Shown here: positions 1-64,000 of the stretch, piece after piece
Layout: each line of letters opens with the position of its first letter
Position numbering within the stretch: the first letter of the stretch is position 1
Assembly: GCF_022045235.1 (NCBI RefSeq)
Contig: NW_027266275.1
Coordinates: 38,254,001-38,318,000, forward strand
From: Haliotis cracherodii
Taxonomy: Eukaryota
Length of the DNA: 64,000 nt
Direction: 5' to 3'
Notes under the pieces: generated by a model
Seen by the model: only the letters and a program-made list of their open reading frames with translations
The model's database searches: none
What the model was told of the DNA's origin: nothing
Translations under genes and position numbers: made by a program

Positions 1-2139
1 CTGTCATTCATTTAGTCCCACGTACGTGACAGGTCAGGCTTTCACTCACTCACTCTAATGGATAGTAAGGATTACTGGGAGATGTGTCCAAGTGGACGTC
101 TTTGTCTATGATATTCTTAAATGAGGAATATCACATTAAAAAGAGATTTTCATTCATTTAGTCACACATTCAGAACAAGGTGATCTTTCATGTTTAACTG
201 AACTTCCTGAGACCATGAAGATAGAGGCGCATTTGAAAATGATTTGTTTGAAAAGAAGTCAAATACCTCATGCATTATTGTGTGGCAAAGTATTGATGAA
301 ATTGCTGATATTAAAAATCGAAAATATGCATAAATAATGTTCACTAGGTATTTCAGTGCTCATTGTTACAACTGAGGCTGTGTAAGGTAATAATAATTTG
401 AGTTACAATTCAGATAAGAAGCATTTTATTTTCCAAATGAATAACTAATGCACACTAGGAGAAAATAGAGGTTCTTTGTGATCATAGATCTGAGCTGATA
501 TAAATTACGTAGCTAAGACATCAGCTTTTATTACCTGGAGTAGTAAATGTCCTATAGTCTTTCACCTTTACATTATGAGGCTTTTTTTCCCCCTGAATAT
601 GGTGGTGTGGAAAAGTGCTTGTTTTTAGATTTGGTGGTCACTCTGAGTCTAATCCTGCTATGTCCAAGTGGAATATGGTGACAGGCGACCTCTGCAACTC
701 ATGTTTTTGTTCTGACTTGACATTTGCTGTCAAGCCCTTCACAGTATTGATGTGGGATACCCTGCAGACCTTACCATGTACTTGTCACCGAAACAGACCC
801 ACATCACACACAAATGTCAACCTCCATCACGGGGACCATGTCAAAAGTTATAACATATGTAAATGTATAAATACCAAGTTTATTGTTATGAATGTAGCTC
901 AAATTTGAGACTAAACTATAATCTTTTAAATAATGTAAAATGAGATATGTATTATGATAATGTCTGATTAAGAAAATGACATGTTATTGTTTTTAATTGA
1001 CAGACAAGTTTTTGAGAAAACCCTTGCCCATGTTGGCAGGGTGACTGTAGCCAATTTGACATCTCCCATGTTGTTGACATATCTGAGATTTCCTCCCCAT
1101 CATGTGTTTGTGTTTACACCAGTAGCTATTCCTGGAATGGACAGGGACAGCACTCTGGCTGTACATCCCCCTGCTTGTCCTAGCCTATGTTCACAGTGTA
1201 ATGGGGACTTCAATAGCAGTTTGTTGCTATGAAATTCAGGATATTTGGGAAATGAATAAAATAAATATTTTCTGATCACCATTGATATGATAAAAACCTG
1301 AATGCAAGTATAACATGCCTGTGTTGTATATCCTGGTTATTGTTTCAAAGCTGATGATGAATAATGTCCTCTCCAATATGTCTACATGATAATGTCATCT
1401 TCATGAACATGTGTTTAATAGATGCAAGTGTTTGGTAACCTACATGCATATGTGACAATATCGTGATTCCCCATTGGGATTCCAGGTTACATCAGGTCCC
1501 CAGAAACCTATGCTGGCCCTATCAGTCTACTTTACAGATGGACAAGACTAACACTTAGTCTAAGAAAACATTTCTTTAAAATAACAATTTTGTTCACAAG
1601 AACCTTTCCTCTGATGCTATTTTCATGTAGAATCAAGGAAACTAGACTTGTTTGGTTTCATCTTGACTTGCCTAGGCTTTTAGTAAAGGATAATTGAATA
1701 AATAGGAAGTCCACAGTCATGGTGCAGGACTAGAAACGAACTTCTAAATTGATGTATTTCAGAAGCTTGGTAACACAGTACCTTGTAGGTAAAATAAAGA
1801 AAGTGCAAAAGAATTAAGTTTCTAAATAGCACTATAATGCTGTGTTGAAGAACCAGTATCTAGTTCTTATGTGTTACTAATGTGCCAGATTGTAAATTAT
1901 TGTACACTTATCTGAAAGCTGATTATTGCCAGAGTATGTTAATGAGTGTCTGGCATTATGGGGTACTTAAGGTGGTAATCAACTACCTCAGTTGATAAAT
2001 AACCTTGATAAATTGCAGCACCACCATGCTAGAGCAAAGAGATGTTAATGCTATTCGAACAGTATGGTCTATGGTGACTAGAGATTCAACCATGGTGAAA
2101 ACCATGTGCAGGATATCATTATTGCTTGATTTGCCTGTC

Positions 2140-2185
2140 GTCGTCATCATCATCATCAGCAGCATCATCAGCATCAGCATCATTA
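2140..2185. repeat. (CAT/CAG)n microsatellite
   Basis: catcatcatcatcagcagcatcatcagc... seen directly. Confidence 0.8.
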
Positions 2186-5100
2186 TTGCATGCAAATGAA
2201 TCAATTCGGAATTGTGTGTGTCATCATTTTCATTGAGTCTAAAAAAAGACTATTCACAAGTACTTTAAACAGTCTTCATAATAAACAAACAAACAAACAA
2301 AAAGATATTCATAGTTCAAAGTTTTCGTTACACATTCATAATTCAAAGGTTTCGTAAGCAGTGACATCCACTAAGATTGAATTCGGTGTACATGATGTAT
2401 ATCCTGTTTATTCCACATCTTATCGGCTGTATATCATGTGTACGTGAAGGTAAAATGAAGCGGAGAATAACCCTCATTACACTCCTGTCATTGCCTGACA
2501 TGCTGTCTACGGCCATTCAGACCCACTCACTGGAAACTTGCACAAAGTAATGGCTTTTCATGCTCAGTCACATGCGTATGCAGAGTTGGGGTGCGAGAAC
2601 CAAGTTATCCAAGTTTATCGGACTCTTGTAGGATATGATTATTTGTTAGGGCAGATTCGCCTGGGATCTAGGGGGGCAGAGAGTCAATGCTATAACTGCC
2701 TGTCTCGTAATCCACACTCTTCTTACTTGATCACTGGGATTTTGTGATAAGGCCTAACAAAATTTGCCTGTATTTGATGGATGACCCTGTGCTAATCATA
2801 AGGTTTGAAGGGGGAAAGTGGAAAGATCAGAGATTGAAGATTAAGGAAGATATAACGGTTTTAATACACATTTACAGAGCAATCTATATTGAATGTTGCC
2901 ATGGATGCAGTAAAATGCTTAAACAGCTTCAACGGCCTGTTAGATTGGTCCTCCAACATTAAGCTGACATGCTATGATAGAACTGAAATACTACAACTAG
3001 GTTTTATCCACACATAAATGATTTAAGTACCTATCCAATTTTTGAAGAGGTTTAAATTATTTAATTTAGAATTAAAGAAAAGAAAAGTGAACCGGTTAAC
3101 AGGTGAGTATGATTGTGTAGTAAAAATGTACAGCATGAAGGAGATATAGACTATTATAACCATAGGATCACCTACATAATGTACAATGTGTAACTAAATG
3201 GCCTTATGTAGAAATGTATAACATGTATATTGACTCCATGTTGTGTATAACTTGTGGGCATGGTGTATTAACCCTTATGCTGTCAACAAATGACCAATGT
3301 GGTTTGTTTCAGCCGTATAGAGTTACTTTTGAATCAATGTACTTATAACCTGTTTATAGCTTTCTGTGTCCTTGGCCACAAACTGCATGAGATGAGTGTG
3401 AAAATGTTTAATAGAGTAGTCAGCATGATATTGATTGTGTAGCCTAGACTTGTCAGAAAGCAGTTTCTTCTTTTAATAGTTTAATGATCTAAAATAAACA
3501 ACTTGTAATTGTTTGACTCTGAAGATGCTGAAAGTTAAATACATATTCTACTTTTTGTGACAATGGACACTCAAGTTTCAGCTTGTTATCGTGATAATCT
3601 ATTTTCTGTGAAAAAGGAAATAATTAATTCTTTTAGTTGATAATTTTTTTTCCAGTTTTTTTCTTTTAACATATATGCAATATATTCACTATATCCAAAT
3701 ACCAGTGTTTGCATTGGTCTCTAAAATAATGGGGTCCCCTTGGATGCATTAAATGCAAGAGCTGCAGGCACAAAGCTATCTAAGGGTGTTTGGGTGCTTG
3801 CCTCCCCCATGTTCAAATATAGACCTAAAATGGTGTATTTTATACATTCTGAGCACAAATAAAGTCTCTGGTTGAAAATTTTAGGTGTCTTTTTTTATGT
3901 GTGTATCACATGGGTTAGGGGAGGCGAGAGAAACTTGAAACAAAACAAGTTATGTATAAAGTAAACATTTTCAAAATGAAAAATATGTAATGTCGTTTTT
4001 TGTGTCCCAGTTTTATTCAGTGCATATTTTTGTATGTGGGATGATGTAAACATGTCATTGCAGAAATTTATAAATAATACAATTTGTTTTAGCCTACTTG
4101 TATTGAGGAGAGATTTAGTCTAGTTGTCAAGACTTTTGGCTGCCACACCGAAGACGGGGATTTGATTTGAGTACATAATACACTGTGTAAAGCTAGTTGG
4201 TGATGACCCTGTCATGACATTACTGGAATTCTCTAACCTACCTAGCCCCTCAGTAGCTCTTGCTGTGAGCTACACAACAAAGCCATAGTGTTTTATAACT
4301 TGTCTGGCTGCTCTGCAAACCCAGTCTCAGATAAGAAACTAACAGTTTCTGCATATATGGAGACCACGTGTCACAGATTAAGTATCTCAATATAGAGTAC
4401 CACACGCTTTCATTGAACTTGATGAATAGGTGTATTGTATGAATATCACTTGGAAAACCAACACGCTGTTAAGTGGTCTAAATTTATAGCCTTGTCAAAC
4501 CTGTTAGTTTAGTAACTCTGTTTACATGAACCTTAGAAATCCTAATGCATATGGATTTGGAATTATCAGAAAATTGATGACATATGTTTTGTGTTTGTTG
4601 CTCTCAAAGGTTATTTTAGGCTTCGTGGATATGCATGCTTTTGATGATAAATTTATGTACACTTTTGACATACTTAGTTGAATATTTGTAACCATAGTTA
4701 AGCATGAAATGTGTTCATTTGAAATTCTGTGTAGGCCTAGGTTTAATGTTAGTATGTTGTTTAATTGTTTTGAGCTTTAAATGTTATTTGTTCCTTAAAG
4801 TCCTTCATCAAAGTATCCAGAATGGACAGTTTTGAAGAGTTCAACCCCTGTTAAGTTTTGTCATTGTCATTGTTTTGCTTCCCTGAAATTCCGGATACAA
4901 AGACGCATTGTCATTTTGTTGAAAGTGTGATTAAGATCCAGATCCAGTGTGACCCTATGTTATTTCCTTGTTCAGTTATCATGCAAGAGTTATCTCCCTT
5001 TTTCAGTTGCATCAGATGTACTTCAAAGTATTTTTCCCATCAAGCTTCTTGTGCTCTGTCATGTGTTGATAGTCTGAAATGTGTTTATGTTAATCATTGT

Positions 5101-6829
5101 TATTGTTACATAGGATAGTTTTGATAATCCTTTGTTTCATCTTGCTTTGTGATACTCATTGCATTGGAACTATACAAATTAAGTAAAAGTGACTTTTTGA
5201 GTGTCTCGTCATGTTTTCTATTAGAAATAAAAACATGTCAGTATCAGTAAATATATGGACATTTTATTAATAATATTAATAATGATATTTAAATATTTAT
5301 TTGCAAACTTTTTATTACCATTTTGTGAAGTACTGGTTAGATAATGAAGCAAGATGAAACGCAGGATTAATGAGCTGAATGAGATATGATACGGTGTCAA
5401 TAGATGTCACTTTTATAGAAACAAAAGCCATGTGTTGTAAAGTTTATGATTAATCTTCAGAGGTGGCTCAAGTATCCAGCCTGCCTATGACAAGTTTCCT
5501 GTCAACCAGTTCGGGGGAGGATCCAGCCCAGCACAGGGGAGTTTCCAGTCCTCACAGGTGAGATACACTCCTTGATCCAGCACACATGGCTTGATAGAGA
5601 ACACGCACGCACGCACACATACACACACACACCTTGATCCAGCACTCACATCTTGATAGGGTACGTACACCGTGATGTAGCACAATTCTACATGTTTTCT
5701 TTATGATACTGGGCTATAGATAAGCTTTTGATTATGTGGGTATTTTACCCAGGGGTTTGATTTTGATTGGGTATCCACAAGTTTTAGAGGGAATTCAAAT
5801 TTGTTTTTCCCACCTGTTTCATGACATTCGGGCATTTAACTTAAAAACCTGTTTTAATTACCAATCAGCGACTAATTAAGATTCAACATGTATATTGACT
5901 AGGCACAATGTACTTTTCAATGTGGCATCTATCAGTATGTTTGTCGCAGAAGCTTTTCCAAATGTAAGTGAATTTGGCAATTGTCTTATACACAATCATT
6001 TTATCTAAATTGCATTAATTTTATTTGAATAGCGTATTTATAGTTTATGTTTTATATTTGATACGCTAGGATTTGATTTGTGTGCATATTTCAGTTTATT
6101 TAATGCATATTTTACGCAAATATGCAGCTTCTCTTGAGCTCTGTGATAGCTGCAGCAATGTTTAAACGCCATTTTCAAATTCAAGCACACAGATTAAGGC
6201 AGCTGCATCGAGATCATTTATGCAGCTAAATCCCTATTCGTTGCACAGCTGTGTAATGAGTTTCTGATTATTTGAAAATAGCCTCTAGGTACAAGGTATG
6301 AAATTGAAACCAAGAAGTAACAAACACAGAGTGTGGTGAGGATGTGGGATGAGTGATCGTTCACTTTTCAAGATACTTGGCAGAAAAGAAATACCTACTT
6401 TGCTCTACCAGAGGTGCTTGTAATTACATCATGGCAAAAACAGAACCCTTATTAAGTCATTAACTGACTCCCCACATGATGATACCAGTGTAGCACAGGT
6501 TGGCAGTGCACCATGCTTGTCAAGAACCAGCTATAATGAGGACTGGTGGTCACAATGTCTCACCTGGTCCAAACAGCTTGGGGCCTGGCAAGATTTTCAT
6601 TATTTTTGTTTTAATATGTAGAAAGGAGTGCCGAAGATTCAATTTCCTAAGACTTAAGAAATTTAGACTTGCTAACTTGTATGAGATTGTTAAGGGAATT
6701 TCTGTTTGACTGTCTGTCAGACTATCTGGTTTTCCCTGACCAATGCTACTCGTTAAAACATCTATTCTAACCAAGCCTCTCGCTGAGATAAACAGCGTAT
6801 TTGACTACCACCGTTAAATATCCTCAGTA

Positions 6830-7625
6830 TATTGTCATTACAACTGTCAAGGAATAGTGGACATCGCCATATATTGTCATTAAAATTGTCAGGGAATAGT
6901 GGATATCAATTTATATTATCATTACAACTGTCAAGGAATAGTGGACATCGCCATATATTGTCATTAAAATTGTCAGGGAATAGTGGATATCATCATATAT
7001 TGTCATTACATATGTCAGGGAATAGTGAATATGCCCATATATTGTCATTAAAGTTGTCAGGGAATAGTGGATATTACCATATAATTACAACTGTCAGGGT
7101 ATAGTGGATAGCATCATATATTGTCATAACATCTGTCAGGGAATAGTGGATATCACCATATAATTAAAAATGTCAGGGAATAGTGGATATCCTCACATAA
7201 TTACAACTGTCAATAGTGGATATTCTCATATAATTACACCTGTCAGGGAATAGTGGATATCGCCATATAATTACAACTGTCAGGGAATAGTGGATATCCT
7301 CACATAATTACAACTGTCAATAGTGGATATTCTCATATAATTACACCTGTCAGGGAATAGTGGATATCGCCATATAATTACAAATGTCAGGGAATAGTGG
7401 ATATCCTCACATAATTACAACTGTCAATAGTGGATATTCCCATATAATTACACCTGTCAGGGAATAGTGGATATCCCCATATAATTACAACTGTCAGGGA
7501 ATAGTGGATATCATATGTTGTCATTAAAACTGTCAGGGAATAGTGGATATCCCCATATGTTGTCATTACATATGTCATGGAAAAGTGGATATCACCATAT
7601 GTTCTCATTACATCTGTCAGGGAAT
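6830..7625. repeat. Minisatellite, 33-42 bp monomer with GGAATAGTGGATAT core, about 20 copies
   Basis: Repeated core at 42-bp spacing on the left and 37/33-bp spacing in the centre. Confidence 0.95.
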
Positions 7626-7992
7626 GTTTTCAAACATGTGTGGCAAGCTGGAGTTTGTACTAAGATGAAGAATGCTATTCAGGATGTGGAGTTGTGAAGC
7701 ATTCAAATGAGTTTGTATCAGCACTGTTCAGTGTTTTTTCTTCTGTTGTGCATCTCATCAGAATTCTTGGGTAGTGCACCTCATCAGAATTCTGGGGTTG
7801 AAAGAGCTCAGCCCAACACTATCGTTTCAAGTGACTAAGACGAGATGTGGTGGCGGAAGGGGAAGCCAACCCAACTCTTGTAAGGCCATCCGTATTAGTT
7901 CATGTGTTTCTCATCTCCATCCCCATCTTCAGGTGGGTGGAAGGAAAGAAAATAGAAAGAGCACAACTTCTCCAGGGCAGGATGATGCATGA

Positions 7993-8113
7993 TGAACAAA
8001 ACAGTTAGGGATCATGAATATTTGGGAGAATAGTTTTATGAAATGGTGTGCCCAGTCTCCAGTACCTAAAAATATTCTGCAAAATATTCATGATCCCAAA
8101 CCCTCTTTGTTCA
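7993..8113. mobile_element. MITE-like inverted-repeat element
   Basis: gggatcatgaatattt ... aaatattcatgatccc inverted arms. Confidence 0.55.
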
Positions 8114-11100
8114 GTATATATTCACACGTTGGAGAATAGGTGGATGTAACAATTATTTTTGAGTGGGGCTAATTTAGGAGTGCTAAGAGATGAGAAACAT
8201 TCAACAAATATAGAAGGCCTAAACAGAGAAACAACCAACTTGTCGGCCATTTGTGACAACATGTCTTTGAGTTTGTAAGTAGTTGTTAGGAGAAACATTG
8301 TATAGCCAGAGGGAAGTCAGAGGGATGTCAACCAGTGTCTGCATGTCCCTGTCCACTCACCCTTCTATGTCAAGGACTTCTACTTGAAACGCAGGTGTCA
8401 AGTTCCTTTTTTAACTCTTAAATTTATGTACATGCAAGGAAATGCTGACGTGAAAACTGTTTTAATCCTCAAAGCACACAGACACATATCAAAGCTGTTA
8501 GATCCCTTGTTGAAATGACACTACACTGATAGTGCAGTCTGAATCTCCATGCAAACATGTCAGCAACCACTGAATACAAATGCTGTAATTATGCATGTTA
8601 GAAAGGCAAGACAAAACCATCACCTAATTTGTTAAAAACTGTTTTGATTGCTTGAATTATTTATAAGGTTATCGAGACAGGTGTGGGCTGGCTGTGAATG
8701 AATAAATCTGTACAGACTCTCCGAGAAGTCACAGAATTTGTCTGGGCGTGTATGTAGCCTGTTTTTGCTGTGGTAAAATAAACAGTATTGTTTAAGTAAT
8801 AAACACACACTGGATAAGGTGTATATGATTGTTTATGAAATAATCATTTCTAAAAGTTGTGAGCAGGAAATAGAAAATAATTATTTTTCTTAACACCAAA
8901 ATAAATATGCCTTAGAAATGTAATTAAGATGTATTTGATGTTCACAGATTAATATTTCAATATGCTTAATATCAGATTACATAAAATCATATTGTTTGAG
9001 GGTTTATGAAGTTTAGCAGTACTGGGAGTAATATTTGTTTTGAGGGGAATACAACTTTACAAGCTGTGACCATGTAGAGACGGACAAGCAAGGAAATGTC
9101 CAATTCAAAGTGTTACACATTGAAAAGTCAACACAATGGAAACATTACATTTTATTTCCACAAAGAAGTTCTAATTCAAATATTAATAGTACCGGTAGTA
9201 GCTATTCATGAAAATTCTACCCAAAGATTCACCTTCATCTCAAACAAAAAACAATAGCACAAAATATTACCCTTTTATTTCACATCTGGAATATACATCA
9301 AGTTTTAAAATAAATATAATTCAGAAATAACAGTCACCTCGTTTTAACCCAGCATGCATAAAGTTAACAAATGGTAAAAAAACTGCTTCTGGGGACGTTG
9401 ACATTTCACTTTGGCGTCATCATCCGTCCAAACCATTGCAGGCTTCCTGTTGGGCGCAATAGCGGCAGTGGTCGTATTGCAGTGAGATGGCATAAGACCA
9501 TTGTGTAGACAGCTGGCCCTCATATAACATAACCAAGCAACTCGCTATAAAAGGATAGGGCGTTAGATTCTTGCAATGGAGATCAAGTAACTGTATCCCA
9601 AGTCCAGGTTCTGGGCAGAGGCCTCATACAACACACCAAGGTTTATCTGTCAGCACTACCTCCTCATCCTCATGTACAGGGTGCGTATGTATGTATATTG
9701 TGTCATGTGATTACCCAGCCAGGTAATGAGTTGCTTCCTGGTAATGATTGATAATTCTTGCAGACTGTGGAATCGGAGTATGGTCTGTATCATACACATG
9801 GAAACATATCGGAGACCTGTTGAATCTTTACTGTCTTTTATGACATCACATATTTGTGTTAGCACTGTGTTAACAGGTGGTAAGTAAAACCTGACCTTGG
9901 TGCCTTCAAATGCATTTAAATATTTTTTTTCTTCAAAAGCTATTAAAATAAAATTCAATGTTTTTTTGTTGTTCAAATATTATTCATGTGAAATTGAGTT
10001 TATTGTCTTTGATAAATCCATAATTATCAGGGACAACTTGGGAGGCCAGCATGGTTCCCAGACTGTCCTGAAGCCAATGGCGCCAGCGAAAGGTCATCTC
10101 AAGGAGATAGAGATCTGAGCATTACAATTGTTATATCACTTGCAGGGTGTCCGTATCATGCAACCATTTGTTTCGTGGGTAAATGTTAATGGAGTTTGAT
10201 AATCGTGTATGTGGTAGGAGGTAGGAAGGTGTGGTTTGCTTGTGAGGTCAGGTTACAGCTAACCTGCTGGGCTCTGAGAACAGACAGCTTAGACATGTGT
10301 TATCACCCTGGAGGATACTGTGGGCTGTCAGTATGATTTGGACAGAATCATTAGTTATTCTGTATGTTACAAATTTGTCCAAACAGCATTGCCTGTAACT
10401 TAAACCAGATATTAACCACGCTACCCATACAGATTAATGATGAATAAGTAATCTCCTGTGTTAGCTTGTGATGGAAACGTTTTCAGATTTTGAGCAGCTT
10501 GGAGGATGAAAAATGATACAATAGATTGTTTAATTTCCTCCTAGCCATATAGTCTAACATGCTTAAAATGATAACAAATGGGATATATTTTCAATCCCAC
10601 ATATAGACACCAATTATTCCAGATATTCCCAGTTGCCTCAATTTATGGTTGCATCTCTGCTAACACCTGGCAGCATCTGATCAGTAGTGATAGTATACTA
10701 TCGGAGGGAAACATTTGGTTTGCTTCTTGTGATTCAAGCTGACAGCAGTATATTTTTGACTTGGGCTCTTGTTTGCATTGCTGATCCTATAAGCCAGGGT
10801 GTTAGTCAGCAGAGACAAGATTTCAGTATTACCATGTTACAAATGCTGCTTGTCAGACTCCTTGGTTGAATCTTGTAGCACATTGAATAAGGCTGAGACT
10901 ATTACTGACTCCATCTTATATGTGGAATCCCGTCAGTTCTGGTTCGATTCTCTGGCCACATCATATCTAAGGATGTTAAAAGATGGCACTTGTCAGCCTG
11001 CAGAATGTTATCTCAGTGGACTAGCACAATACAACCAGCATTAGTCAAGACTAGTACAAGCAGCCACACACACATGTATGCTTGTCACTATTTAAGTGAA

Positions 11101-11445
11101 ATAATCTAGAACAGGACGAGGTTAAAACCCATGTCACTCTACCTCACCTAAAGTTGGTTGGGAATTTTGGGATATGTTATTACCTATTTGATACCTCAGT
11201 TATGATGATTGTACTTATAGCTGGTAACCTCATGCTGTCAGATCTATGATAACATTCCTGAAAAGTCTAATCAAATGGTTTGATTCCAAAATATGATAAA
11301 TACTTTCTATTTTCTTACCTCATGGAATTTGTTTTTGTGTGTAATAAAAAATGGTTTGAATGAAGACACAGTATATGGGTAATAATATATTAAATGCAAC
11401 AAGCTAATCAAGTTGCACGAATGTTGTTTAGATCTACAGGATGGT

Positions 11446-11630
11446 TGGCTTGTTGTTTAACGTCACAGTCAGAAATATTCCAGCTATATGACGGCGGTCT
11501 GTAAATAATCGAGTCTGAACCAGACAATCCAGTGATTAATATCATGAGCATCGATTGGGATCGATGACATGCATCAACCAAGTCAGTGAGCCTGACCACC
11601 CGATCCCATTAGTCGCCACTTCAGGGGTCA
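11446..11630 (-). mobile_element. SINE fragment, second family (degraded + strand relatives near 12590-12760 and 18090-18297)
   Basis: The reverse complement ends in a gctggaatatt...cgttaaacaaca tail shared with other SINE 3' ends in the window. Confidence 0.6.
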
Positions 11631-12287
11631 GATCTACAGGTAGAACATTCATAATGTATAACCATTAAACACTGGCGACTCTAGAGGAGGGGTGCATGTT
11701 ACATGTAAACTGTGTCCTCGTCCAAGTCACTTTGTGACTTCAGTATCATGTACACCCCACTTTCAAAATCCTGGATCCACCTCGGATAAATTTTGTGAAA
11801 TAGGTTTCAAATATTATTCCTAGACAAATGCAGTAGGAGGCCAACTTTTCTGCTCATAACTTTACTGGCAATTTCTAACACTGCCACAGATATCATACGG
11901 TAGTTGTAAGTTGTACCGAGTGATGACATGCCATTGTTGAGTCTGAAACCTTTTAGTTCTGTGAATGCTAAGGTGAGTGAAGGCCATGTGTAGAAGGGGA
12001 GCTAGAACCAGAAACCCATAGAAACATTGTTGGAAGTATGTGTTTGGCAGCTGTTGAAGAGTTGAAAATAGACACATGTGTTGTTGAACATGCTTACATG
12101 GGTTTCCTGTGACCTTCTGTCAGTGCTGACTGTGGATGTTGTAGATGATGATGGTCATGTTGATGTTGGGGATGTTCCTGATGGAGAAGTTTCAGGATTA
12201 AATGATTGTAGTGGGCTTTGCCCCATGGGAAACTAGGAAGTAGTGTGTCTCTGTAATTATATTGAATGGCTGGTTATAATGATGGCT

Positions 12288-12558
12288 GGGGGCATGAGTG
12301 GGCCAGCTGTCTCTGGCTCCACAATTTGCTGTGCAGAGTTGCATCCCTTGGGCACACAAGCAAGCAATGATTGAGGGTCTGAATTCTGGTTTGCTCTGGT
12401 AGGTTTCTAGGGTTCTCAGCACCATACTGTGCTTGTGTGTTTCACCGAAGTGGTAAATGTCTGAGACCTGCATCACTTCTGGCTTTCCTCCCACATTGAG
12501 CTGACACGTCCTAATATGACTGGAATACTGTTCAAAGCAGCGTTAATCTAACTCACTC
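12288..12558 (+). mobile_element. tRNA-derived SINE, family A (degraded)
   Basis: Aligns by eye along its length with the copies at 17626, 20523 and 35949. Confidence 0.85.
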
Positions 12559-14940
12559 GTAATGACTGCCGAGTTTTGTTTAAATGAGGATCCTGTGCTT
12601 ACAGTGAGTGAGCTGTCTGATTGTGTCATGATGTACCCGAGATTCTTGATTTTGCTATCAACTACTGGTTTGCCTGGCTATGACTCAATTATTTCCAGGC
12701 TGTTGTGAAGTTGATGAAATCCTGCTGAATGTTATATTCAACAACTCACACACTCACTCATGGAGTTACCCCTCAACACTACCCTATTCTGACTGCCAAC
12801 TCAAAGGATCATAGAAATCCATCCATTGTATTAAGATCAGTACCCACAATTAATTTGCTACAGAAACTGAGCCTGATTCAAATGGAATGACACTTAAAAT
12901 AGCCATCTAATTATATTACACTCAAGAGCGAGAGAAATTCTGAGCTAAATTAGTGATTAGAGTGATAGAGATGGTCATTTATCCAAAAATTATCAGACAT
13001 TTGAAATGTGCTGCATTAGCAGGAACTGGAATTCCTTGTTTACACCTGCAGTTCTGTGTGGGATGTTATCATAGTTATACCTGGCAGAGACTCAACTGAT
13101 ATTCCGGGAGGGCACCGCCAAAAGAATGCGCCATAAATAGTTTTGTCTGCCTACGCAAACACAAGTTCATCTGTTGGGTGTTCAGCTATCTCCAAAGCAA
13201 TTTGGCTGTGTTTTTGACGATATTTAAACTGCTCATTGGTTCATTAAGAAATAACTTGGTGATACAGTTATAGGTTTCTATCATTAGGTGATAAGTCTGA
13301 GTATTTACTGCCTGTTTGTGCTGGCCTCAGGAACAGTGTTCAAGGCCTGGACACACTCGTCTGTGAATGCCTCCACAAACACTGTCATGTCTGACGTTAA
13401 GACTTGCTTTTTAACCCTGTAACTAAATTCTTCTAGAAAAATATAGTTTTTCTGGATATTTACTAAGTGTAACCACAGAGATTGCTTTAAACATGTTTAC
13501 AAATGTCTGTGTCGAGTTGATTGAAACAGTATGCCCAATTTCCTGAGCGTGTCCTTGATGGCCGTTATCAAGAGAATGGGGTCTTGTATGACTTATTCAC
13601 ACACCTGATCTGTTGGAGGAGAGGGAGTTGGCTTATGTTCCATTTGAGCAATTTTGCAGCAATATTATGGACAAGGACTTAAACAATTGTCTTTAGACAT
13701 TGGATCCATTTGTGGAATGAAACATGGGTCTTCAGCTGAATGATCGCTAGATTGGGTGGGTGCCTGCATGAGTGGAGGTGGGGTGGTTAAGAATGTGTTT
13801 GATGGGGGTATGTGTTGTTTTTGGGGTGGATGGGGTTGGTGTGATGGCAGCCAGATATCATAGCCATCCATTTGACGGGGTTGTAGGATGGGTTTTCTGG
13901 CTTTGGGCGGGTTATGAACCAGACAAACTGCTGCCTCAGATATGGAGAAATTTTCTTGTAATACATAATCATGAGTCAGATATCAACTCCAAAACATTAA
14001 CTGAAATGATAGATCAGAAATTGATGATGATGGTGAGGAAGAGGATTATGATTGATACAGTATGATTTCCTGACAACTACTCATGGATGTGTTAAAACCT
14101 TGTGGGTTTCCCATGACATCCTGGGTTTGCCAGATTGACTTGGAGGGGATGGGGGAACCTGTCCAACTCTGTGAACTCTGTGATCTGGGTAGATGACTTG
14201 TCATGTCCATCGGGGCACATATCTAGTTCCAACACCATCTGTTCATAAGGGAAAGAAATCAGGAACTGATAAGACTTCTTTTTCGTAAAAGAGTGTGATA
14301 TTATCTATGTAATAAATATACATTGAAATATTTTCCTCCTTTGTAAACAGTGGTGTTCATGAAAGAAGTATTATCTTGTCTGCGTACTAAATATATCCCG
14401 AAATGAACATGTGATGAGAAACGTTGAGTGTCGTGTTTTGATACACTCTTGCTGCCCTCTAGTTTTATGCACCCTCATACAAACATCAGAATCTCAAGAT
14501 GTAAACACAGCATCAATAAACAAGACTGGAAGAAGTCCCTGTTTACAATTTGTATATTACAGAAAAATATTGTAAAAATAAGAGATATATTTGTTCCCCT
14601 GGTATGTTCCAGTTGCATAAGAAACATTTTTGGAACAATGTTTAAAATGTAGTTTAGTTGTTGCCTTTTTTGTTTGTTTGCTTCTCTAAGGTAATGTCAG
14701 ACATAATTAACATCTGTCATAAAAGAATGGAGACTGCTCCAGTCTACAGTTTCAGTTTAATTCTTCTGAAGAACATTTTTCTTACTTATTTCAGTTTTGA
14801 TCATGTTGTTGTCAGTACTGTGACAGTAAGGAGGACTAGTTAAGGGGGAATCATTCCTAAGGGAAAATACACATACCGGGTATATCCCCCACAAGAATAC
14901 AATTTGTGATTGTTACCATGCTTACTGAACAGCTGTTTTT

Positions 14941-14986
14941 CACTCACTCACTCACTCACTCACTCACTCACTCACTCACTCTCACT
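14941..14986. repeat. (CACT)n microsatellite
   Basis: About 10 CACT units. Confidence 0.9.
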
Positions 14987-15097
14987 GGGTTGGGTACCTA
15001 ATGAACTTGACACTTCTGCATTTTGAAGGATTTCCTGCCATTTTCTCTTTCTCCATTTTCACTTCATCTTTGTTATTTTCAATGTTTTTATCTACAG

Positions 15098-15231
15098 AAC
15101 TTCAATGCTGCCCCCAAGCCTTTCGGGGCACCGTCTCCGGCCGCCCCTGCTGCCCCAGCTGCTGCCCCTAGCTTCAGTAGCCCCAGCGTCAACAGCCTGT
15201 CTCAGCAGACACAGAACATGAACATCTCGGG
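15098..15231 (+). CDS. Zasp52: Zasp-like exon (NFNAAPKPFGAP..., Pro/Ala-rich)
   Basis: Pyrimidine tract and tctacag acceptor; gg|gtaggt donor; phase 0-2; NxxPKPF motif. Confidence 0.8.
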
Positions 15232-18200
15232 GTAGGTGCACCTGTCTGCATGCCTCTCTCCCCTGGTGGCAACCACAGGGGAGGTAACTCTGGAGTACGC
15301 CACATATTCATTCTTGGACTGTTTGAAATTTATTGTCAAGACTGTCCTAATATTTAAAGAAGACTTGCGAGTATGTTAAAATTCAAAAGTTTCAAATTGG
15401 AATTTAATCCTTTTGGCATCATTTATAGTGATTCAATTCATGTGGTGGAAGAGTTAACATGGCTGCAATCTCCTGTTATTCAGATGGTTGGGTATGATGA
15501 TATGCTCTTATGTATGGATCAAAGCAGATATATCATCCAAAACTGGTTCCCACAGGAGATATCGCTTTGGTGACATCAAGAGATATAAACTTTGTAGATA
15601 TCGTTTTCATAAATCACTAATTTTTCCCCCCGCGTATTTTGATTTAAGAATGAAATGGGTGACAATAAGATTTCAGAGTTTTTCAGCTCTTATCAACTCA
15701 TGTTGATATATTTTATATCAAAAGACACTCAGTGAGATTCTCTGTACATACAGCTGAGATGGACTTGAATTTTAAATGTGAATTATGTGAAGTTTGGAGA
15801 GTTTTCTTGATAGGCATCAATAATTTGCAACTGTTCAGACCTTTGCGCACACCACACGTATGCTGATATAAGTGTAGTTAGTATGTTTGTTGTGATGGTT
15901 TTGCAGACGCTGGTGTTGAAAAGTTGATGATTTTTTGTTGAACTAAAGCATGTGTTTTTGTTCGTGCCCTTGTGTTAAATATATTACTAATAGACTAATT
16001 TCAACGTGGAAAAGTACAAAATGTTAACTTAGTACTAATGAAGGATTAATTGATTGTTTAATCAATATGGTGCTAAGATTGTATTCTACAATGTCAGTGT
16101 TGTCTAAACTTGTTACGTGTACACACAATGATCTTGAGATTATTGTTCAAGGAAGTCTAATGTGTGTATCCTAATCATACTATATGCCATTAGGCTAACT
16201 GTATTAGTCATTAGGCACACTCACATTGAGCCACGAGGCTAACTGATTGAATGAATAATTCTAACCTTGATCAAATCTAATACTTAGACAGAAATACTTA
16301 TTTGATGTAATGACTGACCAAGTGCAAAAATTTCATGTTGTGAAAGCTGAAACCTGTAAGATGACATATATTTTTTGTTCGTTGCTGCTTTTGTTTAGCG
16401 TGTATCAGCAAAATGTCCAATATAGATATTAATAAAGTAAGTGCATAGTGCAAAAACAATTTAGCATGGCTTCTATAGTTACATATTGTGCAGAGCTATC
16501 TTAAATTATCATTAAGAGTAACACTCAGTACAAAAATCAAATACCCTAAATTACAACACTCCTAACATCATAAAATGTGTACACTTAAACAATATCACTT
16601 TTTATTACAGTTTCAGTGATCAGGTCCTTTTCTGTACATATCAAAACACTTAGCATGATAACAAGGGTTATTGTTTGACTCTGTACAGTTGTTCACAGAG
16701 GAACTATTTTCTTGTGTATCTGCTACACAATGTCCAGCCTAGACTCTCGGAACGTACACTAGTACCAGCTGTGAATTAGTTTTGATGTCTCCCATCAGCA
16801 GCAGCAGCCAGGCACCTGACTACCTAACCGCGGCACAGCGGTATACGGAGAGGGACACGGCGCCAGACCCCACACAGAACCAATCAAGATCTTTCAAATT
16901 TCTTCAAGGTCTCATGGACAGTGGACAAGGTGGGCCAGGTTCCAGCTATATCTCGAGGAGATAATTCTCAACAGTTTCACAATTCTTGGAAATAATGTTG
17001 TGGCTATGGCCATCAAGCTCCTTTTAGTGATACATCAATCCCTCTGCTCCCGGTACTATCGCTGCCACCATTCAGAACTTCTTACACTTCTAGGTGTCCT
17101 TATCCCCACATGGAGTTAATCATGACCCACCAACCATTGTTGTAAGAGATGAGCCATGAAATAGGTATGTCAGATGTCACTATTAATTTATTCTTTTTTA
17201 TATGTTTTAAGGAAACAAATATTGTAATAGAAAATGTAAGGGATATTTCGGATAATTGGATACCATGGATCTGGAATGAGTCTTTGAAAGAAATAAATGT
17301 AAATATGTCCTTGGCTATTTTCACATTTCACAAGTTCACAAATATCACAAGAATTTAGGTTTGATTGTGGTAATGACATAATCCCTACTGGTGGCAGCAA
17401 AAATGCTGGGAGGGTAAGAAGATGTTATGCACTGGGATGAAGTTTGATCAGCCATGACCCAAGGGAGATAACTTCCCTTTTTGCAATTTCGTTAACTGTC
17501 CAATGTTTTGCATAGTATATAGTCATTTTGAAACTTGTTCAGCTAATTGTTAAGTAAAGTAATGACATACATTATTCAAGACATTGTGTGTTGATTCAAG
17601 GGACTTCAGGGCAGTTTTGTATCAGGGGGCATGGGTGGCCCGGTCATCTAAGGCGCCGTGATTCGCTGTGCAGAGTTGCATCCCTCAGGCATGCCAGAAA
17701 CCTATGATTGTGGGTTCGAATCCTGGTTCACCCCGATTATGTTTCTAGGTTTATCAGCACCATACCCGTGCTTGTGGGTTTCACAGAAATGTTAAACGTG
17801 TGAGACCTGCCACATTCAGCTGACACGCCGTGATATAACTGGAATACTGTTAAAAGCGGCGTTAAACACAACTTACTCACTCAGGTTTGTATCAGTTGAT
17901 CGTACTGAATCAGTTGCAGCAATGAGTGCAAAAAATGTATCCAGAAACAAAGTTTGAGAACTAGCATGATTTACATAGGTATGTTAATATTATCATACAA
18001 TATTTTTTAAATTTCCAAAGGCAGCGATCATCGGTTCCTTCATTGCAATCCTTTCCCAAATTTGCACTCTGGGTCAAAATAAAACCCTTGTACTCATGCT
18101 TGTCGTATAAGACGACTGATGATGATGGTTATGATGTGTGACCTAACCAACTATGTGTCATTGAACCCAAGCAGGCTCTGTTTTTCATGCCATCGTCCTC

Positions 18201-21200
18201 TAGTTTGTCTGCCTCAACAGCCTTGATTATTTACAGACTGCCATGAAAAAGCTGGAATATTGCTTAATTGGGCAGAGCAACATTCACTCACTCACTCGTT
18301 GCCATCCTCTAGATATCTCATACATATGCAGTGGTCGAAATTAAGTATGAAAGTTAAAGGGGTTTTCACATGTCAGAACAGTAATGTTAAAAATATAGAT
18401 TTAGGGGGTCCATTGCTTCAAATACTATAGGAGTACACCTCAAGGACCCTGTGACCCTCCTTAATTTCGAACACTGCATAAGGAACCAACATTTAATATT
18501 CTGGAAGGGATGGGGCCTTGGAGTTTTGTAAGACAAATATTTTTTGGGTCATTACTTCCTAACATACAATTTATTTTTCTGAAAATAAGAGCTGAAACAT
18601 CCTTTTCTTTTTAAAATACCTTATTTTCAGGGCATCCACAATGTCAAGAAAAGTATATTTCGGAAATATTTTGTTAAATCTGAGGGAAAATTATTTTCTG
18701 AAATGACCTAGCTCCCAGGATCCCTCCCCACTCCCAAGAATATGAAATGGACGGTCCTTGAATATCATTTAGCCACTACCCATAGATTCCGCACTTCATC
18801 TTGCCTGCCAACTCATCCACCACCCTTTCAGAAGCCCCCACTGCCTTCGGACAGCCCCCTGCGGGAGACACGCCCGGCGCGGCGGGCTCCTCCCAAGGGA
18901 AGGTCAAGGCCATCATGGCGCAGAAATATAACAACCCCATTGGACTATATTCAGACACCAATGTGGAGAGAGAACTCGAAGGACAGTCTAAATTCTTGGT
19001 CAAAGATCCCAGCGGGTAAATCTTCCATGATGTTATGTTGTAAATGGTGGTTATCTTGTCAGTGGCAATATTTCAGTTCTATTGAAATCATTCAAACTGA
19101 CAAGTGGAAGGAATGTATTGTCTTGATGTTGGATTCATTTGGAGAATGTGAGGAAGAATGTTAGTCAGTACTGTATTCAACATAGTAAGCTCCTTAAAGA
19201 AGCCCTGTTATTACAGGATAGGGTACAGTCTTTTCTGAAAAAACTCCCACATTGTGACCACAATGCCCCAGGGTGGCCCAGTTGTCGAAGGTTCCATAAA
19301 TGACCCTTAGCTCTGCAAGTTCAACCCGACTCTCCCTCCCTCTCCCCCCCTCTCCCCCCAATGGGCTTATCTACAGTACTGAGTGAGTCTGGTTTTATGC
19401 CACTATTTGCAATATTCCAGCAACATCTCAGGTGACATTTGAAATGGGCCTCGCATATTGTATCCAAGAGGGGAATTAAACCAAAACTTTCGGCATGATG
19501 AAGGAACGCTTGAACCACTAGGCTACCCAACTGCCCCTATGCATGGAGAGGATTGGGTACACGATGCCGAAGATGTTGATTATGGCCCCTTTGAATGTCG
19601 AAGTAGTTACAGAACTCCAAAGAACCTGACAACAAGAACCATACACCCAGGAAACAGTTTATATGATCCGATGTTGACCATCTCATTGGGCTTGTATTTC
19701 AGACCAATGGACAGCAGCTGAACCTGTTCAGGCTTGGCGCAGGTATACTCGCCTTGCGCTTGATAGGTCGCCTGTGTGCAGTGTGGTGCAGGTCATGTGA
19801 CCTGTTCTGCTGTTTCCATTGGTTGATCAGGCATTTAGTATTTGTTAGAATCCTATAGGAAACTGTGTTGTCGGGTTGATGTGTCTCATTATCGGACATT
19901 GTAGAATCTTGTGTGACAACTAGCTCCCTAGTCTACAGGCACACAATGGAATGATGTCACGAGTGTTCTCATGGGGTGAATTGTATTGCATTGTCATCAT
20001 GATATGTATGGTGTGATTTGTATTCAACACTGAATTTCAATGAATTCTATGAGTCAGTGATCCAAATGACTTTCGTGTTACTTGTTACTTTCTGTATAGT
20101 CAAAACAATAAAAGCGTTGTGTAATATTTTCATTATCATACTGTATGAGGTCTGTGTGAACTGACCTGTTTGCTCATACCAATTTTTCATTAAGATGTTT
20201 GAGTGATGAATGTATTTGTGATGAGTTTGTGAACTACTGCATGCAGAGAGTGAAATCCTGTTAACATACCAATAAAACTCCCCTTTAACTCATAGGCTAG
20301 AATTGTAACCAAACCCCACGTAGTCCATCATATTAATTGCTTATTCTGTGAAAATATTTATTGAATTCTGATTCGTTTAATATCATTTGATCTCTTCTGT
20401 AATCTTCACTCTTTCTATGTTTAAACCTACACAATTTGTGTGTCAATACTTAAAGCACCTTTAGAGAGTCAAATTTTGAAGGGAACTGTGCAGTTAATTG
20501 TAGTGGCATCTGCTGAGATGAAGGGGCATGGGTGGCCTAGTCGTCAAAGGCGCCAAAGGCGCAGCGATTCACTGTGCAGAGTTGCATCCCTTGGGCATGC
20601 CAGAAACCTATGATCATGAGTTCGAATCCCAGTTCGCCCCGATTATGTTTCTAGGTTTGTCAGCTCCATACCCGTGCTCGTGGGTTTTATGGAAGTGGTA
20701 AACATCTGAGACCTGCATCACTTGGGGCTTTCCTCCCACATTAAGGTGACACGCGGCGATATAACTGGAATACTGTTTTAAGAGGCGATAAACCCAAGTC
20801 ACTCACTCACTCACTCACTCTGCTGAGATGATAGTCCGAAGGAATTTAAGCTATCATCGAACTATTTATAGGGAAGGTAACCATTACTGAATTTGTTTAC
20901 AGTGATGTACATGTGATAAACCCTATATCAGGTGTATGTATACTGTATGATATTGTTCATGGCATGGAATGATCACCTGGCATGATATGCATGGAGTGTC
21001 CTATTTCAGGAACGATGAGCCATCACCAGCACCAACTTTCGGCAGAACTAACGGTACATCCACCGAAAATAATTCCAACCCAGAAAAACGTGTATATTAT
21101 CCTTCTGAAACATTTAAGTTGGTTCAGGAGGAGGAAAACAAGCAAGAGAAAGGGGATCCGAGATACAAACCTGCTCAATCTCGGTCGCTCAAAATGTTAC

Positions 21201-24200
21201 AAGACCAACTGGAGAGGTATGGTAATTAGGGGCAGATGAGGTCATGGTCACTCATAATGGGGACAACCCATGTTGGCTTAAAGGACAGGGGGGAACAAGT
21301 GGCAAGGGAGACAACTCATGTAGAAATAGTCATAACAGGATCAGGAATAGAGTAACAGAGATAATCATTGTTTGAAATAGGAAAAGGAATGGTTGTCAGA
21401 TTTGGGGAAAATACATTATTTAATCCATCATCTGTATTATGCAGTCTTGTATACTCTAAGAACATAGTGTACACAAGACTGTTAAGTACTGATGATGTAT
21501 TTGCAGGTAATCATTTGGAATTTATTAAAATGGCACTTTAATTTCTGAAATCAGTTATAATTGTGATAACCTGTATTGGGATATTCTTAGTTCCAACTTT
21601 GGGATGTTTACCAACACTTGCCCTTAGATCAGCTTAGATAAATCCACAATATATTAATTATTAGATTTTTATTCACATTTCACAAAAAATATAGGGAAGG
21701 GGCAGTATATTTAAATGTGGGAGTTTATGTGCACAGATACCTTCTATTGTTGGCTATAAAAAATATACTGCCCCTTCCCATTATTTATTATAGCCAACTA
21801 TGGAAGGCATATGTTCACATTAACTGTTGATGAATGTGATTCACATAAAGCGTTCATGTTTAGTCAGACAAGGTATGGTGTCTATTCATCATATTACAAA
21901 GAAGGCAACGCATGTATACTCCTGTCTGTAGGTACTTGGGCAGATCAGATGGTCAGAGGGAGGTGTGGATGAAAATGTGATAATTTATTGTGGCCTAAAT
22001 CTGTAGAGTAGGAAGATCTGGCATAGGAAGAAGTTAGTTTGAAAGTGTGATTAAGTCATACCACCAGAGATTGCTGACAATGTAAGTCTGTTAATATATA
22101 ATGCCATTGTTTAGTAAATGATATGTTTTGAATAATCCCATGATGACATAGCATAATGTGCATGAAATATTAATCTGTTCAGTTCCAACCTACTAATTGT
22201 AGACTAGTGATTAGTTTTAGAGAACAATACGACGTATGTCAGTTCTATACATGTATTACAACTCTTTGTGTCCTTGTATCATATCTGTGCACTTTAACAA
22301 TCTTCTGAGTCAGGGGACTCCTGTAATGGAAATACATGTAGTCATTCTCTGAATTGTTCCTTTCTGGGGAACATGAATAATTAATAATGTCTTCCTTTCA
22401 GAAGAATAGTTATGTGGAGGTTAAATCTTTACATTGCATGTGCCTGTTGTTGATTGTTTGTTTGTTGTTTACAGTGGTGGAGGAGTTACACCTGGACAGG
22501 CAGCTGGAGGAGGTATGTAGGGGATGGATGGCGTCATGGGGGAGATACTATTAGGTGGGAGTGGATGTTGGCATCATGGGGGAGATACCATTAGGTGGGG
22601 GTGGAGGTTGGCGTCATGGGGGAGATACCAGTAGGTGGGAGATACCATTGGGCATAGATGGATGAGAGAGATGCAGACAGAAATAGGTTAAAATGGATGG
22701 GATGGACTCTATGTCCACAAGATAGGTGGAATATGCAGATAAGTGAAGGATAAATAGAATAGATGCCCAGTTTCACTTTGTCAACATTTGCAACAGACAT
22801 ATTTTCTATTTCAGCCAAGCACACTGGATGGGCTCCACCTAAGCCAGCCCCAGCCCCAGTATCAGCCCCAGCCCCTCCCCCTGCTGCCAAGCCATGGGCC
22901 CCCTCTGCCCCTGCACCACCACCCCCAGGCCCATCCATGGGAGGACCCATGGGAGGACCCATGGGGGGACCCGGAGGACCCATGGGGGGATCCGGAGGAC
23001 CCATGGGGGGATCCGGAGGACCCATGGGGGGTTCCCGAGGCCCAGTGCCCAAGCCCACCGGCAAAGGGGCAACAAAGTTCAAGAAGGGTGATGCTGTGGT
23101 GCGCCAACAGGGGGCGACTGGAGCGGACATTCCCAGGATGGCCACCTGTGCCCAGTGTGGGAATACCATTAGGTAAAGAGTCACCTTTGTTATTGCATAG
23201 AAAACTTTAAATTACAGTAAACTACGGTTATAACAATCTCAATGGGACCACTAATTTTAATTTGTTATATACATTGTTCATTATAAGCGTATGAACAGCA
23301 TATATACAGCAAATGGAGGGGACCATGAAATAGTTTGTTATATGCATAAGTTTGTTACAAGCGTGTTTGTTATAAACATAGTTTAATGTACTTATAAAAG
23401 AACTCTTACACATTGTTTGATTTTTATTTTAAAATGCTTTATATGGAGATCACCCAAAGTTAATATTTCACAAATGTGGTACAAAATATATAATTTGAGA
23501 AACAGATTCAGTTCTGAAAAAAATAGTTGCTTTCTTATTACACCATGTTCGCCCAACTGACAAGTCCCTTCATGAAATCACTTCAAATGTGTTGTTGTTT
23601 TAACCCCCAACCCTTCAGCTTTATAGGAAAATAGGCAGTAGGCCATGAGATTAAACAGTAGTAATACACTTTGAATGCTATCAGGTAATGCGCTAACTAT
23701 TCTTATAACGTAGCAGTCACATAAACACAACTCCTGTACAACAGCGACAGGAGCCATGGAGATGCTAAACAAATTTATAGTATGAGTATGTACTGAACCG
23801 CAAAAGAAACATCACTTCATGAAAAGTATTTCAATGAAGTAAAGTTTCTTTTGCAGTTCAGTTTATAACAAAGGCATAATGAGGGTTTGTCAATTGAGGA
23901 CCCACGTACGAGAAGTAACGTGGACCCTAATGTGGAGATATGCCTGTCAAGGCTTTAGACCTAGACTCTCTCTTGGGGTGCGCCTGCCCCTGCCACCGAG
24001 TGGCCACGACCTCGACCATCTCTTGCTGTGGTGACATGGGGCCACAGTCCATTCTGTATCTTGCAAGAGAGTATTATAGCTCGGAGTGGGATAGAGTACA
24101 ATGCCGAAATTGAAGTTTAGAGGTGAATGTGCAACTTTGTAACTAATTTGCCTCATTATGTCCTTCTTCAAAGACTTATAACTCATGGACCTTATTCAGC

Positions 24201-26666
24201 ATATTATTATTAAAAAAGTTTTATTTTGATTGAAATTTGAACTCAGTCTGATCACAATCCCTCGATTTTTTAACACAATTTTAATTTGTTAGTGGTTTTA
24301 ATAGCTCCCCCCACCCCTCTCCACCACCACCACCTCTGTCAAGTGACTGTGTCCTTGGCACTTATTATGGTAAATAGGGTACATGCAAACCAAATGTTTG
24401 AAACACTAGACATGGTGTGTGTGTGTTCCAGAGGTCCATTTGTGGTTGCCATGGGGAAGACATGGTGTCCCGACCACTTCATCTGTGCCAATGCCCGCTG
24501 TGGTGTGAAGCTGATTGACATCGGCTTCGTGGAGGAGGGCGGCTACCTCTACTGCGAGCGAGACTACGAGCTATACTTTGCCCCGAAGTGTACCAAGTGC
24601 AGTGTTGCCATTGTCGGAGTAAGTGAACAATGTTGTATTTATGTATATATTATTATGCTATAACATCACAGGTTTAGAATCTTGCAACCTTGCACTCGAT
24701 CAGATCCTCACTAACCAAAGAGTTCAGTATTAGCTGTTATTTCGTGGCAGTATTGGAATAAAATAAATGGAAATATGTTTTTAGGAACAATGTAGGCTAT
24801 AGCAGAATCACTAATGTAAGATTTCAATATTTTAACCTGAAGGCCTATGTCAACTGACCAGTGGGTGGTGAAGAAAGAACTCTGGTAGATTCTCTTTGAG
24901 ATATCGTTTGTTCACAGACAAGCTATGTCTCCTGTGGAAGTAAGTTTGGGATACTGAATTGAGTTGTTGCAGTTCCAGGGTTTCCAGGGTATGTAAGTTG
25001 TGGATCGAAATGCAACTGAGTTGATAGCATTATTTCAGATGCAGTGTAGATTTACTCACTGGGTGCTAAGTCTACCTTGTCTTGTTTGCAGGAGTGTGTG
25101 AATGCTCTGCAGAAGAGCTACCATCCTCAGTGTTTCCTGTGCTTCCAGTGCAAGCAGCCGATTGGTGGAAACCAGTTCCACATCGAGGATGGAAACCCTT
25201 ACTGTGAGAAAGGTGAGACATGACCTAGCAAGTCATGGGGAGAGTGGTTCCAGGGCAGAGTAGGTCCCCAGTACCCCATGCTTGTCTCCTTGTAATGATT
25301 CCAGGGCAGAGTAGGTCCCCAGTACCCCACACGTCTCCTTGTAGTTATTCCAGAGTAGGTCCCCAGTACCCCATGATTGTCTCTTTGCAGTGATTCCGGG
25401 GCAGAGTAGATCCCCAGTACCCCATGCTTGTCTCCTTGTAATGATTCCAGAGTAGGTCCCCAGTACCCCATGATTGTCTCTTTGCAGTGATTCCGGGGCA
25501 GAGTAGGTCCCCAGTACCCAACTCTTTTCTCCTTGTAGTGATTCCAGAGTAGGTCCCCAGTACCCCATGATTGTCTCCTTGTGGTGATTACAGGGCAGAA
25601 TAGGTCCCCAGAACCCCATGATTGACTCCTTATAGTGATTCCAGGGCAGAGTAGGTCCCCAGAACCCCATGATTGACTCCTTGTAGTGATTCCAGGACAG
25701 AATAGGTCCCCAGTACCCCATGATTGACTCCTTGTGGTGATTCAAGGGGAGAATAGGTCCCCAGTACCCCATGATTGACTCCTTGTAGTGATTCCGGGGC
25801 AGAGTAGGTCCCCAGTACCCCATGATTGACTCCTTGTAGTGATTCCGGGGCAGAGTAGGTCCCCAGTACCCCATGATTGTCTCCTTGCAGTGATTCTGGG
25901 GCAGAGTAGGTCCCCAGTACCCCATGATTGTCTCCCTGTCTCCCTTAGGAGATACCAGGCCTTACATTTTGTGGGCTAAAATTAAGTAAGATAGGATAAT
26001 TGTTATGGACAGCTTTTCGCATTTTCATCCATGTAAATGTTTTTGTCCGTAGATTGGAACGCCATGTTCCAGACAATGTGCTCTGGGTGCAGCTTCCCCA
26101 TCGAACCTGGCGACAAATGGGTCGAGGCCATGAGCAAGAACTTCCATTCTGAATGCTTCAACTGCTCGGTGAGTTACCTCTCTTTGTCTGTATACTGTTC
26201 ATAAGCCCAGCTGGGATTGTCTCAATATATATTTAGAAGTGATTGTGAAAACTATTTCAAGATACATATATATAGATAGATACATATATGTCAAAACCTT
26301 GTTAATTCATGCTTTATTCCTGTTACATGTCGTTTTTCTTACACTGTACCCCATGTTGTGTATTGATATTATACCATACAGAACACAGTGAAATATCACT
26401 GTGCTGTATGGTATAATATCAATACACAACTTGTCTTGAACACCACATAATATGAGAGTTTATAAGTTGATTTTTTTCCCCCTGAATTTGTAGACACACA
26501 ATTTCTTTTTGGAAATATGATTATTTTGCATTATTTAAGGTGAATATCTGGTTACATGTTATATAACCTTCTGTACCTTTTTTTTCAGACTTGCCAAATT
26601 AGTTTGGAAGGCGCTCCTTTCTATGTCAAGGCCGGGAAGCCCTTCTGCAAGAAACATGTACGATAG
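15098..26666 (+). CDS. Zasp52: Zasp52/Enigma (PDLIM5/7, LDB3-like) PDZ-LIM gene, 10 coding exons, about 517 aa visible; 5' PDZ exons not found
   Basis: Exons 15098-15231, 16799-16929, 18832-19015, 21010-21216, 22475-22512, 22815-23172, 24432-24618, 25092-25212, 26053-26168 and 26589-26666 all have AG/GT boundaries and join in frame (1554 nt). They encode the ZM motif KYNNPIGLYS, QSRSFK motifs and three LIM domains ending PFCKKHVR*. Confidence 0.92.
16799..16929 (+). CDS. Zasp52: Zasp-like exon with QSRSFKFLQ motif
   Basis: cccatcag acceptor with tandem CAG alternatives; caag|gtggg donor; phase 2-1 fits both neighbours. Confidence 0.82.
17626..17883 (+). mobile_element. tRNA-derived SINE, family A
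   Basis: A box tggcccggtcatctaaggcgcc; B box gggttcgaatcc; CACT tail; flanking duplication tttgtatcag. Confidence 0.9.
18325..18480. mobile_element. MITE with 21-bp terminal inverted repeats
   Basis: tatgcagtggtcgaaattaag / cttaatttcgaacactgcata, 1 mismatch. Confidence 0.7.
18832..19015 (+). CDS. Zasp52: Zasp-like exon with ZM (Zasp motif) KYNNPIGLYS
   Basis: ccctttcag acceptor; gg|gtaaat donor; phase 1-2. Confidence 0.9.
19381..19538 (-). mobile_element. Short tRNA-derived SINE, third family
   Basis: The reverse complement starts ggggcagttgggtagcctagtggttcaagcg (A box) and ends ...ggcataaaaccagactcactc. Confidence 0.7.
20523..20820 (+). mobile_element. tRNA-derived SINE, family A, with 13-bp TSD
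   Basis: A/B boxes and (CACT)n tail; TSD TCTGCTGAGATGA at 20509-20521 and 20819-20831. Confidence 0.93.
21010..21216 (+). CDS. Zasp52: Zasp-like cassette exon (SETFKLVQEE...QSRSLKMLQ)
   Basis: ctatttcag acceptor; gag|gtatgg donor (alternative donor after 21221); symmetric phase 2-2, 207 nt. Confidence 0.78.
22475..22512 (+). CDS. Zasp52: 38-nt Gly-rich mini-exon (GGGVTPGQAAGG)
   Basis: T-rich tract with ttacag acceptor; gag|gtatgt donor; phase 2-1 bridges the flanking exons. Absent from the ORF track. Confidence 0.72.
22530..22650. repeat. About 40-bp G-rich tandem repeat x3 (intronic)
   Basis: ggcrtcatgggggagatac...taggtggg repeated. Confidence 0.8.
22815..23172 (+). CDS. Zasp52: Pro/Gly-rich linker exon with start of LIM1 (CAQC)
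   Basis: tatttcag acceptor; ag|gtaaag donor; phase 1-2. Confidence 0.92.
24432..24618 (+). CDS. Zasp52: LIM1 / start of LIM2 exon
   Basis: Encodes GPFVVAMGKTWCPDHFICANARC...YCERDY...CTKC; ttccag acceptor; gga|gtaagt donor. Confidence 0.95.
25092..25212 (+). CDS. Zasp52: LIM2 exon
   Basis: Encodes ECVNALQKSYHPQCFLCFQCKQPIGGNQFHIEDGNPYCEK; tttgcag acceptor; aag|gtgaga donor. Confidence 0.95.
25246..25935. repeat. Intronic minisatellite, 51-bp unit (44-bp variants), about 14 copies
   Basis: gagtaggtccccagtaccccatgattg... repeated; it produces the 17-aa periodic ORF on the minus strand. Confidence 0.95.
26053..26168 (+). CDS. Zasp52: LIM3 exon, first part
   Basis: Encodes DWNAMFQTMCSGCSFPIEPGDKWVEAMSKNFHSECFNCS; ccgtag acceptor; gtgagt donor. 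Confidence 0.95.
26589..26666 (+). CDS. Zasp52: Terminal coding exon, end of LIM3
   Basis: Encodes TCQISLEGAPFYVKAGKPFCKKHVR*; T-tract cag acceptor; followed by an AT-rich 3'UTR with AATAAA near 27083, 27095 and 27734. Confidence 0.95.
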   Translation, partial: TCQISLEGAPFYVKAGKPFCKKHVR

Positions 26667-28818
26667 AATAACACTGGATGATACAATAATTATTCTTACA
26701 ATACAACTGTTGACTAATAAGTGAAGATGAGTTCTGGCTACAGTACTGGGTTATTCCACGGTCGACGGTTTGCGGTGCCTTGTGGTGAAATGGCTAGTTA
26801 GCTAGGGTCTTTTTTTATTGCTCCATCCACATTTCAATAATTCCTTTGTTTAAGCAATTAAAAACTATGTGACTGTGTGCCTTGATTATATAAGCATACA
26901 GTTTATATAATATAATTTTGAAATGCATAAAATTATGTACAAAATATTAAACATTGTTTAATGTTTAATCCTGATTTGGATCATTTGATATTTTCTTATA
27001 GTGTTAAGTTGTGCAACAATTAAATGGTTCAGAATAAGATACTTATTATGCGTATGGTTGCACTTGATTTACTTAGCCAAGCAATAAATCTTGAATAAAT
27101 GAGTTTTTGTGTACAAACAACATTTGTTAGGTTATTGTCTTTTTATAACTGTTCAAATATGTCTTTTGATATATCTCCTGCTTTGAATAATTTTTTAAAG
27201 GTGTTGAAAGATCCGAGTATTTGGAGTCATCTCAGAGAATGTCTTAAAATAGTGAGAAAAAAGCATGAGGCACAATCTGATTGGTTAAGTCTCTGTGTGC
27301 AGAATGTGTATATATACCAATGTCTGAATCTCTTGTTATAGCCAAATGTAATATTGAAATCTGTTTTAGGAGAATAGTATCTTCTGTGTGTGCCTTGTGT
27401 TCTTGTTTGCTACCAACTGCCATTACGCTTCTTTACCCAATGAAACAGTCATTTAACTTTAGTCGTGTTTAGAAGGCTCAAACGGAACATAAAAATAACT
27501 TGCGAAGACTTTGTATCACCTGTAGCCCAAGTAACTTTCATCATTAACATATCATTTGCTTGGTGTTAGCAATATATATTAGTTACTGTGGTATATCAAC
27601 TATATATCCATCTTCGAATAAGAATGTTAAATGTTATGAATCACTGTTCTAAGCAATATCCTTTTTTAATTTCTTGAGATCTCATGTTATGCTAAATGCA
27701 AAAAATAACATTGTCGATTCTGTGGACTGAGAAAATAAACATTTGCATAATTTTTATATGTTAAAAGAAGTCATTATTGGGTCTCAATTATGACATTTTG
27801 GAGTGAAGTGTTTTGTAAAAGAATCCATGGTTTCCAAATTTCCATGCTGCATATTTTTGGTGAATACTTTAGGAACAAATTTATAGTATGAGGCTGAAAT
27901 TGCTTGTGAATATTCCACATTAATGTGCTTCGATGTGTAGTTTGAGTTGTATGCCCAAACCTTTATGTAAGTATTGTATATATATATACATGTTAACAAC
28001 TTCCCTTACATCCCCTGCATAATGTCTTTTCTTGTGTATATAGGTCTTGTAGATAGATGTCAACTCTCTTCTGTTCTTGCTTTTCTATCAGGGTCTCTCC
28101 AATATATGCAAATCTTTTATTTTTAACCTATTTATATAGATATATTGTACAAAGATTATACATAGTTGATACAAATTTATGAGTAATTTATGACTTTTAT
28201 AACTTCGCCTCAATATGTACCATTTTTTAGACCTTTGTAAGAAATACTATTTTCTTACACCCTTTTCTATTGTCCATTCTGAGTTCTGGTGGCCTAAATT
28301 CAAAAGTCATATGCAATTATTTAAATGATTTCAATGGTGATTAATATTTGAACTCAATATATGTATGGCCAAATTTTTGCATGCATTAGTGACTTCATTT
28401 ATCATTAAAAGAAACGGATATATGAGTGGAAGCAGTAGCTAGGAACAGGGTATGTTGTGACAGGAGAGGCGTGGCTGTTTCAATATGGATGCCATTAGAG
28501 CAAGTTTTATACTTGCAACTATTCCCTTGTGTTGGACTTTTGTCAGTTTAGTACCTCAGTTTTTCAGGATGTTGAATGTAATGTCAGGTGTTATAGTCCA
28601 AATATTTTCCTGAGATTTAGCCTTTTTTCTCTTACCAAACTGCTAGCTTAAACCTGTGCATGATTTGCACTGAAGAAGGAAAACAAACTTTTACAGCAGG
28701 GGTTTATGGAATGAATCGTCTTCAGCGATAAAGTCATTTCCATGCATGCATAATGTGAGGTTTTTCAAAATGCATTGTTCTCAAGTATGATATATGCTAC
28801 TCAACATTTGCTAAAGAC

Positions 28819-28929
28819 CAGGGCGCCTTTGTACAAAACATCCTTATCGCTACGACTGTTGTAAGTCTGTGTTAATGTATGGGAGTTAAAATCACCTTAG
28901 CGCAAGATCGCTTTGTAACGGCACCCTGA
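28819..28929. mobile_element. Short MITE-like element
   Basis: cagggcgcc...tacaaa / tttgta...ggcaccctg imperfect inverted ends. Confidence 0.45.
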
Positions 28930-31900
28930 CCTTGGACTAAATATGACACTTTGGGTCCGATGCATGTGTGGAGTAGTGTACATAAAAGTCTTGCATTCTG
29001 ATGCAGTGTTGAGATAATCACATGAAAGGAGACGAGTTGCAGAATTTTGCAGCAGACTTGACATGATTCTGAGTTTCTCACAAATAGGTTGAAACTTGAC
29101 AGAGTATGATACATGAAAGATGATGTAATATACGATGTTCTCAGAATCATCTTGAACATTTCGCAGGGTACTCAAATGTTACATCACAAGGGGTCAATGC
29201 ATTACAGAGGTTGATGTGTTACTGAATATATCACACAAAAGTTAATGCGTTATTGAATATATCGTAAGGAAACTGATGCATTATTCAATGTTTTGCAAGG
29301 ACGTTGATGTGTTATAGAATATATCGCCCCTAGAAGCTGTTATATAAGGCTTGTTCTGTTGTATACATTGCATACAGTGTATATATATAGTTCATAAATA
29401 TACCTTGACATGATGGTAGTATGAAGGGCTGTTTGTTTATTTTAAGTCTTGAGTTTGATCCCATCTGTGTGGCTACATAGGTGTATACCCAGACATAACA
29501 TGGAGATCCTCGTGTTTGGATGCAAATTAATATTGAACTGTCTTCAAACAGTACTCCTAGTAACACTTGATAGTAACTTTCCAACCATATCATGTTCCGA
29601 GTAATAAACGCAAGGAATAATTTGATTATGTGTTGTGTTATCTTTTACTGTAAATAAGAGTTGGAGCTGCAATCTGACTTGAAACCATTCTTAAATTTGA
29701 TTAGGCGTATTTTGTACTTTTAACTGTGTGTAAATATTTTGCCCTAATGCTTTCTGTGATTGATGGTACCATCCTCGATGATGCAGGGTATTTTGTCTCC
29801 CTTTTTCAATATCAAATACCCTAGACCATTCACCAGCATTTTATTTTGTGGCTGATTATAATTATGCATTGGTTAACAAAGATGTCCAATCAAATGCACT
29901 CAAGAGCTAGAGATCTTCTGTGCGAAGTTTCTGGTAAGAGAAATGATGATGATGTCAGTCCATTAACAATACTATGGTGGTGAATGGGTACAGGTTATGT
30001 ATCATAATAGTATGGAGAAATTATGCATGGGATAAACAGAGTTGGTGAATGTTTTTGATCCCAGCCATATCCAGGTGGCCTGTCAACAATTAAGTCTGGG
30101 CCCCTTACACAAAGCAATCATAGTGCTAAAGTCTAACTCGATCTACTGGCCCTTTCACATTGGCTAATGATAGTCCTATAGCAGTAAGATCGTTTTTGGA
30201 ACGGGGCCCTGGACTAGATAAACTGGTGACTGCGTAAATTAGCAATGATACAGCCTCTGCTATGAGCAAGAGGACACTATCATGATCAGTTGCAAAAGTA
30301 CTGGGCACCTTCTCTAACCCAGGTCGTAGGGCACAACGATCTGCCCTCTAAAATCAGAAGTAAGAAGTCTGAGGTTAAAAAAAGAAAGAGTTAAATCTAC
30401 ATGTGGAGGTTTTGTTTTATTGTTTCGTTTTTTTTAAAGATAACATAACAATTAACCTATACTATTTTTTAATAAGCATCCATCTTTTTTTAAATATCTA
30501 TTACTATGGCAACACTTGGTTTGTTCTGGTCCATGAAAGTGAAGCAAACCTCAGGGCTAATTAATTGTTTTAATTCTGATACAAATGACAAGGTTTTCAA
30601 TCCATCTGGAAGAACTATAAACACATTTATCACTATCTGCAATATGGTTACCTTGGCTGTGTTGAAACGATACATACGCTACATTGAAAGTTATATTGGT
30701 GTAAAACATGAATAATAACAAACTGTTCAACAACCAGCTGACAGATTCTCTTGTATTTCCCGGTTGGCTATAAGAAGCATAACCTTCACGCCCTGTTTCG
30801 CCCCAAAATATCCCATCTTCGATTTCCTGAATTTAAAAAATCCCAAATGGTTCAGATTTGTGATTCAACCACAAAAAGAAAATAATATCAACGTATGAAA
30901 TATAAGTACTTCATCGGGATACGAATGGTATCGCATCCACATTGTCGGGGTGCGAATCGTAGCGCGACCCCACTGTATCGTTACACGTCTTCGATGTTCA
31001 TTTATTATTTGTGTTGCTTTCTTTCAGTTGGCAATGACAGTATGATGTGGAGACTTTAGGTCGTGTACACTACAATGTTCATCAGGCATTAATAGTCTGT
31101 CATACAGACCCTGAAACAAATATATCCAATGCAGCCCATGCAACTCTATTATAATGGGCAAGTCTAGATTACCGTAGTATCTGAGAATGAAGAGATACCC
31201 AGGAATTCCTTTTTATTAAAATAATTTAAGAACTTTTTTTTCTGTAAAATATGTTCATTTCAGAGACTAGATGATAGCCTAGGGCATCTACAATAAGCAA
31301 AAAACATTGATGGTCAGCTGAATTTGACATGGTTTCCAAACCAAAAAGCTGTCCCGACTTGACCCGACCGTCATATTTTACTGGCGCTGCGTCCAATATT
31401 TCCACGATCTACCGAGATCATTAACAGCAGTATAACATGTTAAATCCCACTGGAGTATTTCAGTAAAGCGGAGGAGTTTTACGTGATTATTTCAATAACA
31501 CTAAGGAATTTTTCAATAAAGTGAAGGATCTATTGCTCATTGGGATCCATAATGAATTGATGTTAGTTTTCGAGAGTTCCATCCATCCACCGTCACGATT
31601 GGTGATGCGCATCAGTCAATGAGGGTTGTGACATTAATGTCATACCGAAAATGCTTTGCGACCTTAAAACATGTAAGCAGAATAAGTTACACCTTTTAAT
31701 CAGATTTGAGTGATATTGTAACCCTTTTACTTCGTACTCAGATCTTCTGCGTGAGGATGACACAGTTCATTACTGGGGCACCAAATCATAATTGAATTAG
31801 TTCATGATCTCGGTATGGAATCGCTGAACGGGAGTTCTGAATTACACCCTCCATTTTGAACGGTTACACCAGTAAACAACGAACGTTAAGAGAAAATAAC

Positions 31901-32239
31901 AATATTTAAACTTATCTTGTTTCACTCTATGCATCTAATCCTTCTTCAGATCCTTGTGTGGAAACGACCCAAAACAAAGTTTCCAGCTTGTAAGCTTCAT
32001 TCGCCCAATCACCCTTTGGATCACTATGGCGACCACCCTGTCCATCAGGTCTTGCACGCGAATCTCGTGCAGCTTGCCGCACGTGTGCTGATCACCTGGC
32101 ACTCTCTGTCTAATCATTCTCTTTATCTTCGCCTCACTGTGGACACCTACTTATTTCTTGAGAGAATATTTTAGGCCTTAATTCTCAAAATTCTACGGGA
32201 GTTTGGGGCACTTCTTACACCATCTGGGCAAGGACCAAC

Positions 32240-32566
32240 AGAAACGTCCGCCCTGTGAGAAGTGCCGGCATATATTTTCTGCGGTGGATCCACACAGTTA
32301 ACCTACGTTCCGATGGAAAGAATGTTCATACCTTTCAACGAATACCTAAAGAAATGCAAGAAGAGGAACGTAGATCGCAGATCAAAATCTAAGGACACAG
32401 CATGGATCTTCCTCGTCAAAAAATGCCTAGACGTACAACGAAGTCTAGCGTCCGTCCGACCCTGAAAGCAGTGGTGAAGCAACCTACCCTAGCCACCATA
32501 ACATCTCTAACAGTCGAGGAGGTTGCTGTCGCAGATAGTTGTTTTTGGACGAGGAGATTCCCCAGG
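32240..32566 (+). mobile_element. Possible degenerate DIRS-like gag N-terminal zinc finger remnant
   Basis: Reads PCEKCRHIFSAVDPHS*PTFRWKECS, resembling the CxxC...DxH...C pattern; interrupted by stops. Confidence 0.3.
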
Positions 32567-32854
32567 CCTTTGAATGGCATTTAGAAGTGATTCACATAAG
32601 GAAGAGAATATATGGATGTCAACTTCTTTATTATGAGGAACACTGATAGGTGTAAGAATGGACATAGCAAGGGCCAATTTGAAGCCAGCTAGGCATTTTG
32701 CCCCGACAAAGATCAGAGCAATAAGTCCCATGCACTAGGCAGATGGTTAGAGTTTGCTAACAGAGGTCCGATGTTCTTTGACTCTTGTGTTGAGGGGTCT
32801 AAGGGTTTTTCCAATGTACTGGTGGCCACAGTTGCAGGGTATCAGGTATATATA

Positions 32855-34479
32855 CACCTCGTCATAAATATCGCACCACACATTTTAAAGTAAAAGCAGA
32901 AAATATCATTTTCAGTTTTTTTAAACTACACGCACATATTTCATATACTACACCATCTGTGAACATAATATCACAAACAGACCCTTTTCCGAGCTGCACG
33001 TGCATGCTTGCGTTGAGCATGCTTGTACCGGGGGTCGGTTTGCTAAAAATGCAGTATGCACATAGCCTCTTTTGGCGTATGTTATGTTGGCAGACACAGC
33101 TAAAATCTGGTTTTAGGCATAAATTAAGCTTTATTTTGACCAACCAGTGAAAAGACCAAGCGTCCAGTGCCTCTGAACCAAAGATGGCAAATTATTGGTA
33201 AGCACCAGATGTATGTTATATCGTGCTATTGGAGCACAACTGAACATTAATCACACTGTCATCAGCAGGCTAATACGTAAGCATACTGCTTCCGGTGAAG
33301 TGAAGGATGCACCGAGGTCTGGACGTCCCAGAAAAACCAATGACAGGGGAGATCGTGCTCTCAGACGAAGCCCAAAGTCTACTTGTATACAGCTGCGACA
33401 TGGATGGCATCCATACAACAGTGTGTCCATCAGCACCATCAGATGACGCCTAAATTCTGCAGGATTGAGAGCAAGACGACCAATCAGACGTCCACTCCTC
33501 ACAAATCAGCACCGCCATGCCCGTTTAGCCTGGTGCCAAGCACGTGCTCGCTGGAACCTGAGGACATGGAGAAGGATCCACTGGTCCGATGAAAGCACAT
33601 TTTTGCTGCATCATACAGACGGGAGGGCACGAGTTTGGAGGCAGAGAGGCACAGCATATATGATCAGAGGAATATTCAAGCTGATGTCCCATTTGGGGGT
33701 GGATCCGTCATGGTGTGGGGGTGTTGTTCCTACGATTGTAAACTTGACCTCATCACAGTTCCCGGAACACTGAATGGACAGAGGTACCAGGACTTGATCC
33801 TGGACGGTGCTGTTGTGCCTCATTTCGATAACCATGCTCTCGCCACTCGTCCAGTCTTCATGGACGACAATGCCAGACCACATCGTGCTCGAGCTGTTGT
33901 TCAGCATCTCCAACACAACGCCATCGAGACACTACCCTGGCCTGCCAGAAGTCCAGACATTAATCCTATTGAGCATTTGTGGGACATTTTGGGACGTAGG
34001 GTGAGAGCAAGGGATCCTCCAGTTCAGAACCTTCAGGAATTGACCCATGAATTGCATGATGAGTGGCAGCAGATCCCCCAACAGAGATTCAGACGTATGG
34101 TGACCAGCATGAGACGGCGTGTAGAACATGTTATCCAAGTGCGAGGCGGTTACACCAGATACTGAGTTAGCCAGTCATTGTGGACCTTACTAGTGTGTTC
34201 GACATTAATGAAATGTGAACTGTGTTGTGTTATAACGACTCCGGCAGCCATACTTATTTCACCTTATTTCACGGTGATTTTAGTGAACTTTAGTTTGCTA
34301 CAATTAAACCCTCAATTAGTACTCAAATTCTGTCTTGTGTTGTCAATTTTCTGACTGAACGCTCACATGAGGCCATATAAACAGTTAAATGTGCTTTTCT
34401 AAGCACCATATTTATGAGGTTAAAGATCCAGTTTTACTTAGTGAAAAAAAGTGGGTGGTGCGATATTTATGACAAGGTG
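32855..34479 (+). mobile_element. Tc1-family DNA transposon (DD34E), 1625 bp, TIRs intact
   Basis: TIRs CACCTYGTCATAAATATCGCACCAC, flanked by TA on both sides; internal transposase remnants. Confidence 0.95.
33185..34165 (+). pseudogene. Tc1 transposase, frameshifted
   Basis: RSGRPRKT linker, WSDES, GGGSVMVWG, DDNARPH and SPDINPIEHLW (34 aa between D and E), spread over three ORF fragments. Confidence 0.93.
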
Positions 34480-35056
34480 TATACATCCTCGGGGGTTGGG
34501 ACTCCCGCTGCTAGAGCCTCTGTCATTTGCTTGTAGATGGGTCTTGATAGACTTGCCGCTAGAGAAGGTGACATCTATGTTGGCTTTATTCTTGATGAGG
34601 CGGGAAATCTGATGAGTGACAGGGCCTTGGTAGGGTATGGTGATTTTGATGTACGATGGAGCTGGTTTGGGCCTGGGGTCGGAGTTCTTGAGGGACTTGC
34701 GGATGGTTATGGAGACTAGGTGGGAAGGATAGCTGTTGAGGAAGTGAAGGTTTCCTTGAGATGGTCCAGTTCACTGCTGAGGGCATGAGGGTGCCAAATG
34801 GATTTGGCACGTCGGGTGAAGGTGGCAGTGATGGCTTGTTTATCTGGGGAAGGTGGCAGGAGTTGTACTGGATGTATTGGTCTGTGTGTCACCAGAACGA
34901 GCCCACAGAGCTCCTCAACATCTCAACGCCCAGCACCAGAGAATCCAGTTCACCATGGAGGCTGAAACAAATCGACACCTTCCTTTCCTTGACGTGTCCC
35001 TCCAAACCACAGATGATGGACTAAGAACATCAGTGTACCGCAACACCCACACTGAC

Positions 35057-35480
35057 GCAGTTCAGCTGCAGTTGTCGGCCTTGGTCGGACGTCATTCAGC
35101 CGTCTTTGAATCTCGCCCCACAAGTGCTCAATGGGATTTAAATCGGGACTGAGGGCAGGCCACTGCATGGTTCTGCACCATTCTGCTGGAGGAAGTCTCT
35201 TGTTGCTCTCGCAGTGTGGGCACGGGCGTAATCATGCTGAAACTCGTGGTAGCGGCGACGTGCCAAATGAGGTATGGCGTGTGGTCTCAAGACTTGATCA
35301 ACGTACCGAGCTGCTGTGACACCATTGCCTCTCCCTGGACCGATGTTCTGGAAGACCACAGGGCCGACCCTCTGTGCAAGAACAATTCCACCCCACACCA
35401 TGATGCTCGGACCACCCCACGAGGCTCTCTCAACAACACAAGCATCCGAATAATGTTCTCCACGGCGTGGCCAGACTCTC
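35057..35480 (-). mobile_element. Second Tc1-family transposase fragment (different family)
   Basis: MVWGGI...FQHDYARAH / WPALSPDLNPIEHLW, frameshifted; no TIRs seen. Confidence 0.88.
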
Positions 35481-35544
35481 TTTCCCCTGCCCCTCTCTAT
35501 CTAATAGGAATGGAGTTTGTCCATCCATCCGCTTCTCGTCTAAG

Positions 35545-35948
35545 GGAGGACGGCTACCTCTACTGCGAGCGAGACTACGAGCTGTACTTTGCCCCGAAGT
35601 GTACCAAGTGCAGTGCTGCCATTGTTGGAGTAAGTGAACAATGTTGTATTTATGTACACATTATTATACTATGACATCACAGATATAGAATGTTGTGGCC
35701 TTGCACTCGATCACATCCTCACTAAAGAGTTCAGTATTTGCTGTTATTTCGTGGCAGTATTGGAATAAAATAAATAGAAATATGTTTTTAGGAAAAATGT
35801 AGGCTATAGCAGAATCACAAGAGTAAGATTTCAATATTTTAACCTGAAGGCCTATGTCAACTGACCAGTGGGTGGTGAAGAAAGAACTCTGGTAGATTCT
35901 CTTTGAGATATCATTTGTTCACAGACAAGCTATATCTCCTGTGGAAGT
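35545..35948 (+). pseudogene. Duplicated fragment of the Zasp LIM1 exon 3' half plus following intron (source about 24533-24941)
   Basis: GYLYCERDYELYFAPKCTKCSAAIVG|gtaagt and about 320 bp of intron match the source closely. Confidence 0.95.
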
Positions 35949-36230
35949 GGGGGCACGGGTGGCCCAGTCGTCTAAGGCGCCGTGATTAACTGTGCAGATT
36001 TGCGTCCCTTGGGCACACCAGAAACCTATGATTGTGGGTTCGAATCCCGGTTCGCCCCAATTATGTTTTTAGGTCTGTCAGCACCATACCCGTGCTCGTG
36101 GGTTTCACCGAAGTGGTAAACGTCTTAGACCTGCATCACTTCGGGCTTTCCTCCCACATTAAGCTGACACGCCGTGAAATACCTGGAATAATGTGAAAAG
36201 CGGCGTTAAACCCAACTCACTCACTCACTC
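35949..36230 (+). mobile_element. tRNA-derived SINE, family A (best-preserved copy)
   Basis: tRNA-Leu-like A box (tggcccagtcgtctaaggcgcc); B box gggttcgaatccc; (CACT)n tail. Confidence 0.92.
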
Positions 36231-37489
36231 GATGGGGACAAATGTTTCAAAATTGTTTAATGTCAGAAAATTGAAACTTTACACACTGATATTACTGGTC
36301 ATGATCTTAAATGAGTTTGTATATTGGTGTCTTGAATTCATTGTTTACAGAGTTATGGCCATTGCACAGTGCTTTTCAACTTTGTGTAAACTGTGTGAAA
36401 TGGGGAAATGGAAAGTTTTCTCAGAAACCAGAGAAGGTAAAAAATTTAACGAATGCATGCTAATGTATGAGATACCTGTCAAGTCTTATTTAAAAATTGG
36501 TGCCATAAATATTACGCCCCAATATAAAGGAGAAATATTTCGTGTATGTATTCATGTACTGCGCAGGATTAATGTAATTATCTAAATAGTTTAATATCCA
36601 TATTGTGTTCCAAAATATATCAGTATACATAGCTGAAGTTTTCCTTAACTTCATATTGCCTGTAATATTGCAAGCACATCATGTAGAGTTAACTCCCTTC
36701 GTTGCTAAGGACGCCGTTACGCGGTCAGCTTTACTGATAGTCACGATTGCTGTTCCTTATCGTTTATGACATTGTTGTAACGTAACTCTAGTGTAGAGTC
36801 CTGTGTTGATAATGTATATAGTATGCACCTTAAAACCATAATGGAACGGGCTAGGTTTCACCAGTTGTGCAATCACCTTTTTAATTACTTAAAACCCTCG
36901 TGTAGGCGAACGTGTCAGGTATGGCCAATAGCTAACATTGCCTCCGGCTATACTGTTATTACTTCGATGTTGGGAGCCCAGGTGTCATATACATCGTTGA
37001 TGATGTAATGAACAACGTTAATTGTGTTTTGTGTAATGTTCGTGTATAGCCAACGGCGATTGTAAATGTGTGTGTCTTATATGCAGTAAAACACGCGTCT
37101 CTCAGCTATATCTGTATTTGAATGAAATAAGGTCGAAATGTATCTGTTTAAGAAGTAATTTATTCTTTGTACACTAACTTATGTTATAAGACTGTTCAAT
37201 GAATATGATCATTGAAATATCATACAGCAACCAATATACCGTAGCATTATTATGATTATATGCTGAGTGGACTAGAGTAGTTAATAAATATGAAAATGTC
37301 AATGCACTTTAATGATGTATGTATAAAATTGACCATCACTTGCCGCTCCAGAAACAAAAGGAATTCACGTTTACATCTGTGCTCATGGTTTCTCTCTCTG
37401 TTTGAAAGGTACTAGCTATTTCCCCCAGTAGCATGACCTATCCTAGTGACGTCATCTTACCAGTGTGACGTCACAATCTCAGTTTTAGT

Positions 37490-37770
37490 GGTTGTCTCCT
37501 TGTATATCTATTTTCCATTGGGTTTGATTCTGTCCACTGGTCCTTAACATCTAGTTTATAAATAATTTCCAGTCCCTCTTTTCTAGCCTTTGGGCCATTA
37601 ATGTGTTTGTAACTGTAGGTGTCTTTGTTTACACCGAACACTAAATGCCAATCACCACATATAATAAATTTCCCACTGTCCAGTTTCACAGTTATTTCTC
37701 AGCTATTCCCCGCTATTTCTTTAAAAATGGTTTAATTAAATAAGGCCCATAAAATGTGTATAATTATATA
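37490..37770 (-). mobile_element. L1/Tx1-like APE endonuclease fragment
   Basis: YGP...IICGDWHLV...NGPKAR...DQW...NP...YT pattern. Confidence 0.7.
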
Positions 37771-38322
37771 ACATTTCCTATTTCAACTTCTATCTCATCC
37801 GTACAAAAATGTTTAACTTTAAGTAAGGATAGGATATATAGATGAACTTCCATATTACATCCATATATCTTATACTTGCTTAGTACTCCAACTTCTAAAT
37901 GCTTCTCAAAGAAGGTTAACTTTAAATTAAATATTGTCATTAAAACTGGATGTACCTCTGGCGTTAGTTTTATGAGATACAATAACGTTATACTTAGTGC
38001 TGTAACTATTAATCACTTTGGACTACTGCTACTTGCTAATGAATGAATTAATTAATTTTACATAGGCAAATACATTATTTACCATACATCAATAAAAGTA
38101 CTTGACTACATACAAAGAAATCATGTTACACAGTGCTATGAATATGGTACATTTTGAGAGCAGTAAGGTATCTAGCAGATATACATATTTTTTTATTATG
38201 GTATTTCTTCAAATTCCATATGAAGTGGAAGAAAGACAGCATGATGCTTTGCCAAGTATCGTAATCAAGTTCGTTAGTAAATTCATGGATATCTGCACCG
38301 AGAAAGAAGGAAAACAGGTTAT

Positions 38323-39178
38323 ACCTGACCTTGAGATACAATAACATTTTACTTAGTGTTATAACTGAACGTCACTTAGAACTACTACTAGCTAATGCTG
38401 TTGCACCTGACCTTGCTTGAGATAAAAAATAACGTTATACTTAGTGTTATAACTGTACGTCACTTAGAACTACTACTAGCTAATGATGTCACACCTGACG
38501 TAGCTTGAGATACAAAAACGTTATACTTAGTGTAATAACCGTACGTCACTTAGTACTACTACTAGCTATTGATGTCACACCTGACGTAGCTTGAGATACA
38601 ATAACGTTATACTTAGTGTTATAACTGGACGTCACTCAGTACTACTACTAGCTATTGATGTCACACCTGACGTAGCTTGAGATACAATAACGTTATACTT
38701 AGTGTTATAACTGTACGTCACTTAGTACTACTACTAGCTAATGATGTCACACCTGACGTAGCTTGAGATACAAAAACGTTATACTTAGTGTTATAACCGT
38801 ACGTCACTCAGTACTACTACTAGCTATTGATGTCACACCTGATGTAGCTTGAGATACAATAACGTTATACTTAGTGTTATAACCGTACGTCACTTAGTAC
38901 TACTACTAGCTATTGATGTCACACCTAACGTAGCTTGAGATACAATAACGTAATACTTAGTGTTTTGCAACTGTACGTCACTTGGTACTACCACTAGCTA
39001 ATGATGTTACACGTGGCCTAGCTTGAGATACAATAATGTTATACTTAGTGTTATAACTGTACGTCACTTAGTACTTCTACTAGCTAATGCTGCTGCACCT
39101 GACCTTGAGATGCAATAATGTTATACTTAGTGTTATAACTGTACGTCACTTACTACTGCTACTAGCTAATGATGTCAC
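38323..39178. repeat. 86-bp tandem repeat, about 10 copies (continues 40867-40925; diverged unit near 37950-38040)
   Basis: ctgacgtagcttgagatac recurs at 38495, 38581, 38667 and onward. Confidence 0.95.
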
Positions 39179-39875
39179 TAAGTAAGGATAAGAATTTATG
39201 GATGAACAACTTTTTTATTACAATTAAGAGCGACGTTTCGGTGTAGGTTCTAACAATAGTTAGCCACAAAATCCAGAGACTCTTAAAGAAACATGCCAAC
39301 ATTGATGTAGTTTTCAAAAGGAGTCATACTATTCAGAACACAATTAAAGCCACAGGGAAACCACCATCCAGCCACAAGCTAGAACCATCAGGAGCAGTGT
39401 ACCACATTCCATGCAATTGTGGACAAGCTTACATAGGCCCTTCCAAACCCAAATTAAAGAACATCAAATCTCAGTCTCCAAAGATGACTCTAAATCAGCT
39501 CTATCAGATCACATCCGTGACAACCCAAGCCACAGCATCCAGTGGGAGAGAGTCACAACCCTCGCCACCAACCTCAAAGACTTCAAGATCAGGAAGCTTC
39601 AAGAAGCCATCAACATCAAAAGACTTCAGCCCTCAATCAACCGTGACCAAGGATATTACATACCCCCGGCGTACCATCAACTCAACATCAACAAGACATA
39701 ATCCCGTTGTTTATTTACTGGCTTCTTCCTTTGTTTATGGCACTGACTTCACCGATGATTGTCATCACTACCCTTGTGTGGTCATAACAGGTTTCTCTAC
39801 TCCAGTATAACAATATCTACTCTACTGTATAAACATTGCCTCCTACTTGTATATATACTTGCTTACTACACTCTG

Positions 39876-40738
39876 TAAGTGGACTACAAGCCCTCAAAAA
39901 TAAAAACATTAAAAACCGCCCCAAACTAATAAATCAAATAGAGTTCATTTGGATCCCCGCCCATGTAGGAATCTTTGGAAATGAAAAGGCAGATAAAGCA
40001 GCAAAAGTATCCCTTAAACTCCCAGAAATAAGCTTAAACTTACCCAGCTCAAAATCAGAAATCAAAAGTGTCACTAAACAAACATATACCAAAACTCAAA
40101 TAGCCAAATCAGGAAAGTACTAAAAAAAACCCTAACTAAACCAAAAATACTACACCCATTCAAAAAAATCGACAGAATAATTACTAAACTACAAACAGGC
40201 CACACCAAACTAAATAATCACCGTAAAATAGCTAATCTACACACAACAGGAAACTGCCCACATTGCAAACAACTAGAAACACCAGAACACGTACTCATTC
40301 ACTGCACACACTACCAAACACACCGAACAACACTACAGACCACCCTAAATCTTAAAACCGGACTTATACTAGAATCAGTCCTAAATGCACAAAATAAATT
40401 AGAAAAATTCAAAGCCTTAGGCATATACCTAATTAAAACAGGACTAATTAGTCGCATTTAAACCCCAAATAAAATATTAAAACCAAAACTTCCTTATTTA
40501 ACAACCACCCAACACACACAGCTCCCTTAGTTCGTCCCCCACCCACTCTTGGCATTCTTTCCAAATCTCAAAATTTCAAAATTACTATATAAGCAACCCC
40601 TAAAGCCCCCCTCCTTCGTTGCACAAACTCACTTTTCCCCTTTTTGGAAACACATTAAATGGCCTGGCCGGGCCCGTGTGCGACATACGCTTGCAGTCGG
40701 AAAGCGCACGTTACATCTCCAATATAAGTAAGTCAGTA
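39876..40738 (+). mobile_element. 5'-truncated RNase H-containing LINE (I/Nimb-like) nested in PLE2
   Basis: FIWIPAHVGIFGNEKADKAAK (RNase H); TGH...CPHC...ETPEHVLIHC zinc knuckle; (TAAG)-like tail; flanking duplication ACTCTG at 39870-39875 and 40739-40744. Confidence 0.88.
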
Positions 40739-40754
40739 ACTCTGAAAATCACTT

Positions 40755-40792
40755 GCTTGATAACGGTGTTAGAACCTACACCGAAACGTCGC
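40755..40792 (+). ncRNA. Minimal hammerhead-ribozyme-like motif in the PLE pLTR
   Basis: TTGATAA-c-GGTGT(tagaacct)ACACC-GAAAC-GTC: U3/A8 covariant core, 5-bp stem II, palindromic ACGT stem III; stem I is weak. Confidence 0.55.
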
Positions 40793-41502
40793 TCTTAATT
40801 GTAATAAAGAAGTTGTTCATCCATAAATTCTTAGTACTCTAACTTCTAAGTGCCTATCAAAGAAGTTAATGATGTCACGCCTGAAGTAGCTTGAGATACA
40901 ATAACATTTTACTTGGTGTTGTAACTTGGCCGGGCTGTCAAAACTTATTGTTTCATCAATACGTCTGTGCATACATCTATACAATAGCATTATATCTATT
41001 TATATATCACTTTATAATGTTACAGTAAGTGCTCATCGATTTTCAGTTATCCATTGATATATTTTTTACCGCTATTGTTAACGTTTACACCAGATGGAAA
41101 TGGTTTCGTTGGAAAGTTGAAATTATTCTTTCTCTAGCATTGAATTTTTCATATGTGTATGGTTGGTCACAGGCATATTGCTTGATAACAACATCTGGTG
41201 TAACATAAAAACAAAGAATATTTGAATACAGAATATCTCGGTTTATTTCACATGGATATTTAACATTAACCGTGCCACGCATTTCAGCAAGAGGTAAGCT
41301 AATGTGTTTTAAATTATATTTTATTCAGGAAACAATAGTGAGAATAAGTCAGCCGAACAGACTAAATGTTAATATTTCCCTTTAAAATAACACGTGTTTT
41401 ATCACACACACACACTAACACACACACACTAACACACTTACACGAACACATGCTCATTCACTCACTCACTCGAACACATTCAGCAGTAAAAGGATAAGGA
41501 GT

Positions 41503-41772
41503 CTAAGAGAAGATCTTCCTAAAGAAGGCAGCAGCTCTCGTCAGCGCCTTTCTAAAGGGATGAATCTCTCTGTCATCCACAAAGCTGTGGTCGTCCTCGT
41601 CCTCGTACACCCAGTAGTCACTGTCATCGCCGTCACTTGGGGCAGGGTAGTGATCAGCGTGGTTAATGGTGACGGGGGCAGGGAGCGTCTCACCGTAGAC
41701 AGGGCGGGCCCAGAACGGAGTGAAGACGCTCAGGGGGTCGGGACAACGGGAAGGGGACACAGCCAGGGAACG
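41503..41772 (-). CDS. Array copy 1: putative terminal coding exon of an unknown small protein
   Basis: GC-rich open block of 89 codons after a pyrimidine tract and TAG; no ATG; acidic middle and cationic amphipathic C-terminus. Confidence 0.45.
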   Translation of the reverse strand, partial: RSLAVSPSRCPDPLSVFTPFWARPVYGETLPAPVTINHADHYPAPSDGDDSDYWVYEDEDDHSFVDDREIHPFRKALTRAAAFFRKIFS

Positions 41773-41990
41773 CTACACATCGAGGGGGTGGAAGGAGGGA
41801 CAAAGGGAGGCATGTGAGACAGAATACGGGATACGTTTGCAAAGAAAACGAATCACAGTTTATTATAGGGACTGGGCAGACTTAATGTACAATAAAACAG
41901 GGGCTATAATAGAAGGAAGAAGTGACAGGGAGGGCATGTAAAACTACATACACAGTCGGACTCCTCATCCTGAGACGGCCACAAACTCAC

Positions 41991-42031
41991 AGCCGCAGGA
42001 GTGCCATAATAGCGAATTATGTCCTCCCGAG
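41991..42031 (-). other. 41-nt internal exon of the array transcription unit (present in each copy)
   Basis: Minus strand: tttttctttttcag acceptor and gtgagt donor; the upstream 73-nt intron 42032-42104 starts gtaagt. Confidence 0.6.
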
Positions 42032-42354
42032 CTGAAAAAGAAAAACGAAAGCTAGGTTCAGTTAAATGTACGCCGGCGGCTGCGTTTACAAAATCACAAC
42101 TTACGTCTTCTGACAGCTACAATATGTCACTAGACCTCAGCCTTTTGACAATGCGAATTCCAAGTGTATGTTGGCTTTACAGGCTGTGCTGCAAGACCAC
42201 CATTAACCAATAAAATGGTCCAAACAGCTGCTTTTCACGTAATACAGGTTATCTTACATCTGTACTACATCGCTCGACACTATAATGAACGAACAGGTTA
42301 CATCTAAGCACCACGTCAAGTTTACAATCCAAATTTTTTAATTAAGACAATTGC

Positions 42355-42373
42355 AAATGGCGGCCGCCATCTT
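42355..42373. promoter_or_regulatory. Palindromic double YY1-like motif AAATGGCGGCCGCCATCTT (in each unit)
   Basis: Matches the AANATGGCG YY1 consensus on both strands; lies upstream of the minus-strand exons, near CCAAT motifs. Confidence 0.45.
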
Positions 42374-44172
42374 CAGTCCCGATACTGCTGCCTAACAACG
42401 ACCAATTTCACATCTAATTTAACATCTTAATACTGTTAAGTGGAATAATTGTGACCTTAAATACCTTGAATGTGAAGCCTTGTGTTCATCTTGGAAGAAG
42501 GCACACTTGGAAAGATACAGCAGTGAGCGAAACGTAGAGGTCAGCGGAGCAAATGCGATCGTTTTTCTGTTGTAAACAGAAGGGACGTGGGTAACGGCAA
42601 CGGTAACTACGTTACGGAGTTCGAGGACTCAGAACGAAGCTCATCGACAGCTTCCGGCGTGGTCAAGCCTAATGGCATTGCAGAGGCTGAAAACAGACGG
42701 GTTTATTTCGTCTGAACACCAGGCTTAAGTTGTAACTTACAACTGAAACGTTGCATACATCAGTTTAGAGTTTGAAAAAACGTGCTGGTGAAACTGGGTG
42801 TTTTTCGTGCCTCCATTACTCGGAACAGGGCGAATTTTGTTCATTTTCATATGGATCATCACTTGTAGACATTAACCTTAAACGTTGGCTGGGCCGAATA
42901 GCGATGCCATATAAGAACCCTCTGTTATACCAGTCTTCACAATACCTTTCACATTCGACAATCTGACACGGGCTAGTGGGCTAGTAAGAATGTGAGGGAG
43001 ACTAGATATTTTTTCAGCTACGGATGCAAAACCAGTTATAAACTATGAGCCTAAATAAAACTTTTCTTTAAAAAACACACACCTTGCAACAATTTATTTT
43101 TGGTGGCCGACATGTTCTTTTTGTTCAACAGTCTGAAGCATAATTATTTTCCAATCAATTTCTGAGACAATTTATTTGTTTCTGATAAAATCCTTCCCAC
43201 CCACACACTCACAGTCAGAGAAATCCAATTGTCCGTTCCATTTTGAAAACGCTGATGTGGACGTATAGGGGACGAATTCAGACCCCTTCTATCATTTATG
43301 TATTTTTGTAGAATGCCAGATACGAATATTACGTCATATTTGTATTAATCTACTCTTGCATACAAGTAGGTGTCAACATAGGCTTTTTACTTGCACCTGA
43401 CCACAGCCTATGTATAAAAGCATGCCCTCTGCTTTTTCTGAAGATCACGGGCCAAAGGAACAGCAGTGAAGTCGATTTCTGGAAGGCCACAATGAAGAGA
43501 CGAGTAGAATCCAATATTGTCTGGGTCGAAGGGAGATCACTCTCAATCCCTTGTCCGACTACCGGTATTAGATGGTGAAGTGCTCGTAATATATCCTATG
43601 TGGCGACACTTGTGTTTTAGAGAAGAAAGGCAATTCTCGATTCGAACTCCATCAATAGGAAGCCACAATCATTGTTTCATTAGAAAAGTTTAGCTAGTTA
43701 ATTGGAATATTAAAATTCTTCAATAACAAAGTGTCCAAGAGAGCTATCCTCGGAAAATATCCCGTGTCACAATTGTCGCCACATAAAAATTTAGAAGTAT
43801 CAAATCTTAAGGTAGCCCCACCTATTCAGAAATCTTCTGCCGAGTACAGATCATGAAATTGGGACACAGCAGAACAGCAATATAGGGGCAACTTTCACTG
43901 ATTAACAATATCCATATGAATTTATGTCTCATGTTCGGGAACCTTGGGATTTGGCCAGATGCCTATATTGCGATGCTGCTGTCGCCCAGATATTATTAGC
44001 TGTAAGGATGAAACACTGTAGACAAAACAGACAACTTGTGTATACATTACAGAAACATTTATTCAGATAACAGAAAGCCGAAAGTAATATGCCTCAAGAG
44101 AGATAAAAAAACGGGCCAAAATTGTATAGAACGTATAGTCTTGTGCGATTCTAATAAGCCAAGAGGTTTGCC

Positions 44173-44189
44173 GAAACGAAAGTGAAAGT
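44173..44189 (+). promoter_or_regulatory. IRF-binding-site-like GAAACGAAAGTGAAAGT (in each complete unit)
   Basis: Tandem GAAA repeats matching the IRF-E/ISRE consensus. Confidence 0.4.
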
Positions 44190-44400
44190 TGGGCCCAAAT
44201 GTATGTGCCTAAAAATACGCCAAAATGCACAAAGAGCGGTTATGTGGAAAGGTACTCTCTCTCTCTCTCTCCCTCTCTCTCTATCTCTCTCTCTCTCTTA
44301 TACAGACATGTATGTACTCGTTAATTCACTCTAACTCTCATCTCTAACATACATACCTTCTTCCTCTCACACACACATACATACATACTCATTCAGTCAG

Positions 44401-44440
<40 letters not shown>

Positions 44441-44790
44441 ACACACATTAGCACACTAACACACTAACACGAACACATGCTCATTCAATCTTTCATTTAC
44501 ACTCACATACGCACACATACATACACACATGCTCATTCACTCACTCACTCCAACACATTCAGACATTAAAAGGATAAGGAGTCTAAGAGAAGATCACACA
44601 CACATACATACATACTCATTCAGTCAGTCAATCACACAGACACACACACACACACACTAGCACACTTACACACTTACACGAACACATGCTCATTCAATCT
44701 TTCATTTACTCTCACATACGCACACATACATACACACATGCTCATTCACTCACTCACTCGAACACATTCAGCAGTAAAAGGATAAGGAGT

Positions 44791-45060
44791 CTAAGAGAAG
44801 ATCTTCCTAAAGAAGGCAGCAGCTCTCGTCAGCGCCTTTCTAAAGGGATGAATCTCTCTATCATCCACAAAGCTGTGGTCGTCCTCGTCCTCGTACACCC
44901 AGTAGTCACTGTCATCGTCGTCACTTGGGGCAGGGTAGTGATCAGCGTGGTTAATGGTGACGGGGGCAGGGAGCGTCTCACCGTAGACAGGGCGGGCCCA
45001 GAACGGAGTGAAGACGCTCAGGGGGTCGGGACAACGGGAAGGGGACACAGCCAGGGAACG
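44791..45060 (-). CDS. Array copy 2 of the putative small-protein exon
   Basis: Open frame; SDDDD variant; one synonymous change. Confidence 0.45.
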   Translation of the reverse strand, partial: RSLAVSPSRCPDPLSVFTPFWARPVYGETLPAPVTINHADHYPAPSDDDDSDYWVYEDEDDHSFVDDREIHPFRKALTRAAAFFRKIFS

Positions 45061-47550
45061 CTACACATCGAGGGGGTGGAAGGAGGGACAAAGGGAGGCA
45101 TGTGAGACAGAATACGGGATACGTTTGCAAAGAAAACGAATCACAGTTTATTATAGGGACTGGGCAGACTTAATGTACAATAAAACAGGGGCTATAATAG
45201 AAGGAAGAAGTGACAGGGAGGGCATGTAAAACTACATACACAGTCGGACTCCTCATCCTGAGACGGCCACAAACTCACAGCCGCAGGAGTGCCATAATAG
45301 CGAATTATGTCCTCCCGAGCTGAAAAAGAAAAACGAAAGCTAGGTTCAGTTAAATGTACGCCGGCGGCTGCGTTTACAAAATCACAACTTACGTCTTCTG
45401 ACAGCTACAATATGTCATTAGACCTCGGCCTTTTGACAATGCGAATTCCAAGTGTATGTGGGCTTTACAGGCTGTGCTGCAAGACCACCATTAACCAATA
45501 AAATGGGCCAAACAGCTGCTTTTCACGTAATACAGGTTATCTTACATCTGTACTACAACGCTCGACACTATAATGAACGAACAGGTTTCATCTAAGCACC
45601 ACATGTCAAGTTTACAATCCAAATTTTTCAATTAAGACAATTGCAAATGGCGGCCGCCATCTTCAGTCCCGATACTGCTGCCTAACAACGACCAATTTCA
45701 CATCTATATTAACATCTTAATACTGTTAAGTGGAATAATTGTGACCTTAAATACCTTGAATGTGAAGCCTTGTGTTCATCTTGGAAGAAGGCACACTTGG
45801 AAAGATACAGCAGTGAGCGAAACGTAGAGGTCAGCGGAGCAAATGCGATCGTTTTTCTGTTGTAAACAGAAGGGACGTGGGTAACGGCAACGGTAACTAT
45901 GTTACGGAGTTCGAGGACTCAGAACGAGGCTCATCGACAGCTTCCGGCGTGGTCAAGCCTAATGGCATTGCAGAGGCTGAAAACAGACGGGTTTATTTCG
46001 TCTGAACACCAGGCTTAAGTTGTAACTTACAACTGAAACGTTGCATACATCAGTTTAGAGTTTGAAAAAAACGTGCTGGTGAAACTGGGTGTTTTTCGTG
46101 CCTCCATTACTCGGAACAGGGCGAATTTTGTTCATTTTCATATGGATCATCACTTGTAGACATTAACCTGAAACGTTGGCCACGTGGCTGGGCCGAATAG
46201 CGATACCATATAAGAACCCTCTGTTATACCAGCCTTCACAATACCTTTTACATTCGACAAACTGACACGGGCTAGTGGGCTAGTAAGAATGTGAGGGAGA
46301 CTAGATATTTTTTCAGCTATGGATGCAAAACCAGTTATAAACTATGAGCCTAAATAAAACTTTTCTTTAAAAAACACACACCTTGCAACAATTTATTTTT
46401 GGTGGCCGACATGTTCTTTTTGTTCAACAGTCTGAAGCATAATTATTTTCCAATCAATTTCTGAGACAATTTATTTGTTTCTGATAAAATCCTTCCCACC
46501 CACACACTCACAGTCAGAGAAATCCAATTGTCCGTTCCATTTTGAAAACGCTGATGTGGACGTACAGGGGACGAATTCAGACCCCTTCTATCATTTATGT
46601 ATTTTTGTAGAATGCCAGATACGAATATTACGTCATATTTGTATTAATCTACTCTTGCATACAAGTAGGTGTCAACATAGGCGTTTTACTTGCACCTGAC
46701 CACAGCCTATGTATAAAAGCATGCCCTCTGCTTTTTCTGAAGATCACAGGCCAAAGGAACAGCAGTGAAGTCGATTTCTGGAAGGCCACAATGAAGAGAC
46801 GAGTGGAATCCAATATTGTCTGGGGCGAAGGGAGATCACTCTCAATCCCTTGTCCGACTACCGGTATTAGATGGTGAAGTGCTCGTAATATATCCTATGT
46901 GGCGACACTTGTGTTTTAGAGAAGAAAGGCAATTCTCGATTCGAACTCCATCAATAGGAAGCCACAATCATTGTTTCATTAGAAAAGTTTAGCTAGTTTA
47001 TTGGAATATTAAAATTCTTCAATAACAAAGTGTCCAAGAGAGCTATCCTCGGAAAATATCCCGTGTCACAATTGTCGCCACATAAAAATTTAGAAGTGTC
47101 AAATCTTAAGGTAGCCCCACCTATTCAGAAATCTTCTGCCGAGTACAGATCATGAAATTGGGACACAGCAGAACAGCAATATAGGGGCAACTTTCACTGA
47201 TTAACAATATCCATATGAATTTATGTCTCGTGTTCGGGAACCTTGGGATTTGGCCAGATGCCTATATTGCGATGCTGCTGTCGCCCAGATATTATTAGCT
47301 GTAAGGATGAAACACTGTAGACAAAACAGACAACTTGTGTATACATTACAGAAACATTTATTCAGATCACAGAAAGCCGAAAGTAATATGCCTCAAGAGA
47401 GATCCAAAAACGGGCCAAAATTGTATAGAACGTATAGTCTTGTGCGATTCTAATAAGCCAAGAGGTTTGCCGAAACGAAAGTGAAAGTTGGGCCAAAATG
47501 TATGTGCCTAAAAATACGCCAAAATGCACAAAGAGCAGTTATGTGGAAAG

Positions 47551-47614
<64 letters not shown>

Positions 47615-48127
47615 ACAGACATATATGTACTCGTTAATTCACTCTAACTCTCATCTCTAACATACATACCTTCTTCCTCTCACACACACATACATACATA
47701 CTCATTCAGTCAGTCACACACACAGACACACAGACACACACACACACATTAGCACACTTACACACTAATACACTAACACGAACACATGCTCATTCAATCT
47801 TTCATTTACACTCACATACGCACACATACATACACACATGCTCATTCTCTCACTCACTCGAACACATTCAGACATTAAAAGGATAAGGAGTCTAAGAGAA
47901 GATCACACACACATTCATACATACTCATTCAGTCAGTCAATCACACAGACACACATACACACAAACACACACACACACACTAACACACACACACTAGCAC
48001 ACTTACACACTTACACGAACACATGCTCATTCAATCTTTCATTTACTCTCACATACGCACACATACATACACACATGCTCATTCACTCACTCACTCGAAC
48101 ACATTCAGCAGTAAAAGGATAAGGAGT

Positions 48128-48397
48128 CTAAGAGAAGATCTTCCTAAAGAAGGCAGCAGCTCTCGTCAGCGCCTTTCTAAAGGGATGAATCTCTCTGTCA
48201 TCCACAAAGCTGTGGTCGTCCTCGTCCTCGTACACCCAGTAGTCACTGTCATCGTCGTCACTTGGGGCAGGGTAGTGATCAGCGTGGTTAATGGTGACGG
48301 GGGCAGGGAGCGTCTCACCGTAGACAGGGCGGGCCCAGAACGGAGTGAAGACGCTCAGGGGGTCGGGACAACGGGAAGGGGACACAGCCAGGGAACG
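48128..48397 (-). CDS. Array copy 3 of the putative small-protein exon
   Basis: Open frame; same protein as copies 2, 6 and 7. Confidence 0.45.
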   Translation of the reverse strand, partial: RSLAVSPSRCPDPLSVFTPFWARPVYGETLPAPVTINHADHYPAPSDDDDSDYWVYEDEDDHSFVDDREIHPFRKALTRAAAFFRKIFS

Positions 48398-51300
48398 CTA
48401 CACATCGAGGGGGTGGAAGGAGGGACAAAGGGAGGTATGTGAGACAGAATACGGGATACGTTTGCAAAGAAAACGAATCACAGTTTATTATAGGGACTGG
48501 GCAGACTTAATGTACAATAAAACAGGGGCTATAATAGAAGGAAGAAGTGACAGGGAGGGCATGTAAAACTACATACACAGTCGGACTCCTCATCCTGAGA
48601 CGGCCACAAACTCACAGCCGCAGGAGTGCCATAATAGCGAATTATGTCCTCCCGAGCTGAAAAAGAAAAACGAAAGCTAGGTTCAGTTAAATGTACGCCG
48701 GCGGCTGCGTTTACAAAATCACAACTTACGTCTTCTGACAGCTACAATATGTCACTAGACCTCGGCCTTTTGACAATGCGAATTTCAAGTGTATGTGGGC
48801 TTTACAGGCTGTGCTGCAATACCACCATTAACCAATAAAATGGGTCAAACAGCTGCTTTTCACGTAATACAGGTTATCTTACATCTGTACTACATCGCTC
48901 GACACTATAATGAACGAACAGGTTTCATCTAAGCACCACATGTCAAGTTTACAATCCAAATTTTTCAATTAAGACAATTGCAAATGGCGGCCGCCATCTT
49001 CAGTCCCGATACTGCTGCCTAACAACGACCAATTTCACATCTATATTAACATCTTAATACTGTTAAGTGGAATAATTGTGACCTTAAATACCTTGAATGT
49101 GAAGCCTTGTGTTCATCTTGGAAGAAGGCACACTTGGAAAGATACAGCAGTGAGCGAAACGTAGAGGTCAGCGGAGCAAATGCGATCGTTTTTCTGTTGT
49201 AAACAGAAGGGACGTGGGTAACGGCAACGGTAACTACGTTACGGAGTTCGAGGACTCAGAACGAGGCTCATCGACAGCTTCCGGCGTGGTCAAGCCTAAT
49301 GGCATTGCAGAGGCTGAAAACAGACGGGTTTATTTCGTCTGAACACCAGGCTTAAGTTGTAACTTACAACTGAAACGTTGCATACATCAGTTTAGAGTTT
49401 GAAAAAACGTGCTGGTGAAACTGGGTGTTTTTCGTGCCTCCATTACTCGGAACAGGGCGAATTTTGTTCATTTTCATATGGATCATCACTTGTAGACATT
49501 AACCTGAAACGTTGGCCACGTGGCTGGGCCGAATAGCGATACCATATAAGAACCCTCTGTTATACCAGCCTTCACAATACCTTTTACATTCGACAAACTG
49601 ACACGGGCTAGTGGGCTAGTAAGAATGTGAGGGAGACTAGATATTTTTTCAGCTACGGATGCAAAACCAGTTATAAACTATGAGCCTAAATAAAACTTTT
49701 CTTTAAAAAACACACACCTTGCAACAATTTATTTTTGGTGGCCGACATGTTCTTTTTGTTCAACAGTCTGAAGCATAATTATTTTCCAATCAATTTCTGA
49801 GACAATTTATTTGTTTCTGATAAAATCCTTCCCACCCACACACTCACAGTCAGAGAAATCCAATTGTCCGTTCCATTTTGAAAACGCTGATGTGGACGTA
49901 CAGGGGACGAATTCAGACCCCTTCTATCATTTATGTATTTTTGTAGAATGCCAGATACGAATATTACGTCATATTTGTATTAATCTACTCTTGCATACAA
50001 GTAGGTGTCAACATAGGCTTTTTACTTGCACCTGACCACAGCCTATGTATAAAAGCATGCCCTCTGCTTTTTCTGAAGATCACAGGCCAAAGGAACAGCA
50101 GTGAAGTCGATTTCTGGAAGGCCACAATGAAGAGACGAGTGGCATCCAATATTGTCTGGGGCGAAGGGAGATCACTCTCAATCCCTTGTCCGACTACCGG
50201 TATTAGATGGTGAAGTGCTCGTAATATATCCTATGTGGCGACACTTGTGTTTTAGAGAAGAAAGGCAATTCTCGATTCGAACTCCATCAATAGGAAGCCA
50301 CAATCATTGTTTCATTAGAAAAGTTTAGCTAGTTAATTGGAATATTAAAATTCTTCAATAACAAAGTGTCCAAGAGAGCTATCCTCGGAAAATATCCCGT
50401 GTCACAATTGTCGCCACATAAAAATTTAGAAGTATCAAATCTTAAGGTAGCCCCACCTATTCAGAAATCTTCTGCCGAGTACAGATCATGAAATTGGGAC
50501 ACAGCAGAACAGCAATGTAGGGGCAACTTTCACTGATTAACAATATCCATAGGAATTTATGTCTCATGTTCGGGAACCTTGGGATTTGGCCAGATGCCTA
50601 TATTGCGATGCTGCTGTCGCCCAGATATTATTAGCTGTAAGGATGAAACACTGTAGACAAAACAGACAACTTGTGTATACATTACAGAAACATTTATTCA
50701 GATAACAGAAAGCCGAAAGTAATATGTCTCAAGAGAGATCCAAAAACGGGCCAAAATTGTATAGAACGTATAGTCTTGTGCGATTCTAATAAGCCAAGAG
50801 GTTTGCCGAAACGAAAGTGAAAGTTGGGCCAAAATGTATGTGCCTAAAAATACGCCAAAATGCACAAAGAGCGGTTATGTGGAAAGGTACTCTCTCTCTC
50901 TCTCACTCTCTCTCTCTCTCTGTGTCTTATACAGACATATATGTACTCGTTAATTCACTCTAACTCTCATCTCTAACATACATACCTTCTTCCTCTCACA
51001 CACACATACATACATACTCATTCAGTCAGTCACACACACAGACACACACACAGACACACACACACATTAGCACACTTACACACTAACACGAACACATGCT
51101 CATTCAATCTTTCATTTACACTCACATACGCACACATACATACACACATGCTCATTCACTCACTCACTCCAACACATTCAGACATTAAAAGGATAAGGAG
51201 TCTAAGAGAAGATCACACACACATACATACATACTCATTCAGTCAGTCAATCACACAGACACACAGACACATTAGCACACTTACACACTAACACGAACAC

Positions 51301-51642
51301 ATGCTCATTCAATCTTTCATTTACACTCACATACGCACACATACATTCACACATGCTCATTCACTCACTCACTCGAACACATTCAGACATTAAAAGGATA
51401 AGGAGTCTAAGAGAAGATCACACACACATACATACATACTCATTCAGTCAGTCAATCACACAGACACACACACACACACACACACTGACACACTAACACA
51501 CACACACACTAGCACACTTACACATTTACACGAACACATGCTCATTCAATCTTTCATTTACTCTCACATACGCACACATACATACACACATGCTCATTCA
51601 CTCACTCACTCGAACACATTCAGCAGTAAAAGGATAAGGAGT

Positions 51643-51912
51643 CTAAGAGAAGATCTTCCTAAAGAAGGCAGCAGCTCTCGTCAGCGCCTTTCTAAAGGGA
51701 TGAATCTCTCTGTCATCCACAAAGCTGTGGTCGTCCTCGTCCTCGTACACCCAGTAGTCACTGTCATCGTCGTCACTTGGGGCAGGGTAGTGATCAGCGT
51801 GGTTAATGGTGACGGGGGCAGGGAGCGTCTCACCGTAGACAGGGCGGGCCCAGAACGGAGTGAAGACGCTCAGGGGCGCGGGACAACGGGAAGGGGACAC
51901 AGCCAGGGAACG
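51643..51912 (-). CDS. Array copy 4 of the putative small-protein exon
   Basis: Open frame; CPAPL variant. Confidence 0.45.
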   Translation of the reverse strand, partial: RSLAVSPSRCPAPLSVFTPFWARPVYGETLPAPVTINHADHYPAPSDDDDSDYWVYEDEDDHSFVDDREIHPFRKALTRAAAFFRKIFS

Positions 51913-54900
51913 CTACACATCGAGGGGGTGGAAGGAGGGACAAAGGGAGGCATGTGAGACAGAATACGGGATACGTTTGCAAAGAAAACGAATCACAGTT
52001 TATTATAGGGACTGGGCAGACTTAATGTACAATAAAACAGGGGCTATAATAGAAGGAAGAAGTGACAGGGAGGGCATGTAAAACTACATACACAGTCGGA
52101 CTCCTCATCCTGAGACGGCCACAAACTCACAGCCGCAGGAGTGCCATAATAGCGAATTATGTCCTCCCGAGCTGAAAAAGAAAAACGAAAGCTAGGTTCA
52201 GTTAAATGTACGCCGGCGGCTGCGTTTACAAAATCACAACTTACGTCTTCTGACAGCTACAATATGTCATTAGACCTCGGCCTTTTGACAATGCGAATTC
52301 CAAGTGTATGTGGGCTTTACAGGCTGTGCTGCAAGACCACCATTAACCAATAAAATGGGCCAAACAGCTGCTTTTCACGTAATACAGGTTATCTTACATC
52401 TGTACTACAACGCTCGACACTATAATGAACGAACAGGTTTCATCTAAGCACCACATGTCAAGTTTACAATCCAAATTTTTCAATTAAGACAATTGCAAAT
52501 GGCGGCCGCCATCTTCAGTCCCGATACTGCTGCCTAACAACGACCAATTTCACATCTATATTAACATCTTAATACTGTTAAGTGGAATAATTGTGACCTT
52601 AAATACCTTGAATGTGAAGCCTTGTGTTCATCTTGGAAGAAGGCACACTTGGAAAGATACAGCAGTGAGCGAAACGTAGAGGTCAGCGGAGCAAATGCGA
52701 TCGTTTTTCTGTTGTAAACAGAAGGGACGTGGGTAACGGCAACGGTAACTACGTTACGGAGTTCGAGGACTCAGAACGAGGCTCATCGACAGCTTCCGGC
52801 GTGGTCAAGCCTAATGGCATTGCAGAGGCTGAAAACAGACGGGTTTATTTCGTCTGAACACCAGGCTTAAGTTGTAACTTACAACTGAAACGTTGCATAC
52901 ATCAGTTTAGAGTTTGAAAAAACGTGCTGGTGAAACTGGGTGTTTTTCGTGCCTCCATTATTCGGAACAGGGCAAATTTTGTTCATTTTCATATGGATCA
53001 TCACTTGTAGACATTAACCTGAAACGTTGGCCACGTGGCTGGGCCGAATAGCGATACCATATAAGAACCCTCTGTTATACCAGCCTTCACAATACCTTTT
53101 ACATTCGACAAACTGACACGGGCTAGTGGGCTAGTAAGAATGTGAGGGAGACTAGATATTTTTTCAGCTATGGATGCAAAACCAGTTATAAACTATGAGC
53201 CTAAATAAAACTTTTCTTTAAAAAACACACACCTTGCAACAATTTATTTTTGGTGGCCGACATGTTCTTTTTGTTCAACAGTCTGAAGCATAATTATTTT
53301 CCAATCAATTTCTGAGACAATTTATTTGTTTCTGATAAAATCCTTCCCACCCACACACTCACAGTCAGAGAAATCCAATTGTCCGTTCCATTTTGAAAAC
53401 GCTGATGTGGACGTACAGGGGACGAATTCAGACCCCTTCTATCATTTATGTATTTTTGTAGAATGCCAGATACGAATAGTACGTCATATTTGTATTAATC
53501 TACTCTTGCATACAAGTAGGTGTCAACATAGGCGTTTTACTTGCACCTGACCACAGCCTATGTATAAAAGCATGCCCTCTGCTTTTTCTGAAGATCACGG
53601 GCCAAAGGAACAGCAGTGAAGTCGATTTCTGGAAGGCCACAATGAAGAGACGAGTGGAATCCAATATTGTCTGGGTCGAAGGGAGATCACTCTCAATCCC
53701 TTGTCCGACTACCGGTATTAGATGGTGAAGTGCTCGTAATATATCCTATGTGGCGACACTTGTGTTTTAGAGAAGAAAGGCAATTCTCGATTCGAACTCC
53801 ATCAATAGGAAGCCACAATCATTGTTTCATTAGAAAAGTTTAGCTAGTTAATTGGAATATTAAAATTCTTCAATAACAAAGTGTCCAAGAGAGCTATCCT
53901 CGGAAAATATCCCGTGTCACAATTGTCGCCACATAAAAATTTAGAAGTGTCAAATCTTAAGGTAGCCCCACCTATTCAGAAATCTTCTGCCGAGTACAGA
54001 TCATGAAATTGGGACACAGCAGAACAGCAATATAGGGGCAACTTTCACTGATTAACAATATCCATATGAATTTATGTCTCGTGTTCGGGAACCTTGGGAT
54101 TTGGCCAGATGCCTATATTGCGATGCTGCTGTCGCCCAGATATTATTAGCTGTAAGGATGAAACACTGTAGACAAAACAGACAACTTGTGTATACATTAC
54201 AGAAACATTTATTCAGATAACAGAAAGCCGAAAGTAATATGTCTCAAGAGAGATCCAAAAACGGGCCAAAATTGTATAGAACGTATAGTCTTGTGCGATT
54301 CTAATAAGCCAAGAGGTTTGCCGAAACGAAAGTGAAAGTTGGGCCAAAATGTATGTGCCTAAAAATACGCCAAAATGCACAAAGAGCGGTTATGTGGAAA
54401 GGTACTCTCTCTCTCTCTCACTCTCTCTCTCTCTGTGTCTTATACAGACATATATGTACTCGTTAATTCACTCTAACTCTCATCTCTAACATACATACCT
54501 TCTTCCTCTCACACACACATACATACATACTCATTCAGTCAGTCACACACACAGACACACACACAGACACACACACACATTAGCACACTTACACACTAAC
54601 ACGAACACATGCTCATTCAATCTTTCATTTACACTCACATACGCACACATACATACACACATGCTCATTCACTCACTCACTCCAACACATTCAGACATTA
54701 AAAGGATAAGGAGTCTAAGAGAAGATCACACACACATTCATACATACTCATTCAGTCAGTCAATCACACAGACACACAGACACATTAGCACACTTACACA
54801 CTAACACGAACACATGCTCATTCAATCTTTCATTTACACTCACATACGCACACATACATTCACACATGCTCATTCACTCACTCACTCGAACACATTCAGA

Positions 54901-55157
54901 CATTAAAAGGATAAGGAGTCTAAGAGAAGATCACACACACATACATACATACTCATTCAGTCAGTCAATCACACAGACACACACACACACACACACACAC
55001 TGACACACTAACACACACACACACTAGCACACTTACACATTTACACGAACACATGCTCATTCAATCTTTCATTTACTCTCACATACGCACACATACATAC
55101 ACACATGCTCATTCACTCACTCACTCGAACACATTCAGCAGTAAAAGGATAAGGAGT

Positions 55158-55427
55158 CTAAGAGAAGATCTTCCTAAAGAAGGCAGCAGCTCTCGTCAGC
55201 GCCTTTCTAAAGGGATGAATCTCTCTGTCATCCACAAAGCTGTGGTCGTCCTCGTCCTCGTACACCCAGTAGTCACTGTCATCGTCGTCACTTGGGGCAG
55301 GGTAGTGATCAGCGTGGTTAATGGTGACGGGGGCAGGGAGCGTCTCACCGTAGACAGGGCGGGCCCAGAACGGAGTGAAGACGCTCAGGGGCGCGGGACA
55401 ACGGGAAGGGGACACAGCCAGGGAACG
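55158..55427 (-). CDS. Array copy 5 of the putative small-protein exon
   Basis: Open frame; CPAPL variant. Confidence 0.45.
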   Translation of the reverse strand, partial: RSLAVSPSRCPAPLSVFTPFWARPVYGETLPAPVTINHADHYPAPSDDDDSDYWVYEDEDDHSFVDDREIHPFRKALTRAAAFFRKIFS

Positions 55428-57916
55428 CTACACATCGAGGGGGTGGAAGGAGGGACAAAGGGAGGCATGTGAGACAGAATACGGGATACGTTTGCAAAGA
55501 AAACGAATCACAGTTTATTATAGGGACTGGGCAGACTTAATGTACAATAAAACAGGGGCTATAATAGAAGGAAGAAGTGACAGGGAGGGCATGTAAAACT
55601 ACATACACAGTCGGACTCCTCATCCTGAGACGGCCACAAACTCACAGCCGCAGGAGTGCCATAATAGCGAATTATGTCCTCCCGAGCTGAAAAAGAAAAA
55701 CGAAAGCTAGGTTCAGTTAAATGTACGCCGGCGGCTGCGTTTACAAAATCACAACTTACGTCTTCTGACAGCTACAATATGTCATTAGACCTCGGCCTTT
55801 TGACAATGCGAATTCCAAGTGTATGTGGGCTTTACAGGCTGTGCTGCAAGACCACCATTAACCAATAAAATGGGCCAAACAGCTGCTTTTCACGTAATAC
55901 AGGTTATCTTACATCTGTACTACAACGCTCGACACTATAATGAACGAACAGGTTTCATCTAAGCACCACATGTCAAGTTTACAATCCAAATTTTTCAATT
56001 AAGACAATTGCAAATGGCGGCCGCCATCTTCAGTCCCGATACTGCTGCCTAACAACGACCAATTTCACATCTATATTAACATCTTAATACTGTTAAGTGG
56101 AATAATTGTGACCTTAAATACCTTGAATGTGAAGCCTTGTGTTCATCTTGGAAGAAGGCACACTTGGAAAGATACAGCAGTGAGCGAAACGTAGAGGTCA
56201 GCGGAGCAAATGCGATCGTTTTTCTGTTGTAAACAGAAGGGACGTGGGTAACGGCAACGGTAACTACGTTACGGAGTTCGAGGACTCAGAACGAGGCTCA
56301 TCGACAGCTTCCGGCGTGGTCAAGCCTAATGGCATTGCAGAGGCTGAAAACAGACGGGTTTATTTCGTCTGAACACCAGGCTTAAGTTGTAACTTACAAC
56401 TGAAACGTTGCATACATCAGTTTAGAGTTTGAAAAAACGTGCTGGTGAAACTGGGTGTTTTTCGTGCCTCCATTATTCGGAACAGGGCGAATTTTGTTCA
56501 TTTTCATATGGATCATCACTTGTAGACATTAACCTGAAACGTTGGCCACGTGGCTGGGCCGAATAGCGATACCATATAAGAACCCTCTGTTATACCAGCC
56601 TTCACAATACCTTTTACATTCGACAAACTGACACGGGCTAGTGGGCTAGTAAGAATGTGAGGGAGACTAGATATTTTTTCAGCTATGGATGCAAAACCAG
56701 TTATAAACTATGAGCCTAAATAAAACTTTTCTTTAAAAAACACACACCTTGCAACAATTTATTTTTGGTGGCCGACATGTTCTTTTTGTTCAACAGTCTG
56801 AAGCATAATTATTTTCCAATCAATTTCTGAGACAATTTATTTGTTTCTGATAAAATCCTTCCCACCCACACACTCACAGTCAGAGAAATCCAATTGTCCG
56901 TTCCATTTTGAAAACGCTGATGTGGACGTACAGGGGACGAATTCAGACCCCTTCTATCATTTATGTATTTTTGTAGAATGCCAGATACGAATAGTACGTC
57001 ATATTTGTATTAATCTACTCTTGCATACAAGTAGGTGTCAACATAGGCGTTTTACTTGCACCTGACCACAGCCTATGTATAAAAGCATGCCCTCTGCTTT
57101 TTCTGAAGATCACGGGCCAAAGGAACAGCAGTGAAGTCGATTTCTGGAAGGCCACAATGAAGAGACGAGTGGAATCCAATATTGTCTGGGTCGAAGGGAG
57201 ATCACTCTCAATCCCTTGTCCGACTACCGGTATTAGATGGTGAAGTGCTCGTAATATATCCTATGTGGCGACACTTGTGTTTTAGAGAAGAAAGGCAATT
57301 CTCGATTCGAACTCCATCAATAGGAAGCCACAATCATTGTTTCATTAGAAAAGTTTAGCTAGTTAATTGGAATATTAAAATTCTTCAATAACAAAGTGTC
57401 CAAGAGAGCTATCCTCGGAAAATATCCCGTGTCACAATTGTCGCCACATAAAAATTTAGAAGTGTCAAATCTTAAGGTAGCCCCACCTATTCAGAAATCT
57501 TCTGCCGAGTACAGATCATGAAATTGGGACACAGCAGAACAGCAATATAGGGGCAACTTTCACTGATTAACAATATCCATATGAATTTATGTCTCGTGTT
57601 CGGGAACCTTGGGATTTGGCCAGATGCCTATATTGCGATGCTGCTGTCGCCCAGATATTATTAGCTGTAAGGATGAAACACTGTAGACAAAACAGACAAC
57701 TTGTGTATACATTACAGAAACATTTATTCAGATCACAGAAAGCCGAAAGTAATATGCCTCAAGAGAGATCCAAAAACGGGCCAAAATTGTATAGAACGTA
57801 TAGTCTTGTGCGATTCTAATAAGCCAAGAGGTTTGCCGAAACGAAAGTGAAAGTTGGGCCAAAATGTATGTGCCTAAAAATACGCCAAAATGCACAAAGA
57901 GCAGTTATGTGGAAAG

Positions 57917-57960
<44 letters not shown>

Positions 57961-58471
57961 ACAGACATATATGTACTCGTTAATTCACTCTAACTCTCAT
58001 CTCTAACATACATACCTTCTTCCTCTCACACACACATACATACATACTCATTCAGTCAGTCACACACACAGACACACAGACACACACACACATTAGCACA
58101 CTTACACACTAATACACTAACACGAACACATGCTCATTCAATCTTTCATTTACACTCACATACGCACACATACATACACACATGCTCATTCTCTCACTCA
58201 CTCGAACACATTCAGACATTAAAAGGATAAGGAGTCTAAGAGAAGATCACACACACATTCATACATACTCATTCAGTCAGTCCATCACACAGACACACAT
58301 ACACACAAACACACACACACACACTAACACACACACACTAGCACACTTACACACTTACACGAACACATGCTCATTCAATCTTTCATTTACTCTCACATAC
58401 GCACACATACATACACACATGCTCATTCACTCACTCACTCGAACACATTCAGCAGTAAAAGGATAAGGAGT

Positions 58472-58741
58472 CTAAGAGAAGATCTTCCTAAAGAAGGCAG
58501 CAGCTCTCGTCAGCGCCTTTCTAAAGGGATGAATCTCTCTGTCATCCACAAAGCTGTGGTCGTCCTCGTCCTCGTACACCCAGTAGTCACTGTCATCGTC
58601 GTCACTTGGGGCAGGGTAGTGATCAGCGTGGTTAATGGTGACGGGGGCAGGGAGCGTCTCACCGTAGACAGGGCGGGCCCAGAACGGAGTGAAGACGCTC
58701 AGGGGGTCGGGACAACGGGAAGGGGACACAGCCAGGGAACG
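58472..58741 (-). CDS. Array copy 6 of the putative small-protein exon
   Basis: Open frame. Confidence 0.45.
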   Translation of the reverse strand, partial: RSLAVSPSRCPDPLSVFTPFWARPVYGETLPAPVTINHADHYPAPSDDDDSDYWVYEDEDDHSFVDDREIHPFRKALTRAAAFFRKIFS

Positions 58742-61700
58742 CTACACATCGAGGGGGTGGAAGGAGGGACAAAGGGAGGTATGTGAGACAGAATACGGGA
58801 TACGTTTGCAAAGAAAACGAATCACAGTTTATTATAGGGACTGGGCAGACTTAATGTACAATAAATCAGGGGCTATAATAGAAGGAAGAAGTGACAGGGA
58901 GGGCATGTAAAACTACATACACAGTCGGACTCCTCATCCTGAGACGGCCACAAACTCACAGCCGCAGGAGTGCCATAATAGCGAATTATGTCCTCCCGAG
59001 CTGAAAAAGAAAAACGAAAGCTAGGTTCAGTTAAATGTACGCCGGCGGCTGCGTTTACAAAATCACAACTTACGTCTTCTGACAGCTACAATATGTCACT
59101 AGACCTCGGCCTTTTGACAATGCGAATTTCAAGTGTATGTGGGCTTTACAGGCTGTGCTGCAAGACCACCATAAACCAATAAAATGGGTCAAACAGATGC
59201 TTTTCACGTAATACAGGTTATCTTACATCTGTACTACATCGCTCGACACTATAATGAACGAACAGGTTTCATCTAAGCACCACATGTCATGTTTACAATC
59301 CAAATTTTTCAATTAAGACAATTGCAAATGGCGGCCGCCATCTTCAGTCCCGATACTGCTGCCTAACAACGACCAATTTCACATCTATATTAACATCTTA
59401 ATACTGTTAAGTGGAATAATTGTGACCTTAAATACCTTGAATGTGAAGCCTTGTGTTCATCTTGGAAGAAGGCACACTTGGAAAGATACAGCAGTGAGCG
59501 AAACGTAGAGGTCAGCGGAGCAAATGCGATCGTTTTTCTGTTGTAAACAGAAGGGACGTGGGTAACGGCAACGGTAACTACGTTACGGAGTTCGAGGACT
59601 CAGAACGAGGCTCATCGACAGCTTCCGGCGTGGTCAAGCCTAATGGCATTGCAGAGGCTGAAAACAGACGGGTTTATTTCGTCTGAACACCAGGCTTAAG
59701 TTGTAACTTACAACTGAAACGTTGCATACATCAGTTTAGAGTTTGAAAAAACGTGCTGGTGAAACTGGGTGTTTTTCGTGCCTCCATTACTCGGAACAGG
59801 GCGAATTTTGTTCATTTTCATATGGATCATCACTTGTAGACATTAACCTGAAACGTTGGCCACGTGGCTGGGCCGAATAGCGATACCATATAAGAACCCT
59901 CTGTTATACCAGCCTTCACAATACCTTTTACATTCGACAAACTGACACGGGCTAGTGGGCTAGTAAGAATGTGAGGGAGACTAGATATTTTTTCAGCTAC
60001 GGATGCAAAACCAGTTATAAACTATGAGCCTAAATAAAACTTTTCTTTAAAAAACACACACCTTGCAACAATTTATTTTTGGTGGCCGACATGTTCTTTT
60101 TGTTCAACAGTCTGAAGCATAATTATTTTCCAATCAATTTCTGAGACAATTTATTTGTTTCTGATAAAATCCTTCCCACCCACACACTCACAGTCAGAGA
60201 AATCCAATTGTCCGTTCCATTTTGAAAACGCTGATGTGGACGTACAGGGGACGAATTCAGACCCCTTCTATCATTTATGTATTTTTGTAGAATGCCAGAT
60301 ACGAATATTACGTCATATTTGTATTAATCTACTCTTGCATACAAGTAGGTGTCAACATAGGCGTTTTACTTGCACCTGACCATAGCCTATGTATAAAAGC
60401 ATGCCCTCTGCTTTTTCTGAAGATCACAGGCCAAAGGAACAGCAGTGAAGTCGATTTCTGGAAGGCCACAATGATTAGACGAGTGGCATCCAATATTGTC
60501 TGGGGCGAAGGGAGATCACTCTCAATCCCTTGTCCGACTACCGGTATTAGATGGTGAAGTGCTCGTAATATATTCTATGTGGCGACACTTGTGTTTTAGA
60601 GAAGAAAGGCAATTCTCGATTCGAACTCCATCAATAGGAAGCCACAATCATTGTTTCATTAGAAAAGTTTAGCTAGTTAATTGGAATATTAAAATTCTTC
60701 AATAACAAAGTGTCCAAGAGAGCTATCCTCGGAAAATATCCCGTGTCACAATTGTCGCCACATAAAAATTTAGAAGTGTCAAATCTTAAGGTAGCCCCAC
60801 CTATTCAGAAATCTTCTGCCGAGTACAGATCATGAAATTGGGACACAGCAGAACAGCAATGTAGGGGCAACTTTCACTGATTAACAATATCCATAGGAAT
60901 TTATGTCTCATGTTCGGGAACCTTGGGATTTGGCCAGATGCCTATATTGCGATGCTGCTGTCGCCCAGATATTATTAGCTGTAAGGATGAAACACTGTAG
61001 ACAAAACAGACAACTTGTGTATACATTACAGAAACATTTATTCAGATAACAGAAAGCCGAAAGTAATATGTCTCAAGAGAGATCCAAAAACGGGCCAAAA
61101 TTGTATAGAACGTATAGTCTTGTGCGATTCTAATAAGCCAAGAGGTTTGCCGAAACGAAAGTGAAAGTTGGGCCAAAATGTATGTGCCTAAAAATACGCC
61201 AAAATGCACAAAGAGCGGTTATGTGGAAAGGTACTCTCTCTCTCTCTCACTCTCTCTCTCTCTGTGTCTTATACAGACATATATGTACTCGTTAATTCAC
61301 TCTAACTCTCATCTCTAACATACATACCTTCTTCCTCTCACACACACATACATACATACTCATTCAGTCAGTCACACACACAGACACACACACAGACACA
61401 CACACACATTAGCACACTTACACACTAACACGAACACATGCTCATTCAATCTTTCATTTACACTCACATACGCACACATACATACACACATGCTCATTCA
61501 CTCACTCACTCCAACACATTCAGACATTAAAAGGATAAGGAGTCTAAGAGAAGATCACACACACATACATACATACTCATTCAGTCAGTCAATCACACAG
61601 ACACACAGACACATTAGCACACTTACACACTAACACGAACACATGCTCATTCAATCTTTCATTTACACTCACATACGCACACATACATTCACACATGCTC

Positions 61701-61810
61701 ATTCACTCACTCACTCGAACACATTCAGACATTAAAAGGATAAGGAGTCTAAGAGAAGATCACACACACATACATACATACTCATTCAGTCAGTCAATCA
61801 CACAGACACA

Positions 61811-61847
<37 letters not shown>

Positions 61848-62000
61848 ACACACTAACACACACACACTAGCACACTTACACATTTACACGAACACATGCT
61901 CATTCAATCTTTCATTTACTCTCACATACGCACACATACATACACACATGCTCATTCACTCACTCACTCGAACACATTCAGCAGTAAAAGGATAAGGAGT

Positions 62001-62270
62001 CTAAGAGAAGATCTTCCTAAAGAAGGCAGCAGCTCTCGTCAGCGCCTTTCTAAAGGGATGAATCTCTCTGTCATCCACAAAGCTGTGGTCGTCCTCGTCC
62101 TCGTACACCCAGTAGTCACTGTCATCGTCGTCACTTGGGGCAGGGTAGTGATCAGCGTGGTTAATGGTGACGGGGGCAGGGAGCGTCTCACCGTAGACAG
62201 GGCGGGCCCAGAACGGAGTGAAGACGCTCAGGGGGTCGGGACAACGGGAAGGGGACACAGCCAGGGAACG
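62001..62270 (-). CDS. Array copy 7 of the putative small-protein exon
   Basis: Open frame. Confidence 0.45.
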   Translation of the reverse strand, partial: RSLAVSPSRCPDPLSVFTPFWARPVYGETLPAPVTINHADHYPAPSDDDDSDYWVYEDEDDHSFVDDREIHPFRKALTRAAAFFRKIFS

Positions 62271-64000
62271 CTACACATCGAGGGGGTGGAAGGAGGGACA
62301 AAGGGAGGCATGTGAGACAGAATACGGGATACGTTTGCAAAGAAAACGAATCACAGTTTATTATAGGGACTGGGCAGACTTAATGTACAATAAAACAGGG
62401 GCTATAATAGAAGGAAGAAGTGACAGGGAGGGCATGTAAAACTACATACACAGTCGGACTCCTCATCCTGAGACGGCCACAAACTCACAGCCGCAGGAGT
62501 GCCATAATAGCGAATTATGTCCTCCCGAGCTGAAAAAGAAAAACGAAAGCTAGGTTCAGTTAAATGTACGCCGGCGGCTGCGTTTACAAAATCACAACTT
62601 ACGTCTTCTGACAGCTACAATATGTCATTAGACCTCGGCCTTTTGACAATGCGAATTCCAAGTGTATGTGGGCTTTACAGGCTGTGCTGCAAGACCACCA
62701 TTAACCAATAAAATGGGCCAAACAGCTGCTTTTCACGTAATACAGGTTATCTTACATCTGTACTACAACGCTCGACACTATAATGAACGAACAGGTTTCA
62801 TCTAAGCACCACATGTCAAGTTTACAATCCAAATTTTTCAATTAAGACAATTGCAAATGGCGGCCGCCATCTTCAGTCCCGATACTGCTGCCTAACAACG
62901 ACCAATTTCACATCTATATTAACATCTTAATACTGTTAAGTGGAATAATTGTGACCTTAAATACCTTGAATGTGAAGCCTTGTGTTCATCTTGGAAGAAG
63001 GCACACTTGGAAAGATACAGCAGTGAGCGAAACGTAGAGGTCAGCGGAGCAAATGCGATCGTTTTTCTGTTGTAAACAGAAGGGACGTGGGTAACGGCAA
63101 CGGTAACTACGTTACGGAGTTCGAGGACTCAGAACGAGGCTCATCGACAGCTTCCGGCGTGGTCAAGCCTAATGGCATTGCAGAGGCTGAAAACAGACGG
63201 GTTTATTTCGTCTGAACACCAGGCTTAAGTTGTAACTTACAACTGAAACGTTGCATACATCAGTTTAGAGTTTGAAAAAACGTGCTGGTGAAACTGGGTG
63301 TTTTTCGTGCCTCCATTATTCGGAACAGGGCGAATTTTGTTCATTTTCATATGGATCATCACTTGTAGACATTAACCTGAAACGTTGGCCACGTGGCTGG
63401 GCCGAATAGCGATACCATATAAGAACCCTCTGTTATACCAGCCTTCACAATACCTTTTACATTCGACAAACTGACACGGGCTAGTGGGCTAGTAAGAATG
63501 TGAGGGAGACTAGATATTTTTTCAGCTATGGATGCAAAACCAGTTATAAACTATGAGCCTAAATAAAACTTTTCTTTAAAAAACACACACCTTGCAACAA
63601 TTTATTTTTGGTGGCCGACATGTTCTTTTTGTTCAACAGTCTGAAGCATAATTATTTTCCAATCAATTTCTGAGACAATTTATTTGTTTCTGATAAAATC
63701 CTTCCCACCCACACACTCACAGTCAGAGAAATCCAATTGTCCGTTCCATTTTGAAAACGCTGATGTGGACGTACAGGGGACGAATTCAGACCCCTTCTAT
63801 CATTTATGTATTTTTGTAGAATGCCAGATACGAATAGTACGTCATATTTGTATTAATCTACTCTTGCATACAAGTAGGTGTCAACATAGGCGTTTTACTT
63901 GCACCTGACCACAGCCTATGTATAAAAGCATGCCCTCTGCTTTTTCTGAAGATCACGGGCCAAAGGAACAGCAGTGAAGTCGATTTCTGGAAGGCCACAA

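What the first reader, a model, noticed from the sequence alone, without database searches (positions are those of the whole stretch)
41401..64000. Recently amplified 3.4-kb tandem array in which every unit carries an unrecognised spliced small gene
Seen: at least 7 near-identical head-to-tail units with no transposase, RT, rRNA or histone content that I can recognise. Each unit has, on the minus strand, a YY1-like palindrome, a gtaagt donor, a 73-nt intron, a 41-nt exon, a gtgagt donor, two pyrimidine-rich TAG acceptors and an 89-codon open block, intact in all 7 copies. Inference: this is a gene-bearing macrosatellite (organised like human D4Z4/DUX4) amplifying an orphan gene, plausibly copy-number variable. 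The copies are too similar for the intact frames to prove selection.
Basis: partly seen in the sequence, partly recalled or inferred. Interest (0 to 1): 0.8.

Follow-up and report, generated by a model that had tools for sequence, protein, structure and literature searches.

The report
Abalone orphan gene in tandem arrays
The 3.3-3.5-kb repeat is a real tandem array in which every unit is one complete small gene, found only in abalones, present about 200 times in this genome and kept intact by selection; its 124-residue acidic, mostly unfolded protein has no known function.

Summary
The array is real. Units of 3.3-3.5 kb, 95-99% identical, run from 41433 to the window end and on to C12:38345139, giving 14 gene copies of which 7 lie in the window.

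RefSeq models, RNA-like contigs and paralogue footprints give:
- an ATG mini-exon (59460-59436);
- a 435-nt intron holding the YY1-like palindrome;
- a 179-nt intron;
- the 89-codon exon 3.

The product is a 124-aa acidic, disordered protein with a C-terminal amphipathic basic helix. RefSeq already lists it as "uncharacterized protein" in H. cracherodii, H. rufescens and H. asinina.

The genome holds about 200 copies in many arrays on 7 chromosomes. All 150 copies scored have an open exon 3, and dN/dS is 0.09-0.22. No relatives turned up outside Haliotis, and no Pfam, PDB or Atlas match.

Splicing of intron 1 is shown by RNA-like contigs. Splicing of intron 2 is only inferred. Function and tissue of expression are unknown.

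The scan has already met this family on other DNA of this genome (s1-829593). I class it as a new member of a known kind: a gene-bearing macrosatellite, or tandem multigene family.

The parts
41433..64000 (-). In-window part (6.8 units, 7 gene copies) of a 49.7-kb tandem array that continues to C12:38345139 (14 gene copies in all).
   Evidence: Self-BLAST; whole-array BLAST after fetching the continuation.
59436..59657 (-). Exon 1 of the reference copy. It holds a 197-nt 5'UTR with the conserved motifs GCCGGAAG, GTAACGTAGTTACCGTTG and CTGTTTACAACAG, then the ATG at 59460 and 25 coding nt, ending at the donor G|gtattt. In the other copies the ATG lies at 62989, 56146, 52631, 49116, 45779 and 42489.
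   Evidence: RNA-like contigs cover 59436-59657 and splice at both ends. The block is conserved across both clades. Coordinates. RefSeq proteins start MNTRLHIQ.
59001..59435 (-). Intron 1 (435 nt). Its first 120 nt are conserved and end in the YY1-type site.
   Evidence: The joint 59000/59436 (CT..AC on +, which is GT..AG on -) appears in X1, X2 and X15 but not in the DNA-like run X16. Conservation profile.
59326..59344 (.). YY1-like palindrome AAGATGGCGGCCGCCATTT. Only the half GGCCGCCATTTGCAA is conserved in the older clade. Other copies lie at 62855-62873, 56012-56030, 52497-52515, 48982-49000, 45645-45663 and 42355-42373.
58921..59000 (-). Exon 2 (80 nt, phase 1). It completes the Ala codon and then encodes REDIIRYYGTPAAVSLWPSQDEESDC. 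In the other copies its first base is at 62529, 55686, 52171, 48656, 45319 and 42031.
   Evidence: 100% and 95% identical to the C78 and C1 arrays and 83-85% to clade II, while its flanks do not align. Acceptor ttttcag| and donor |gtatgt are conserved in all 34 copies sampled.
58742..58920 (-). Intron 2 (179 nt), gtatgt...gtgtag. It is retained in the RNA-like contigs that could be laid. It carries an in-frame stop, so it must be removed for exon 3 to be translated.
   Evidence: RefSeq models.
58472..58741 (-). Exon 3 coding part: 89 codons plus TAG, with no Met codon inside. Other copies lie at 62001-62270, 55158-55427, 51643-51912, 48128-48397, 44791-45060 and 41503-41772.
   Evidence: Open in all 7 window copies and in 150 of 150 genome copies scored. 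dN/dS is 0.09-0.22. Variable columns by codon position are 25/24/53.
57912..58471 (-). 3'UTR with a CA/TG-rich 205-bp sub-repeat of 1.8-2.2 copies. The sub-repeat re-duplicates the last ~12 coding nt and the stop codon, and accounts for the 3.3-kb versus 3.5-kb unit lengths. An AATAAA follows at about 57730.
   Evidence: TRF rows; sequence read; an RNA contig runs at least 241 nt past 58456.
60374..60502 (-). Upstream non-coding exon ('exon 0'), spliced to 59657 in RNA-like contigs of other organisms. It is poorly conserved between arrays (65-85%), so its use here is uncertain.
   Evidence: The contig piece was laid at 57060-57188, which is the same unit position one period away; conservation.

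Best explanation
The stretch is half of a 14-copy tandem array of a Haliotis-restricted protein-coding gene. Each 3.3-3.5-kb unit is one whole gene on the minus strand. In order it holds:
- a conserved 5' module (an ETS-like CCGGAAG, two short palindromes, and an ATG mini-exon);
- a 435-nt intron with a conserved YY1-type site;
- an 80-nt exon;
- a 179-nt intron;
- an 89-codon last exon;
- a CA-rich 3'UTR.

Shown:
- The product is 124 aa, acidic (pI about 4.7) and predicted disordered, with a -12 Asp/Glu-aromatic tract followed by a +5 amphipathic C-terminal helix. It has no signal peptide.
- The family has about 200 copies in many arrays on 7 chromosomes. It falls into two old clades with dS about 0.7 between them.
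- The coding exons are under purifying selection, while introns and spacers diverge freely.

Inferred:
- Arrays are homogenised by unequal crossing-over or gene conversion. Neighbouring units share variants, and within-array identity is well above between-array identity.
- The high copy number is kept because a large dose of the product is needed in some cell type or stage.
- The protein acts inside the cell as a disordered binder. Its conserved short motifs, such as DPLSVFTPFWARP and SDYWVYEDEDD, and its amphipathic helix would dock on a partner or a membrane.
- Which tissue or stage, and which partner, is unknown.
For: Array structure.

Gene model:
- RefSeq 124-aa proteins of H. cracherodii on this same chromosome (P0016, P0003) match the three window exons read separately.
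- The GT..AG joint 59436/59000 is in three RNA-like runs and absent from a DNA-like run.
- Only exon 1, exon 2 and exon 3 align with clade II units.
- Splice sites are conserved in all 34 sampled copies.
- An in-frame 3-nt indel lies in exon 2.

Selection:
- 150 of 150 copies are open at 74-100% aa identity.
- dN/dS is 0.09-0.22. For the six more diverged pairs (dS 0.2 or more) no bootstrap replicate reached 1. For the closest pair (dS 0.11) 1.2% did.
- Variable columns are in excess at the third codon position.

Copy number: 202 pattern hits against 0 in the control. The 5'UTR motif gives 200 hits against 16 in the control.

Protein: AF2 gives only helix 107-123, with mean pLDDT 57.

Restriction to Haliotis.

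Age and orthology of array subtypes.
Against: - The only transcripts I could lay are contigs from other, coded organisms at about 98% identity. They retain intron 2 and carry a 1-nt deletion in exon 3. A fully spliced, in-frame mRNA from this array is therefore not shown, only inferred.
- Three RNA-like runs that the tool added under a species label hold next to none of the words.
- No tissue, stage or protein-level evidence is available.
- The dosage and binder parts of the explanation rest on analogy.
Confidence: 0.82

Rival explanations
1. The gene is a selfish ampliconic gene. The arrays grew through genetic conflict, such as meiotic drive or gamete competition, as with Stellate/Su(Ste), Sly/Slx or the human cancer-testis arrays, and not because the animal needs the dose. 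The protein is still real.
For: - Hundreds of copies sit in many arrays, in both orientations, on several chromosomes.
- The gene is lineage-restricted.
- The product is small, acidic and disordered, like GAGE/PAGE-type products (own knowledge).
- Several RNA-like runs hold no trace of it.
Against: - There is no sex-chromosome or germline link.
- Selection is purifying, not positive, in every pair tested.
- No antagonist family was identified.
Confidence: 0.15
2. The repeat is a non-coding macrosatellite or lncRNA array, and the 89-codon block is a relic or chance frame that is never translated.
For: - The RNA-like contigs retain intron 2, which places a stop before exon 3, and carry a frameshift.
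- Exon 3 has no ATG of its own.
Against: - 150 of 150 frames are open at down to 74% identity.
- dN/dS is about 0.15, and third codon positions vary most.
- Indels are multiples of 3 in exons only.
- The frame always opens exactly at a conserved acceptor.
Confidence: 0.04
3. The gene encodes a secreted defence-peptide precursor: an anionic pro-region followed by a cationic amphipathic C-terminal peptide, released by cleavage.
For: A -12 acidic tract is followed by a +5 amphipathic helix with muH 0.62, which only 2.4% of shuffles reach. Defence genes are often multicopy (own knowledge).
Against: - Neither RefSeq N-terminus (MNTRLHIQAREDII.., MNCDFLNVAVGV..) looks like a signal peptide, by eye.
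- There is no dibasic site before the helix.
- The whole length is conserved, not only the C-terminus.
Confidence: 0.05
4. The unit is a non-autonomous transposable element or plain satellite, unrelated to gene function.
For: The unit is high-copy and dispersed to several chromosomes, and it contains a CA-rich internal repeat.
Against: - No ORF in the unit exceeds 139 aa.
- Copies occur almost only head-to-tail in arrays.
- Between clades only the three exons are conserved, not the ends of the unit.
Confidence: 0.02

Closest known systems
RefSeq 'uncharacterized protein' family of Haliotis (e.g. XP_071106966/XP_071106956 H. cracherodii, XP_048243304 H. rufescens, XP_067685017 H. asinina)
   Same: This is the same gene family. 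P0016 and P0003 come from this very chromosome and match the window's three exons. Lengths are 120-124 aa and the exon junctions are the same.
   Different: Nothing differs.
Human gene-bearing macrosatellites: D4Z4/DUX4 (3.3 kb), CT47, GAGE, USP17, REXO1L1
   Same: Head-to-tail units of a few kb each hold a complete gene, with tens to hundreds of copies, sometimes in more than one array (PMC4063668). GAGE and CT47 products are small, and GAGE proteins are acidic and disordered (own knowledge).
   Different: There is no sequence relation. DUX4 is an intronless double-homeobox ORF, whereas this gene has at least two coding introns and no domain. The human arrays are few per family, whereas here there are more than 25 arrays on 7 chromosomes. 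Germline restriction and copy-number variation are untested here.
Classical tandem multigene families under concerted evolution (histone, 5S rRNA and snRNA arrays)
   Same: One gene sits in each short unit. Units are homogenised within arrays and differ between arrays, and the product is under purifying selection.
   Different: The product is a lineage-restricted protein of unknown role, not a universal housekeeping molecule. There is no Rfam or Pfam match.
Abalone sperm protein FITZAP (sp6)
   Same: It is abalone-specific, small, intrinsically disordered and strongly anionic, with a poly-Asp run (PMC6952181).
   Different: FITZAP has a signal peptide, two exons and an N-terminal poly-Asp. This protein has three coding exons, no signal peptide, and an internal acidic tract followed by a basic helix. 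I did not compare the sequences, because no FITZAP sequence was available from a tool.

Membership tests
Gene-bearing macrosatellite / tandem multigene array | Head-to-tail repeat units of at least 1 kb with high identity | tested here: met
   Periods are 3299-3529 bp at 95-99% identity, with 14 units over 49.7 kb.
Gene-bearing macrosatellite / tandem multigene array | Every unit carries a complete, intact gene | tested here: met
   All 14 units have the exon 1 ATG, exon 2 and an open exon 3. One unit has a 3.17-kb transposon in intron 1.
Gene-bearing macrosatellite / tandem multigene array | The unit gene is transcribed | tested here: inconclusive
   Spliced contigs at about 98% identity appear in 3 RNA-like runs of other coded organisms. 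They retain intron 2 and carry a frameshift. No run of this species shows the gene.
Gene-bearing macrosatellite / tandem multigene array | Copy number varies between individuals | not tested
   This needs long-read or read-depth data from several animals.
DUX4/D4Z4-type homeobox array | The unit ORF encodes homeodomain(s) | tested here: not met
   Pfam gives no hit above E=1 for exon 3 or for the full RefSeq proteins.
Haliotis uncharacterized-protein family (RefSeq) | Full-length sequence identity and the same exon junctions | tested here: met
   Identity is 97-100% to H. cracherodii and H. rufescens members and 76-81% to H. asinina. The exons were compared one by one.
Protein-coding gene under selection | dN/dS well below 1 between diverged copies; frame kept | tested here: met
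   Omega is 0.09-0.22. Bootstrap upper bounds are 0.5 or less for the six more diverged pairs and 0.81 for the closest pair. 150 of 150 frames are open.
Secreted cationic peptide precursor | N-terminal signal peptide | tested here: not met
   Both RefSeq N-termini are charged and polar when read by eye. No predictor tool was run.
FITZAP/sp6 | Signal peptide, two exons, N-terminal poly-Asp | tested here: not met
   The architecture was compared with the paper's description. No sequence comparison was possible.
Transposable element | Transposase or RT ORF, or solitary copies with terminal repeats | tested here: not met
   No ORF in the unit exceeds 139 aa. Copies are nearly all in arrays. Only the exons are conserved between clades. 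Terminal repeats were not searched for explicitly.

The most novel reading that the evidence does not exclude
The family could be an abalone-specific, massively amplified gene. Its ~200 short, small-intron units, each with an ETS/YY1-type promoter module, would exist to deliver a burst of one disordered protein during a brief window: gametogenesis or the first zygotic transcription. That would make it an invertebrate counterpart of the mammalian germline and cleavage-stage gene arrays. In that case copy number should vary between individuals and species and could matter for fertility or hybrid compatibility.
Probability: 0.2. Interest if true: 0.7.

Novelty: new member of a known kind. Interest (0 to 1): 0.45.

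Why it matters
About 0.7 Mb of the black abalone genome (roughly 200 units of 3.3-5 kb) is spent on one small gene found nowhere outside abalones, and selection keeps every copy readable. That makes it one of the clearest invertebrate examples of a protein-coding macrosatellite family. It offers a tractable case for asking how lineage-restricted genes reach very high dosage and spread to new chromosomal sites. It is also a candidate marker of copy-number variation in an endangered species. The corrected exon model is what anyone would need to measure its expression or raise an antibody. Without a tissue, stage or partner, the biological meaning stays open.

Tried and rejected
Searches that found nothing:
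- Rfam and tRNA scans of the whole window.
- Pfam on exon 3 and on three RefSeq proteins; the best hit was E=1.1.
- ESM Atlas; the best score, 0.78, is chance level.
- PDB profile search; best E=0.27.
- AlphaFold2 with a 21-sequence alignment. Mean pLDDT was 57 and only the C-terminal helix appeared, so I ran no fold search.
- Six RefSeq LOC identifiers in the paper library, with 0 papers. A general search on abalone tandem or orphan genes found nothing specific.
- A 21-nt piece of the loose 5' end of the RNA contig. It is absent from the window, so the furthest upstream exon of that transcript is not in this array.

Profile search of 1.84 billion representatives. Apart from Haliotis it returned three repeat-inflated hits from metagenomes (P0030-P0032). 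I reject these as summed chance matches of a 10-residue motif.

Ideas rejected:
- FITZAP/sp6, on architecture.
- The RefSeq 140-aa isoform for this array. Its ATG exists in C78 copies only.

I neither built nor searched a joined coding sequence or an exon-exon junction. Full-length analyses used RefSeq proteins that a tool had returned.
Full report
**1. The observation**

A self-comparison shows head-to-tail units with offsets of 3299, 3336, 3515, 3515, 3314 and 3529 bp. They start at 41433 and run past the window end at 95-99% identity. The window is G000:C12:38254001-38318000.

After fetching the continuation, the array ends at C12:38345139. It is 49.7 kb long and holds 14 gene copies, 7 of them in the window. 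Length differences between units come from a CA-rich 205-bp sub-repeat of 1.8-2.2 copies in the 3'UTR.

The seven gene regions are 98.3-100% identical over 874 nt and differ at only 21 columns. The palindrome AAGATGGCGGCCGCCATTT and the 89-codon block (58475-58741 in the reference copy, plus TAG) are present and intact in all seven. No Rfam family or tRNA is present.

**2. The gene model**

The word search with the 89-codon block found RefSeq 'uncharacterized proteins' of 120-145 aa in Haliotis cracherodii, H. rufescens and H. asinina. P0016 and P0003 come from an 82,358,895-bp record, the length of C12.

Read exon by exon, the window encodes:
- MNTRLHIQ plus one base (59460-59436);
- two bases plus REDIIRYYGTPAAVSLWPSQDEESDC (59000-58921);
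- the 89 codons (58741-58475).

That makes 124 aa. I did not build or search a joined sequence. Full-length analyses used the RefSeq proteins that tools returned.

- Its acceptor ttttcag|CTCGGG is real, but the donor that pairs with it lies 435 nt upstream, not 73 nt.
- Its 'gtgagt' sits inside exon 2.
- Its 'gtaagt' lies in the unconserved part of intron 1. At that spot some C78 paralogues have the ATG of an alternative 140-aa isoform, which the window copies cannot encode.

**3. RNA**

Fifteen small RNA-like Logan assemblies (three coded organisms, five studies) hold 39-45% of the sampled words of window:58300-59600. Four large assemblies look like DNA. Three runs that the tool added under a species label hold next to none of the words.

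I laid four runs on window:57000-60500.
- The DNA-like run covers nearly the whole unit and shows the tandem junction 60313>57000.
- The three RNA-like runs cover only exon-like blocks.
- They carry one contig, for example 1165 nt in X15, reading on the minus strand: 57188-57060 (the same unit position as 60502-60374), then 59657-59436, then 59000-58456, then 241 nt more.
- The joint 59436/59000 skips 435 nt with GT..AG. It is in all three RNA-like runs and absent from the DNA-like run.

Splicing of intron 1, and of an upstream intron, is therefore shown.

The limits are these.
- The contigs are about 98% identical, so they come from another species or another copy.
- They retain intron 2.
- They carry a 1-nt deletion at 58605 in exon 3 and a 1-nt insertion behind 58863.
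- Their furthest 5' letters are not in the window.

A fully spliced, in-frame mRNA from this array is thus inferred, not shown.

**4. Paralogues and selection**

A six-frame search of the genome with the 89 codons scored 150 of 242 candidates. All 150 have an open frame of 88-89 codons at 74-100% identity. They lie in arrays of 3-5-kb period on C12, C78, C1, C56, C34 and C45.

A 27-nt degenerate pattern from the invariant FTPFWARP stretch hits 202 places against 0 for the control, adding C2. A 20-nt 5'UTR motif hits 200 places against 16 for the control, at the matching positions. About 200 copies therefore carry both ends of the gene.

I fetched 20 representative units. Against the C78 and C1 arrays the identities are:

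| Region | vs C78 | vs C1 | Gaps |
|---|---|---|---|
| Exon 2 | 100% | 95% | none |
| Exon 3 CDS | 96% | 92-94% | none |
| Exon 1 | 94-96% | 83-92% | none vs C78, 17 vs C1 |
| First 120 nt of intron 1 | 94-96% | 85-86% | 0-1 |

The other introns, exon 0, the 3'UTR and the spacer are 48-92% identical, mostly with gaps.

Against the older clade (C56, C34, C45) only three blocks align at all: exon 1 with the start of intron 1, exon 2, and exon 3.

In all 34 sampled copies the acceptor ttttcag|, the donor TGT|gtatgt and the acceptor Y-tract+TAG| are kept, and the frame opens exactly at that TAG.

Pairwise dN/dS of exon 3 is 0.09-0.22, with dS up to 0.8. For the six more diverged pairs no bootstrap replicate reached 1. 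For the closest pair (window vs C78, dS 0.11) 1.2% did. Variable columns by codon position are 25, 24 and 53. This is a translated gene under purifying selection. Because exon 3 has no Met, intron 2 must be spliced in the functional mRNA.

**5. History**

A tree of the exon-3 peptide splits with 100/100 support into two clades.
- Clade I holds black and red abalone, on C12, C78 and C1.
- Clade II holds black abalone on C56, C34 and C45 together with all H. asinina proteins.

Within clade I, red-abalone proteins group with particular black-abalone arrays (short alignment, midpoint root only). The family and several array subtypes are therefore older than these species. High identity within an array fits concerted evolution. 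Neighbouring units share variants: PAPL in units 4, 5 and 9, and KIFA in units 12-14. A second array of 7 copies, 13.5 Mb away in the opposite orientation, is 94-98% identical, and its flanks share only short repeat-like pieces with this array's flanks.

**6. Regulatory module**

The block conserved in both clades starts at GCCGGAAG (ETS-like). It continues through GTAACGTAGTTACCGTTG, CTGTTT(N)AACAG, the ATG and the donor. It ends about 110 nt into intron 1 at GGCCGCCATTTGCAA, a YY1-type site. The full palindrome exists in clade I only. That this module is the core promoter and its downstream element is my inference. No start-site data exist.

**7. The protein**

- It has 124 aa, pI 4.7 and 12 Pro, and 16 residues are aromatic.
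- Net charge by segment is -3 (1-35), 0 (36-80), -12 (81-105) and +5 (106-124).
- AlphaFold2 with 21 family sequences gives mean pLDDT 57 and one element, helix 107-123.
- That helix is amphipathic, with muH 0.62, a value reached by 2.4% of shuffles.
- Conservation runs along the whole length.
- No signal peptide is apparent by eye.

No Pfam, PDB or Atlas relative turned up. A profile search of 1.84 billion representatives returned only Haliotis proteins plus three repeat-inflated metagenome hits that I reject.

**8. Comparison with known systems**

By layout this is a gene-bearing macrosatellite, like human D4Z4/DUX4, CT47, GAGE or USP17 (PMC4063668). By dynamics it resembles classical tandem multigene families. 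It is not a DUX4 relative, because it has no homeobox and has introns. It is not FITZAP by architecture (PMC6952181). It is the RefSeq-annotated but unstudied Haliotis family.

The scan met the same kind of array on another piece of this genome (s1-829593). My independent tests agree with that note's verdict.

**9. Verdict**

Transcription is shown only through contigs from close relatives. Function is unknown.

My best guess is a dosage-amplified intracellular disordered binder. A germline or early-embryo role, or a conflict-driven expansion, is possible but untested.

Noticed in passing
C12:38327039-38330204 (about 9-12 kb beyond the window end; loci L031/L037): A 3.17-kb insertion with CCC...GGG inverted ends at a TTAA site looks like a piggyBac-type non-autonomous element. 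It sits in intron 1 of the 10th unit, 10 nt downstream of the YY1-like palindrome. That unit's exons are still intact.
   Followed up: partly
C34 array (RefSeq XP_071118469, P0029): A 655-aa RefSeq model chains nine successive exon-3 copies through a GAG|GTTCAT donor inside exon 3. That donor exists only in clade II copies. This is either read-through transcription with unit-to-unit splicing or an annotation artefact.
   Followed up: partly
C9:25810468-25810734(-), C45:53810470(-), C23:29002058(-): Solitary matches to the exon-1/YY1 module lie outside any array. They could be dispersed copies or a progenitor locus.
   Followed up: no
window 59976-60136 (and the same unit position in every copy): A short repeat in the upstream intron is matched by many unrelated RNA and DNA contigs, with 81-105-nt internal skips. 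It looks like a MITE-like dispersed element.
   Followed up: no
window 59590-59560 (exon 1 5'UTR): An upstream ATG (CGATGA) is conserved in both clades. Its short frame ends inside the conserved GTAACGTAG palindrome, so it may be a regulatory uORF.
   Followed up: no
window 33635-34165 (+): This 176-aa ORF looks, by eye, like the C-terminal DDE part of a Tc1/mariner transposase. It was not scanned against Pfam.
   Followed up: no
window 38330-39178; 25243-25939; 6828-7625: Three ordinary satellites have periods of 86 bp (9.9 copies), 51 bp (14 copies) and 37/107 bp. The 86-bp one lies 2.2 kb from the array edge. The edge itself falls in the CA-rich 3'UTR repeat.
   Followed up: no

Follow-up and report, generated by a model that had tools for sequence, protein, structure and literature searches.

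A multi-copy gene family restricted to abalones encodes a small protein with a conserved cationic amphipathic end helix

What does the open frame at 41503-41772 encode? In the window analysed here, the whole 64,000-nucleotide stretch of Haliotis cracherodii DNA, the minus strand carries at these positions an open frame of 89 codons followed by TAG. A sequence-only reading had described it as an orphan peptide with a Pro-rich N-terminus, an acidic and aromatic tract and a cationic amphipathic C-terminal helix. The frame and the end helix are real, but the frame is not a whole peptide; it is exon 3 of an animal gene with three coding exons. It has no ATG and starts directly after a splice acceptor, the TAG immediately upstream doubling as that acceptor, and 35 further residues come from two upstream exons. 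The modelled product has 124 residues, and its coding sequence runs from the ATG at 42489 to 42465 in exon 1, from 42031 to 41952 in exon 2 and from 41772 to 41503 in exon 3; eight RefSeq proteins are identical to it at 118-122 of the 124 positions. The GTG start given by the ORF finder is not the true start of the gene, and the RefSeq isoforms of 140-145 aa begin inside intron 1, where the 41503 copy has no ATG. The introns and the gene array had both escaped the sequence-only reading. The features of the array and of the unit at 41503 are as follows.

41433..64000, minus strand: tandem array with a unit of 3.3-3.5 kb; self-BLAST identity 96-98%
43391..43523, minus strand: upstream non-coding exon, traced 5′ as far as 43523; joint 42686-43391 in run X7 (side 133), loose end in X12
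42465..42686, minus strand: exon 1, 5′ UTR and first 25 coding nt; ATG at 42489-42487, present in 57/57 modelled copies
42032..42464, minus strand: intron 1, GT..AG, phase 1; spliced out in contigs of runs X1, X2, X3 and X7
41952..42031, minus strand: coding exon 2, 80 nt, residues 9-35; conserved island in diverged copies, joint 42031-42465
41773..41951, minus strand: intron 2, GT..AG, phase 0, T-poor acceptor; retained in some RNA-type contigs of B-type copies
41503..41772, minus strand: coding exon 3, for residues 36-124 plus TAG; none of the other five frames is both stop-free in 43/43 copies and low in pN/pS (0.28 here)
41566..41634, minus strand: acidic-aromatic tract, residues 82-104; invariant Y88, V90, Y91, F99 and V100, lowest pN of five segments
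41506..41559, minus strand: C-terminal cationic amphipathic helix, residues 107-124; supported by moment, charge of +5, helical wheel and AlphaFold2

The frame had been read as a singleton, which does not hold. The window contains seven units with exon 3 at 41503, 44791, 48128, 51643, 55158, 58472 and 62001, each with one copy of the frame, and the array to which they belong has 14 units in all and ends near G000:C12:38,345,400. When the genome (1.18 Gb in 80 contigs) was searched with an exact 22-letter pattern spanning the end of exon 1 and the donor, 184 matches were obtained, and the reversed control gave none. At least 66 copies with at least 91% identity were found among the best 150 of 241 candidates, and at least 129 further, more diverged copies among the best 150 of 462, so that the genome holds approximately 190 copies. 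They are spread over approximately 30 sites on seven contigs (C1, C2, C12, C34, C45, C56 and C78), in tandem units of 3-5 kb across the family. Two subfamilies can be distinguished, A with a product of 124 aa (30 of 57 modelled copies) and B with one of 122 aa (27 of 57).

Copies clustered largely by array. In a midpoint-rooted FastTree tree, the H. asinina proteins fell with B, and the H. rufescens proteins fell with separate A arrays; this placement indicates that the family predates the splits of these species. The edges of seven A-type arrays lay at differing positions of the unit with homology continuing across the apparent boundaries, the recurring B-type boundaries were insertions in the query unit, and no common termini of the kind that mark fixed transposable-element ends were present at the array edges examined. 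The pattern fits duplication in tandem, with new sites founded now and then and the arrays homogenised afterwards. A dispersed-repeat piece at 42997-43150 is common to many unrelated RNA-type contigs, and two array edges, in L015 (43146) and L024 (43136), lie at its border, which hints at recombination through this repeat. Neighbouring pairs of arrays in opposite orientation were also seen, at G000 C1:34.88 and 35.28-35.32 Mb, at C78:53.32-53.37 and 53.96-53.99 Mb and at C56:32.67-32.75 Mb, and the stretch from L011:9038 to L012:2205 is one unit of the window's array with an insertion of approximately 3.2 kb in intron 1.

The gene model was examined across copies using 70 exon-3 matches in 40 fetched stretches plus the window. 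Eight of these were cut by the end of the locus and five had no exon 1 within 1 kb, leaving 57 modelled copies. The ATG was present in 57/57, the donor GT in 57/57 for both introns, the acceptor AG in 56/57 for intron 1 and 57/57 for intron 2, and a single terminal stop in 56/57; the stretches were fetched around the best matches, and the share of intact copies is therefore biased upward and these values are maxima. Some copies are broken (L048:8707, L022:3539 and L059), and local frame changes occur in L042:9457 and L049:588. Between diverged copies and the window unit only three islands aligned, 42330-42666, 41941-42045 and 41492-41806, which by their positions correspond in turn to exon 1 together with the first part of intron 1, to exon 2 and to exon 3. 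Likewise, exons align between the subfamilies, whereas introns (274-631 and 166-353 nt) do not.

Conservation extends upstream of the coding region, as the 5′ UTR is still approximately 70-73% identical in those B copies that cannot be aligned in the spacers. The exon 1 motifs GGAA and GTAAC/GTTAC are kept in both subfamilies within 42560-42660, and the conserved GGAA near 42652-42657 is one that we take to be ETS-like. A 15-mer in intron 1 at 42351-42365, identical in 15 of 15 aligned copies, is presumably YY1-like. A TATA-less promoter is likely to lie close to 42660.

Selection was measured on 43 unique intact coding sequences, after three damaged and 11 duplicate models had been dropped. 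Between A and B, the Nei-Gojobori method gave dS of 0.71 and dN of 0.115, a dN/dS of 0.16, and the codon bootstrap ranged from 0.10 to 0.27 on 30 pairs with no replicate at or above 1; within A and within B the ratios were 0.14 and 0.13, from pairs that are not independent. Among the six frames of exon 3, the frame originally noticed was free of stops in 43/43 sequences with a pN/pS of 0.28, so its conservation in homologues, on which the earlier claim had been staked, was upheld. Four of the other frames had stops in 43/43, and the fifth, an antisense frame open in 41/43 copies, had a pN/pS of 1.12; the antisense open frame at 41560-41817 was accordingly set aside as a shadow. We regard the protein-coding family as almost certainly real, and it has the features of an ampliconic family, a tandem multi-copy protein gene with many near-identical copies and intact, selected frames.

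Constraint was unevenly distributed along the chain, with pN of 0.08 at residues 1-35, 0.24 at 36-50, 0.10 at 51-80, 0.05 at 81-104 and 0.15 at 105-124. The tightest constraint is on the acidic tract (pN 0.05 versus pS 0.60), and the whole chain, not merely a pro-piece, is under purifying selection. Residues 4-16, 24-35, 48-59, 63-71 and 86-100 form invariant patches and residues 37-47 a variable linker, a pattern that short binding motifs would be expected to leave in a disordered chain.

Parts of the unit were contained in 15 runs guessed to be RNA (8 studies, 4 organism labels), and six guessed-RNA runs and two of five large runs of unrecorded kind were compared with the gene. The joint 42031-42465, which removes intron 1 and shows CT..AC ends, was found in 4/4 of the guessed-RNA runs X1, X2, X3 and X7, from four studies, with sides of 19-28 letters, below the 31-letter rule; it was not listed in the large runs X16 and X20. 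The upstream junction of the list comes from X7, with a matching loose end in X12, and in X6 exon 1 is joined to exon 2 with just 116 letters between them (side 53). No joint between exons 2 and 3 was among those listed in the eight runs, and this joint therefore rests on the conserved GT/AG, the frame selection and the RefSeq models. Contigs of X6, X7 and X12 extend from exon 2 into intron 2, one X6 contig extends into it from exon 3, and in X6 and X12 the loose letters correspond to B-type intron 2. The T fraction at the acceptor is 0.26 for intron 2 versus 0.82 for intron 1. Read-through into intron 2 meets a stop after 43-65 residues with tails that are not conserved, so exon 3 would stay untranslated in those transcripts that retain the last intron. 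This retention may be regulated or may merely reflect pre-mRNA, and since contigs lose rare forms it is a lead only. The depth of contigs varies between runs and between exon and intron and cannot rank expression.

We turn to the protein itself. The last 18 residues contain five K/R and no D/E, and the helical spacing of F/L/I noticed earlier was borne out by a helical wheel, on which all of them fall on one face. The hydrophobic moment of this segment (Fauchere-Pliska scale) is 0.56, the highest of any 18-mer in the protein, and was reached by 56 of 10,000 shuffles, the 18-residue span having been picked after the peptide was seen. The moment is 0.56 in A, 0.69 in B and 0.61 in H. asinina, with a charge of +5 or +6 and shuffle p of 0.002-0.006; the substitutions are mostly conservative (F/W, K/R, I/V, A/V), and a continuous 180-degree apolar face with five to six aromatic or large aliphatic residues, accompanied by a basic face, is present in all three. 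The helix sits at the extreme end of the chain. The rest of the chain has a net charge of -9 to -11 and 10-11% Pro. AlphaFold2 returned a single helix at 107-123 and no confident fold (mean pLDDT 56, pTM 0.16), the low pLDDT being no proof of disorder because the alignment was shallow, with 22 close sequences.

Other parts of the first description need adjustment. The acidic and aromatic tract is present, but the quoted SDDDDSDY reads SDGDDSDY in this copy; the G is private to the 41503 copy (1/59 sequences), and D stands there in the other six window copies. The Pro-rich N-terminus is modest only, with Pro at 9 of 46 positions in residues 36-81 and 12 of 124 overall. The absence of a signal peptide was confirmed at the true N-terminus as far as hydropathy goes, since residues 1-35 of three representatives lack a hydrophobic core (best 8-residue Kyte-Doolittle mean 0.95-1.01), and nowhere is the chain hydrophobic enough for a signal peptide or transmembrane segment (best 19-residue mean 0.15-0.40). 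The statement that there is no dibasic cleavage site also agrees with our data: the only basic residue between the tract and the helix is R103, which 12 of 13 H. asinina proteins have lost, and the RK/RR pairs lie inside the helix. No canonical LIR, FFAT, PxIxIT or RVxF motif was conserved in both subfamilies by eye.

Database searches placed the family in one genus. RefSeq proteins named uncharacterized from three Haliotis species match, the best at 122/124 residues; examples from the same gene family are XP_048243251.1 of H. rufescens, XP_071106956.1 of H. cracherodii and XP_067685017.1 of H. asinina. These relatives comprise 39 sequences in two clusters, the A-type models being identical at 118-122/124 positions and the B-type approximately 78% identical, and they are automatic models with no function assigned, 39 sequences against approximately 190 genomic copies. 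Two of the RefSeq models, P0029 and P0033, of 655 and 890 aa, carry 9-11 exon-3 repeats each and are likely chimeras joined across neighbouring tandem B-type copies, so that public annotation undercounts the family. Word-indexed protein searches returned Haliotis proteins only. An HMM scan of 1.84 billion representatives gave five matches at E ≤ 0.001, two from Haliotis and three repeat proteins (P0030-P0032), which were judged spurious as their scores were summed over 5-9 short stretches; no relative outside Haliotis, and no viral or transposon relative, was found among these representatives. Pfam gave no family for exon 3 and, with alignments A1 and A2, only matches below the cut-off (LTI65_LTI78_N, best E 0.055-0.14; MRPL52, 0.24), Rfam gave none in the window, and in the ESM Atlas P0001 had one match at 0.78, at chance level, and P0022 none among named clusters. 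Matches in the PDB (SH3, alphaRep, SEM1) were all non-significant. An SH3 domain was rejected, the spectrin SH3 matches having E of 0.22-1.7 only, with no Pfam SH3 and no strand in the model, and so was SEM1/PF05160, which was absent from the matches listed for all 22 + 22 members, reached 2.8% in hhalign and failed the shuffle and reverse controls. Published work on the family was not found by LOC/XP identifiers, peptide motifs or topic in the portions of text searched; abalone transcriptome and proteome tables and supplements may carry the genes under other identifiers. This is a real, previously uncharacterised, genus-restricted multi-copy gene family.

What the product does can be answered only tentatively. 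In the reading we prefer, at somewhat short of an even chance, the frame is the last exon of an abalone gene of approximately 190 copies, whose product, with no secretion signal, is a predicted cytosolic, disordered motif or docking protein tethered to inner membranes by its cationic end helix, and the copy number provides dosage. The 124-residue protein would be made and remain in the cytosol, and the end helix would fold on anionic bilayers and thereby tether the chain. The short invariant patches, with Y16, Y88, Y91, T19-P, S41-P and T53-P, are candidate binding or phosphorylation sites, and, with no cleavage, the acidic tract may act as a cis mask for the helix. The many copies would serve dosage, arising and decaying by tandem duplication in a birth-and-death process. 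The earlier proposal of a membrane-active or membrane-anchored peptide thus survives in part: with the helix conserved, its changes conservative and its moment and charge kept, a membrane anchor is still the best guess, but the antimicrobial or lytic precursor is weak. A bolder version, which we consider unlikely, is that the family is an undescribed abalone-specific amplicon of approximately 190 selected copies, older than the H. asinina split, which encodes a membrane-tethered disordered protein whose tract and helix would be switched on when the last intron, a weak one, is removed under regulation, so that much protein is made at once in a single tissue or stage such as the germline, embryo or haemocytes.

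Basic amphipathic helices take to lipid no more readily than to nucleic acid, calmodulin or the grooves of proteins, and the same gene could encode a small disordered hub like DSS1/SEM1, in which the acidic-aromatic tract is the main binding site and the helix would fold upon binding to nucleic acid or a protein partner and fold back on the tract. The strong constraint on the tract (pN 0.05) favours this, as do a weak ungapped PDB match to SEM1 (E 0.17) and a layout recalling Dss1, whose C-terminal helix folds back to shield a binding region according to PMC6218214. The SEM1 match is compositional, however: the hhalign probability is 2.8%, reversed SEM1 outscores the forward sequence for 3/3 A copies tested, and the shuffle p is 0.04-0.16 in 5/6 copies, the sixth (p 0.005) having a private D-to-Y change. 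The genome also has its own SEM1, and the helix appears more cationic and aromatic than a fold-back cap would need. We consider the hub rather unlikely. The cationic helix as an antimicrobial or lytic peptide, released with no leader and freed from its acidic pro-piece by a protease, was the original suggestion, and multigene arrays are usual for antimicrobial peptides. Charge and moment resemble those of such peptides, and oyster and abalone molluscidins likewise have no signal peptide according to PMC5577615. A secreted precursor is nevertheless unlikely because the protein lacks a signal peptide and a conserved basic site ahead of the helix. Moreover, residues 1-81 are constrained like the helix (pN 0.08-0.10 at 1-35 and 51-80, against 0.15), the would-be mature part is not hypervariable as it is in myticalins, and molluscidins are dibasic repeats with no anionic pro-region, both as described there; overall this explanation is very improbable.

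Copy number itself could be the point, if the family were a selfish or conflict-driven amplicon: a gene of viral origin, a mobile unit, or a driver or suppressor acting in the germline. Flies and mice have ampliconic drive genes, and approximately 190 copies at 30 or so sites on seven contigs, new arrays at distant sites and restriction to one genus would suit it. Against this, array edges fall at differing points of the unit with homology running past the boundaries and no fixed ends seen, the introns are spliceosomal, the HMM scan found no viral or transposon relative, selection is strongly purifying and not diversifying, and array lineages also occur in H. rufescens, so we think it quite unlikely. 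That the frame stands open by chance in a satellite-like repeat would fit the near-identical tandem repeat with its CA/CT microsatellites, and is exceedingly improbable, being already largely refuted by the frame-specific dN/dS of 0.16, the retained ATG and splice sites, the exon-only conservation and the spliced contigs.

Under the tethered docking protein that we prefer, a functional likeness is with the MinD membrane-targeting sequence, also a short basic-aromatic helix at the extreme C-terminus of a protein with no transmembrane segment; the tails of GRK5 and FtsA are further terminal amphipathic membrane-targeting helices. The conserved terminal helix, segregated aromatic face and basic flanks of such anchors are all present here, membrane binding being predicted. 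There is no sequence relation to MinD, however, where the helix anchors a folded enzyme, whereas the abalone helix would anchor a chain with no predicted fold. DSS1/SEM1 is likewise small and disordered, with an acidic-aromatic chain and a helix at its C-terminal end (PMC6218214), but the likeness is compositional, a separate SEM1 gene lies at G000:C10, and SEM1 has a splice donor directly beyond the aligned part, where the abalone gene has none. FITZAP (sp6) is also small, acidic, disordered and abalone-specific, but PMC6952181 describes for it two exons, a signal peptide, a poly-Asp stretch encoded by exon 1 at the N-terminus, and cleavage by furin to 3-4 kDa, none of which is found in the present gene, and by this description the two are distinct. 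Myticalins resemble the family in being multigene and taxon-restricted with a cationic segment beside an anionic one, and molluscidins in being multigene, taxon-restricted and free of a signal peptide; as reported in PMC5577615, myticalins carry a signal peptide and a KR site that is conserved, their mature part being hypervariable, and molluscidins have dibasic repeats with no anionic region. Of the features of an antimicrobial prepropeptide, the cationic amphipathic helix is present here and the signal peptide and conserved basic processing site are not.

A genus-restricted protein with no known relative is thus kept at approximately 190 copies under purifying selection in abalones, which include farmed and threatened animals. 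Protein genes at such copy numbers are few (histones, germline amplicons and immune effectors) and mark strong dosage need or genetic conflict. With the gene structure, the A and B subfamilies and the possible intron retention described, the family can be tested directly in existing RNA-seq, and mis-joined RefSeq models are flagged.

Several further elements were observed in the window. On the plus strand at 22763-26200, a Pro/Gly-rich exon is followed by three LIM-type segments, read from translations, at approximately 23150-24600, 25120 and 26080. We take this to be a PDZ-LIM-like gene; Pfam on the single exons tried gave no match, and the gene appears to end well before the array. Minisatellites with periods of 37, 51 and 86 bp occupy 6828-7625, 25243-25939 and 38330-39178. 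A second copy of the LIM exon 24534-24941, 93% identical, lies near a remnant of a DDE_3 (Tc1-like) transposase (E 1.4e-11), the remnant and the exon copy being covered by 33593-34165 and 35545-35948, and this second copy is possibly a captured gene fragment.
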